A DNA stretch of 64,000 nucleotides from Ascoidea asiatica JCM 7603 (lineage: Eukaryota > Fungi > Ascomycota), in NCBI GenBank assembly GCA_001600695.1, contig BCKQ01000003.1, positions 291,849 through 355,848 on the forward strand, written 5' to 3'. The position numbers and the translations under genes were made by a program. This document shows, one piece after another, positions 1 to 64,000 of this stretch. Numbering within the stretch: the first letter of the stretch is position 1; the number at the start of each line of letters is the position of its first letter. Below the pieces are notes generated by a model. It saw nothing but the letters and a program-made list of their open reading frames with translations, was not told where the DNA came from and did no database searches.

Positions 1-98
1 ATATTTATATTTATATTTATATTTATATTTATATTTATATTTATATTTATATTTATATTTATATTTATATTTATATTTATATTTATATTTATATTTAT
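1..98. repeat. (ATATTT)n hexanucleotide microsatellite, runs off the window edge
   Basis: About 16 tandem ATATTT units read directly. Confidence 0.95.
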
Positions 99-231
99 AT
101 ATAGATCACTTTATTTGAATCGCATTTTTCAAGAATATATCTTTTATATTTACAAAATTAATTAATTGAAAAAAAATTAATTATTCATAATATACACTAT
201 TTCTTTTCTTTTTTTTAATACAGTAATTTTA

Positions 232-1067
232 TTATCGTACAATTGAATTATTTATAGTATCAGTAAAAGACTTATCTAATTCATTTTCATCATTTAATAA
301 AGTTAAATAATATTCTTTTGAATTATTTAAAAAAATAAATTGATTAATTGAATTAATTTTTAAATTTTTTGAAATTGATAACCATTTTTCAGAATTAATT
401 TTTAATTTTGATGGAAGTTTATTTAAATTTTCTCTAATAAATGGTTTGAAAAATAATTCATTACCAATTTTTGAAGAAATTGGAGGATTGATTAATTCAA
501 CATTTAATTTATCATTTAAAAGATTTTCTGTTGCTAATAACATTGCTTCAGATTTTATACCTCTCATTTTTGAAGATTTTAAATTTTTTAAAATTATTAT
601 TTTCTTATTTTCAATTTTATTAATTGGAATATAATCAACTAACCCACTACATATTGTTATATAATCTTTGTCTTCTACTGTATCTGATTGGCTTTTTTCA
701 TTTTCATTTTCATTTTCAATTGATGAATCTAAATCTGTTTCTTTGATTTGAACATTTAAAACATATAATTTATCAGCATTTGGATGTTTTTCACATTTGA
801 CAACTTTACCAACAATAAGTTGTAATAAACTTGGAGGATCTAAATAACTTTTTGTTAGATGTTCAATTGATTTCAATTGAATTCAATCCTAAAATCATTA
901 ATCGATTAAAATTTTTAAAACATACATTTTAATAAAGGTACTTCTGAAGAATTGGAGTTGAGCCTTATTTGAGAACTTATTGAATTATTAATTCTTTTTG
1001 TACCATTTCTCAATAAAAAGACCTGATAAGAAAAAGCAGAAGAATACAAAGATCTTAATTGAAACAT
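232..1067 (-). CDS. Stand-alone tRNA-binding OB-fold protein (Arc1/EMAP-II/Trbp111-like) with putative mitochondrial presequence; join(926..1067,232..839)
   Basis: ATG at 1067 gives MFQLRSLYSSAFSYQVFLLRNGTKRINNSISSQIRLNSNSSEVPLLK. Intron 925-840 has GTATGT, ATCTAAC branch and TTTAG, and restores frame to YPPSLLQLIVGKVVKCEKHPNADKLYV...ICSGLV...NLKSSKMRGIKSEAMLL (tRNA_bind motifs). The track start at 876 is a TTG inside the intron. Confidence 0.85.
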
Positions 1068-2070
1068 TTTACAAGATATTTATATATATTCATAAAATGA
1101 TATTCCTTTTGATTATTTGATTTAATTGAAGTAACATTATTTATTAATTTATTTATTTATTTATTTATTGAAATTGGCAAATATTAAAAAATTGTGGTTG
1201 AGACCATTATCAAGGGTGTTCTTTTTTTATAAATTTAGATTCATTCAAGTGGTAATTACCATTTAAATGGGTCATGCATAATAATGTACTTAACTGTTTT
1301 GTTGCGTGTAAGCCACCGCTGCCTGCGTCTACCAACAAGAAGTAGCAAACAGCACGTGGTTTCAGGCAATATCCCCACAGGATTGCCGATTTGCAGTGCT
1401 AATGAAGATTCTGAAGATTTTGAAGATTCTGTCACTTTTTCGAGTTTGATCCACTCAAAATAATAAACAACAATCAATACTCAATATAATCACAATAATT
1501 ATAATCAAAAAAGTACAAGTAAAATTTTAGATATTTCAAATCTACTTAAAACAAACAATTATCAATAACAGTATAATCGTCAATATTCAATATTCAATAT
1601 TCAAAAGAATCAGTTTTATTCAATGTCCAATTCCTTTTTGTTCAATTTAATTTTCTTCAAAGATTTCTTTCAGATTTCTTCGTTTCTTCCTGTCAAACTA
1701 ACTTTACTTTAGAATTTGTTAAAAATTAAAACCAAATAAGCATTTAATAAAACCATTTCGAACCTTTTAATAAATATCTGTTTATTTTCATCTTATTTCT
1801 TTTTTTGGTAACGATAGTAATGTTTGAACAAATTTCAATACTAAACCGATTAAATTGATTTAACTTACTAAACTTATATCAACTAGATTAACCAAATAAC
1901 AACTTTAAATCAATTAGATTTTATATTTGGTTTTGAAATTTTCTTATTCTAATTAATAGAATATTTTCAATTTAAACAATTTTTACCTTTAGTTTTGATT
2001 TTCAAGTTTATTAAAACTTAAGCTTATCCAAAGATAAAATAAATTTCAGCCAAAGACAATCAATCCCAAA

Positions 2071-2079
2071 AAACTGTGG
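2071..2079 (+). promoter_or_regulatory. Met31/Met32 binding site AAACTGTGG upstream of the MET32-like gene
   Basis: Exact AAACTGTGG about 340 bp before the ATG; a CACGTG (Cbf1) site also occurs at 1353-1358. Confidence 0.6.
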
Positions 2080-2415
2080 TTTACTCATAACAAAATATAT
2101 ACAATACATAAACTAATATAATATAATAATATTATTATACTATTTATTTTCCAATAATTCATTTCATTTCGTTCAATTCAATTCATCAACCAAATTTACT
2201 GTATTCAATTAATATATTCACTAATCTATTCAATAATTAAAGTATTTAACTAATCACTTATTCTCAATTTCTAGTCATATTAAACTTTTTTAAATACTAC
2301 TTATACTTTATATATATAAATATTAGATATATAGATATATTTAGTATAATATCATCATAACTTTATCAATCTTATTATAATATATTCAAACTGATTTACC
2401 TTTTTTGTTTCTAAA

Positions 2416-4140
2416 ATGAGTTATAATCCAAATAACAATGATAATAATTTTTTCAATAATAATAATAATAACAATAACAAATACAATGGGAATACTAATA
2501 ATAAAATTCCAAATAATCTAGATTCCAAAGAGATAACAAGAATATTAAATGATTTATTGAAAAATTCAACTACTTCAAATATCAATAATCAAAGTAATTA
2601 TAATATAAACCCAAATATGAATACAAAAATTAATAATAATAGTAATTATAATTCTTCAAATAATCCAGAAGATTTAAGATTTTTCAAAGATGCTGCAGAA
2701 GCTTTGATTTATAGCTCTTTAAATACAAATACGAACTCAATTCCAAATACAAATATAAATACAAATATAAATACAAATATAAATTCAAATTATAATAAAC
2801 CATATATTGATCCTTCAATTAATGAATTAATGCAAAGATTACAATATTCTTCAACTCCTCATGGTTTCCCATTTACCAATAATGTTACTAGTACTAATTC
2901 TACTACCAGCGCTAATAATAATAATAACATGAATAATAATAAAAACTATATCAGTGAGTTTCCAGATTTGAATAAAAATTTATTTGCCTATCAATTCAAA
3001 AATAATCAAAATAATCAAAATAATCAAAATAATCAAAATAATCAGCTTAATCAGCTTAATCAATATAGTCAGATTAATCAAGTTAATCCAAATGTAAATA
3101 ATAGTAATATTAATAATTTAAATAACATATATTCAACAAGTCCAATAATAAATTCATCTTCATTATCATCATCATCATCATCTCAATCATGGATTTCAAA
3201 TAGTTCATTTCCAAATAGTAATTTAAATAATTCAAATAATTTAAATAAAAATGATTTAATTAAAACTAAAACAAAATTAATTGATAATTTATTAAACAAT
3301 CCACAAATAAATAAACTTGCAATTGATATTTTAAATGGTAAAATTAATTTAAATGAACCAGTAATAAATTCATTGTTAAATCAAAATCAAAATCAAATTG
3401 CATTAAAAGCTCAAAAACAATCAATAATCTCAAATCATATTCATGATAAAAATCAATTAGAAGTTATAGAAGCTTTAAATAGTCTTAAAAATCCATTAAA
3501 TTCAAATCAATTCAATTCAAATTTTTTAAAGCCTCAATCCATATCATCATCATCATCATCATATACTCCAAAACAATCATTAATATTATCATCACCAATG
3601 TCATCATTGATATCACCTAATGTTCCAATATCTGTTTCATCTCCTCAAAATCCTTTATTAAATATTTCTCATCACAATACAACTAATATTAGCAATAATA
3701 AAAATAAAAAGGAAAAAGAAAAAGAAAATAAGAAAGAAATCAAGAAGGATATTAAAATTCAAAATGAGTTCAAAAATGAAATCAAAAATAAAACCAAAAG
3801 TAAAATCAAAATAAAAAATAAAGACAAAACCAAAGAGAAAACCAAAGAGAAAAGTAAAACTCATAATCAAATTATCCCATATGAAAGTAAGATTAATATA
3901 AATGATTTGAAAACATTCATTTGTGAAAATTGTTCTCAATCTTTTAAAAGAAATTCAGATTTAAAAAGACATTCAAAAAATCATATGAAGGTTTTACCTC
4001 ATATTTGTGATAATTGTGGAAAGAGTTTTGCAAGAAAGGATGCTTTAAAAAGACATCAAAACACTTTAACTTGTAATCGAAACAAAGATAATGGAACCTA
4101 TTTAGATAATTTATCATTATTGAAACAGTCAGAAGAATAA
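2416..4140 (+). CDS. MET32: Met31/Met32-type C2H2 zinc-finger transcription factor (sulfur regulon)
   Basis: C-terminal fingers CENCSQSFKRNSDLKRH...HMKVLPHICDNCGKSFARKDALKRHQNTLTCNRN match the Met31/32 signature; N-terminal RFFKDAAEAL motif; long N/Q-rich linker. Confidence 0.85.
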   Translation: MSYNPNNNDNNFFNNNNNNNNKYNGNTNNKIPNNLDSKEITRILNDLLKNSTTSNINNQSNYNINPNMNTKINNNSNYNSSNNPEDLRFFKDAAEALIYSSLNTNTNSIPNTNINTNINTNINSNYNKPYIDPSINELMQRLQYSSTPHGFPFTNNVTSTNSTTSANNNNNMNNNKNYISEFPDLNKNLFAYQFKNNQNNQNNQNNQNNQLNQLNQYSQINQVNPNVNNSNINNLNNIYSTSPIINSSSLSSSSSSQSWISNSSFPNSNLNNSNNLNKNDLIKTKTKLIDNLLNNPQINKLAIDILNGKINLNEPVINSLLNQNQNQIALKAQKQSIISNHIHDKNQLEVIEALNSLKNPLNSNQFNSNFLKPQSISSSSSSYTPKQSLILSSPMSSLISPNVPISVSSPQNPLLNISHHNTTNISNNKNKKEKEKENKKEIKKDIKIQNEFKNEIKNKTKSKIKIKNKDKTKEKTKEKSKTHNQIIPYESKININDLKTFICENCSQSFKRNSDLKRHSKNHMKVLPHICDNCGKSFARKDALKRHQNTLTCNRNKDNGTYLDNLSLLKQSEE

Positions 4141-4230
4141 TATTCAATTCCATATTCCATATTTCATATTTCATTTCATATTTTATTTAGTTGTATGTAG
4201 ATTAAAAAGCGAAAAATAAAAGAGAAGTAA

Positions 4231-4350
4231 ATCGTTTCCGGGAGATCCGCGTCTGTCCGATGTGTTCCGAGTCAGGATATTGTTTTGAGTTTCAAACTTT
4301 GTTCCGTGGTATTTTCCGTTTAATGGCACGTGGCTCTGTAAATCCGTTGT
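4231..4350. promoter_or_regulatory. GC island with seven co-oriented TCCG (CGGA) half-sites and a CACGTG
   Basis: TCCG at 4237, 4246, 4256, 4266, 4303, 4315 and 4343; CACGTG at 4327. Confidence 0.5.
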
Positions 4351-6197
4351 TTCTCGTTCTGAAATTCGATTTTGAAGTGAAATCGCAAATTTCTCCAAGT
4401 TTCCATGCTCTTAAAAAGATTCAAATAAAACCAATTCAAGTTCAGAAATAAATAAACAAATAAACGAAATCACAAATTGACTTTTGTTCTGTTGAATATC
4501 AACTACACATTGTAAATAGAGATTATCGTTTCTTAAAGTCATAGAAGCCATGGAATTCTCATTAAGTCAAGTGTCACCTTGAAAAGAAAATGAAATGAAC
4601 AACAAACAAAGTCTCTTTTTTTTGCTACTGGATTGATCGAATACAAAACAAATATTTGGGTAAACGATAATAACGAGTGACTTTTTTTTTTTGCTTTATT
4701 TTTGGTTCGTTCAGTCTTTTTCCAGAGTAAATTCAAAAGATTCTATTCTTTTCTGTTTGGAATTTTACGAATTAGCCAAATTGAATTTCATAAAAAAGTT
4801 TTAAATTTGAAACTTGTTGAAGCATTTCCAACTTAACAAAAGACGTTATAAAATATCTAAGTTGAGAAGCCTTCTATTTCTCATTACCATTTCTGATAAC
4901 TTTTGATAGTAAAAAAACGATAAAGATAATAATGATAATAATGATGAAATACATTTCCATTTCTACTTCTATTACCTTTGATATCAATACTGATAGTAGT
5001 TGAATTTACTTTTTTACTCCTTAACTTCGTCATAGAAGTCTTAGCTTTGCTGTGTCATTTAACGGTTTCAACGCTTTTTTATTTATTTCTAATTTTTTTA
5101 TCTTCTTTATCTTCTTCTTACGTAATAAAATATTTATAATTCCCAATAATTTGAGAAAATTTATCTAATTTGTATATAATTTGTATATAATTTGTATATA
5201 ATTTATATAATTTGTATAATTTGCATAACTTGCATATAAACAAACATGAAAACAACCATAAAATAAATAAATAACATATTAAGTTATAAAAATTTATAGA
5301 AACCTAATGACTCTGTTGGTTGTGAATGAACTTTAATACTGGTTGAAGAATGAAGATTTGAAGATTCATACTTCTCCTTACTTTCATATTTATTTATTTA
5401 TTTAATTATTTATCTCATATTTTGAATATTTTTTGCTTCTTTCTTTCTTACTTTCATTCTTTCTTTCTTAAATTGTTTTCTTTTCTTAATTATTTTTCAC
5501 CTTATTTTTTTTTATCTCTTTTATTCCCTAAAAGAATGAACTCATCTGAAAGAGAATTAATGAGTATCAATATATGATAAACAATCAAATAATCAATTAA
5601 TCAAATAATAACTTAACTTCATAATTTACATTTTCATTTTCATTTTCATTTACTTATAAATTCAATTTTATTCAACAAAATTAAATATAATTTAAAATTT
5701 CAAAAAAACTATTTAAAATTATTGGTAAACCGTTGAGATCAAACATATATCATCATCACTCAATCAACAATTATTACTAATTAAATAATATTTATTTTAA
5801 CTGGTAATCTCAACGTTTTTTTTTTTTCTTTTCCCAAAACAATACAATAAAACAGCAAACAAAGAAAGAAATAAAGAAAGAAAAGAAAAGAAAAGAAATT
5901 CAATAATATACTAAAAGAATTACAAATTCAAGTATCAAAATCAATTAAATTTCAAATAATTTTTCCAAATTTTTGTTAATATTACGTATAAATTCATCAC
6001 CATTTCATTATAAATTAATATATCCTTAAAATAATAAGTATATTATACTGTATATATATAATATAATATTTTCTCGTTTAAGATATAACTACAAAGACAT
6101 ACTTATTATTATTATTATAAATACAATCAAATTTTATCAAATCTTATCAAATAATCAAATATAATTAAATAAAAAGTTGAAATAATATAATATAATA

Positions 6198-6359
6198 ATG
6201 CCTAGTTGGATATGTCATCAATGTGGTTCAAAAAACGTAGTGAAAACAAATATATGTTTAAATTGTAGACATTATAGACAATTTAGTCGTTATAGAAATG
6301 GAGAATTAATATTTAAAGTAGTTTGTTATGAATGTGAAGATACAATATCTAAATCATAA
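6198..6359 (+). CDS. 53-aa Cys-rich zinc-ribbon micro-protein (RanBP2-type finger plus an extra CxxC); not in the ORF track
   Basis: MPSWICHQCGSKNVVKTNICLNCRHYRQFSRYRNGELIFKVVCYECEDTISKS*. Exact W-x-C-x2-C-x3-N-x6-C-x2-C pattern; A at -3, A-rich leader, A/T-ending codons, T-rich 3' flank. Confidence 0.75.
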   Translation: MPSWICHQCGSKNVVKTNICLNCRHYRQFSRYRNGELIFKVVCYECEDTISKS

Positions 6360-6376
6360 ATTAATAATACAAATTT

Positions 6377-6446
6377 TTCAATCTTCAATCTTCAATCTTC
6401 AATTATCAATTATCAATTATCAATTATCAATTATCAATTATCAATT
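6377..6446. repeat. Heptamer tandem repeats (TTCAATC)3 then (TCAATTA)~6-7
   Basis: Read directly, immediately 3' of the 53-aa ORF. Confidence 0.85.
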
Positions 6447-7249
6447 TTAAATCAATAATTAATCAATTTAAATATTTCACATTTTATATTATCTTTTCAT
6501 AATTATTCATAATTCTTATTTCATATTTCTTAAATCATAAATCATAAATCATAAATCATAATTCATTATTCATTTTTCTTAAATCACTTAAAAACAAAAA
6601 ACAAAAAAATAACAAAAAAAAAAAATCATTAAAATTTCATTTTTAAAATTGTATATCTTATAACTTATCTTTTAAAAAAAAAAAATTATTATATTCTCAT
6701 TTAATTAATTGTGTGCTTTATTTATTATTCATTATTTATATTTTGTCGTTTATTCTTTACAGTTTATTGCTTTCATTTAAATTCATCTTATTTTTAGTAT
6801 ATTTTTTTTAGTGTGTTTTTTTTTTGTTTTTTTTCTCAAATCTAATAATGGTGGAAACTTTTTTATATCACTTTTTTACTTGTTGTCCTTTATATTCATC
6901 ATAATCTTTTTAATAGTCTTTTTTTTATTACTTAATGTAATGTGAATATAATAATAATAATAAATGTATTTTGAATTAACTGATTAATTGAATAATATTA
7001 GAGTTGTAGTGTATAAGATATTACTCATAGTATCTAAATTGTTGGATTAAGAAGAAAAAGAAGAAGAAGAAGAAGATAATCAGATTTAGAGATAGGTAAG
7101 TTTATGAGAATATAAGAAAGGCATTTTGAAGAATTAATGTTTAATTGTGCATTAAATTAACATTGTAGGAGATTTTCGTTAGTAATGAAATAAATTAATT
7201 ATCTTTTACAATAAGTAATTTTTAAGGTAAAAAGTATCTATGCATTTTT

Positions 7250-7903
7250 TGAGTCATAAAATTGATGATCTTTATAATTTTGACTTCTTTCAAAAGAAAA
7301 AAGAAAACATTATTAAAAGAATAAAAAAAAAGGTATGGAAGCTGGATACCTTTTTTTTTTATTATTATCATTTTGTTATTATTATTATATTTTTATCACT
7401 ATTTTACTATTTTATTATTTTATTATTTAAATAAAAGCACTGCATTTTCAGCTTTTCAACTTTTGTAACGGTGACAGTCAAAGTTAAGTTGAGTCAACTC
7501 ACAGAACACGTCTTAGAAACTCCTAGGAAATTCCAGGACACCGGAAGTGGGTCGCACGACCTGAATTTGACGCTTGACACAAAGTATGGTCAGGTTTAGG
7601 ACAGAAGCGCAGGTGCGGAAAGCAAAATCCGAAAACCGGAAAAAAATAACCGTGGTAAATTTAAACACCTTTTAAAATGGAATATTTTATAAACACGTCA
7701 GGTGATCAGTTAAAAAAACTGTAACGAGACCAGTTCTGCGGGTCTTGTGACTGATTTCCTCAAAACCCGCCCAGCCAACGCCACCCACGCCACTGGTTTC
7801 CTTCTTTGCTTGTTCTGTTCACGTGTTTCTGTGCTCAGTCATCGCGCACGGCCCGACCACTTTTTTTTCTTGCAGCTTTCCGTGTCTGGCTTCGATTGAC
7901 TCA
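7250..7903. promoter_or_regulatory. GC-rich promoter with three TGA(C/G)TCA Gcn4/AP-1 sites
   Basis: TGAGTCA at 7250 and 7490, TGACTCA at 7897; CACGTG at 7820. Confidence 0.6.
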
Positions 7904-8261
7904 TACTTTTCATTTCATTGCATGCATTTTATTGTAGCAGTGATGCAAACAGAGATAGCTCCAGTTTCTTCTTCTTCCATAATCAAAGTTGGTGAGTGAT
8001 GAGTGAAAAGTGAAAATGACTGAATCTGACTCCAGTTTTAGTCAAATAAATCATTAATCAAAACAAGCAAGTCATCATATTCACATTATTTATTAAACAA
8101 CTATCTTAATATTCATATAAATATTTATATAAATATTCTAGATTTGTCTTAAATTGATATATCTGTTTGCTGATTCAATTTAGTTATTCGATTTTTTAAT
8201 CAAAAACCAAATTAATATTACCTACTTTTACTACTTTATAATATAATAATCAATAATTAAA

Positions 8262-8273
8262 ATGTCAATTTAA
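8262..8273 (+). promoter_or_regulatory. Putative uORF (Met-Ser-Ile-stop) in the cyclin leader
   Basis: AAAATGTCAATTTAA in strong context about 200 nt before the main ATG. Confidence 0.45.
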
Positions 8274-8463
8274 ATTTCTAAAAAAATTAGGCAGGAATTA
8301 TTTTATTTTATCACATATTATCAATATTAACAAAATATTTTGATAATATAATATAATAAAATATCAATTGGCAATCAATCAAAAAAAACAACAACAATTC
8401 AATCAATCAATCAATAAATAAATTAATAAAATATATAATATAACATAGGAAATTATCTAAAAA

Positions 8464-9405
8464 ATGTCTTATAAATCCAATAATAATATCAATAATGAAA
8501 AGGTCTCTCAAATCTATAATGATTTACCACCTTTAATTCCACCTTCAGATTCAGATTTAGAATCAGAATCTGATTCTGATAATGATACTGATACTGATAA
8601 TGATAATGATTTGGATTTAGATTATGATTCAGATAATGATTATAACTCAAATTATAATCATGTAGACAATTATAATCATAATTATAACTATAATCATTCT
8701 TCAATTCCTAATTCTTATTCATATTCAAATTCAAATTCATATTCATATTCATATTCATATTCTAAGAATTATGGTTTAAAAAATCCATTTAGTGAAAATG
8801 ATTCTGAAATTTTAAAATATAAACAAATTCAAAATAAAAATTTAATCAATAATGTTATTATTAAAATTATAGTTAATAATTTAATTAATCAATATATTCA
8901 ATCAAATAATAATGAAGAATCCAAAATTAAAAATGATTTAAATTATATTACTATAAATTTAAAATCTTTTATTACTAATCTTTTAAAAAGATCAAAATTA
9001 TCTTTAAAAGAATTAATAATTTCTTCAATAATCTTAAAAGATTTTTTAATTTTAAATATTAATTCCAATTATACTTCTTCTTATTCAACAATTAATATTG
9101 AACAAAATTTAATTCTTTTTAAAAAAATTATTATTTCTTCATTAATAATCTCAAATAGATTAAAAAATAATTATAATTATTATCATAATAATACTAATAA
9201 CAATAACATTAACAGCAATGTAATTAATTATAAAATTTGGTCAAATATTACTGGTTTATCTTCTTTAGAAATTTCAACTTTAGATTTAATTAATAATAAA
9301 TTTAATATTAAAATTAATCCAAATAAAAATTTATCTTTTGAATTTAATAAATTAAAATTTAAATTAAATAATTTAGTTAAACAATTTATTATCACTGTTT
9401 CTTAA
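8464..9405 (+). CDS. Pho85-type (Pcl/Pho80 family) cyclin-like protein, PCL5/CLG1-like, divergent
   Basis: FITNLLKRSKLS...IIISSLIISNR...KIWSNITGLSSLEISTLD resembles the Pcl cyclin box; acidic PEST-like N-terminus. Confidence 0.65.
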   Translation: MSYKSNNNINNEKVSQIYNDLPPLIPPSDSDLESESDSDNDTDTDNDNDLDLDYDSDNDYNSNYNHVDNYNHNYNYNHSSIPNSYSYSNSNSYSYSYSYSKNYGLKNPFSENDSEILKYKQIQNKNLINNVIIKIIVNNLINQYIQSNNNEESKIKNDLNYITINLKSFITNLLKRSKLSLKELIISSIILKDFLILNINSNYTSSYSTINIEQNLILFKKIIISSLIISNRLKNNYNYYHNNTNNNNINSNVINYKIWSNITGLSSLEISTLDLINNKFNIKINPNKNLSFEFNKLKFKLNNLVKQFIITVS

Positions 9406-9923
9406 TTTATATAACCTTACATTAAATATATAACTCTTCAATTCTTAAATTTCTTCAATTCTTTCAATTCTTTTCTTTTTCTTTTCTTATTCACTTATTC
9501 ATTCATTAATTCATTCATTTATGTACTACATATTTCTCTATAGTTTTTGTTTTTGGTATTCTTCTGGACTTTTATATAATATCTTTTCAAATAAATATCT
9601 CTTTTTTTTATTTTAAATATTGTAATTATTCTAACAAATATTAAATTTCATTAAATCTAATGATAAAGTCACGTGTAAAATTATTTGCTAGTTCCTGTAT
9701 TTACACCATTTATAAAATCCCGTGTAAATCGTGTCACCAATGAAATAGTCTTAAATTAATCTTATCCAATACTTAATATCTCTAAGTGTAATAAACAGTT
9801 GAGTATATACAAATTGAATAATAATAATAGTAATCTGTTTATTTATCAATATAGATAACATAATTGTTATAAAGTTATTTAAAAAAGTTATAAATTTCAA
9901 TTATTTAACAATTATTCTTAAAT

Positions 9924-10346
9924 ATGGTATGTTTTATTTATATTGATATTCAAATATATATATATATATATTCTTTAATTTTAAAATTAATTCAAACTAA
10001 CAATTCAATTTATCTCTTTTATTTAGTCTGGTGGTCAATTTCCTTACCCAAAAGTATGTTACTACTCATTCATTTATTAATTAATCTATTTATTTTATAA
10101 ATTTGAAAGATTATTTTCTAACTAAATCAAATCAATTTTTAATAGCATGTATGGACACCTTCAGGTGGTTGGTGGTTTACACCAAAAAACTATAAAATGA
10201 ATTCATTAATTATTGGTTCAGCTTCAATAATGTTATTATATAGTGCTGCAACTTATTCAAATAATCATGAATTTGATCCAGCTTTAGAATATACTGAAGA
10301 TGATATAAAATCTTGGTCAAAAGCTGCTGCTAAAGGTCTTAAATAA
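9924..10346 (+). CDS. Complex I accessory subunit NUUM-like, 76 aa; join(9924..9926,10027..10053,10146..10346)
   Basis: Two GTATGT..CTAAC..TAG introns give MSGGQFPYPKHVWTPSGGWWFTPKNYKMNSLIIG..., with the YPKHVWxPxGGW motif and one TM helix. Confidence 0.85.
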
Positions 10347-11304
10347 TTTAAAATTAAAAAAAAAATTTAAAAATTCAGTTTTATTTTATATTCACTAATA
10401 AATAAAAAAAAAATTTATGAATATCAAATTTATACATTATATTCATTAAAAAAAAATTGAAAGTATCTTATAATCTAACATTTCATATCTTGATTAACTT
10501 TCTTTTTTAAAAAAATCAAAATCATCGAATTTAATAAAATATAAGCTTTACCGTAATAAAAATTTTATGTTTCCTTTCATATTATTTAAAAGTTTTTGAC
10601 TATAATTAAATCAAAGAGATTAGAATAGCTTATTCGAAATAAGAGATCCATCAGAATAGAAGTAATATAAATTTTCTCAATTAACGTCTTTTTGAAATAT
10701 TAAAATAATAAAAAAAACTAATAAATTTATAATGGATAAATATTGAAGGTTTCAATGTACCCTTTGACCTAATTTTTATTGTCATCAAACTTTTCTATTT
10801 TGGATAATTATCCAATAGAAGAATATATTGTTTCCAAGTCTAGTTGAGAATTTAAAAACAGTTAAAAACTTGCCTTTTGATTTAAAGCATTACTTAAAAT
10901 CACCACTTTTCAAATAAAAAAAATTAGCACATACATTGAGAAATGAAATATCTTTTTGGTGTATCCTATATTAATCAGAATTTCAAAAAAAGTTAGTGAA
11001 GTCTAAAAATCTCTGTTAACTTTTCTTGGAAAAAGTAGCTTTACAAACAATTAGAAAACGACTTGAAATGGATTATTCTTTTCTTTAATAACTCACAATG
11101 TTTTCGCATCTGACTATCAAAATATTTCCTTAACTGCTTTTCCAAGCCTGAAAAGTTTATCATCAGCATCATATCCTTTTTTCAAATGCAATATATGAGG
11201 AACTTTGACTTGGCCCATGATTTGATACTGCAATAAAGCTTCAAGCTTTTGTGACCACTTTTAATTGATTCTAGAAAATAAGGTTTAGGTTCATCGGTGA
11301 CTGC

Positions 11305-11344
11305 CGAAATTTCTAGAATTTTCCGGAATATTCTCGACTTTTCC
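11305..11344. promoter_or_regulatory. Heat-shock element: array of alternating nGAAn/nTTCn pentamers
   Basis: cGAAa tTTCt aGAAt tTTCc gGAAt aTTCt cGACt tTTCc upstream of a small HSP gene. Confidence 0.85.
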
Positions 11345-11786
11345 ACGGTTCTCACAAAATAAGGATATTTGCTTCTTTGTCTGAAGTTCTTTGTTTTATT
11401 TGATTTAAACTAAAATGAAAATATTCTCATTGGAAATCAATGAGTTTAATTGCAAAGAAAAATAGAATATACTAGAAAATCTTAGAACCAATTCGAATAG
11501 ATCAGTAGGATTTATTAGCCAATTTAATCAAAACTGTATTAAATCGAAAATTAATTGAAATACTTTTCTATTGTCTTTCATATATTTATCTATTCATTGG
11601 AAATAATATAAATATTGAAGATGTTTTCCAAGATTTCATTTTTTTTTTTATATTTTTGATTTCTCCATCAATTAATTAATTTAAAATCTATTAATCATAT
11701 TATCAATTAAATTATCAAACATATTATTATTACAACTAATTCATATTTAACTTTTATTTATAAAACTTTTAAATCAAAAATTAACA

Positions 11787-12359
11787 ATGTCTGCTTTTTT
11801 CTACTCTCCATTTTGGGAATTTGTTGATGCTATTGATGAAAATTTAAATCAAATTCAACGTGCTCTTCCAAAAAAAGAAAATTTAAAAGAAAAAGAAAAT
11901 AAAAAAATTACAAATAATGAAAATAAACAAGTTACAAAAACTAAAAGAAATGAACCAAGATCTTTAATGTCTAATTTCTTCAATGATACTAATGATTGGA
12001 ATTTAAATTTTTCAAATATTATTCCTCCAGTTGATTTAGTTAACAATGAAAAAGATTATGAATTACATGTTTCAATTCCAGGTGCTGAAAAAGATAAAAT
12101 TAATATTGATTTTAATAGAGAAAATAATTCAATTACAGTTTCTGGTAAAATTGAAGAACATAAAGAAGAAACTAAAGGTAATTTCAAATATCAAGAAAGA
12201 TCAACTGGATCATTTTCAAGAACTGTTGCTTTACCAAAGGATGAAAAATTAGATGAAGAACATATTGTTGCTAATTATACTGATGGTGTTTTAGTTCTTT
12301 CAATTCCTAAATTAGGTAGAAAAGAAAGTGAAAATATTCGTCGTATTACTATTTCATAA
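11787..12359 (+). CDS. Small heat-shock protein (Hsp20/alpha-crystallin; Hsp26/Hsp21-like)
   Basis: PPVDLV...YELHVSIPG...ERSTGSFSRTVALP...ANYTDGVLVLSIPK and a C-terminal IxI motif. Confidence 0.95.
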   Translation: MSAFFYSPFWEFVDAIDENLNQIQRALPKKENLKEKENKKITNNENKQVTKTKRNEPRSLMSNFFNDTNDWNLNFSNIIPPVDLVNNEKDYELHVSIPGAEKDKINIDFNRENNSITVSGKIEEHKEETKGNFKYQERSTGSFSRTVALPKDEKLDEEHIVANYTDGVLVLSIPKLGRKESENIRRITIS

Positions 12360-13136
12360 CTATGAATAACAAAAACAGTTTATCTATTTTTGAAATTTTT
12401 GTTTCAATGTTTTTTGATTTTTCTTCTAAATTTTTAGTCATTTCATTTTTTTTTATCTTTGTTTAGTTATAATTTTTTTCAAATAAATATTTATATTTCT
12501 CTTTAAAATTTCAATTTTTCTCATAAGATGATTCGAAAACACTGTAAAAATAATATAAAAGTAATTATACGAATGAAATAAATATGTGAGTAAGTTCCAA
12601 GGATATGCATTATATCTATTAATGTTAATGTTAATGTTAATATTAGAGAATAAAAAAAAATAAAGCGAAAAAATTTGAAAATGATTTAGAAAATAAAACT
12701 AAAATTAAATAGAAAAATGATGTCTTTTAAAGAAAGAAAAAAAAAAAAAGAAAAACAATTGGTGAATAAAAATTTTAAAAATTTTCTTTGGAAAAAAGCC
12801 ACTTTAAAAGTAACAGTTGAATTTAACAAGAATATATGATTATACTGGATATAACACAACAAATGTTAAAAGTATGTGTCTAATGATTAAGTTAGTGAGA
12901 AAAGTATGGAGATAATGAAATACAATAGCTAAAGTAATAAGAAAAATGGATAGAGATTAAAGCAATCGATAAATCTTTTTGAAATTCTTGGTTGTGTGGA
13001 AATTTTTTCCATTTATTTATTTTTATTTTGAATAAATAAAATTTTGATTCTAATTTACAATACTTTCTATAATTAGAGAGAATAAAATAATAATGGTATA
13101 ATGGTGAACATTGAAATTGATATTGATATTGAAATA

Positions 13137-13997
13137 TTAGTCTAAATCATCTAACCATCTTTTACGTAAAGTATTAATATTCATTTTTGTTGGACTAACA
13201 ATTTTTGATTCAGCACTATACCAACCACCATTTTCACTTGGTTGAGGTGCAGCACTTGCCATATTAACATAAGAAGTTCTTGAATAAGACCAACCTGGAG
13301 TTATAGTTGAATAAACGATTGGAGAAGCACGAATTGTACTATAATAGGATACAGCAGAAGTTGCAAATCTTCTTGACCAAGTAGTTACAGTTACAGTAGT
13401 ACCGGGTTGAGTTTGCATTGGAGCATATCTTGTTTTACCAGTTTGTAAAGTGTAAGTTACAGAAAATGAAGCAGAATTTATAGAATCAGTTGTTTCAGTA
13501 GTAGTTGTAGAATCTGTACCAGTATTTTGTATAGAATATTGAGCCGTTGGTGGATCATCGGATAATGAACCAGAAGGTTCAGTGGTTCCAGACATTCCAG
13601 AAAGTTTAAATCTTTTTGAATAATGGATTGTATAACCAGTTGAAAAAGTTGCATAAACTTGAAAAAAATAAACACCATCATCACCTTCACTTTCCTTAAT
13701 TTTTGCAGTATATGAATTACTTGTAATATCAGAAGAAGATACTTCATCACCAATAATATCTACTGCAGTTATATTAGAATTCGAACCTGTACATAAAGTA
13801 AATGTATAAGTTTCTGCATCAGTTACTTTTGGAGAAGAACCAGAATCTACCCAACTAATTACTACACTAGCATAACCACTAGAAACTTTGAAAGTCTGAT
13901 CAGCTAAAGGTTTTGAAATAGAAACATCACATAAAACAGTTGAAATATTCAATAGAAGAATTATCACAAATGTATAAAAATAATTTAGCACTATCAT
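13137..13997 (-). CDS. KRE9: Beta-1,6-glucan synthesis protein Kre9/Knh1
   Basis: Signal peptide from the ATG at 13997; SFSVTYTLQTGKTRYAPMQTQPGT..WSRRFATSAVSYY..TITPGWSY. Confidence 0.93.
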   Translation of the reverse strand: MIVLNYFYTFVIILLLNISTVLCDVSISKPLADQTFKVSSGYASVVISWVDSGSSPKVTDAETYTFTLCTGSNSNITAVDIIGDEVSSSDITSNSYTAKIKESEGDDGVYFFQVYATFSTGYTIHYSKRFKLSGMSGTTEPSGSLSDDPPTAQYSIQNTGTDSTTTTETTDSINSASFSVTYTLQTGKTRYAPMQTQPGTTVTVTTWSRRFATSAVSYYSTIRASPIVYSTITPGWSYSRTSYVNMASAAPQPSENGGWYSAESKIVSPTKMNINTLRKRWLDDLD

Positions 13998-14988
13998 TTC
14001 TTTATGAATATATTGAAACCTATGAAACAATAGAAATAATGTTTAGTCAAATCTTCCCTCAAGATTTTGATAAATTTTATTAAAGAATTTGTTTGATATT
14101 ATATTTTATTTATGAATATTTTTTGTGATAATGATTATATAAAATTTTCTTTCACGGATCTTTGAGCAAGGACAGACTAATATATTGTTATATTGATAAA
14201 ACAATATCTTTTTTCATTAATTAAAGAATATCAATAATAATGCTGTAATAATTGAAAATAACAAAGGTAGTTTACTTTTACAAATTCTCTCCAACAGACT
14301 CCAATAAAATTAAATAATAATATTCTTTTTGTTTTGAATAAAGCCAAATGTCATTCCAATCTTCGAAGAATAATCGTCATAACTAGGAATATCAAAATAT
14401 ATATTGTATATGGAGGGGTATTTGCAAGTAATAAATAATTATCTTGGTATTTTATGTGCTTATACCACTTTTCACAGGTGTCTTTTTCTCTTGAAAAGTG
14501 GATTTGAACGAAGCCTTTTGAGCTTGAGCTTAAGCCTTCAAAGCTGCAAGAGCATTTAAAAATTTGCAGCGCAATGTTTTTGGTATGAGAGAACTTTAGC
14601 GTGCTTCAAAAAAAAGTGCGCATTTATTGATTTTAATTATGCGTAATTGGATCCACTCCAATGGATTTTATAAAGCTGTACTCATACGTATACTTGACGT
14701 AAAGAATGCTTTACTACACATTAAGCATATAGTCACCTGACTGAAGCTGTATTTGAATATCCTGAGATTTCATTGGCGAGAAGCAAAAAGGTAATGGAGA
14801 CTGTAAATATGAGGATTTGGATTGTTCAAGCTTTCTCTCTGAAGATTCTGGTGAATTAGCTGCTCATGAAAACAAACTCTGACATTCATTTCATTATTTT
14901 TATTATTTCCATTATCACTATCTAATTGAAGTATATAAATCTTCAGATTTCTTCAAATTCACCTCAAAAATTATATACTATATTCCAA

Positions 14989-15374
14989 ATGCTTTCGAAA
15001 TTAGTTTTTTCAAATTCTGTTAAAGAATTAAGATTCCATTTTTGCCAGACTGGTGAAGCTTCATTGCCAATAAAGTATGTAAATTTGATTTAATCAAATC
15101 CAAAGCAATCTTATTCAATTCAATTCAATTTCAAAGTTTCATAATCAATTTACTAACTTTTTATCTTTTCTTTACTTTATTTAGACAATTTTTAACAAAA
15201 GAATATTCTTCAATAAAAAAAAGTAATCCAAGTTTACCAATATTGATTAGAGAAGCTAATGGAATTAAACCAACATTATATGCTAGATTTGATTATGGTA
15301 GAGAATCAAAATTTCCATTAAATGGTCAAAGTATATCCGAAATACAAACTCTATTAAAAACTTTAACAAAATAA
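14989..15374 (+). CDS. Complex I subunit NDUFA2/B8 (NI8M), 91 aa; join(14989..15074,15185..15374)
   Basis: GTATGT..TACTAAC..TTAG intron; VKELRFHFCQTGEAS...NPSLPILIREANGIKPTLYARFDYGRE. Confidence 0.93.
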
Positions 15375-15595
15375 ATAAGTAATATAATCATTCATTATCA
15401 ATTATTTTTTAACTTCAAGTGAAACTAAGTATATTCTAAACTTTTTGATATAAATCATTTAATATTTAAAATCATTATTTACAAGCTTTATATTACAATA
15501 TATATATATATCTTTTTATATCATCATTTTTTTACCTAAAGTTGAATAAACATTAAACATTCCATAGTAAATTCCATTTTTCATTTTTTCTTTCA

Positions 15596-16138
15596 TTAAT
15601 TAGACTTATCACTTCGACTTTTCCAAATATCTGGCTTTTCTTTATCTATTTTATTCATCATTGGCTTTTCTTTTTTATCAATAACTTCTTTAGCTAATTT
15701 TGCATGTTCTAAATCTCTTTTTCTTTGTGATCTACATTGTTCCCATCCAATTGTTGATCCTAATAATCCACATCCAAATCCCCAATTTGCAGCTTTTGAT
15801 GGATTTTTTGAAAATAATAGAATTACAGTTGTAACAACTCCAATGGATGAAAATCCCAAAATTCCTGCATCTCGAAAACATGGCATTTGAACTAATTTTG
15901 AAAATTTAAAATCTTCAATTTTAACTTTTTGAAATGCTAAATTCATTTCTTCTGGTTTTTGAAATTTTGGTAAAGGTTTACCATCTTTATCCAACGGTAT
16001 ATTACCTTTACCATCTGGATTAAATCTTGGTTCTAAATCATCCAAAAGAACTTCTTTATTAGTATTTATTTCATTATTATTTATAGATATTTCATCATCT
16101 TTTTTATTTTTTGAAAAACTTGGCCAATACCATGCCAT
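15596..16138 (-). CDS. COX20: Cytochrome c oxidase assembly factor Cox20
   Basis: MPCFRDAG..G...KAANW..GLLGSTIGWEQCR motif; two TM segments. Confidence 0.92.
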   Translation of the reverse strand: MAWYWPSFSKNKKDDEISINNNEINTNKEVLLDDLEPRFNPDGKGNIPLDKDGKPLPKFQKPEEMNLAFQKVKIEDFKFSKLVQMPCFRDAGILGFSSIGVVTTVILLFSKNPSKAANWGFGCGLLGSTIGWEQCRSQRKRDLEHAKLAKEVIDKKEKPMMNKIDKEKPDIWKSRSDKSN

Positions 16139-16539
16139 TTTGTTTTAGATTTATATCGGAGTATTAATACAGTATATAAAAACTTGAGAAAAAAATATTC
16201 CTTTTTATTTAATATTCTGATAATCCATGTATCTAAAACTTTTCAATATTTTAAATTCAAATAATCTAATCATTCAATAATTTATGAAATTGGTTTATCA
16301 TTATGATCTTGATATTCTTTATCTGTTTCTACTGTGGTTTATTCACTTACCATTTTTGCTTTCTCACCGCTAAAAAGCTTCAAAATTTAATCGAATCATT
16401 CCTAACCCCGGGTTACACCTCATTAACCTTATTTATTTCAACAGCTATTATCGCTACAGTATACAGTATATAAATAATTAAAGACCATATTGTTTATTCA
16501 CATATTGTACATTTTATTAAATTAAAAAATAACTTCAAA

Positions 16540-19500
16540 TTAAATCTCTATATCTTGATTGATAAACTTATAAACTAAATTTCCTGCTTCATTTCCAATA
16601 ATTGAAGCTAGATCCTTTTCACTCATTGAAACTAATTCTTGTATATTTTTAACTTTTTTAATTATCAACTTATAATTTACATTTGTAATTCCAGGAATAT
16701 TTTTTAAAAAATCAATTGCTCCATCATTAAATTGAATGGAATTTATATTATTAATTTTCGCATTGTTTGATTGAAATAGTTCTTGTTTTAATAATGGATC
16801 AAATCCTGCATCAATTGCATAATCAATATTTGGTTCTTCTTCTTTTGACATTAAATCCATAAAAATTGATGAAGTTTTTTGTGCAGATGGTGACCAAATA
16901 ATCTTAAGTTTTGGAAATGAAAGCAATAACATTGAAAGTTTAACTTGAATTTCATTTATAGTTTTTTTACTAACAATTGAATTTGAATTTTGTCCCCCAT
17001 ATCTAAGTCTTGAATAATAATCACTGAATGGTTCCATTGAAAAACTTTGAGTTTCAGAAAATTCAATTAATAAAACTGATAATTCATAATATCTGAACAT
17101 ATGTTCACATTGTGTATATAGTCTTCCACTTGCTAAAGATTGAGTTAAATCTGGAATAGATTTTCTTTCAACACATATTCTTGGTGATAAAATATAATCA
17201 CCAACAGTTATTTGACATGGAATGATTTTTATTCCTTGTCTAAATAACATATTTGGTAAAGCTGATCTGAATTCTCTCATATCCACAATTATCGATAATT
17301 CTTTTTTAGCAGATTCCATATTCATACCACCTGCAATTCTTGAATTTATTATAGATGTTTGTTTAATATTTGATTTACTATAATCATCCTCATCTAAAAA
17401 TTCTTTAGCTGATGATGCTTTTTCTTTTATTAATTGCATAAATGCTTCTTTTTCTTTTTTAATTCTAGTTAAATGTCTTTGTTCTTCAGTAGAATTTGAA
17501 TAATACATTAAATACATAGAAACAGGATTTGTAGATTTATAAATTGCTTGATGAATTTCTAATTTTCGAAAAAAGGATAAATTAGGTTCATACATAATAA
17601 CTTCAGAAGGTAAAATTTCTTGTAAAAAATTCGAATCTGTTGAATCATTGAAACATTGAACCAATATTTGATTTCCTCTTTCAATATACTCAAAATCTAA
17701 TTTTTTATCTTTTTCTTTTTCTATTTCTGTTTTTATTTTATTATTATTGAAATTTTTTTCCGATTTGGTTTCTTTAACAAACTGAATATCATCTGTTATA
17801 TCTTTCGAATCTAAATTTAAAGGTTTAAGATTATTAATTTCATCTAAAAGTTCTAAATTACCATTTTCGCCCTCTTCTTTATTAGGATCATTTATTTGTG
17901 TCAATAATTGAGAAATATATTGACTATTTATTGAATCTGAACTTGAATCAGATTCATAATCAGAATCGGAGTTATCAGTTTCTCTGTTTTTTATTTGAGT
18001 TTGAATATTATTAACTATATCAGAATTGAAATCATCACGAAGAGCAGACATTCCAGTTTCATCAGAAGCTGTATGTAATCTTGATACTTGAGCTACATAA
18101 CTTCCACCTCTAGTTCTTCTTCTTTTACTAATTGGTTGAGCATATTTGTTAAAAGTTTTAGAAACTTCTGATGGTCTAAATTGATTTTTGTCATTTGAAT
18201 CCTCTTTTATTTTATTAAATTCATCAATAGATTCTTTCTCAGCAATTTCAGCTTCTTTAATTTTTTCATTAAGTTTTGTTGATAATTCAAGTCCACCATT
18301 TTCTTGCCAAGAGTTAAAGGCTTGAAATTTATTAAGTAATAATTTTCTAGCAGAAAATATAAAAGAGGATTCTTTTCCATCATGTTCATGAGTTTTAACT
18401 TTTTTCAGATTTGCTAAAAATAATTTCACTTGACGTGATACTCTTTTTGAACACATTATTAATATTGGACCACGATTTCTGATACTTTCTTTTGAAAGAG
18501 TTCTTTCATATAATATATCATCAATTATCATTGCTAAGTGTTCCCATTTAGGTAATTCTTCTAAAATATATGATTTTGGTTTAGGATTTTCATTAGATTT
18601 TGAAAATGGATCATTAATAATTTCAAATACTCTTTTTCTTGAGAAACTATCAATAGTAGTTGCTTCAGGTAAAGATAACCATGGAGAACCATTATAAGTT
18701 GCAGAATTTGAACCAATTTTTGGTTTATCTTCATTAAGTATAGTTTTAAATTTTGAATAAAAATCAATACAATCATCATTAATTAAAGATTCAAGTAAAT
18801 CCTTTAAAACAGTTAAATCTTGAATCATTCTTTTTGTTGTCCAAGTTATTCTATGCCAATTTGTATCAAAGATTCCATGTAATCTAGATAAAAAAAAATC
18901 ATCTAAGAATAAAGAAATTCTATCTTGTTTTAAAGAAACAGCAGATTTAACATTTTCAATTTCTTGTTCATTAAATAAATCACTATCAGCGGTTAAATCA
19001 GGATTATGTCTTTTAATTTCATTAACACAAGCTTCAATACAAGTTAAAATTGCCATTTGAATTTGTTTCATTGAATTTGTCATATCAATTTTAAATTCAA
19101 TTATATAACCAAATTTTGATTGATTATTTTTTTTTTTTAACATATTTAAAGATTTTGAAATTTCAACATGAAATCTTGGCCATAAAAAACATTTTTTTAA
19201 TTTCATATTTTTTAACATTTTATTTAAAGGATTTAAAATATTACCAATACCATCATATTTTCCACTATTTAATAATTTTCTTGGATTATCAGATAAACAT
19301 TTTAAAAAACCCCATTTATTTTTTGAACGATATAAATTAATGATAAAAGATTCATTTGAAGATTCAGTTATTTTTTCAGGATGTAAAAAAATTAAACCAG
19401 TAATAATATCTGGATCAACAATTTCAGATATTAAATCAACAATTAAAGCTCTTGAACTAATTGAGATTATACCACCTTTTTGATAAATAAGTTTTCTTTT

Positions 19501-20142
19501 ATTTATGGTTGTTGCTTCATTATTTATATTTGTGAAAATTCTTTGAAATTGATTTTGATTTTCATCATTTTCTTCGATTTCTTCGTTTTCTTCGCTTCCA
19601 TTATTTTCATTATCATTATCATTATTAATATTAATATTACCAAATAAAGGATCTTTAAAAGAATCCATCCAAGAAAGTTCAATTAATTCTTCTTCAATTT
19701 TTTCATTTTCAAAAGAATTTGCATTTAATAAGAAAATTAAACTTAATTTATTTACAGTTTTATTATCATTATTAATATTTTTTTTTTGTTTTAAAGAATA
19801 TGGAGTACTTAAAATATGAAGTAAATTTGCAGTTATAATTTCTAAACCTAAACCATTACCAGAAATTAATAACCCATCATTAATTAATAAATCTTGTAAA
19901 ATTGATTGTTGAAATTTTAAAGGTAAAGAAGAAGATACATCAATTGGATTTTTATTTAGGTTATAAATTAAATTTGACTGATTAATTGTATTCGAATTTG
20001 ATTGAATAGGTGTATTTGATTCAATTAATGGAATCTCAGTTTCAATTCTAAAATCATTTACTTCATTATCAAGATTATTCTTATTATTAAATTCTTCCAC
20101 TTCATCTTCATCAATTACAAAAAGAGGATTACCTCCACTCAT
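16540..20142 (-). CDS. RAD1: XPF/ERCC4 nucleotide-excision-repair endonuclease
   Basis: VDMREFRSALP...VGDYILSPRICVERKSIPDL nuclease motif; LEELPKW; C-terminal HhH. Confidence 0.97.
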   Translation of the reverse strand: MSGGNPLFVIDEDEVEEFNNKNNLDNEVNDFRIETEIPLIESNTPIQSNSNTINQSNLIYNLNKNPIDVSSSLPLKFQQSILQDLLINDGLLISGNGLGLEIITANLLHILSTPYSLKQKKNINNDNKTVNKLSLIFLLNANSFENEKIEEELIELSWMDSFKDPLFGNININNDNDNENNGSEENEEIEENDENQNQFQRIFTNINNEATTINKRKLIYQKGGIISISSRALIVDLISEIVDPDIITGLIFLHPEKITESSNESFIINLYRSKNKWGFLKCLSDNPRKLLNSGKYDGIGNILNPLNKMLKNMKLKKCFLWPRFHVEISKSLNMLKKKNNQSKFGYIIEFKIDMTNSMKQIQMAILTCIEACVNEIKRHNPDLTADSDLFNEQEIENVKSAVSLKQDRISLFLDDFFLSRLHGIFDTNWHRITWTTKRMIQDLTVLKDLLESLINDDCIDFYSKFKTILNEDKPKIGSNSATYNGSPWLSLPEATTIDSFSRKRVFEIINDPFSKSNENPKPKSYILEELPKWEHLAMIIDDILYERTLSKESIRNRGPILIMCSKRVSRQVKLFLANLKKVKTHEHDGKESSFIFSARKLLLNKFQAFNSWQENGGLELSTKLNEKIKEAEIAEKESIDEFNKIKEDSNDKNQFRPSEVSKTFNKYAQPISKRRRTRGGSYVAQVSRLHTASDETGMSALRDDFNSDIVNNIQTQIKNRETDNSDSDYESDSSSDSINSQYISQLLTQINDPNKEEGENGNLELLDEINNLKPLNLDSKDITDDIQFVKETKSEKNFNNNKIKTEIEKEKDKKLDFEYIERGNQILVQCFNDSTDSNFLQEILPSEVIMYEPNLSFFRKLEIHQAIYKSTNPVSMYLMYYSNSTEEQRHLTRIKKEKEAFMQLIKEKASSAKEFLDEDDYSKSNIKQTSIINSRIAGGMNMESAKKELSIIVDMREFRSALPNMLFRQGIKIIPCQITVGDYILSPRICVERKSIPDLTQSLASGRLYTQCEHMFRYYELSVLLIEFSETQSFSMEPFSDYYSRLRYGGQNSNSIVSKKTINEIQVKLSMLLLSFPKLKIIWSPSAQKTSSIFMDLMSKEEEPNIDYAIDAGFDPLLKQELFQSNNAKINNINSIQFNDGAIDFLKNIPGITNVNYKLIIKKVKNIQELVSMSEKDLASIIGNEAGNLVYKFINQDIEI

Positions 20143-20369
20143 GTTATAATAAAATCATTTATTTCTTCTACAGTAAATATATCAAAAGATAAATAAATAA
20201 AAAGAATAATTAAAATATAAATATAAATTCAAATATAAATTTAAAAATTGTAGCGTTAAAAAATAAATAAAAGTGTATAAAAAGCTATGAAGTAAAAATG
20301 CGGAATCAGTTGAAACCAGAATTATGGAACTACTAAGTACGTTATATTAAAATGAAATTATTTTATTTA

Positions 20370-21263
20370 TTATTCTTTGATTCCAGAAACATTTTTACCA
20401 AGATTATAATTACCAATGGCAGTACCCCAATTAATTTTACTTCTAGTTATTGGTAATTGTCTTCTTAAATTTTTAAAATTATTTTGATTTAATTTAAAAA
20501 ATTTTAATTGTAAAATTTTTTGAAAATTATTTTCAAATGAATTAATTTGATTAATTATATCATTTTTATTAATATTTAATAAATTTAAAGATTTTATTGA
20601 TTTTAATCTAACATTACCATCTTCAAAATAATGTACATCAATTTTAATTTGACCGAATAATTTTTTTGTTGAATTTGTATAAATATAATGAGAAGACCAA
20701 TTACCATTCCAAAAATTAGATGGATTAAATTTATTATTTAAAATTATTATAATAAATTTATCAAGATCATCATCAATTGGTAAAAGAGTATAAGCAATTT
20801 GATTTTTATTATTACTATTGTTATTAATTAATTTATAATGTTCATTAATATAAATTGATAATTTATCATAAAAGTTTTTAAAATCATAAGTTAATTCACT
20901 ATCAAATTTTTCAGTATGTATAACTTTATTATTAATTAAATCAACATTAAAAAATTTATGAATATTATAATCAAAAAATTTATTTGTTGAACTATCATAA
21001 TTAAATTTTGATAAGATTAAATTGTTTGAATTATATTTGATTAATTTGAAATTTAGATTTTTATCATTATCATTATCATTATCATTATCATTATCTTTAT
21101 CTTTATCATTACCTAAGATTGAAGATAAGATTGAAGAATTCAATTGAGTTGAAATATCTTTATTTTCAACAATTGAATTTAAATCATTGATTATTTCTTT
21201 TGTTTCACCAGGAGGAGCATCTGCAATAAAATCATCAGATATGGATTGAAATGCATCTGTCAT
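20370..21263 (-). CDS. CAP1: F-actin capping protein alpha subunit
   Basis: DAPPGE; NFWNGNWSS; VHYFEDGNVRL; FKNLRRQLPITRSKINWG. Confidence 0.96.
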   Translation of the reverse strand: MTDAFQSISDDFIADAPPGETKEIINDLNSIVENKDISTQLNSSILSSILGNDKDKDNDNDNDNDNDKNLNFKLIKYNSNNLILSKFNYDSSTNKFFDYNIHKFFNVDLINNKVIHTEKFDSELTYDFKNFYDKLSIYINEHYKLINNNSNNKNQIAYTLLPIDDDLDKFIIIILNNKFNPSNFWNGNWSSHYIYTNSTKKLFGQIKIDVHYFEDGNVRLKSIKSLNLLNINKNDIINQINSFENNFQKILQLKFFKLNQNNFKNLRRQLPITRSKINWGTAIGNYNLGKNVSGIKE

Positions 21264-22402
21264 TATAATGAAAGTATTTAATTATTGATTATCGTTTATT
21301 ATTTATGATTCCAATTGCAATATTTCTGTTTAATTTTGTTATTCTTTTTATTAATTTCATTATCCTATTGACTATCATTATGATCAGTGCTTTTTACCAC
21401 CACTGCAGTCAACGTTACTTAGATTCTGATACTCAATCTTAAGTTCCTCGAGCATAAAAGCATAAATGAACAGCACTAAGCTACTGAGCTTAAAAAAAAA
21501 AGGCAATCACGTGAGCATTAGTCAGTGCTGAATCAGCAAAAAAATATAATCCGTGAGGTTTGAAATCCACGGGGTTTTATTACCGCGGGGTCTACACTGG
21601 AAAAATATGCACTTAGCAGTGAAAACGAGCAAATTAGCATGTGAGCGCGGCAGAGACCAGGGATATGGATTTAATTGATAGTAATGCAGTTCTAAGTTTA
21701 ACAAAGCAACTGGCTGCTAGCTGGTTGCGTGCCCTTTTAGCAACGCAATTCTATTCCTGGCCAAATGGCATCACACTAAATGCACACAACCCAAGGATTA
21801 TCACAATACAAAACAATATTCTTCAATCTCATTCAATCAGATACAATTGAAGCAAAAAAATAGTGTGACTTGAGTCCCTATTTATTAGAAGATTGGCTGT
21901 TATTAATGATAATCAATTTAATATATATATAACTATGGATTTTGGAAGTGTCTCTACATAGAGTAAATTTTAGAGAGAAGAACCTTATTGGTGGTGGGTG
22001 GTTTAGAAATACGAAGTCTTCTGCTATTTTCCATATTAAATTCTTTCTCTGCTTTAAGCAAAACGTAAATACTACAACTCAGAGACGAAGAAAACAGCTC
22101 AGGTGACTCTCTACCGCTCCGTCCGTGGCAATTGTGTGCACATGCAATCTAGAAAACCATTGGAGTAAAGTGAGATCTAGAGAATGCATCTAGAATGCGT
22201 CTGAGTGGAATTTCAGATGCTGTCCCGGACTGGGAGACCTGGTGAATTCAGTGAATTGCTATCCCTTTCTTTATTGCTGCTGGGATTTGTCGCTGGTTCT
22301 GCGTGTGAAATTGCGCTCCTGACTCAGCTCAGGCATCTAACCCTAACACACTGGCTGGCACAGGCATCTAGCACACCTATTCAATTGTCTCTATCAATGC
22401 CA

Positions 22403-22452
22403 TTGCTATTATTGCTACTACTCTTACTACTGCTACTGCTACTGCTACTGCT
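22403..22452. repeat. Degenerate (CTA/CTG)n trinucleotide microsatellite
   Basis: Read directly; it produces the spurious poly-Leu ORF 22205..22474. Confidence 0.8.
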
Positions 22453-22730
22453 ATCTCTTCTTCCACTACACTAACACCACGCCCTCCTGCTGCTATCTCT
22501 ATCAATTCCACTTCCACTTCCACTTCCACTATCAAATATGAATTGAATATGAATTACCGCTGAGAATAGAACAAGAGCATGATAACCACCAAATAACACT
22601 AAAAACACTAAAAATACTAGCACTTTTACTCCCGGTAAGAATACTCTTTTTTGCACTGTTTACACTGCTTTTATTTATTTTTTTATCAATTATCAAAGAA
22701 AATTTTTACTGTGTTTCTACCGTAAGATAA

Positions 22731-22757
22731 CTCTCTCTCTCTCTCTCTCTCTCTCTC
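22731..22757. repeat. (CT)n microsatellite
   Basis: About 13 CT units. Confidence 0.9.
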
Positions 22758-23032
22758 ACTTTGCATTTCTACAAATTTACATCCTTTTTTGCTTTTTAAA
22801 ATTCTTACTTTCAATTTCCTGAAGTTGATTCTATTCTTTTATTCTTTTATTCTTTTTTTCTTTTATTCTTTTTATTAATCAATTACTTGTCAATTAATTA
22901 ATTAAATAATTATATATATCAATATATAAATATTATAATAATAATAAAATATTCAACTATTTAAATAATTCTTTCAAATTATCAATTATAATAATCAATT
23001 ATCAAATAATTTAAAGTAAAAAAAAAAAAAAA

Positions 23033-23959
23033 ATGTCTTCAATTCCTCCTCCAGTAAATTCTGTTCCATTACAAACAACTCCTTTATCATCATCATCTAT
23101 TCCAACTACTCATTCTACTACTTCATCCTCATCTAAATTATCTCCATGTGGAAATTCTGGTTCATGTTCAACTTTTTCAATATTAAAATGGGATAATCCT
23201 CAAAAAACTGGTAAAATTTTTGCATCAATTATTTTATCTTTATTATCATTTAAATATCTTAATTTATTAAATATTTTTTTTCATTTTTCTTTTATTGCTT
23301 TATTTATTTCTGCAGCTGCTGAATATTTAGGTAAATTAATTACTGGTAATGGGTTTGTATCTCATTTTAAACCAATGAATTCAAATAAATGTTCAAATAT
23401 ATTCAATAATATAATCTTACCTCATATTTCAATTTTAATAAAAAATTTAGAATTAAATATTCAAAATTTATTTTATTCAAATGATGTTGAAAAAACTTTA
23501 AAAGCTGCAGGTTTATCTTATTTATTATATAAAATTACTTCTTGGTTTTCTTTATATACTTTAGTTTTCTCTTGTATTTGTTTTACTTTCACAGTTCCTG
23601 CAATTTATTCAAAATTTCAAACTGAAATTGATAATGGTGTAATTACTTATACTAATTTAGCAAAAGAAAAAGCAATTAATTTACAATCTGTTGCTCAAGA
23701 AAAATCAAAACCATTATTAGCAAAAGCAAGTTCTAAATTTTCTCCAATTACAAATTTTTATAATAAAAAATTTCCAACAAGAACTGCAACTACAACCGTT
23801 AAATCAACTGAAAATTCAACTAATTCATTAAATAATAATATTAATTTACCTTCTGTTCCAATCTCAAATCCAGAATTTGTTCAATCAAAATCAAATCAAA
23901 TTCCATCAAATTTAAATTTTGGAATAGAAAAAACAAAACAACAAATTAATTCATTATAA
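23033..23959 (+). CDS. RTN1: Reticulon
   Basis: ILKWDNPQKTGKIF, two long hydrophobic hairpins, TLKAAG..Y.LYKITSWFS, FTVPAIY..FQTEID. Confidence 0.92.
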   Translation: MSSIPPPVNSVPLQTTPLSSSSIPTTHSTTSSSSKLSPCGNSGSCSTFSILKWDNPQKTGKIFASIILSLLSFKYLNLLNIFFHFSFIALFISAAAEYLGKLITGNGFVSHFKPMNSNKCSNIFNNIILPHISILIKNLELNIQNLFYSNDVEKTLKAAGLSYLLYKITSWFSLYTLVFSCICFTFTVPAIYSKFQTEIDNGVITYTNLAKEKAINLQSVAQEKSKPLLAKASSKFSPITNFYNKKFPTRTATTTVKSTENSTNSLNNNINLPSVPISNPEFVQSKSNQIPSNLNFGIEKTKQQINSL

Positions 23960-25867
23960 TTATAATCTTAATTAATTATAATGATATATATATATATACT
24001 TTTAGAAGTATGTCTGTCTACTTGGGAAATTTTATATAATAAAATTATATTATGTTATGTTATGATATGTTATGATAAATGATAAATGGTAAATTATATA
24101 TATAATTTATATATTTAATTAAACAAAGGTAATAATGAATGGGATAAATAAACATATATACGCTCAACTCAATTAAATTTAATTTTCCTCATAAACTATT
24201 CTCTACTTATTTTTCTAATTATTTTTTTCATCTATTTTTCTATTAAAAAATATAATATTCAAATCTATTTGAATTCCTTTGATATTTTTTGAAATTTTTT
24301 TTTTTTACAATACTTTAATACTTTAATACTTTAATACTTTTAATACTTTGATTATTTTACTTATTTACGTTCAATTGATTTATATTATCAGAATATTGTC
24401 GCTTTTTATTTATTACTATTTTTATAATTATTATCGTTATTACCATTGCTATTATTATTATTATTACTACTATTATTACAATTATATTATTATTATTATT
24501 ATTATCGTTTTCCTTATCCTTAGTTCCTTTTTTCAAATAACGTTACTAATTTTTTTATTCTTTCTAACAATACTTTTTACAATTGATTCAAATTCTTGAT
24601 TTACAAATTTTTATTCTATTTAATTTCACATTTCATTATTTTAAAAATTTCTATTTTACTATAATATCGTATTGTGAGGTATTTATTTACTTATTTTACT
24701 TTACCATACTATAGTAATTCAAATTTTATTTTAATACTTATAATTGTTTTTTTTTGTTTTCATTTAATCTACATTTAATTTATCTAATTTATCAATTCAA
24801 TCAACTATATATTTTGAACTTAATCCTCTATATTTCTCAAACAATCTACTTCAAAAGTCAAATTGACTGATATTTCAACCCATTTCAAATTTGGTAATTA
24901 AAACTATTCTCATCATTCAAACTTACTCTGTTTTTTTTCTCAAGTCTTAGATATAATATCCTCAATTTCTTTAAGTTCTTTGACCTCTATTTTTACTATT
25001 ACTTCTATCCAATTTCTCCTTTAATTTGAACCAAATTTTTATTATTTCACAGTTATTTACCTGTTTTATTGTCTTAGTAAATAGGGGTAAATCCTCACAA
25101 GAGCAAAGTGTCCCAATTAGGAATAAAATCTCGCTTGAGACCCCTTGTTTGTTTTCCAAGAATCTTATTTTTTACCCGAAGTATTTACAGTCACATGTCT
25201 CTGCTAGGACTACCACAAAGATGATCTTAAATAAAACCTGAATATCAGCTGACCCGAGTCACATGATAGAAATTTACCCACGTGCTTGAAGTCCATCACT
25301 TCCGCTTCTTACGAACTCTTCTTGCCTCCGGATTTGTCTTACATCCGCCATTGTCAACTGTTTAATGCTGATATTGCAAATCACCCATGAAAAAGCATAC
25401 CGACACTAACAAAAAATTGTATTTATTAACGCTTTTACAATTTCGTCAATATTCAATACTGTAGTTAAATTCATACTCTATTAAAATACTCTTTATTCTT
25501 TTATTAAATTCTTCAATAATATCTATAATCTTTTAATTCTTTTGAATTGCCTTAGATTCTTTCATAACAAAACTATTAATGTATTTATAAATTAATCAAA
25601 ATATGAATCCTATTATTTAATTCCCATAACTTTCATTTTATTTTGATTTTGATTTCAAAAATATTTATTTCTATCTCATCGGGAAATAATCAACGATAAT
25701 TTGGTATAAAATTTTACTCAATAAAGAATTGTAAAAATAATCAAAGGATTATAGAAAAAAAAAATCTATAACAAAGCTTTAGAATAATTCATTTATTATT
25801 ATTTAGCCATATACTAAGAAAAATAGGAAAAATAGGATAAAAAATAAACTTTTTTACTTTAATAGAA

Positions 25868-27942
25868 ATGTTGGTTCCTCCAGCTAATTTTAACCTAGTT
25901 GAAACTGGTATATGTATGTTTTTTTTTTCTTTATTTCTTTTTTTTTAAATCATTAATCATTGAAAAGATTTTCAAGAGAGCTTAAAAAGAAATCAAAAGA
26001 ATCAATTACTAATTATTAAACATTTTTTCAACTAATTTCTTGAATTTCATGAATTATTTTGATTTTTTTAATTATAATTTTAGATCGATGTTCAAAAATT
26101 GATCAAATAAATTTTCAATTTTTAAAAAATTTAAATTTAAAATCAATTGTTTTATTAGATGTTGAAAAACCTTCAAGAGTTTTTAAAAATTTCTTAGAAG
26201 AAAATAAAATTAAATTATATCAATTAGGTAATCAATCTGAAAATGAAATTCATAATTATAATGAATTTGAAAATGATAATAATAATATTAATAACAATAT
26301 TGAAATTGATAAAAGGAAATCAAATATAGAATATATTCAAACTTATAACTCTAATTTCAATTCAAACTATAGCTCAAATTTGATTTCAAATAATAATTCA
26401 GTTAACAAATCAAATAAAAAATCAACCGTTTTTAAATACTTAGACCCTTCATTAAGTTCAAATTCAAATTCAAAGTCTGATGATTGGATGTTAATTAAAA
26501 AAAATTTAATTATAAAAATTTTTGAAATTTTATTAAATAAAAAAAATTATAATCTAATTTTAATTGATCAATCTCAAATTATTATAAGTTTATTAAGAAA
26601 ATTACTAAAATGGTCTTTTACTTCAATTATTAATGAATATAGATTATATTCAAATAAAAATTCAAATTATTTTGCTGAAATTTTTTTAGAAATTATAACT
26701 TTTAAATTATTACCTTCAAATTATATTAAAAAAGTTAAAGATAAATCAAAAGATAAAATAAAAGATAAATCAAAACATGAATTAAAAGAAATTTCAATCA
26801 ATAGTTCAATTGATAATTCAATTGATCAATCAAATTTAAAAATTTCTGAAAATAAAAATCAAATTCAAATTCCTTTATCTAATTCAAAATTAAATTCTAA
26901 ATTTAATTCAAACTTAAACTTTAAATCAAATAGTTATAGTCAATCTAATACAAATAAAAGAAATAATTTCAATTCCTATAATCAATTAAATCCAATAAAT
27001 TCTTATAATTCTTATAACTCTTATCATTCTCCAGTAACTTTAAATCAATATAATAATTCATCTAATAGTTTATCTAATAATACAAACATAGATAATAGCC
27101 CAATTAATAGTTTAGATAATGAATCTTCTAAATCTCCTCAAATTCCAGAAATATTACTAAAAAAGATTGAAAATAGAAAAACTAAATCAAAATCTAAAAA
27201 GAATTCAACTATAAAATCTGATGCTCCAATTATCTTAAATCAAAAACAACTCAATAAAAAACATAAAAAATCAGTTTTGACTGATAAATTAATCAAACTT
27301 AATCTAAACTCTAACCCAGCATCTTCAAATTCAAATTCAAATTCAAATTCAACTGATACTTCAAAATTTAGTCATAAAGATTACGATAATTTTTACAATT
27401 CTTCTTCAAAAGTTTCAGAAAATTCATATCATACTCAATTAATAAAAACAAGTACCATTTCAAATCATTCTTCTCATAATATTTCTCAAGATATAATATC
27501 GAAAACTATTTACAGTACTTCAAATTCAAGCTCAAATTTAAATACTTTAAAAACTGAAGCTAGTTTGTCTATAACTTTACCAAATTTATCAAAAATATCT
27601 TCTTCTACTTTAGATACTTCAATTTCTTCATTATCTTCTATAACATTATCTCCAATTTTATTAAATGATATGGATCACATACATGATATCAATGATATAA
27701 AAGATATCAATGAACTTAATAAAATAAAAACAAATCAATCTGATATGTTTAATTCAAACTTAAACAATGATTCAATTGGTGAAAATGAGATTAAGGATTA
27801 TAATTTTTATAAACCATTAGAGAAAAATTATTTTAATGTGAAAGTTATCAAAATTAGATTACCTAATGAGGAATTATTACCGGATTGGTTTATATTTCAA
27901 AGAGATATGTGGGAAGAAGAATTCAGTCTTTTAAATAAATAA
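25868..27942 (+). CDS. OCA4: Oca4-like Siw14/Oca-family (pseudo)phosphatase; join(25868..25913,26084..27942)
   Basis: Splicing intron 25914-26083 gives MLVPPANFNLVETGIYRCSKID; also DDWMLI, WSFTSIINEYR and LPNEELLPDWF. Confidence 0.88.
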
Positions 27943-30900
27943 GTTAATTATTAATATTTCAACTCTATAATTTTATTATTTTTTATATCTTTTCTAATAA
28001 TTTCTTTCTTTTTGTCTTTTTTTTTTCATTGAAAAAAAGTATTAAATCTGGAAATGGGACTAGCTAAATGTTTCATTCCTACTTCTTGTTTAATTGTTTT
28101 CATATTTTAGAAGTGAAATGATTGCAACCTTCATTATTTTCATATGTAATGATAGGCTTAAATATCAATTTCAAATAATTTTTAAAATTGAAACAGATGG
28201 AAATGATAGTTTTTTGTGATTATTTTAATTTTTGATTTAATTATATTTTTTTATTGAGAAACGTTTTCACAATGAAATTTCAAAAAAAAGTTTTATTCAG
28301 ACTTAATATAATAATATCCAAATATTAGGTGATAAAAATAGAGTTGGAGATTTGATGTTCGAAATAGTTAACAGCCCATTGAAAAAAACTAATGATTCAT
28401 TAAAATTATGACTTCGTCAAAAAATACTCAGCTTCTAGCAGAGAATGGTCCTTATGATTGGTTTTAAACTTGAATTGGCTGAACTTCTTAACTTGAAAAA
28501 AAAAAAAATTCAATAAAATCAGTTTCCCAGATAAAGAAAATAGCAAGCATGTATATCTATAAAAAATGATGATAATCAACCCTGAAATCGGTAAAGATTT
28601 GAATGAGATTATCTTTATTATAACCGAATAATTATCTAAATCACAAAACTGAAAAAGATTTTTATTTCGGCATATTTTTCCTTGAAACTTATAAATATAA
28701 TGAGAAAAAAACTAACTGTTTGATATCATAATATGACCCTAAACCAAAAATCAATTATTTTCAAGAGTATTTATTACGTTGGAAAAGTTTTTTGAAATGA
28801 ATTAGTGTGTTGTTACTATGTTTTTTTATAAAAAATTCGTAACTTAGTTTTCTACTAGCTTTCCTAGTTTATTCTTAGATCGACTTTGAAATCAAAGATC
28901 GTAGAAATAAAAAGAGAGGAACTTTGAAGGATGGAAAATTTGTTCCTAATAAAATTTCTCTTAAGGGAAAGATAAATTTGAAATTCTCTGGAACGCCTTT
29001 TTCGCTAAAACAAAAATAAGGGCTATTAATTAATATTTTTTGAAGTGAATTGAGCATCTTTTTTTCTGTGAAATAATATATTTCGAATAAATGGGCTGCA
29101 TTTTTTAAAAATTTTGATAAAAATAATATTTTTTTGTTATCAATCGAGTACGAAACTGTCATACGTAGTCAATTCAAATATGTTGAATTTTTTTCGCTTT
29201 ATATTCAAATAAATATTTTGAGCTTGCTATGTAGTTATAAAGATGTATTCAGAGTCTATCGCTTCTTGAGATTACATACAAACTACACTTATGCTGGTGA
29301 AATTTTTGTTTATGACTTCTTTTATTAGACTTTTTTATCGATTATCTTGTTGAAACAAGATTTTAACAATATTTTACATTCTAGAAAATTTTCTTCTACA
29401 TGAAATAAAAGCTTTCACCTTTTCCCAGAATATCAGTTGAAATTTTTTGAAATTTTTTTATTTTTTTGAAGTGATAACTACTTACAATAAAGTACCTCAT
29501 TGGAATTAATATCGATAGTTTTTGTTACTTTGTATCATTAAACTGGCTGGTAGTTTATCATTAAAAATATCTATCATTGAGCTTTCTTTTTGTTTTATGC
29601 ATCTTTTTTCAAAAAACAACAACCATCAAGGAGGCCAAAAAAACAAACATTTCTTTTTATTCAAATGAAATTCTTGATTTTTAAATGAATTATTTCTCTA
29701 AAGTACCTTATACGAATAAAGGTAGTCTTTACGAAAGTTACACTACTTCCGATAACCACAAATCTTTTTTTTTGAAAGCATTTTTTTTCCTTTTATGATA
29801 AAAGTTAAGTTCTATTCGTGATGATTTTCTAAATAAATCTATTACGAATCTCACTTTTTTTTCAAGAAAAATCCCTTGAGTCAAAGTTGAAATAGATTAA
29901 GTACATTTCAATAAAATTTGACAACATAAACATTATTAATCAAAAGCCATGATCAACGATAAATGATCTTAAAGAGGTAATCTAAATAACCGGATGAGCA
30001 CCAGAAATTTAATGAACAAGCTACAGCTAATCCTGGAGTAACATAAGCGAATATTTCTCAAAAATAATCATGATTATTTTCTAGAGAATTCTCGCAAAAA
30101 TCTAAAAAACAATTCTGGGATAAATTTTTCAGAATGCTGCCAGATTATTTACGTAAAAGCAAATAGTTATTAAAAAGCATTTACTGAAGAAAGAAAATAT
30201 CAAAGTATGGAATTTTATCTAAATTTATCTTCCTTTTTCAATTTAATCTGTTAAAGAAAACGTATTTGATATTCAATATGCTTATTTTTTATTTTAGTCT
30301 TGCTATTTTTTTTTTCTTGTGATAAATCGAGAAAATTTTTGAATTTTTCATTGCAATTGGTACGAAATCGATCATTATTTAAGTTTTTATGATTCAGATT
30401 AGGTTATAATTTTCGCTAAAATTTCTTTGAAATTATCTGTTTTTGATTTTGAATTAGAATATGCTAAATACATTTTTTGATTCTTGGTTTAAAAGTTAAA
30501 AGAAATTCAAAAATGTTCTAAACTCAACTTTATTGGTTAATGAAGGACGCAAATCTTGAAGGGAAGATTCTCTAACAGTTCTTCTGAAGTATTCCTATTT
30601 TCAATCAAATAGCATTATTTCTTGTCAGAATATTTTTATCGGATAACGCACATTTTGCAATTGTGCATAATAACTAGGATAGAAAAAAACCCTACTGAAA
30701 GTATTTTGCACTAATTCTTATCTGTTTATTTAAACACACACAAGTGAAATGAAAAATTTCAAGACAAAAGCACCTTTTTTATTCAGCTCTGTGAATTACT
30801 TTTATTACAGTATAATATTGCCTCAAAATAACAACTGGTAAACGTAATTTTAAAAGAATTTTTCTGTATTGAATTTGAATCTACCGACAAATACAAGATA

Positions 30901-33873
30901 ATAAAAAAAAATATAGTTGACTCAATAATTGGCTTAAGTGCCTTTAAATTCTTTTTTTTTTCATTTACCTCGAAGATCTTTTTTTTCAATTAAAAAAAAA
31001 AAATTGAATTTAATAACATATTCTTGCTTTGAAGCATATTGCATGATTTATTTGAAATAAAATTATTTTAAAAAACTTTTACTTGGAAATAATTTTCTCA
31101 TCATTTGTAAATACCTCAAAAGAACATTAATGAAATTAAAAAATATTCATTATTAGAAACTGAATCAAAAGCATTTTTTTTTCAATATTAATTGAAAAAA
31201 TATCCTTAAATTACGTAATATAATTTCAAAAATTGATTTCGGATTGACCGTATCAAAATGTATAGTAGTGTAAGCCGGCGTACGTATTCAAAAAAGGTTT
31301 ATGGGTCACATGTACATTCTTTACGACCACATTATGCACCTGTCGTAATTTACAGTCCTCGCCTTGCATAAATACGCGTACCCGTTAATTTTTCAGGGTA
31401 CTAAGATTATTTGATACATTTGTGATTATTGTAAAGTTATAATAAATTATGAAAATAGAAATTATTTGCACTTTTCCAGTAGGGATTACTAGAGTTTTTT
31501 GATTTTTCATAAGTGAATGCTTGTACTTGATATTTTTTTTTTACTTTCTTCTGTATTCTTAAGAAAGATTAGAAACATTAATAAAAGAGCAAACGGTGTT
31601 TTGGCCTCGTAGAAGCCAGATTTCATTTCGTTTGACTTTTCATAAACTGAATAGAATTGAATGTCTGTTTGATTTTTGAAGAAATAGATCTTTAAAATGG
31701 TTTATAGCACTGACTTCAATAAGATTCTATTATATTTTATTAAAAAGAATAGAAATACAAACCAGAAACCACCATGTTTATCAAGTAGGATTTTTTTTTT
31801 TTTTTTTATCTTAAGAATAATGAAACAAACTCAGTAAACTAAATTAAGCCTGCAATTAAAAAGTTTCCCATATTCGCCTTAGTATAAATTTTTCAGAATA
31901 GTGAACTTATAACTATAATCGTGCGGTATTTATCAACCGATACGTTTTTCAACTGAGCTTTTTAATAAAAAAAATTTATTTAATTAAATTTAAATAAAAA
32001 CAGATTTTTCCACATACAGTAATTAACAGTGAAAATTGAATTTTTTTGAAAAGACGATAAAAATGCTCTTAAAACATCATTTCAAATTACAAATTTTATG
32101 AAAGCTGTCAACCCAATAGAATGTGCATAATAAAAATCTTCAAGATATAATACAGTGAAAATATATTACCGTTCAAACGGTTGGCATCTTTAAAAGATTG
32201 GGTGATTTTCCTTTTTAGGTGTTTGAATGTTATTTTTTGTAACAGATTATACAATTTTTATAACAGAATATCTTTTGAACGATAAATTTAAACTATGATA
32301 AGCCAGTTACAAAAATGATGATTTATAATTCCTTAATTTATTTATGGTAAAATTAATTTTAGAGTCTTTTTTTGGAACAAAAATTATATTTTATACCATA
32401 TCAAAAAAGTTTCTTGAAAGTAATTTTTGAGAAGTAATTAATCATTTTTAGACTTTGATTAAAGTCTATAATTCAAGGGTTTTAGGGCTTATTTTTCATT
32501 GATTTCTTTTTCAATAGAAATTTCATTAAATTTTCTGTATGCTTCAAAAATTCAGAAAGATATCAAATAAATTTTCCAATCATCTCTCCTACTTATAATT
32601 ATAATTTTTACAAATGAACTTTTTTGAAGCTGCAGATAAATTATTTTCTTTTTTTTATATTACTCCTGGATTTTTGAAAAATTTCCAATTAAATTTCAGA
32701 AACTCAAATTATGAAACTAATTTCTTTCAACTTCATAAATGAAATCAATCAACTTCGATAGACTAATTATTAACAGAGGGTTTTATTCAAAAGAGAATGA
32801 AAAATAAATTCTGTATACCTTTGAAATAAAATTCGATTTTCGAAAGCAAAAAAAAAATCGTTCAACTTAGGCTTAAAAAATGGTGCAATTGAAATAAATA
32901 TTATTTATACTTCAATAGGTATTGTATTGATACTTATAGTAGACTAAAGTAATCTGTCTGTTAGCTTAAACTTGATTTAATTGCTTCATACAAATCACAA
33001 AAACTATAATAATTATGAATAGGCTGTGATAACGTCCTGGGAGGTTTTTGGGCTTTTAGTGTAAATACTTCTAATTTAACTAAAACCAGAAAATTTAGGG
33101 TCGCCAACAATAAATAATAAAATAGATAATAAATTGGATGTAAAGCCTTGAAAAGTTGGTATGAGACACGACGAGACACAAGTAGACCGGGGCTGCATTT
33201 CTTAAAGCAGCGTCTGACTTCAACCGTTTTAAAACCGAATTTTCAATAAAATTTCAAATAAAATCAGCCAAATTTTGAAGTACTTCAAAAAATTAAAATT
33301 TATGATTTTTGATAATTTGGTATTCAAAAACACTTACAGTAAGATCTGTAAGGTCATATTCTTGTTTAGCTTTTGTTAAATAATATCTTTTAAGATCAGT
33401 TCTTTTATTTTCTTACGATACTGCTTCTTAGACTGACTATGGTAATCCATTATCATAGGCTAATAATTAACATTATTAACATGTTAACAATCTTCAAAGT
33501 CCTCTAAGATTATTTGATATTCCATTACTGTACTTCAAAAAAGAAATAGTAAAGAAGAGCAGTTGATTTCATCCAATTTTTTTAAATAATGAAAGAATAT
33601 AAGTATAAGAGAATTTTCCCTTTTATTGAATTCAAGAACTTCTTTCTTATTTTTTAATTCATGAAGTTTAAATAATCTTTAACAATAAAAGTAAATAATA
33701 TCTTAATCAACAGCTAATTATTAACTTCTAATATTGTATCATAAAATATCATATACTAAAATATCTTATAATTTAAATTTAATAAAAACTTTATAATAAT
33801 AGTTTTCTTATAAAATCAAAATAACAATTTCAAAAACTTTTCAATTTTTCAAATTTACAATACTTCTTTCAAA

Positions 33874-34110
33874 ATGGGTTTAGTTCAAACAAGATGGATT
33901 TGTTGCAGAAGCATGAGTGCTGGTGATTGTTCCAAAATTCATGATGATATATATGATATAGTGGATGGACCTCGTCCAACTTGTCATTTCTGTGGTCATA
34001 AAGTTTGTTCTACTTGCAAAATTATTTGGCATGGTCCTCCACCAGGATCATTTACTGGAGCTCTTTCTCAACCTAAGCCAAGAAGATGGATAGAAATTAA
34101 TCATGCTTGA
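33874..34110 (+). CDS. 78-aa Cys/His-rich putative zinc-binding micro-protein
   Basis: WICC-x7-C...CHFCGHKVCSTC; AAAATG context; genome-typical A/T-ending codons; clear GC step relative to flanks. Confidence 0.8.
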   Translation: MGLVQTRWICCRSMSAGDCSKIHDDIYDIVDGPRPTCHFCGHKVCSTCKIIWHGPPPGSFTGALSQPKPRRWIEINHA

Positions 34111-36587
34111 ATAAAATTTCAATCAAAATTCCAAGATCAAAATCAAAGTTCAAAGATCTTTCAATCAATTTTTTTTATTACAATTATCATCTCCAATCTG
34201 TACAACTATAATCAATTCCAACACATTTCCAATCCTACATATATACTTAATTTATGAGAAAATGCTAATGATTTTTTTCTATCACTTATAAAAATGAATT
34301 TTTTAATATCCTTTTTCATCTTTTTCAAGAATCAAATTGCATTTTAGGTCAATAATCACTATCTGCTGTTTTATCTCTTTTTGTTAATGTTTTTATTACA
34401 TTTTTTTATATCCTTTCTTTACTTGGCTTTTTTTGTCCAATCAAACTCTAAATCATTTCCCAAAAAGGATGAAGATCAGTGAGAGCCAATAGATTTGGGT
34501 TTCATTATTGTCTGTTTTTCTGTTTTATTTTTTTTATTTGCAATTCGGGTTTAAATTTAAGATTGCTTCTTTTTTTTTCGTTATTAATTTAACTACTATA
34601 ACTTCATTTACTTTACATTCTTTGCTGGCATTTTTTTTTTTAAGGAAAAGATTTTACATTTCATTTTATTTCATTTCAATTTTTGAGGTTTTTTTGCAAT
34701 TTACAAGTTAATTTTCACAATTTCTAATGATAACTTAGAAACTTGGTGATTTTATTTCATTAAATTTTCTTCTAGTTTATATAATTAAATAATTTTCATA
34801 TTGGAAACATTTTGTATTATAATACAAACCTTTACTCTAGAGGTTAACTTAATGAATATTTAATAAATTTTTTTTATCTAATATAAACAACATTTATCTT
34901 CCAATAAGTAATACTGTAAAGTAGTAGTACTGATATATTTTATTAAATTCAATACTTGTGGCCACAAATTAAAAGGAAAGTAACAAGTTATTAGAGGTTA
35001 ACCCAAGTCATGTTTTTTTTTAGTGATTATATCTTTCAATTCAAGTGCTGATCAATGATCTATTAGTAAAAAAGATTATTAATAGAAAAAGAACAAAGAG
35101 CAAAAGTAAAGTTAATATTTTCACTTTAATTTTTTCATTCGTTTAATGAAGAAAATAAATATAAAGATATTGCATTGAAGTAAAGTTAAACGAAATAAAA
35201 AAAATTTGTAAAACAAATAAAACAAAAAATGAAATAAAATAAAATCTTTTACCTATCGGACTTTTTCACTACAGTAATACGAAGTCAATTATTTAATTCA
35301 AGGTCAAAACAATACCGAGATTAAAATAATTAAATTGCAAAAAAATTGAAATAAATGGAACCATACAATATATGATTCATATGTAGTTTAATATATTTTG
35401 AATTGGATAAAGGCTAATAGCAAGGAAATAAGCTATTTTTGTTTAAGTTTTTTTAAACTGTATTTTGAAAATCAGGTTGAATTCTATAAACAACAAAAAA
35501 AGGTTAATTAGAATAAAGATAAGAAAAAAGTAAATTGATTATAGATTGTAGGAGAATACCGATTTATATCACTTATAAAATACAAGATTCTTAGCTTGGA
35601 GTCAATTCGTTTTTGGTCTTTTTCATTTAATTAAATGATATACGGTATGATGATAACGTTAGCAAGAACGATCATGATTATATTTTTGGGTCATCACCAT
35701 ATCATTTCATACCATACCATATCATATAATAGGAATCAACAGTGTTTTAAAAGTGAGAAAATGTTTTAAAAGTAGTTTTGAGTCATGAAGGAAATATGAA
35801 TTAAATCCTTTAAAAAGTATTGGTTGAATCAATAAGGTGATATAAGATATATCTTATATTCGTATTGAGAACGGACCATAATATATGAATATGAATATTT
35901 TAGTAATAAATCAAAAATTTAGCCATGTTTCAACCAGGTGAATATAAAAAAGGTTTATAAAGGAGTTTATGAAAAAGGTTTAAAAAGAGTTCAAAAAGAG
36001 TCAATTTGAGATTAAGAATTAAATTTTTCATATTTTCAGATTTTCAGTGCTCAGAAACAAGTCCGGAACTCGGTACATGAGCAACCGAGGTACAGCCGAT
36101 AATCCTGACTAGCCGAAACCAAAATACGGATTATATTCTTCCGAATACGGATTTAGTTTAATGTAATTGATTTTATTCCAGAAATGGAACGGACAGGAAA
36201 AAAACGGGTTTGAAATTGAGACCAAAAATATGGTACTGATCTGACTAGCCCCTGCCAGCCTGAGGAAATCTTGAATTTGGCGTTGAGTGTGGAAATCTCG
36301 ATAGATTGCTTTTCTTAAGCTGAATTCTGTTAGAAACTCGATCAACGTGGGTTTTAGTTCTTTATTGCTTAAAGCAATCTCATCAGTTTCTTTTGTTGAA
36401 ATAGATTATCTCAGGAACCAAATGAATTAAATCAATTGAGTCTTCTGTTCTTTGGATATTTAATATTTTGTAATTTGATATCTATTGTTATTATTTTGTT
36501 TTTTTAAAATACTGGAAATTTTTGAAAACTCTTGTTCCTTTAAAGTATAAACTAATTGGAAGCTCACTTGAAATTTTGGAAAAGAAA

Positions 36588-37283
36588 ATGTTATCGAGTA
36601 ATAATTTAATATATTTCAAACAATTTAAACAATTTTCATCAATTTTGAATAATAATCAGTTTTTATTTAAATCCAAGCTTCAATCAAAATTCAATTCATC
36701 ATTTACTTCTAAATTTTTTTTCCAAAATTTAAAATTAAAGAACAATAATATACATAATTATAAGAATTCAATTTTATTTGGAACTAAACCAATATTTAAA
36801 AATAATAATAAATTTCCTAAATCTTTAAATCTTTCAATATTATTTGGTGTTTCGACTTCATGTATTTTATTTCCAACAATATTAAATTTCAATAAGAAAA
36901 TTTTAAATGATTCTTTAAATCAAAACTATAATGCAATTTCAATCAATCCATCTTCATTATCTTTACCTTCATCAAATATTAATAACAATTCAAAAAGCAG
37001 ATTCAATGGTAAATTAAATTATCAAGAGTTATGCCTTGGTTCAATTTTTGGTTTATTTTTAGGTGTAATTTGTGGTAAATTATCTTATATTTTAGTTTTT
37101 GTAACTGGTGGTAGTTTATTCATTTTACAATTCTTTGTTAATAGAGGTGTTATTAATATTAATTGGAAAGGTATGATTAATGTTGGTAAACAAAAAATTT
37201 CTTTATCAAATTTATTTTTTAATAGACCAAGTTTTAAAATCTCTTTTTTTTCTAGTTTTTTAATAGCTGCTTTCAATGTTTAA
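36588..37283 (+). CDS. FUN14: FUN14-family mitochondrial outer-membrane protein
   Basis: LNYQELCLGSIFGLFLGVICGKLS...LQFFVNRGVINI...FKISFFSSFLIAAFN; first ATG at 36588. Confidence 0.85.
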   Translation: MLSSNNLIYFKQFKQFSSILNNNQFLFKSKLQSKFNSSFTSKFFFQNLKLKNNNIHNYKNSILFGTKPIFKNNNKFPKSLNLSILFGVSTSCILFPTILNFNKKILNDSLNQNYNAISINPSSLSLPSSNINNNSKSRFNGKLNYQELCLGSIFGLFLGVICGKLSYILVFVTGGSLFILQFFVNRGVININWKGMINVGKQKISLSNLFFNRPSFKISFFSSFLIAAFNV

Positions 37284-37555
37284 TAATCTATAATCACATT
37301 TATCTTATCAGTCTTACTATTCTTCTTATTCTTCTTATTGTTGTTATTATATTATTGTACTTATTCTTATTCTTATTTTTATTCTTATATTTATTCTTAT
37401 CATTGTTATCATCCTTATTAAATAGATATAAAACATTATTTTTAATCAAATTAAATTATTTATCTATGATAATGTAAACTAACCGACTTGTGTACTTACC
37501 CGGACGAGAGTTTCTTAACTATGTGAAGTATCTTAACTGCCGTAACTTTAGTATA

Positions 37556-37563
37556 TTGCCACT
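37556..37563 (-). promoter_or_regulatory. PACE-like Rpn4 site AGTGGCAA upstream of PRE7
   Basis: TTGCCACT about 120 bp before the ATG; same 8-mer upstream of PRE8. Confidence 0.65.
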
Positions 37564-37681
37564 TTAATAATTTAAACAGTATGATAATAATCAATATATT
37601 AATTAAAATACTTGGATTAATTATTTATAATCAAGCTAATTTGATTAATAAATAAATATATTTATAATTATAATAATAACA

Positions 37682-38389
37682 ATGGCACAAGCAACAGTAA
37701 GTTCAGATTATGGTTCAATAGCCACTCAAGAACCAATTGAACATCGTTTTAATCCATATTCTGATAATGGTGGTACTATTTTAGGTATAGCAGGTGAAGA
37801 TTTTGCAGTTTTAGCTGGTGATACTCGTCATACAACTGATTATTCAATTAATTCAAGATATGAACCAAAAATTAAAAATGTTGGTGATGATCTTTTAATA
37901 TCTGCAAATGGATTTTCTGCAGATGGTAATGCATTAATTGAAAGCTTTCAAAGAAATTTACAATGGTATCATTTTAATAATAATGATGAAAAATTAAAAA
38001 TTGGTTCTGCAGCAAGATTAGTTCAACATTTATTATATGGTAAAAGATTTTTTCCATATTATGTTAGTACAATAATTGCAGGAATTGATGAAAATGGTAA
38101 AGGTGCAGTTTATTCTTTTGATCCAGTTGGTTCATATGAAAAAGAACAATGTAGAGTTGCAGGTTCTGCAAGTAGTTTAATTATGCCATTTTTAGATAAT
38201 CAAGTTAATTTTAAAAATCAAGCAAATAAAGAAGTTAAATATTTAAATTTAGATGAAGTTTTAGCTTTAGTTAGAGATTCATTTTCTTCTGCAACTGAAA
38301 GACATATTCATGTTGGTGATTTTTTAGAAATTTTAATTGTTACCAAAGATGGTGTTAAAAAAGAATTATTTCCATTAAAAAGAGATTAA
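37682..38389 (+). CDS. PRE7: 20S proteasome beta-6 subunit
   Basis: FNPYSDNGGTILGIAGEDFAVLAGDTR; LYGKRFFPYY; PFLDNQV; C-terminal LKRD. Confidence 0.97.
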   Translation: MAQATVSSDYGSIATQEPIEHRFNPYSDNGGTILGIAGEDFAVLAGDTRHTTDYSINSRYEPKIKNVGDDLLISANGFSADGNALIESFQRNLQWYHFNNNDEKLKIGSAARLVQHLLYGKRFFPYYVSTIIAGIDENGKGAVYSFDPVGSYEKEQCRVAGSASSLIMPFLDNQVNFKNQANKEVKYLNLDEVLALVRDSFSSATERHIHVGDFLEILIVTKDGVKKELFPLKRD

Positions 38390-38524
38390 TTTCACCTTAT
38401 ATATATATACTGTATATGTAATTATAGTAATTTTATTATATATCATTTATTTATTTATCTATTTCTTTACTTCTTTATTTATTTATCTATGTATTTGCTT
38501 TGAACTAATAATAAGAGTAATAAA

Positions 38525-39169
38525 TTAAACAGGCATTGTAAAATTGTATGCTTTTATTACTTTTTTATAATATACATAAAAGAAATCAGAATAGATCAAA
38601 GTTTGAATTATACCAGCAAATACAGCAATTGAATCAAAATGACCTTCCATATAATATCTCCAAAGCCAATTTGGAATATATAAAGCTCTATATAAACCTA
38701 GAGCAAAAATATAATGAGTTGTTAAAACTTCAGCTTCACCAGTTCTTTGTAATAAAAATAATTGTGGTAAAATTGCAACAGATTCTAACCAAATACTAAA
38801 ACTCCATAAAATTTCTAATAATGAATAATCATAATTAAAAATTAATGAAATAATTATACATGGAATTAATAAATATTCAACTTTAAAATCATCATCTTTT
38901 GGTTGTTGACTTTTGAGATAATTATGTTTAACTATCATTAAATATAAAATATAATTTGAAGATGCAATAAAAAAAATTTTCATTAAAGTATTATAAATTG
39001 ATACAAATCTAAAAAATAAATCTAAATATCTTGTTATGAAAACTAAAGAATATAAAGCTTGAGTTTTGAATGATATACCTGCAATTGATCTTGTATCACG
39101 AATTGATTTGAAAAGTATAAAAATACTAATTAAATGAGATATATCTCCTAAGATTCTAAAAAGATTCAT
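38525..39169 (-). CDS. ERD2: HDEL/KDEL receptor
   Basis: MNLFRILGD; GISFKTQ; LESVAILPQL; YRALYIPNW; YSDFFY. Confidence 0.97.
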   Translation of the reverse strand: MNLFRILGDISHLISIFILFKSIRDTRSIAGISFKTQALYSLVFITRYLDLFFRFVSIYNTLMKIFFIASSNYILYLMIVKHNYLKSQQPKDDDFKVEYLLIPCIIISLIFNYDYSLLEILWSFSIWLESVAILPQLFLLQRTGEAEVLTTHYIFALGLYRALYIPNWLWRYYMEGHFDSIAVFAGIIQTLIYSDFFYVYYKKVIKAYNFTMPV

Positions 39170-40889
39170 TGTTTATTATTGGATATTTGATGTTTTAGTT
39201 TCAGTTTCAGTTTAATTTAATTGAGATTTCAAATTGATTCGATCTTAAAAAATATAATAAAATGAAGTTTATAATTGGGCAATTGCCTTTATATCAATAC
39301 TTAATTGAAAATGATAGATTTATTGAAATTTGTTGAAATAAAGATTTAGTTACACAATAAAATATATTTACTAAAAAAATACGTAAAGTAACTATTTTGT
39401 TTGTTTTGAAAAATGAATTAAATTGAATCGAATTGAAAGAAATGAATTGAGTTTAAGCTGAATGGAATTGAAATGAATTGAATTGAAATGAGAGAAATAA
39501 TAAATTGAAATATTTATTCTTTTCTTTTGATTATTATTATGATTGATGTTTATTTACTAGATAGCTGAGAATTGAATAAATTTGTAGAACCTGAGCATTT
39601 CACCCAGATCAAAGTTCAGCATTGTTAATATTAGTTTATTATCCTGCTAGCTCTGCACAGTTAATTGTTTCACCTTTACACAACTGTTCACTGTTCACTG
39701 TTCACTCTTGTTATTTATTTATTACAAGCAGATTCTGGACAATTGTTAACTTAAACAGTCACGTGGCCAAATTATATCTTTGAAAGGGCCTGGTGCTGCA
39801 CTAGCCACAAAATATTTATATCCGGAATCTGGAATATATATCCGCGGCTTATTTTATTTCCTTGTGCCAGGATTTATTTCCAAACTGCATTTCTTTCCAC
39901 TAGTAACAGCAGTAACAACTGTAATAACAAAATATAATCGATTGATAAAATATATTTTTCAAGAAAGCTTTCTTACTTTCTTAATTAACTTCCTTAATTA
40001 TCTCTATATTTAATTCGGATAAATATAAAATGTAGAACTTAAACAAAGCTTGATTGTTTATTGATTAGAAAAAAGAAAAAGCTTGAATTCCATTGTAGAA
40101 CTGAGATTTGAAATGTAACGTTGACGTTACGTATTATTTAAAATCGTTAGTATGGAATAAATTTTGTTAATGTTACTTTTTGATTCTAGATTATTGATAA
40201 TTAGTGTTCAAATTATTCATTAGTGTTCATTTGTATTCAATTTATTGTTTTGTAAGATAATCTAAACTTGAAAATTTAAAAATTTATCAATGAAATACTT
40301 CAACTTTACAAAAATTATATAGATTTAGAATATTACCTAGGTAATTAATGATTTTAAACTAAAAATTATATATTAACGAAACATTATTAAGTATTCCATA
40401 CCAACAAAAGAGTATTTTAATCAATTTTACAATCGATATATTTAAAAATAACTGCTATTACCTTTGAATGGATTGAACAAAATTAAATTTCAGTACTTCT
40501 GAACATTTCCATTATTAATATTGGTCCCTTTAAAGGCAAATATGTAAATTTCTTTACTCAATTTCTTTTAATAATAGAAAAAAAAAATAGTAAACAAAAT
40601 GAAGGCTTTAATGACATAAAAGAAAATAGATTATGTAATTATTTTTTTAACAAAAAATGTATATATCGGAACAAAATTCACCATATTTAACAATTAAGAT
40701 TATTACTTTTTAATCGTCTTTATTTAATTTTTTCTTTCTTGAATTTTTTTTAATTTTTTTTTGAAATTCATTGCTAAATTTATTATTAAATTTATTTGAA
40801 AAACTCACATTCATTTATTCAGATTCACATTCATTAATAAAAAAAACACATTCGTTTATAAAAGTTCTATTAAATTTTACTATATAAAA

Positions 40890-41405
40890 ATGAATTCAAA
40901 ATTATTTACATTATTATTAGCTACAATAGCTTCAACAGTTACTGCAACAAAATATTATGTTGATTTAGTTATCGAAGCAACCGATTATACTGATATTAAT
41001 AGATATGGAATTGAAGCAATTAAAGAAGGTTCTGATAACCATTATTTTTTTATTCAAAATGCAAATTCAAGTGAAACAACAGAAACTCTTGATTACGATG
41101 AAAAAAAAGGTACGATTTTCACAAATAGTCTTTATGGTTCTGATGAACCTGCTTATTTATCATTTACTGATGATGCAGATGAATCTTTATTACAATTAAG
41201 TACAACTAATTATGATGAATTTTGGTCATTTAATAAAAATGGATTTTTAATGAGAAATGGTACTTTAGAAACTTATTACGCTTGTAAAGATATTGATGAT
41301 CCATATGGCTATTCAGATAGTAGATATGCTATTGTTTTAGAAGATGTAACTGGTGATTGTGAGCCTTTGAAAATTCAAAGATCTGTTGAGATTGTTATGG
41401 AATAA
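40890..41405 (+). CDS. Secreted acidic cell-wall-type protein (Pga29/30/31-Rhd3-like domain)
   Basis: Signal peptide; YACKDIDDPYGYSDSRYAI...DCEPLKI motif; no GPI tail. Confidence 0.7.
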   Translation: MNSKLFTLLLATIASTVTATKYYVDLVIEATDYTDINRYGIEAIKEGSDNHYFFIQNANSSETTETLDYDEKKGTIFTNSLYGSDEPAYLSFTDDADESLLQLSTTNYDEFWSFNKNGFLMRNGTLETYYACKDIDDPYGYSDSRYAIVLEDVTGDCEPLKIQRSVEIVME

Positions 41406-41737
41406 GTGCTATCGTTTGTTAGTTTAATTTTAAATTTTCAATTCTAATCTTTTTTTTTTATTCCTTTCCCTTTTTTTTTTTTTTTCTTAATCTTTGAATA
41501 TACAATATGTATATTCTAGACATCATTAATAGCTCTTTTAGAAATTATATACTAAATTTGTTTTCCTTGAGAAAATATTTCAAAGTACAAATATAAAAAT
41601 CAACAGCCAAATTTTAAGTTTAGTTAACTTTTTATTTATTACCTTTTTGGAAACTAAACCAAAACCTAAACTTTAAAATAATTTTTGAACTTTAGGCCTT
41701 TGACAAACAATCAATAAAAAAAAAAAACATCAAATTA

Positions 41738-41809
41738 TCCGTGATAGTTTAGTGGCTAGAATTACCGCTTGTCGCGTGGTAGACCGGGGTTCAATTCCCC
41801 GTCGCGGAG
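41738..41809 (+). tRNA. tRNA-Asp(GTC)
   Basis: 72-nt cloverleaf TCCGTGATAG...CGCGGAG, anticodon GTC, A/B boxes, oligo-T terminator. Confidence 0.97.
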
Positions 41810-41963
41810 TTTCTTTTTTTTGCATTGTTTTTCTTACTTTTTTTTACTTGATTTTTTTTTATTTAAAGAAAAAAGTTTCTGGTTAAAACTTAAGCTCAAT
41901 AAAACCTTTTCTACATTCCAATTCCGTATTTTTTGGAGTTTTTTTTAAAAAAAAGAACCAAAA

Positions 41964-42035
41964 TCCGTGATAGTTTAGTGGCTAGAATTACCGCTTGTCG
42001 CGTGGTAGACCGGGGTTCAATTCCCCGTCGCGGAG
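41964..42035 (+). tRNA. tRNA-Asp(GTC), identical second copy
   Basis: Same 72 nt as 41738-41809; own oligo-T terminator. Confidence 0.97.
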
Positions 42036-42218
42036 TTCTTTTTTTTTTAGGGCCATGTTGTTTTTTTTTCTTCTTGAATTTGAACTTTTTCTCCCTATTT
42101 TTGGTCCCTTTTTTTCAAGAAAGATTTCATTTTATTTTAAAGTTAAACTTTAACGGCTTTCGGAAAATCTAGAAATAGTTAAACCTAAAATATATTGAAT
42201 TTTTCCCAACATAAAACA

Positions 42219-42289
42219 GCGTAAGTGGTTTAGTGGTAAAATTTAACGTTGCCATCGTTGGGCCCCCGGTTCAATTCTGGGCTTACGCA
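42219..42289 (+). tRNA. tRNA-Gly(GCC)
   Basis: 71-nt GCGTAAG...CTTACGCA, anticodon GCC, GGTTCAATTC B box. Confidence 0.95.
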
Positions 42290-43167
42290 TTTTAATATTT
42301 TTTTTTACATTTCAAATGTAGTCAGCTGACCCTATAAGCTCACGTGACATTTTAAAAGCTTTTGCTTGTATCTGAAGTTTAGTGCATGGAACACAAAACC
42401 TTATTCCAATTCCGGTTTTTGATCTTGCTCTGCGTTACGCAATCCGAGCGGCTGCCTTTTATCCCGTGACTTACTTTAGTTTGCTCAGACGAGTGAGGAA
42501 TTGTGTTTTGATCAGAGAAAGCGCTTAACTGCCCACTTAAAAGTAATGTAAGAGCTTAACTATGAATGCGCTTGGATATCAATTTCAATTTCAATTTCAA
42601 TCTCAGTTTCAGTGCCTGAGAATACAAAAAAAAAAAAAAAAAAGGTCAAAAATCTAAGAAAGATCAAAGATGAGAGATCAGCAAAATAGAAGTTTAATCA
42701 ACTGAAATTGAATAGTTCAAATAATAATTTGAATTAAACTATCATCAAATTTAAAACAATAAAAGAAAGGATATTGGTGAACAGTATAACTGAGATTGAG
42801 ATTATATTTAGATTCCAACTATTCAAATCTTCAAGATTCTTATCTTTTAAGTTGGATTACCTGAAATCAATTAGAATTAACTAAAATCAACTAAAAATCA
42901 ACTAAAATAAATTAGATTATTTAAAATTATTTAGAATTTCATCCTATTTCATATTATTCAAGTCATTTTTATAAACTCGAGTTTCAATAAATACTGAGTT
43001 TATCCCCTTTATTTAATTCTTAACTCATTACTTATTATAACTATATTAAATATTCAAATTATATATATAATATACTGTATATATAAAATAGATATATAAA
43101 ATAGATATATAAAATAGATATATAAAAATAAACACTGAACATACTTTCATTCAATAAATTATTCAAT

Positions 43168-44718
43168 ATGGATTCTTCTTTTCAATCAAATTCAAATGAT
43201 TTATTGAATGATGATTTAACTCCAATTACTTCAAATGATTCAAATAATAATAATAGTTTATATAATGTTAATGATTTTGCTATAATATCTGATTCTGATG
43301 CAAACTCAATCTTATCTCAAAATCTTAATTCAAATAATAAATATAATAAAAAGAATAAAAATAAATCAAATAGTTCAAGAAATAATAGATTTAATAATCA
43401 TAATAATAATACAAATACTAATACAAACGTTAATACAAACGTTAATACTAATATTAATACTAATACAAATGCCAATACCAATACTAATACTAATATAAAT
43501 AATATAAGAAACTCATTATCAAAATCAAGATCTCCTTCATTCTCAAATCATTCTTATAATAACTCATATAATGGTTCTTATAATAATTTCAATTCAAAAA
43601 AATCTTATATAAATCAATCTTATAATCAATTAATCTATTCAGATTCTTCTGATACGAATAATTTCTCAGATTCTTCCACTTCAATATCAATATATAATAA
43701 CATAAAAGATACTAATAATACTAGTACTACCCATCATTTCAAATCAAAAAGTGATAATATAAATCATAACAATACTCATAATATAAGCAATTCAAATTTT
43801 TTAAAAGAAAGAAGAAAGAGTAATTCTTCAATATCTTCTACAAAAAGAAGACATCCAGATTCAAAAAAATTCAAAATTTTCAGAAATTTGCTAATTTTTG
43901 AACAATCTTTTATAAATCAATATAATCAACAAAAATCTCTAAGAAAAAAATATTCTTTGTTTTATTTAATATTGATAATCTCTTCAATTTTAACTTTTTA
44001 TAAATTATTTTCAACTTCAAATAATAATATAATTTTGAATGATTCAAATTCAATTCATTCAAATAATAATATCAATAATAATATCAATGATAATATCATA
44101 AAAAATATAAACTCAATAGTAGATTCCACTACTAATACAAACATAAATACCAATATAAATTCGAATTTGAATTCAAATACAAATTCAAATTCAAATTTAT
44201 TTAATTTATTCTTGAAATTTGTATTGATTTTTCAATTAATTACCATATTCTTATTTCATATATCCGGTGAATATAAAAGATCAATAGTCTTACCAAAAAA
44301 ATTCTTGCTTTATTCAAATAAATCTTTGCGACCATTAAATTTAAGATTAATAAAAATTCCAAAAAGTTTTTTAAATGATAGTTTAATTGATTTTTCTTTA
44401 AATTATATAATTAATTATATTTCAATTTTAATTATTTATTTAATTGAAAATTTGCTACCTTTCAAAAATTTTTTATTATTTAAATTAAATTTATTTTTTT
44501 TAAAAGATATTTTAGTTTTTTTCAAAAAAATTAATTTATCTTGTAATTCAAGAAAAAAATTTAAATTTGAAATTAAACTAATTTTATCTTCAAGAACTTT
44601 TTCAACTAATCTAAGAGAAGAATGGGAATTTTTTAGAAATGAATATATTGCAAGACAAATTATCAAAGATAAACAAAAAATTAATGAATTTACAGTTTTA
44701 AACCCATATGTTATATGA
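43168..44718 (+). CDS. SPO7: Regulatory subunit of the Nem1-Spo7 phosphatase
   Basis: KIFRNLLIFE; FHISGEYKRSIVLPKKF..SNKSLRPLNLRL; FSTNLREEWEFFRNEY. Confidence 0.9.
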   Translation: MDSSFQSNSNDLLNDDLTPITSNDSNNNNSLYNVNDFAIISDSDANSILSQNLNSNNKYNKKNKNKSNSSRNNRFNNHNNNTNTNTNVNTNVNTNINTNTNANTNTNTNINNIRNSLSKSRSPSFSNHSYNNSYNGSYNNFNSKKSYINQSYNQLIYSDSSDTNNFSDSSTSISIYNNIKDTNNTSTTHHFKSKSDNINHNNTHNISNSNFLKERRKSNSSISSTKRRHPDSKKFKIFRNLLIFEQSFINQYNQQKSLRKKYSLFYLILIISSILTFYKLFSTSNNNIILNDSNSIHSNNNINNNINDNIIKNINSIVDSTTNTNINTNINSNLNSNTNSNSNLFNLFLKFVLIFQLITIFLFHISGEYKRSIVLPKKFLLYSNKSLRPLNLRLIKIPKSFLNDSLIDFSLNYIINYISILIIYLIENLLPFKNFLLFKLNLFFLKDILVFFKKINLSCNSRKKFKFEIKLILSSRTFSTNLREEWEFFRNEYIARQIIKDKQKINEFTVLNPYVI

Positions 44719-44779
44719 TATATAAAACTTTTTAAAGTATATAGAATTAATGATTCATAATTTAAATTATTTACAATAT

Positions 44780-46129
44780 TTACATGTATGTATATCCAAG
44801 ATTCATTTCGTCTAATGGCCATTTTCTAATTGGTGATATATTATAATCACTTGGTAATTTAAATTTATTACTTTCCCATAACTCAATACCTGCCCATCCA
44901 ATCATGATTGCATTATCTGTACATAAACTTGGTTCAGTAAAATGAAAGTTCTTTATAGAAATATTCTCTAAATTTTCACTATTATTATTATTTAAATTTT
45001 TTTTTGATTTTTTATTAATTTTTAAAAGTGGAATTGAATTTAATTTAGTTTTTAATAAATCTCTTAAATAGAAATTTGCTCCAACACCTCCAGAACAAAC
45101 AAAATCGTTAACATGTTTTAATTTATCTCTATTTATATTTATCGTAACTGAAATTCTTTCAATTATGTGTTGAAAAATTGATTGTTGAATTTCAAATGCA
45201 ATTTTTCTTTTTATATCGTCTTCAGAAAATTCATTCAAATTCATTTTAATACCATTTGTACAATCGATTTCAAATTTATTTGAATTTCTCTTGATTTCTA
45301 ATTTCTTTAATGAATCAATTAATGAAGTTTCAAAAGAAGCAAAAGAAAAAGAAGTTGTATTTGTTCTACCTTTTTTATTTTGTAAGGGTATTGATAAATT
45401 TAATAAATTAATTGATTTTAATTCTTCAATTATTGGTTTTTCATTAATAAAAGATTCTAGTTCTTTACCTAACATTGTTCCTTTAATACCAATTTCTCTT
45501 GCACATTTATCTAAAGAATCGCCAACTGCAATATCTAAAGTATTTGCTAAAATCTCATGATTTATTAAATCCTTAGATAAAACTAACATTGTATGACCTC
45601 CACTAACTAAAAGACTTAAAAATGGAAAATTTGGTGAAATTCCATTTGTTTTTAATCTTGAAATTAATAAATGCCCTAACATATGATGAACACCAATTAA
45701 AGGTTTATTCCAAGCTATTGATAAAGCTTTTGCAATTTCTAAACCTATAGTTAAAGAACCTGGCATTCCTGGACCTCTTGTTACACAAATTAAATCTGGA
45801 TAATTTTCTGAATTTTTATTTAAATCATATTTTAAACATAATTTTGATACTAATGGAGCAATATTTTGCTGATGATGATTATGAGCTTTTGTGGGTACAA
45901 TCCCTCCATCAACTTTTGAATCTAAAGTAGCTTTTAATTGTTCAATTACTTTTGGCGGTTTTGATTTATCAAATCTATCGATTAGTGCAACACATGAATC
46001 ATCACAAGATGATTCTATAGCTAAAACTTTATAATTTCTTTTAAAATAAAATTGATTTTTACTCCATATTCTTGAGAATTTTTTAAATCCAATAAAAAAG
46101 CTTTCGCTTTCTTTACGAATATAATTCAT
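44780..46129 (-). CDS. QRI7: Mitochondrial tRNA N6-threonylcarbamoyltransferase (Kae1/TsaD family)
   Basis: VLAIESSCDDSCVA; TRGPGM; HHMLGH; LLVSGGHT; SGGV; CTDNAIMIGWAG. Confidence 0.95.
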   Translation of the reverse strand: MNYIRKESESFFIGFKKFSRIWSKNQFYFKRNYKVLAIESSCDDSCVALIDRFDKSKPPKVIEQLKATLDSKVDGGIVPTKAHNHHQQNIAPLVSKLCLKYDLNKNSENYPDLICVTRGPGMPGSLTIGLEIAKALSIAWNKPLIGVHHMLGHLLISRLKTNGISPNFPFLSLLVSGGHTMLVLSKDLINHEILANTLDIAVGDSLDKCAREIGIKGTMLGKELESFINEKPIIEELKSINLLNLSIPLQNKKGRTNTTSFSFASFETSLIDSLKKLEIKRNSNKFEIDCTNGIKMNLNEFSEDDIKRKIAFEIQQSIFQHIIERISVTININRDKLKHVNDFVCSGGVGANFYLRDLLKTKLNSIPLLKINKKSKKNLNNNNSENLENISIKNFHFTEPSLCTDNAIMIGWAGIELWESNKFKLPSDYNISPIRKWPLDEMNLGYTYM

Positions 46130-46441
46130 TTACAAATCTGTTTTTGCTTATAATTCTTTTCTTTTCATTTGCTTTCTTTAGAAAATAATAAGCATTTCAA
46201 ATAGAATTCGATCAAAAAATCCTTTATTTTGAAATTATTTTTATTAAAATATTTGGAAAATATTATCTCCGCTTTTAATTGAATATGGAAATACGAGTTG
46301 AAGGGATTATTTCCGCAATTTCATTGATCCCATGAAATTGGTCTCTAATAGAATATCATAGAAAATGATGCTTAAATATTAATTTATTCAAATTTATACT
46401 GTATTTATTTATTTGTATATGAGATTTGATAATTATAAGGT

Positions 46442-47343
46442 TCATAATTCACTTAATCTATCATCTATTTCTTTTGAAGATAATTTTTTATATCTTGGCC
46501 CAGATACACCATCAGCACCTTTGAAACCTAAAGAATCTTGATCAGGATCACTGATTACAGCTATTTCAATTGTATTTCCATTCATTTCACCTTCAATAGT
46601 TTCTTTTAGAGTTAATAAAGCAATATGTATAGCATCTTCTATTTCTAATTCATCATTATATCTTTTTTCTAAAAAAGTTTTAGCACTATTTGCATTTTTA
46701 CCAATTGCAGTTGCTTTCCATGGGAAAAAAGAACCAGAAGGATCAACTTGATATAAATTAAAACCAGTTTTTTTAATATCATCAAGATCATTTGAATTTG
46801 AAGCATCATCATAACCTGCAACTAATAAAGAAACACCATATGGTCTAACACCACCAGATTGAGTTGCTTCTTGCATCGTTTTTGCAATATCTGAAGTTAA
46901 AATTTTAACAGGAGGATATTGATTATAAATTCTTTTATAATTTGTATGAGCTAATTTTCTTGATTTATCAACTAAAATTCTAAAATCTGGAGACATTCCA
47001 GCATAAGTTACACCAATATCAGGAGTTAAAAGTTCAACTTTTGAAAATGAATCTAATTTTATTAATGATGAAGTTGATTTTTTTTCAGTTGCTAAAACTA
47101 CACCATTTGTAGCTTTAATTCCTAAGGCAATAACACCTTGTTTTACTGCATTTAAAGCATATTCAATTTGTACTAATTTTCCACTAAATAGGAAATCAAA
47201 AGGGAATTAAATAAAATGAATGATTAAGTAATGTTAGAAAAACAGTAATTTAACAAAAATAAAGAAACCAACCAAATAAGATGAAAAATTGAAACATACC
47301 TTGGAGAAAATGTTGTCAACGAAAACGAATAACGATCAGCCAT
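46442..47343 (-). CDS. PRE8: 20S proteasome alpha-2 subunit; join(47300..47343,46442..47183)
   Basis: Splicing intron 47299-47184 (GTATGT..TTCTAAC..TAG) gives [25 protein letters not shown]; also ATQSGGVRPYGVSLL. Confidence 0.96.
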
Positions 47344-47487
47344 TGTATAATAGTAGTAATATGATTTGGTAATTTAATTGATCCTATAGCTTCTGTTGGA
47401 TTAGATGAAGCTGCTCTTGATTCTGATTCAGAAGTGTTTCTTTTACTTTCTTCACTTCCAACTGCAACTGCAACTGCAACTTCGTTC

Positions 47488-47495
47488 TTGCCACT
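47488..47495 (-). promoter_or_regulatory. PACE-like Rpn4 site AGTGGCAA upstream of PRE8
   Basis: TTGCCACT about 145 bp upstream of the ATG. Confidence 0.65.
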
Positions 47496-48023
47496 ATTCT
47501 TTCGGAGTGCTGATTTCGCAGTGCTGATTATTGATAATACTATCATATTTTATCACGTGCACTACTCCCGTTGGATTGGCGTTCGTCGGGAAAAGCACAA
47601 AGCAAAAATACTTCAAAACCACCGAAAAAAGGCTAAAAAAAGACCAAAAAGACCAAAAAGATAAAAACATTAAAAAAATAACAAAAAATTAGAAAAACCT
47701 AAAACATTTTATACAAAATAATGATGAGAAGAAGAAGATTATCAGTACTTCAAACTCGTAATCAAATAAAAATAATAATCTAACCTGATTTATCATCCTA
47801 TTGATATTCCATTATCAATTTAAGTTATTCAAAGTAGCCTACTTAATTTTATTGGAGTTAAATGTTCTTACAAGGATTAAAAATCAAAGATAAATTAAAC
47901 AACTATATATTAATTAGACTCAGATAACCAATTATATAAAAGCTAGTGATTATTGCTTCAAATACTATAAGCATTATCCTTAATAATAATCATTTTAATA
48001 AATATATTTTATAGTTTATCAAG

Positions 48024-51000
48024 ATGCTTAATTCAAGATATATATCACAGTTTTCTACAAATTCATTTCCACTAATATACAATAGTTCTTCACTTATTGT
48101 TTCAACAAAATTTTTAAAAAATTCAAGTTTATTTTTAGCTAAAAGATTAATAACAAAAAGAAGCTCTTTAAATAATGCAGAAATTTTTAGTTCTAAATTC
48201 AACAAAAATGAAAATAAATATAAAAAGCAATTACAGTCTTTTTCAAATAATAATTATTTTCAACAATCTGTAAATATCAACCCTGATTTATTCATAAATT
48301 CAAAATTAAATAATCATTTTAATGAAAATTTAAATACTAATATTTTAAATCAAAATAATAATAATAAATCTTTTAATGGTAATTCTTTAACTTTTAAACC
48401 TATTGAAATTCAGATACCTCAAGGAAATTTTTTCAAACCAAAAAAAGATTACATAAATCATAATAGAAAAAATACTTTTGAAGATCCTTTTGATAATTTA
48501 TCAGAAAATTCTTTGAATTCAAAATTAAAATCAAAATCAAAAATCATAAATATAAAACCGCAATCAAACCAATCAACTAAAGAATCTCCAAGAATTAATC
48601 CAGTTGGAATCCAATACCTCTCAAAAAATATTCGTAAACAATTATTTCCGAATGTTAAAATCTCCAATACTTCTTATGATTTACCTGATTCCCAAAAACA
48701 AAAAATTCATTTATCAAAAAAATATCTTGCAAAACATGATTTATTAAATAAACCAACTCAAATTACTGATCCAATTGATATTAAATTACCAAAACTTGAA
48801 GGTAACTCAATTGATCATCATTTTTCTAATATTGGTAATTATTTAAGTACTCCATATTTAGATAATATCAAAAAATTTTCAAAAATTAAAAATTTACCTG
48901 AAAAGCCAAAAACTTGGTTATTTAAATCTGGTTGGTATAAATATACTTATAATAAAGCATTGAAAAAATTCAATGAACCTGAATCTGTTAAATATCCTTT
49001 AGAAGATATTGTAGTATTTGATATTGAAAATATGTATAAAGTTTCTCCATATCCAATTATGGCCACTTGTGTATCTGAATTTGCTTGGTATGGCTGGGTA
49101 TCTCCATTTTTAACTTCTGAATCTGATTCAATGAATCATTTAATACCAATGAATACTAATGATAAAAAACTTAAAAAAGTTATAATTGGTCATAATGTAT
49201 CTTTTGATAGAGCAAGGATTAAAGAAGAATATAGCTTTAATCCTTCAAATACGTTTTTTTTAGATACAATGTCACTTCATGTTGCAATTAATGGTATATG
49301 TTCAAGACAAAGACCACTTTGGTTGAAATCTAATAAAGCAAAAAAACTAAAATCTGAAAATGATAGTGATGAAAACTCAATGAAAAATTTAACTTCAAAT
49401 CCAGAAATTGAAATATTTTCTGATTTACTTTCCAAAGAAACTATATCAGAATTTGAACAATTAGAAGAAGAAAATCCTTGGACAAATGTTTCTTCACCTA
49501 ATTCCTTAGCATATGTTGCTAAACTTCAATGTGGTTTAGATGTTGATAAATCTGATAGAGATTTACTTGCAACAACTAGTAAATCTGAATTAATTGAAAA
49601 TTTTCAAACACTCATGAGTTATTGCGGTAATGATGTATTTATAACTTACAAAATTTTTCAAAAAATTTTACCTGATTTTTTAGAAACTTGCCCTCATCCA
49701 ATATCATTTGCAGCATTAGGAGAACTTGGTCAATGCTTTTTACCAACAAATAAAAAAACTTGGGAAACTTATATCAATAATAGTGAAGAACTTTATTTAA
49801 AAGGAAAAAGAAAAATTGAAGAAAATCTTCATGAAGCTGCAAAATCTTTAGCCGAAAATTTAAAAGATAAACCAGAAATTTATAACAATGATCCATGGTT
49901 AAAACAATTAAATTGGACAATTTTTCCTGTTAAATATAATAAAAAAGGTGAACCTGTTAAAAGACAGAAATTACCAGGATATCCAGAATGGTATAGATCA
50001 TTATTTCCATCAAGTAAAAAACCAATAAATTTAACAATTAAAACAAGAATTACACCATTGATCTTAAAATTGAAATGGGAAGGGTATCCATTAATTTGGA
50101 CAGATGAATTTGGATGGATATTCAATGTACCAGAATCAGATGTTAAAAATATGATAGAAAATAATTATAAGAAAATTGATATTGAAGAATTAAATGATCA
50201 TGAAAAATATTTTGAGCCTGGATTTACTCTTTTTAAAGTACCGCATGAAAGTGGACCAGAACAAAGAACAACAACAGTTACAAGTAAATCATTTTTAAAA
50301 AGATTTGAACAAGGAATACTTTCAAGTGAATTTGATTATGCAAAAGATGCCCTTCAAATTAATGCAAATTCATCATACTGGGTTTCAAGTAGAGAAAGAA
50401 TTATGAATCAATATGTTGTTTATAATGAAAATAATATTGATTTTGGGTTAAAAAATTCAGATAAAGAAAATCCAGTTGGAATGATAATACCACAGCTTAG
50501 AGTTATGGGTACAGTTACTCGTAGAGCAAGTGAAAATACTTGGCTAACAGCATCTAATAGTAAAAAAACAAGAATTGGATCAGAACTTAAATCAAGAATT
50601 CAAGCACCAAAAGGATATTGTTTTGTTGGAGCAGATGTTGATTCAGAAGAATTATGGATTGCAAGTTTAGTTGGAGATTCAGTATTTAAAATGCATGGAG
50701 CAACACCAATTGGATGGATGACATTGGAAGGAACTAAAAAAGAAGGTACAGATTTACATTCAAGAACTGCAAAACTTCTTGGAATTTCTAGAGGAGATGC
50801 AAAAGTATTTAATTATGGTAGAATTTATGGAGCTGGTATAAAATTTACTCAAACTTTACTTAAACAACTTAATCCCAAGTTAACAGAAACAGAATGTAAT
50901 AAAATTTGTGATAATGTATTCAAAGAAACTAAAGGTGAACCAGAAAGAACTTTAGTTAAAAAATTATTACCAAATAATAAATTATGGGTTGGAGGATCCG

Positions 51001-51716
51001 AATCAGTATTATTCAATAGATTAGAAAGTATAGCAGAACAAGAATATCCTAGAACACCAATTCTTGGGGCAGGTGTAACATCAGCATTAACAAAAAGAAA
51101 TCTTAAAAAAAATTTATTTTTACCATCAAGAATAAATTGGGCAATTCAATCATCCGGAGTTGATTACTTACATTTATTAGTTACATCCATGAAATTTTTA
51201 ATTGAAAAATATAATCTTAAAGCCAGATTAGCAATAACAATTCATGATGAAATTAGATATCTTGTTGAAGAAGAAGATAAATATAGAACAGCTATGGCAT
51301 TACAAATTGCAAATATTTGGACAAGAGGATTATTCTGTGAACAACTCGGAATGGATGATATACCACAATCATGTGCATTTTTTTCAGCTGTTGATATAGA
51401 TTCAGTATTAAGAAAAGAAGTTGATATTGATTGTATTACACCATCAAATCCTATAGCAATACCAAATGGAGAATCAATTGATTTCAGAGAACTTTTAAAA
51501 AAAGAAAATCATGAATTAAAAAGAGGTAAAAGGATTAATTTTAAAAAATTTTCTTATAAACCAAGACCAAAAATTGTTGATAGTTTAGAAAAAAATTTAA
51601 CTTCAGAAATTCAAATGGATTTAATAAAAGCTCAAACTGCAGGAGAAATGAAAATAGCTAAAAAGTATTTAAGAAATGCAATTTCTTTAAAAAGACTTGA
51701 ACGATATAAAGCCTAA
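48024..51716 (+). CDS. MIP1: Mitochondrial DNA polymerase gamma
   Basis: Exo motifs FDIE and GHNVSFDRAR; pol motifs VGADVDSEELWIA, AKVFNYGRIYGAG, IHDEIRY. Confidence 0.98.
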   Translation: MLNSRYISQFSTNSFPLIYNSSSLIVSTKFLKNSSLFLAKRLITKRSSLNNAEIFSSKFNKNENKYKKQLQSFSNNNYFQQSVNINPDLFINSKLNNHFNENLNTNILNQNNNNKSFNGNSLTFKPIEIQIPQGNFFKPKKDYINHNRKNTFEDPFDNLSENSLNSKLKSKSKIINIKPQSNQSTKESPRINPVGIQYLSKNIRKQLFPNVKISNTSYDLPDSQKQKIHLSKKYLAKHDLLNKPTQITDPIDIKLPKLEGNSIDHHFSNIGNYLSTPYLDNIKKFSKIKNLPEKPKTWLFKSGWYKYTYNKALKKFNEPESVKYPLEDIVVFDIENMYKVSPYPIMATCVSEFAWYGWVSPFLTSESDSMNHLIPMNTNDKKLKKVIIGHNVSFDRARIKEEYSFNPSNTFFLDTMSLHVAINGICSRQRPLWLKSNKAKKLKSENDSDENSMKNLTSNPEIEIFSDLLSKETISEFEQLEEENPWTNVSSPNSLAYVAKLQCGLDVDKSDRDLLATTSKSELIENFQTLMSYCGNDVFITYKIFQKILPDFLETCPHPISFAALGELGQCFLPTNKKTWETYINNSEELYLKGKRKIEENLHEAAKSLAENLKDKPEIYNNDPWLKQLNWTIFPVKYNKKGEPVKRQKLPGYPEWYRSLFPSSKKPINLTIKTRITPLILKLKWEGYPLIWTDEFGWIFNVPESDVKNMIENNYKKIDIEELNDHEKYFEPGFTLFKVPHESGPEQRTTTVTSKSFLKRFEQGILSSEFDYAKDALQINANSSYWVSSRERIMNQYVVYNENNIDFGLKNSDKENPVGMIIPQLRVMGTVTRRASENTWLTASNSKKTRIGSELKSRIQAPKGYCFVGADVDSEELWIASLVGDSVFKMHGATPIGWMTLEGTKKEGTDLHSRTAKLLGISRGDAKVFNYGRIYGAGIKFTQTLLKQLNPKLTETECNKICDNVFKETKGEPERTLVKKLLPNNKLWVGGSESVLFNRLESIAEQEYPRTPILGAGVTSALTKRNLKKNLFLPSRINWAIQSSGVDYLHLLVTSMKFLIEKYNLKARLAITIHDEIRYLVEEEDKYRTAMALQIANIWTRGLFCEQLGMDDIPQSCAFFSAVDIDSVLRKEVDIDCITPSNPIAIPNGESIDFRELLKKENHELKRGKRINFKKFSYKPRPKIVDSLEKNLTSEIQMDLIKAQTAGEMKIAKKYLRNAISLKRLERYKA

Positions 51717-52461
51717 GATTTAATTTTTTGCTGAAATATTGATTTAATTGTAAAATTGTAAATAATAATAGAAATAAAAAAACTGCTTTTCTTAATGGAC
51801 AATATTATATCCCGATAAAATATTATAATGATAATAAATAACTGCAACTTTGGAAATATATAAAGTATATATCAGATTTCCTTTTCTTTTTTTTTTTGTC
51901 TTTTCTTTCTGTATATTAGTGTTTAAATATAAATATTCTTTGATGTAAACTTCTGAAATCAAATACTGCTGCTCTTCGAATTAGATCATATTCGTATTAA
52001 TAGCAAAGTATGCAAACTCGTTAATGAACTGTAAGAGCAACTTGAGACCAATAAAATGGGCCTCGGTTTGTCGTTTCTTTTACCTCATCCTGATGCAAAT
52101 ACTGATTTTGTTGTTAGTATTGCTGGTGATGTTTGCATTTGTATTTATTTGCATTGTTTGTAATATTCGAAGGCTGATTAATGCTTGGGGGAAAGTAAAT
52201 TGGCACCTGAATATTAGTTTTATTTTTTTCTTTAAAAAGAGCAATGTACTAAAGCAGTAACTCTAGTAATACTAGTTCCGACCATAAAACGTGATCTTAT
52301 TTAAATCTAACTTTTTTTCTTGTTTCGATTATTTCTGATTAAATTTAGGAAACTTTATCAAAACTGATGGATTGAAAAAATATTGAATTTGCAAATGATT
52401 GATCGATTAATGGAAAAAAAGAATCAATTAAGATTCTAATTTTATTTAACTGCCTTCGAAG

Positions 52462-55400
52462 ATGAAAGATTCTATAAAAGATATTGCACCAAAGATTATA
52501 GCTGGTATAGAGTTTGGTGCTCTTACCGCCAATCAGATTGTTCAACAATCTGAAGTTGAAATTGGTGGTGGTGATATGTTTGATCTTTCTCAGTTACCAC
52601 TTCGAGTTCCAAAAGGTCATGGTGTTTTAGATACAAAAATGGGTGTTGGTTCAAAGGGTCTTCAATGTACTACATGTCAAGGTAATATAACAACTTGTAA
52701 TGGACATTTTGGTCATATAAAACTTGCTTTACCATGTTTTCATATAGGATTTTTTAAACATATTATTCAAATTTTAAAAATTATATGTAAATCATGTTCA
52801 AGAGTTTTATTAGTTGATGATTCTAAACTTACTTATTTAAAAGAATTAAGAAAACCAAATATTGATAATTTAAAAAGAATGAATACAATGAAAAAAATTA
52901 TTAAAGAAGCTGAAAAACAAAGAAGATGTAAACATTGTGGTTGTCTTAATGGTGGTGTTAAAAAAGGTGCTACAGGTTCAAGTAATGCTGCTTTAAAAAT
53001 TATACATGATACTTTCAAATGGGTTGGTAAAAAAATTCCCGCTGAAAAAATAGAATGGGATCAAGATTTTAATCACTTATTTCAGTCAAATCCAGAATTA
53101 GAAAGATTTTTCAAAAGATCCGTTGATGATTTAAATCCATTAAGAGTTTTAAATTTATTCAAGCAAATCGTACCTGAAGAACTTGAATTATTAGGTTTAG
53201 ACCCGATTAAACATGGTCGTCCAGAAACTTATATATGGAGATATTTACCTTGTCCGCCAGCTTGTATTAGACCTTCTGTAGTTTTAATGGATTCTTCAAA
53301 TGAAGATGATCTTACAATAAAATTAAATGAAATTGTATTTTGTTCAAATTTAATTAGAGCAGGTTTAGAATCTGGTATACCAATAAATAAACTTCATGAA
53401 CAATGGGATTTTTTACAAGCTTCTGTTGCGATGTATATAAATTCTGATGTTGCAATTAATGCTATATCTCAAGGTCCTGGCTCAATGGCTAATAAACCAA
53501 AAGCTATAAGAGGGTTTTGTCAACGTTTGAAAGGTAAAAAAGGTAGATTTAGAGGTAATTTATCAGGTAAAAGAGTTGATTTTACTGCAAGAACTGTAAT
53601 TTCCCCAGATCCAAATTTATCAATTGAAGAAGTTGCTGTACCTGATAGAGTTGCTAAAATTTTAACTTATCCTGAAATGGTTAATGATATTAATAAAACT
53701 AAACTACAAAAACTTATAATAGCTGGTCCAAATGTTCATCCTGGTGCAAATTATATCGCAAAAAAATTTGAAGCAAATAAAAGAAATCTTAAATTTTCAA
53801 ATAGAGAAAAATTAGCTTCTGAATTAAGAAATGGTGATGTTGTTGAAAGACATATAAATGATGGTGATATTGTTCTTTTTAATCGTCAACCTTCTTTACA
53901 TCGTTTATCTATTCTTTCTCATTATGCTAAAATTAAGCCTTGGCGTACTTTTAGATTTAATGAATGTGTTTGTACTCCATATAATGCTGATTTTGATGGT
54001 GATGAAATGAATTTACATGTTCCACAAACTGAAGAAGCAAGAATTGAAGCAATAACTTTAATGGCTGTAAAAAATAATTTATTAACTCCAAAATCCGGAG
54101 AACCAATAATTGCTGCAACTCAAGATTTTATAACTGGTTCATATTTAATTTCTCATAAAGATTCTTTTTTTGATAGAGCTGAATTTACTCAGCTTCTTTC
54201 AATGATGTCTGATGCAAATTGTCAATTCGATATACCCCCCCCAACTATTGTTAAACCAAGATATTTATGGACAGGTAAACAAATTTTTTCATTATTAATA
54301 AAACCAAATTCAAAATCAAATATTCTAATAAATTTAGATGCAAAAAATAAAACTTTTGAAAAACCTTCAACTGAATATAGAAACGAAATGTCTCCAAATG
54401 ATGGTTATGTAATAATTCGTGGTTCTCAAGTTTTAAGTGGCGTTATGGATAAATCTGTTTTAGGTGATGGTAAAAAAAAATCTGTTTTTTATACTATATT
54501 AAGAGATTATGGCCCTGATGCTGCTGTTATTGCAATGAATAGAATGGCTAAAATGTGTGCTCGTTATCTTGGTAATAGAGGATTTTCTATTGGTATAAAT
54601 GATGTTATTCCTCCTATAAGTTTACAAGAACAAAAAGAAGCTTTAGTTAAAAAATCGTATAAACAATGTGATGATTTAATTACTTTATATAATCAAGGTA
54701 GATTAGAAACTCAAGCAGGTTGTAATGAAGAGCAGACATTAGAGGCTAAAATTTCTGGTATTTTATCAGATATTAGAAGTACTTTAGGTTCTGTATGTTC
54801 TAAAGTTTTATTAAAATCAAATGCTCCATTAATTATGGCTACTTGTGGTTCTAAAGGTTCTCCTGTAAATGTTGCTCAGATGGTAGCTGTTGTTGGTCAA
54901 CAAATTATTTCAGGTAATCGTGTTCCAGATGGTTTCCAAGATCGTACTTTACCTCATTTTTATAAAAATTCTAAAACGCCGCAGTCTAAAGGGTTTGTAA
55001 AAAATTCTTTCTTTTCTGGTCTTGATCCACCTGAATTTCTTTTTCACGCTATTTCTGGTAGAGAAGGTTTAGTTGATACTGCTGTTAAGACTGCTGAAAC
55101 CGGTTATATGTCAAGAAGGTTAATGAAATCCTTAGAAGATTTAAGTTGTCAATATGATGATACAGTAAGAAATTCATCTAATGGTATTGTTCAATTTAAG
55201 TTTGGGGGTGATGGTTTAGATCCATTAGATATGGAAGGTGATGCAAAACCTGTTGATTTTGAAAGAACTTGGGGTCATTGTTATACAACAACTTTTAATC
55301 ATGATGATCCGTGCATTTTACCTTATCAAGCTATTGAATTTGTTGAAGGTAAACTTCAAGTTTTAAGAAAGAAACTTATTCGTTATGATAATCTCGGTAA

Positions 55401-56811
55401 TGAAATAACTGATAAAGAAGATTTGGAAAAAGACGAATATGTAGATGCTCATGATGGAGAAAGAAATTTCTATAATTCTGTTGTTGATTACGTAAAATCA
55501 AAAAGTCTGGAATTAAGTAAAGCCAGAAGAAGAAAGGGACTTGAAGGATATTATGAAAATCCAATGATGGAAGTTCATGAATCTCTTTCTCCTTCTATCA
55601 AAAACTATATCAATAATTTTAACAAAATTTCTCTTGCTTTAGTTGAAGATTTTGTTACAGTTTGTTTGCAAAAATACCGTAAATCAAATATTGAGCCTGC
55701 AACTGCAGTTGGTGCTATTGCTGCTGAGTCTATTGGTGAACCAGGAACTCAAATGACTTTAAAAACTTTCCATTTTGCGGGTGTTGCTTCCATGAATATC
55801 ACTCTTGGTGTTCCTCGTATTAAGGAAATTATTAATGTTTCAAAAACTATTTCCACCCCAATTATTAAGGCAGCTTTAGTTAATAAAAAAGATGAAAGAG
55901 CTGCAAGAGTTGTAAAAGGTAGAGTTGAAAAAACCTTACTACATCATATAGGAGCTTATATTGAAGAAATGTATACTTCAACACAAATTTTCCTTAATAT
56001 AAAGATTGATCAAAAGACTATTTCAAAATTACAATTAGAATTAACTATTGAGAATATTGCAGACGCCATATCTAATGCTCCTAAACTTAAAATAAATAGT
56101 TCTGATGTTAGAGTTATGAGCGATAATACCATTAATGTTAATTTCTTTGATGATGAAGAAGAAAAGGCTTCAAAATCGGCTTCTGCTGCTAAGAAATATC
56201 ATGAATCTAATTTATTTTTCAGAATTCAACAATTAAGAAGAGAATTGCCGAATGTTCAAGTCAAAGGACTTCCCGAAGTACATAGAGCTGTTATAAGTAT
56301 TAATGAAAAATCTAAAGAAAATGAGCTTTTAATTGAAGGATATGGTTTAGGTGATGTAATGGCAATTGATGGTATAATAGGAGAGAAAACAAGAACTAAT
56401 CATGTTTTAGAAATGTTCAGTGTTTTAGGAATAGAAGCTGCTAGATCTAGTATCATATATGAAATTGATTATACTATGGGTAACCATGGTATGAGTGTTG
56501 ATCCTCGTCATATTCAATTATTGGGAGATGTCATGACATATAAAGGTGAGGTTCTTGGTATAACAAGAAATGGGTTAGCAAAAATGAGAGATTCTGTAAT
56601 GCAACTTGCTTCTTTTGAGAAAACTACTGACCATTTATTTGACGCTGCTTTTTACATGAAAAATGATGAAGTTAAAGGTGTTTCAGAATGTATTATTCTT
56701 GGGCAAACAATGCACGTAGGAACAGGTGCGTTTCAATTACTTTCTGCAAATACAGTATCCTCAGAAGAATTGGTTCCTAGACAATGTTTATTTGAAAGTC
56801 TCTGTGTGTGA
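52462..56811 (+). CDS. RPO31: RNA polymerase III largest subunit (RPC1/C160)
   Basis: NADFDGD; GEPGTQMTLKTFHFAGV; LASFEKTTDHLFDAA; no CTD heptads. Confidence 0.97.
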   Translation: MKDSIKDIAPKIIAGIEFGALTANQIVQQSEVEIGGGDMFDLSQLPLRVPKGHGVLDTKMGVGSKGLQCTTCQGNITTCNGHFGHIKLALPCFHIGFFKHIIQILKIICKSCSRVLLVDDSKLTYLKELRKPNIDNLKRMNTMKKIIKEAEKQRRCKHCGCLNGGVKKGATGSSNAALKIIHDTFKWVGKKIPAEKIEWDQDFNHLFQSNPELERFFKRSVDDLNPLRVLNLFKQIVPEELELLGLDPIKHGRPETYIWRYLPCPPACIRPSVVLMDSSNEDDLTIKLNEIVFCSNLIRAGLESGIPINKLHEQWDFLQASVAMYINSDVAINAISQGPGSMANKPKAIRGFCQRLKGKKGRFRGNLSGKRVDFTARTVISPDPNLSIEEVAVPDRVAKILTYPEMVNDINKTKLQKLIIAGPNVHPGANYIAKKFEANKRNLKFSNREKLASELRNGDVVERHINDGDIVLFNRQPSLHRLSILSHYAKIKPWRTFRFNECVCTPYNADFDGDEMNLHVPQTEEARIEAITLMAVKNNLLTPKSGEPIIAATQDFITGSYLISHKDSFFDRAEFTQLLSMMSDANCQFDIPPPTIVKPRYLWTGKQIFSLLIKPNSKSNILINLDAKNKTFEKPSTEYRNEMSPNDGYVIIRGSQVLSGVMDKSVLGDGKKKSVFYTILRDYGPDAAVIAMNRMAKMCARYLGNRGFSIGINDVIPPISLQEQKEALVKKSYKQCDDLITLYNQGRLETQAGCNEEQTLEAKISGILSDIRSTLGSVCSKVLLKSNAPLIMATCGSKGSPVNVAQMVAVVGQQIISGNRVPDGFQDRTLPHFYKNSKTPQSKGFVKNSFFSGLDPPEFLFHAISGREGLVDTAVKTAETGYMSRRLMKSLEDLSCQYDDTVRNSSNGIVQFKFGGDGLDPLDMEGDAKPVDFERTWGHCYTTTFNHDDPCILPYQAIEFVEGKLQVLRKKLIRYDNLGNEITDKEDLEKDEYVDAHDGERNFYNSVVDYVKSKSLELSKARRRKGLEGYYENPMMEVHESLSPSIKNYINNFNKISLALVEDFVTVCLQKYRKSNIEPATAVGAIAAESIGEPGTQMTLKTFHFAGVASMNITLGVPRIKEIINVSKTISTPIIKAALVNKKDERAARVVKGRVEKTLLHHIGAYIEEMYTSTQIFLNIKIDQKTISKLQLELTIENIADAISNAPKLKINSSDVRVMSDNTINVNFFDDEEEKASKSASAAKKYHESNLFFRIQQLRRELPNVQVKGLPEVHRAVISINEKSKENELLIEGYGLGDVMAIDGIIGEKTRTNHVLEMFSVLGIEAARSSIIYEIDYTMGNHGMSVDPRHIQLLGDVMTYKGEVLGITRNGLAKMRDSVMQLASFEKTTDHLFDAAFYMKNDEVKGVSECIILGQTMHVGTGAFQLLSANTVSSEELVPRQCLFESLCV

Positions 56812-57126
56812 CGATATAAGTTCAATTACAGATATTTTATCCTTATTTTCTTCTCATGTTTTTATATTTTATGAAATTAGTTATTGTTTTTTTTTTTTGG
56901 AGATATTTACTTTTATAGATAAGTTACAGTTGAATCAACTTTACAATTATACTCAAAATTATTTATAAAAATTGTCGTTTATTGTAGTTGAAATGCTTCT
57001 CTTAGAAAAACCCTTGTAAAAATTATATCGTGAAATTTTATAAAAATGAGAATCAGTAATAATACATGCAATAGAAAACTAAAAAAAACAAAAAAAAATA
57101 TCATTAATTGCTTTTATCTAGGATGC

Positions 57127-59261
57127 TTAAGCCCCAGAAGACCCAAATTTCAGAGCCCATTCTTCAAATTTTTTTAACCCTTCTTCTGAAACACTTGGCC
57201 TAATATAATTTAAACTTTTCTGAAAATCTATTAAAGACATTGACCTTATATCTTCTTTTTGGGTAAATAGTAATTGATCCCCAAGTTCCCTTAGAGGTCC
57301 CATTGCAGCATCCTTAGTCAAAGCCGTTATATCACTTCCTGAAAATCCATTAGTCAAATCAACTAAATTATCCAAATCCAGATCAGATAAATTATTTTTT
57401 TGATTTGAAATCAACTTTGAGAATTGAACTTTTCTTGTATGTCCTTCAGGTAAAGGAATATATTGTCTTCTAACGAACCTTCTTCTTGCTGCTTCATCGA
57501 TGGCCCAAGGCAAGTTTGTGGCAGCCAAAACTAAAACTCTTTGAAGATCATTTCCACGATCAACGCCAGCTGCTGCATGAGTCAAGTCACTCCATTGAAT
57601 TAAGAATTCGTTTTTGATTCTTCTAGATGCTTCATGTTCACCGGAATCACTTCTAGAAGATAATAAAGAATCTATTTCATCAACGAATATTATAGAAGGA
57701 GCTAATTTTTTAGCTAATAAAAACAATGCTCTAACCAATTTTTCACTTTCACCTAAAAATTTTGAGGTTAAAGAAGAGGCTGATATTGAAAAAAAAGTTG
57801 ATTTTGATTCAGTTGCAACTGCTCTTGCTAACATTGTTTTACCAGTACCTGGTGGACCGAATAAAAGCATACCTCTTGCAGGCTCTCTTAAACCAGAAAA
57901 TAAATCTGGTCTTAAAAACGGATAGACAACGGTTTCCTTCAAAGAATTTTTAGCTGTTTCTAGTCCAGCTATATCACTCCAATGAACTTCATCACCGTGT
58001 ACGACAATTTCATTTAAAATTTGTTTTGCAGCATTTTTATCAATCCCTTTTAGAGAATCAATTAAAATATCTTCTTCCTCTTCTTTTGTTAATGGTTTGG
58101 TACTTTTTGAATTTAAGTTCTCTTGATTTTCCGAAATTTTTGAATATCTAGAATCTTTTAAATGATTATTATCCCTTGATGTTTTAGAAATTTTAGAACC
58201 TTTTGAAATTTTAGAAATTTTTGAAACTTTTGAATATTGTGAATGTAAGGATTCATCAGATTCATCCGAATCTAAAATTTCACTTTCTTTAACAGGTTTT
58301 GAATTCGAATTAGAATTTGAATTTAAATTTATATCTTTTAAGGAAGGATCTTCTAAAGAGTTCATGTCACTAATTTGCGAAAAATTATTGAATAATTTAT
58401 CATTTGTTGAATTTGATTTTTGTTTTGGTATAAATTTAGTTTGATTATTTATTGATTTATTTGATTTATTAGATTTATTTGATTTTATTGTATTATTATT
58501 TGGTTTATATTTTAATGATTCATAATTACTCTTTGGAATTTTTGGAGATAATACATTTGATTTTTTAGTAAGTTTATTACTACCATTATTATTATTATTG
58601 CTATTATTATTGGAAATCTCAGATAAAGTGGAAGGTAACTTTAAAGAATTGAAATTTTTTGTAGATTTTGAAGCTTTTGAAGTTTTTAAAGGTTTTGAGG
58701 ACTTTAAAGGTTTTAAGTTTAAATTTGATTTTGAAGATAGCTTTGAGGTTGAATTTGGAGCAGATTTTGGAATTGTTAATTTTGCGTTTTGATTTTGATT
58801 TTGATTTTGATTTTGGTTGTTGTTATTTATATTTAAACTTGAAGAAGAATTAGAAGAATTAGAATAAGAATTGAAAATAGGGGGTATTGAAAGATTATTA
58901 GAATTTATATTAGAATTTATATTAGAATTTATATTAGAATTTATATTTGAATTAATTGAAGGAGAAGAATAGTGCCTTGGAGGAATTGGTGGTGGTGGTG
59001 AATGTGAATAATTTGATTTTGAGAAATTTGAAGATTGTTTTAATTTTTTTGAAGGAGAAATTACTGGATATAAATTTGAGTTTAAATCATTTTCTGAAGA
59101 ATATAAATCAATTAAATCATTTGATTTACTAAAGTCATTATTATTGTTGTTGTAATTTTTATTATTGAAACTATTCAATCTTGAATTTGATTTGATTTGA
59201 GAATCATTTAAATCATTTGATTCATTCCAAATTATATTTGCAGCAGTTTTTGAAATTGAGA

Positions 59262-59304
<43 letters not shown>

Positions 59305-60039
59305 ATTACTTAAATTATCAAAGGATAAATTATTTGGAACGGTATTTGAGAATTTATTATGGGTATTTATTTGATTATTATTTGATATATTATTATTTGG
59401 AATATTAATTGTTGAATTTGAATGTGTTGAATTATGAATATTATTTGTAGAATGAAAATTATTTGAATTATGAGTTAATCTTTGAGGTCTTAAAGTTTTC
59501 AACATTGATTTTGATTTTGAATTTGAATTTAAATTTGAATTTTGATTATAAGAAGGTGAATTTGGATTTGAATTTGATTTACGTAAATTATCTAAAGGAT
59601 TACTTGGATTATTTAAGTTAAATAATTTATTTGATTTCACTCTATTACTATTGTTGTTATTACTGGTGATATTATTATTATTATTGTTGTTGTTGTTGTT
59701 GTTGATATTAATATTTACATTATTATTTAGTAAATAATTTTGTAAGAAATTTAAATTATCTATTGAGATTTGATTTAAATTATTAATTTTTGATATTAAT
59801 AAATTTTCATCATTTGTGAAATTTAAAGAATTATGATTTTTATAAATTAAATCTAAATTAAATAAAATATTTGTATGTAAAGTTTTCCAACCTTGAAAAG
59901 ATTTTTTAAAATTATTTAAATTTTTTGTATTTGATTGTAAATTATAATTTTCTATTGATAATTTTTTACAATCATTAAATAAAATTTGTAAAGTATTTAA
60001 AGGTTCTGGAGGCTTTTTTTTCCTTAAAGTTGTTAACAT
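57127..60039 (-). CDS. Meiotic-clade AAA ATPase (Yta6/Sap1, spastin-like)
   Basis: [10 protein letters not shown]; [13 protein letters not shown]; IIFVDEIDS; [17 protein letters not shown]; very Asn-rich N-half. Confidence 0.92.
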
Positions 60040-61275
60040 TTGAATGATATGTATTTGAGCTAATGATTTCTTTTTTTTTTTATTTATTTGTTATTTGATT
60101 AAATGATTGATTTATCGATTGATTTATCGATTGAATTATCGATTGATTTATGGAATTAGATTAAGATTAATTAAAATGAGATAAATTGAATATTATTGAT
60201 TTAGATTATTAGATACGTAATGAAGGATATGATTTTATCATCTTTATTTCAATCAATGATTTAATTTATATGGAATTTTTATTGAATTGATATCTATATT
60301 TATAACTATTTATAATTAAGTATATTTAAGTATATTGTTTTTTTTTATATTTATGGATAATTCTTATTTTAATATATTTTAAATTTTATATTGAATCAAA
60401 GAATCCTAAATTTACATAATTAATAGTTTATTGAGTAAATATTAAAAGTTAATAAGAAGAATAACAAAAATAAAAAAATGAGATGGATGTTGTTGATGAT
60501 GATTGTTTGGTTGTTTATCGATGGACACATGCCCGGAAACAGAACGTCTGCGGCTTGTGTTTGCCTCAAAATGCCCTCGGTTTTTTACCAATCTGGGAAA
60601 TTTACCTTACATTTATCCTTAGCGAACACCGAGGTTGCTTGTTTATTAAAGCAATCTAGGCTTAATCAATCAGCGGGCCTGTTCGTGAACAAAAGAAAAA
60701 CGCCCAAATTCACCCGCAGCGGTGTCTTTGTGAATCAAGCCCCGATAAAAATTGGCAGCGGGAAAGTTGCTCGCCCGATGTGGCGGTGGCAGTGCTCTGT
60801 ATTTGAAGGTTGCTGAGGCTATGGTGTGGCTTGAAATATAGCTGCAAAAACACACTACAATCTGCATATTTATGCCATTCCAATGACATTTTCCTAAAAC
60901 CACAACAGTGGTTTTTATGTTTCCTTAGTAACCGTTTCTTGACCAGGGTAACAGTAAAGCAAAGGTTAACTCCGCTCTGATAAATGACTGCTTTACTTTT
61001 ATTACTGCATTTGGACTTGATGATTAATTATCTAATTAACTATCGGAAGGCTCCTCAGCTCGAGCTTTCACGCTTTCTGCTTAGTTAGTGAGATCTTGTT
61101 CTGACTGCAATTACAAATAAATATCTTGACTTACTTCTTTTTGTTAATCAATATAATCATTTTTCTATTTAAACTATCAGTATCTTATTCATAAATCAAA
61201 TTGTATAATTATTTGTTAAATCATTGATAAATCATTAATAAATAATCAATAAATTGCTGCTTAATTAATATCATA

Positions 61276-61605
61276 ATGCCTTTAACACCGATAACTACAT
61301 TACCTTCAAAAAAACAAATATTACATTTATATCATAACTTTATAAAAAGTTCAAATAATTTCAGTAATTATAATTTTAGAGAATATTTTTTAAGAAAATC
61401 AAAATATGAATTCAATTTAAATAAAAATTTAGATAGATCAAATGAAAATGATAAAATTAAAATCATAAATTCTTTTAATAATGGTTTAAAACAATTTGAA
61501 ATTTTAAATAGACAATCAAAGATAAGTTCAATGTACCAATTCGAGAAAACTGTTGTTGAAACAAATCATCATAAGGATCATGATTACTCAATTCATAAAG
61601 ACTAA
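61276..61605 (+). CDS. ISD11: LYR-motif Fe-S assembly factor Isd11
   Basis: LHLYHNFIKSSNNFSNYNFREYFLRK...LNRQSKISSMY.FEKTVVE. Confidence 0.93.
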   Translation: MPLTPITTLPSKKQILHLYHNFIKSSNNFSNYNFREYFLRKSKYEFNLNKNLDRSNENDKIKIINSFNNGLKQFEILNRQSKISSMYQFEKTVVETNHHKDHDYSIHKD

Positions 61606-62014
61606 ACTTGTTTTCTATTCATCTTATGTTCTCTTCTTACCTTTTCTTATTTAACTCTCTGTAAATAAACACTTTATTCATTTATCATCTCATTTTATCA
61701 TTTTATCAGTGATAATTCGATTCTTTCTCATTTCTTCAAAGAGATTATTTTTTTAAAAGTTTTTAGTCACGTGAATATTACTCCATGAGACCATCTTTAA
61801 GGGTCTCTTTTTCTAATGGACACAATTTCCAAATTCTTCTTTTGCACTGTTTTTAAACCTTTTTTTAAAGCATTTTTCTGAATCGAGAAACAATAAAAAC
61901 AACAAATATAATAACGAATAAAGATAAATTAATAGAAGTAAGTATAAACAGACAATTCATAATCATTAAACAAAAGTCCCATTCTATATTTCAATCATTG
62001 ATAAATAATTGAAA

Positions 62015-62426
62015 ATGGTTAATCATCATAAATATAATAACTACAAATCTCAAGATTCAAATTCAAATTCAAATTCAAATTCAAATACAATAGTTCAGAT
62101 TATAATATCTTCTTTAATAAATTTAATATTAATTCTTTTCTCGAATTTTTTTTCAATTTCAAATAATTTAATACAAATTTTAAATTCAAATTATCCAAAT
62201 GTTTTACAAAATATAATTTTAATTTTCTCAATTTATCTAATTTATAAGATTTTTAAAAAATTATTTTTCTTAAATTTCAATATAATTAAAAATTTTATAA
62301 TAAGTATTATTAAATTTATGATTTTTTTAAATTTTATAATAATTATAATTTGGATATATTTAAGAGGTAATTTAGTAAATTTTTTAAATGATTTAATTAA
62401 TATTTTCAAATTTTTTAATAATTTAT

Positions 62427-62468
<42 letters not shown>

Positions 62469-62806
62469 CCAATAATAATAAGGAACCTCCTACTTCTTCA
62501 TATAATTATATCTATTCAAATAATAAATATGATCCTTATGTGGATGATAATTCAAATATAAATAATAAAAACAATAATAATAATGATATGATTTATCAAT
62601 ATTTAATAAATTTATTCAATTCAATTGATTTCTCAAGTTTAAATATAAATTTAGATTATAATACTTTAAATCAATTATATTTAAAAGTTAATCCAATATT
62701 AAATTTTTTAAAAAATAATTTAAATATAGATTTAAATAATGATATTTTAAATAATTTCTTAATCAATTTCAATAGTCTATTGAATAATTTATTTAATTCT
62801 CGTTAA
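62015..62806 (+). CDS. APQ12: Apq12-like nuclear envelope/ER membrane protein
   Basis: YPNVLQNIILIFSIYLIYKI...IIIWIYLRG: TM-amphipathic-TM unit ending YLRG; first ATG at 62015. Confidence 0.6.
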
Positions 62807-63535
62807 TTATATATATAAATATAAATATAAATATAAATATGAATATAAATATGAATATATCGTTAAATTGAAATGTTTTTATAAAAGTAAAGTCAAATAG
62901 GAATAATAAAAAAAAAATAAAAATGTAAAAAAAAATAAAATTCAAGGAACCTTAGTTTATTGATAATCTAAATAAATAAGTAAAATAAGTAAATAAATGT
63001 AAAAATAGTCAGAAAATAGTTAAAAAAAAATTAAAAAAAGATTAAATTATATTAAATCAAAATTAACGAGAGAAAAATTAAAAATGAATTAAAATCTTTA
63101 ATAAAATAAGAATAAAAAAAATGAATTGAAATAAAAAAAGTATAAAAGTAAAAGTAAAAGTAATAACTTAAAAACGAAAAAACAAATAAACAAATAAACG
63201 ACCGATGTAAACTTAGATAAACATAAATAAATTTAAATAAACTGAAATATTGTAAGAATAATATACTGAGTGACTGTAATTTTAAACTGTTAATGAAGTT
63301 TTTTTTGAAAAAAATTTTAATTTAAATATTCAAATTTGAATTTGAAAATAAAGCAATGTAAAAATTAAATGAAATTTTTAAAATTTTAACAAAAAACAAA
63401 ATTTAAATGGATGAAAATCAAAAGCAAACAACAGATAACAACAGATAACAACAGATAACAACAAAATAAAATAAAAAAAAGTAAGATAAGATAATAAAAA
63501 TTGGTAATAAAATAAAGTAAGATTATAAATTAAAC

Positions 63536-64000
63536 TTATAAACCATCAGGATTTGCAACTTTTAAAACTTTTGGAGCATTATTATAAGAATCATCAGGTG
63601 GTAAACTTCCTATAGAAATTCTACTACTTGAATGATCACTTACACTTAAATTATTTTGATTAACAGGAAAAGCAATATTTGATCTTGGATCTAAAGGTGA
63701 AAAACTATCAGAAAATGGATTTGAATTTGCTCTATTATGATTTGTTGATAATCTATTATTATGACTTAAATTATTTATATCTGAAGATGGACCCATTACA
63801 CCAATTATACTATTATTACTTGTTAAATTATTATTATTATTATTATTATTATTATTTAAATTATTCAAATTATTTGAATTATTCATATTTATATTACTCA
63901 AATTATTTAAACTTATATCATTACCCATATTATTATTATTATTATTATTCATATTCATATTATTATCATTGATTATATTATTATTACCTAAATTATCATT
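63536..64000 (-). CDS. 3' part of a WSC-family cell-wall stress sensor (cytoplasmic tail); 5' end outside the window
   Basis: Frame is open to the window edge; LDPR...SL.PDDSY...KVLKVANPD C-terminal signature. Confidence 0.65.
   Translation of the reverse strand, partial: NDNLGNNNIINDNNMNMNNNNNNNMGNDISLNNLSNINMNNSNNLNNLNNNNNNNNNNLTSNNSIIGVMGPSSDINNLSHNNRLSTNHNRANSNPFSDSFSPLDPRSNIAFPVNQNNLSVSDHSSSRISIGSLPPDDSYNNAPKVLKVANPDGL

Follow-up and report, generated by a model that had tools for sequence, protein, structure and literature searches.

Two small ORFs were located on the forward strand of the window, i.e., the whole 64,000-nucleotide stretch of Ascoidea asiatica DNA analysed here, in an AT-rich genome of the Ascoidea type (24% GC). 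ORF1 (6198-6359, +) encodes a micro-protein of 53 aa of an H-subtype, i.e., W-I-C-H-Q-C, and ORF2 (33874-34110, +) encodes one of 78 aa which is kept in Ascoidea rubescens. The Trp, Cys, and His positions listed in the initial annotation were all confirmed, i.e., W4, C6, C9, C20, C23, H25, C43, and C46 in ORF1, and W8, C10, C11, C19, C37, C40, H42, C45, and C48 in ORF2. The intervals around them, 4141-8463 and 27943-36587, were indeed the two widest stretches in the window free of ORFs of 120 aa or more. No tRNA was found in either interval, and Rfam models at relaxed thresholds gave no match there. In the Pfam scan neither ORF reached any cut-off. The codon-usage score was positive solely in the own frame of each ORF, and GC3 was far under GC1 and GC2 (0.07 in ORF1, 0.15 in ORF2). 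Each of the two appears to be a genuine gene for a stand-alone micro-protein.

The syntenic orthologue of ORF2 was found in A. rubescens (L003:6093-6329). It is also 78 aa long, and 70 of the 78 residues are identical (90%), a higher identity than that of the neighbours PRE7 (81%) and ERD2 (79%). The codon differences comprised 27 synonymous-only changes and 8 replacements. The dN/dS comparison of syntenic orthologues, which had been proposed as a check, gave 0.05 at a dS of about 1.1. The conserved DNA matches the extent of the reading frame, setting in 6 bases before the ATG and ending at the TGA. ORF2 is certainly a gene. One of its listed cysteines, C19, is replaced by Leu in A. rubescens and is therefore not a conserved ligand.

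Upstream of ORF2, positions 33598-34110 were aligned by BLASTn with A. rubescens L003 5840-6329. The non-coding part of this alignment, 33598-33873 (+), i.e., about 275 bp upstream of ORF2, is likely to be the core promoter. A TATAAGTATAAG / TTTTCCCT block is placed near 33597-33622 within the aligned stretch. No alignment with A. rubescens was obtained past about 275 bp, which at a dS of about 1.1 is neutral on the long promoter suggested for this gene. The tract 27943-33597 (no strand assigned) is gene-free, and neither conservation nor coding potential nor a known RNA was detected in it; no ORF inside it had a clearly positive coding score, and tBLASTx and BLASTn against A. rubescens gave no match. 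Owing to an inversion, A. asiatica and A. rubescens have different genes upstream of ORF2.

Both micro-proteins had been called orphans. This label was not sustained, as ORF1 has paralogues and ORF2 has the strongly conserved syntenic orthologue. By tBLASTn in the own genome, ORF1 and ORF2 each matched only themselves, and all paralogues later found by pattern were missed. Protein word searches, limited by a length filter and by the rarity of annotated small ORFs, gave no candidate for either. At least 21 further unannotated ORFs of 43-132 aa were found to carry the same signature, i.e., W-x-C-[C/H]-x-C, then 8-30 residues, then C-x2-C-x-H-x2-C-x2-C. The DNA pattern for the core C-x2-C-x-H-x2-C-x2-C had 23 matches in the genome, ORF2 included, against 0-2 in the control, and small ORFs accounted for 14 of the 23. 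The upstream W-x-C-[C/H]-x-C was left out of this search, and it was present in all 14 small ORFs except L007, L011, and L013, where a variant is kept. Scans for W-x-C-C-x-C and W-x-C-H-x-C added six members, and an HMM scan of contig C23 added one. Seven members lie on one 166-kb contig.

Of the 22 sequences aligned, 21 had either Cys or His in the middle of the first knuckle, an alternation to be expected of a metal ligand. The His type, i.e., W-I-C-H-Q-C, is found in ORF1, L005, L010, and L180. Paralogue pairs showed dN/dS of 0.34-0.43. No Pfam model reached its cut-off for any member, sequence and profile searches of the PDB with the two ORFs and the family returned nothing significant, and a literature search on the motif strings returned nothing on the signature and chemokine-receptor noise at most. 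The proposal of an undescribed Cys/His family proved sounder than anticipated, since a real and apparently undescribed family does exist, with no fewer than 21 additional members here. The family is unannotated, fast-diverging, and defined by the shared Cys/His signature.

It is plausible that ORF2 belongs to the same family as ORF1. ORF2 carries the exact core as C37-x2-C40-x-H42-x2-C45-x2-C48-x4-H53 (33982-34032, +), found by pattern match, and W-I-C-C is placed 25 residues upstream of the 12-residue core. In its first knuckle, W-I-C-C-R-S, the Trp and the first two Cys are retained, and Ser (S13) takes the place of the last Cys. Against the family HMM, ORF2 scored 6.2 bits and its A. rubescens orthologue 13.1 bits, with E of at least 1 at genome scale. 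The hhalign probability with the family was 60%, spanning 14 residues only (37-50), and direct BLASTP of ORF1 against ORF2 was not significant. An exhaustive phmmer search of 1.84 billion representative proteins with ORF2 produced a single spurious match, P0121, which was rejected because it translates a tandem repeat and lacks the Cys pattern.

It is possible, although rather unlikely, that ORF2 is a real gene unrelated to the ORF1 family, i.e., an IBR-like or single-knuckle protein, probably N-myristoylated, possibly palmitoylated at C10/C11, and anchored to the membrane, with convergent spacing. The broken first knuckle and the non-significant HMM score fit this explanation. IBR (PF01485) was also the only Pfam match of ORF2 (16.8 bits, E 0.0075, residues 18-55), with no match in ORF1, and the best ten named ESM-Atlas feature matches of ORF2 were all IBR families (0.87-0.92). 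Furthermore, C45-x2-C48-x3-W-H53-G-P has the C-terminal spacing of IBR. However, the IBR match is under the cut-off of 24.3 bits, and the C6HC ligand set is incomplete, because the Cys of the final His-x4-Cys, four residues past H53, is missing. A likeness to IBR also fails to set ORF2 apart from the family, since L011 (E 0.029) and L078 (E 0.044) are also weak IBR matches. By a rough estimate from composition, W-I-C-C with the exact core would arise by chance in about 1 in 10^4 cases.

The N-terminus of ORF2, MGLVQTRWICC (33874-33906, +), contains the W-I-C-C, and residues 1-14 are identical in both species. Its first six residues, MGLVQT, fit the N-myristoylation consensus PROSITE PS00008, a feature that would suit the unrelated protein as well. 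Placed within the family, ORF2 is a slowly evolving member that is probably N-myristoylated.

The IBR/Rcat fingers of RBR ligases share C-x2-C-x4-C-x2-C, with a His within the x4, with the family, and ORF2 adds x3-W-H-G-P. Unlike these fingers, the family has no flanking RING1/RING2, its first knuckle is C-x2-C with a Trp and not C-x4-C, the terminal His-x4-Cys is missing, and all matches are under cut-off. ORF1 and ORF2 stand alone from start to stop, and the true RBR protein of the genome is encoded elsewhere (L015).

ORF1 is a statistically supported member of the Cys/His family by profile comparison. When scored against a family HMM that excluded it, ORF1 reached 25.3 bits (E 1.6e-4 for some 281,000 ORFs genome-wide), and the 2000 shuffles all stayed at or below 14 bits. 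The segment W4-H25, i.e., W-x-C-H-x-C-x3-N-x6-C-x2-C-x-H (6207-6272, +), aligns with profile positions 2-27 and reads as a RanBP2-like zinc-ribbon half followed by His. The terminal C43-x2-C46 (6324-6335, +) was placed by MAFFT on the last CxxC of the family and is shifted by a 15-residue insertion. It is situated 17 residues past the His of C-x2-C-x-H, a variant common to the paralogue L180. L180 matched ORF1 in full length by BLASTP (E 2e-5, 33% identity). The hhalign probability of ORF1 with the family was 94%. The claim that both micro-proteins are distant members of one family is therefore supported for ORF1, by its HMM score, hhalign, and L180; for ORF2 it is only plausible, by the signature seen by eye and the weak hhalign match over 14 residues.

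It seems improbable that ORF1 is a decaying or non-functional family copy, or a chance ORF. In favour of this, it has a low coding score of 8.8 bits (0.16 per codon), and no CxxC follows immediately past the His. Against this, an open frame of 53 codons has an estimated probability of less than 1% in random sequence of the same composition. The start context is A-rich, GC3 is 0.07 against GC1 and GC2 of 0.30 and 0.39, and all eight candidate ligands are retained. No CxxC is hidden in either alternative frame after His25. The layout is also maintained in L180, which is alike in length, MP start, and displaced terminal CxxC. The ORF1 neighbourhood was absent from the approximately 36 kb of A. 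rubescens contig read (L003, L004, and L187), because local rearrangements moved it.

A slightly less probable explanation still is that ORF1 is a minimal RanBP2-type zinc finger binding RNA or ubiquitin. The RanBP2 pattern, W-x-C-x(2,4)-C-x3-N-x6-C-x2-C, is matched exactly by ORF1 residues 4-23 (as W-x-C-x2-C-x3-N-x6-C-x2-C) and not by ORF2, and weak PDB sequence matches of ORF1 were the RanBP2 fingers of RBM10 and Nup153. However, PF00641 scored only 6.7 bits on ORF1 (E 5.7) against a cut-off of 27 bits, with no match to ORF2, and ORF1 was not among the five matches of a genome-wide PF00641 scan. ORF1 also has extra conserved ligands common to the new family, i.e., H7, H25, C43, and C46. It lacks the T-F pair of NZF for ubiquitin and the ZRANB2-type N-F...R residues for RNA contact.

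The likeness to RanBP2 fingers (Nup153, ZRANB2, RBM10, Npl4 NZF) extends to several paralogues, which show the same W-x-C-x2-C-x3-N-x6-C-x2-C, i.e., a small four-Cys zinc ribbon beginning with Trp. Unlike these fingers, the family has the extra Cys/His in the first knuckle, the conserved His, and a further CxxC, it scores far under the Pfam cut-off, and its domain is the entire micro-protein of 43-80 aa. The RNA- and ubiquitin-contact residues of the RanBP2 type are absent from the family sequences.

A very unlikely alternative is that ORF2 forms the final exon of a long spliced gene. The public annotation of A. rubescens implies as much, with a gene call (L003 1..6329, +, 597 aa) that ends exactly at the TGA of the orthologue. 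However, an in-frame stop lies 5 codons upstream of the orthologue ATG, no AG acceptor is found ahead of the ORF2 ATG in either species, codons 1-5 (M-G-L-V-Q) are kept via synonymous changes, and the conserved DNA sets in just before the ATG. The upstream gene also differs between the genomes through the inversion.

With other zinc domains, only sub-threshold matches to RING models were obtained (zf-RING_10, E 0.022; zf-C3HC4_3, E 0.09). The top PDB profile matches, none significant, were the MID1 B-box (E 0.03) and the Slp4 and MSL2 RING (E 0.06). The FYVE-like Slp4/rabphilin finger resembles the family, as Slp4 has C-x2-C...C-x2-C-x-H-x2-C-x2-C...W-x-C-x2-C. Unlike in the RING, B-box, and Slp4 cross-brace fingers, the order of the elements is different, and no C7-x2-C8 follows the core, with ORF1 and L180 as possible exceptions; this terminal RING pair is missing in most members. 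Rpb12/ABC10-alpha, the top PDB sequence match of ORF1 (E 0.08), was rejected, since the second knuckles do not fall in register.

The signature was also found on metagenome contigs, in stand-alone ORFs (L067 and L091) and as a C-terminal module after ankyrin repeats (L047) or C2H2 fingers (L080). Most of the 120 metagenome pattern matches were discarded as poly-Cys translations of TGY repeats, and L119, from a human-gut metagenome assembly, was set aside as a low-complexity match.

The AlphaFold2 single models were poor, i.e., pLDDT 45 for ORF2 and 66 for ORF1, and Foldseek of the ORF1 model against the PDB gave nothing under E 2; no claim made here draws on these models. The genes, the family, and the selection acting on them are observed; zinc binding, the fold, a binding role, and any regulation are inferred. 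Two zinc ions would be bound by the eight conserved Cys/His positions, giving a compact module. A RanBP2-like zinc ribbon may make up the first half, followed by a half with the C-x-H-x2-C-x2-C spacing seen in RING, IBR, and Rcat fingers. In ORF1 and L180 the last CxxC sits 12-15 residues further downstream. Such a module, stabilised by zinc, may offer a surface to which a protein or a nucleic acid binds, and the micro-proteins would act as small adaptors or regulators.

Taken together, it is rather probable that ORF1 and ORF2 are stand-alone genes with versions of one signature, encoding two-zinc adaptor modules. A wider reading is tentative, i.e., that the signature marks an undescribed two-zinc domain found across fungi, which in Ascoidea-type yeasts would have multiplied to over 20 fast-evolving stand-alone genes missed or mis-joined by gene callers, and that ORF2 is a deeply constrained member, N-myristoylated and serving a cellular role that is itself conserved.

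Annotation routinely overlooks micro-proteins shorter than 100 aa. ORF2 is more conserved than the adjoining proteasome subunit, and the one public genome of a relative has it absorbed into a long spliced model. Pattern and profile scans recovered a family invisible to BLAST-level paralogue searching and to exhaustive protein-database searching, revealing about two dozen small zinc-type genes with a signature outside all Pfam models. The same module is found on larger ORFs of other organisms. If it is a new zinc-binding fold, a domain would be added to the eukaryotic zinc-finger repertoire, and these genes would supply natural minimal versions ready for structural and binding studies.

ORF1 (window 6198-6359, forward strand, 53 aa) and ORF2 (33874-34110, forward strand, 78 aa) were proposed in the initial annotation to be distant members of one undescribed Cys/His zinc-binding family, each alone in a large intergenic interval. 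Both ORFs were found at these coordinates with the Cys and His residues placed as described, and their intervals are the two largest gaps between long ORFs of the window; the observation of both ORFs is confirmed. No tRNA was detected in either interval, and Rfam gave no match there, relaxed thresholds included. The absence of a known domain also held for both, as every Pfam family stayed below cut-off; the best such matches were DZR for ORF1 (E 7.5e-4) and IBR for ORF2 (E 0.0075). The codon-usage score, with the window's long genes as reference, was positive only in the own frame of each ORF. GC3 was far below GC1 and GC2 in both, a pattern typical of coding sequence in this window (24% GC). 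The window lies on contig C3 of the 20.3-Mb assembly, and its proteasome beta-6 is closest to the Ascoidea rubescens DSM 1968 protein (81% identity), which marks the source as an Ascoidea-type budding yeast distinct from A. rubescens. CUG decoding is reported to be unusual in the clade of Ascoidea. Because neither ORF has a CTG codon, their translations are unaffected.

Protein word searches with ORF1 and ORF2 returned no annotated relative, and tblastn of the own genome with each ORF returned no paralogues. An exhaustive phmmer search of ORF2 against 1.84 billion representatives gave a single return, which was rejected as a spurious repeat protein. ESM-Atlas features, used as leads only, placed ORF2 near IBR-type clusters (0.87-0.92) and ORF1 near generic zinc ribbons.

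The genome was scanned with a DNA pattern encoding C-x2-C-x-H-x2-C-x2-C, using the reversed pattern as control. The 23 matches, against 0-2 in the control, comprised 14 in small ORFs, with simple repeats, one RING finger (locus L009), one RBR ligase (L015) and ORF2 as the remainder. W-x-C-[C/H]-x-C, which was outside the search terms, also occurs 9-30 residues upstream of the core in 11 of the 14, and the other three (L007, L011 and L013) keep a variant of it. Five members were gained by scanning for W-x-C-C-x-C (86 matches vs 22 in control) and one, L180, for W-x-C-H-x-C (10 vs 0-2), and one more, the seventh on contig C23, came from scanning all 166 kb of that contig with the profile. Not counting ORF1 and ORF2, these scans sum to a family of 21 members or more. 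Their length is mostly 43-80 aa and 132 aa in L013; L012 and L016 are cut off where the fetched sequence ends, and their full length may be greater. All family members in the genome remain without a covering Pfam model.

In the alignment of 22 sequences made before L180 was found, four Cys are invariant, and conservation is 90% or higher at the Trp, the His and two more Cys. Midway in the first knuckle, 21 of the 22 carry Cys or His. Since dN/dS was 0.34 and 0.43 in two paralogue pairs, the family is, by these ratios, under selection but quick to diverge. The seven C23 members lie at approximately 70.0, 119.7, 120.1, 140.0, 143.7, 157.4 and 160.7 kb. The last 10 kb of the contig holds two of them, and its ORFs are all shorter than 200 aa; such an end may be subtelomeric or evolve quickly for another reason. 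At L182:1-459 (G000:C2:2456510-2457240, minus strand), an ORF over 153 aa in length carries W-V-C-H-Y-C, a distant C-G-K-C and then an N-rich tail, and may be a longer, divergent relative.

The claim that both ORFs form one family stood well for ORF1 and is plausible for ORF2. Against an HMM of 19 members that left both out, ORF1 scored 25.3 bits, ranking first when 1421 ORFs of the window and of the A. rubescens loci were scored, with an E-value of 1.6e-4 in a search space of approximately 281,000 genome ORFs; none of its 2000 shuffles exceeded 14 bits. By hhalign, its residues 2-27 matched the family with 94% probability. The terminal CxxC of ORF1 is displaced by a 15-residue insertion, as might be seen in a decayed copy. 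However, the 57-aa paralogue L180 (MP start, W-Y-C-H-M-C-S-S-K-N, distal CxxC) has the same layout and matches ORF1 over its full length (BLASTP E 2e-5). From this common layout it follows that ORF1 is to be assigned to the H-subtype, with His in the middle of the first knuckle, and the decayed-copy reading was rejected. ORF2 carries W-I-C-C and the exact core. Its HMM score was weak (6.2 bits, 13.1 bits for its orthologue, genome-scale E of at least 1), as was hhalign of residues 37-50 (60%), and direct comparison of ORF1 with ORF2 was not significant. ORF2 probably belongs to the family.

In A. rubescens, the locus L003, chosen around the PRE7 orthologue, holds a 78-aa orthologue of ORF2 (L003:6093-6329) with 70 of 78 residues identical. 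FUN14, PRE7 and ERD2 follow in one order in both species. Only synonymous change is seen in 27 of the 35 codons that differ, and the dN/dS envisaged for a syntenic orthologue came to 0.05 (dS approximately 1.1, Nei-Gojobori). DNA conservation sets in 6 bases ahead of the ATG, ends with the TGA and is at background level outside, and protein identity (90%) exceeds that of PRE7 (81%) and ERD2 (79%). ORF2 is, judged by this comparison, a conserved gene. A. rubescens has Leu at the position of C19, which excludes this residue as a ligand. The N-terminal 14 residues, MGLVQTRWICCRSM, are identical in both species, and their MGLVQT agrees with the consensus for N-myristoylation, here a putative modification.

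The public A. rubescens call over this gene (L003:1-6329; KV454476.1, 142711-149039) gives a product of 597 aa and terminates exactly on the stop codon of the ORF2 orthologue. It looks like a mis-joined model, probably a wrong fusion hiding the 78-aa gene, because synonymous changes at ORF2 codons 1-5 have left the residues intact, an in-frame stop lies five codons upstream in A. rubescens, and there is no acceptor before the ATG. The upstream neighbours of ORF2 differ between the species, since the ORF2-FUN14-PRE7-ERD2 block (33874-39169) lies in inverted orientation with respect to RTN and Y_phosphatase2. A second local inversion against L003/L004 covers the NDUFA2-COX20 pair (14989-16138), and RPL11 and coatomer-beta are placed differently.

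At least 6 kb upstream of the A. rubescens orthologue is free of long conserved ORFs. Between the species, no more than approximately 275 bp upstream of the ORF2 ATG can be aligned, which at dS of approximately 1.1 is no gauge of promoter length. Many family members, though not all, lie in large empty intervals, as gaps around the C23 members range from approximately 1 kb to more than 5 kb. A GC-rich patch of approximately 600 bp (7441-8040), up to 57% GC vs 24% for the genome, lies shortly upstream of the cyclin-like gene at 8464; neither an Rfam match nor a convincing ORF was seen in it. Positions 4201-4380 form a smaller patch. Directly 3' of the ORF1 stop is a microsatellite-like array of caatctt and caattat units (6378-6446), and beyond it one of aatcata units (6536-6566). 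A tandem cluster of two tRNA-Asp(GTC) and one tRNA-Gly(GCC), spaced approximately 155-185 bp, occupies 41738-42289.

Metagenome contigs scanned with a DNA pattern for C-C-x-C...C-x2-C-x-H-x2-C-x2-C gave approximately 13 convincing matches; most returns were discarded as poly-Cys repeat noise. The Trp, outside this pattern, was present in L067, L083, L091, L101 and L102. The signature forms stand-alone small ORFs in L067 and L091 and two tandem copies in one frame in L102:129-404. It is also C-terminal in two long ORFs, one being L080, where it follows C2H2 fingers, and the other L047:9644-11362, where ankyrin repeats and a winged-helix domain precede it in an architecture that looks NLR-like. 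Pfam left the signature module of the metagenome ORFs uncovered. These domain architectures suggest that the contigs are of fungal origin.

The first half of the signature fits the RanBP2-type pattern but fails its Pfam model. RING, IBR and Rcat fingers share the C-x-H-x2-C-x2-C spacing of the core, and three family sequences match the IBR model, all sub-threshold. A PDB profile search with the family returned cross-brace fingers only, non-significantly. Because these matches are non-significant and the structure models too poor, it is by inference that the eight ligands of the module would hold two zinc ions and that the module may act as a binding adaptor.
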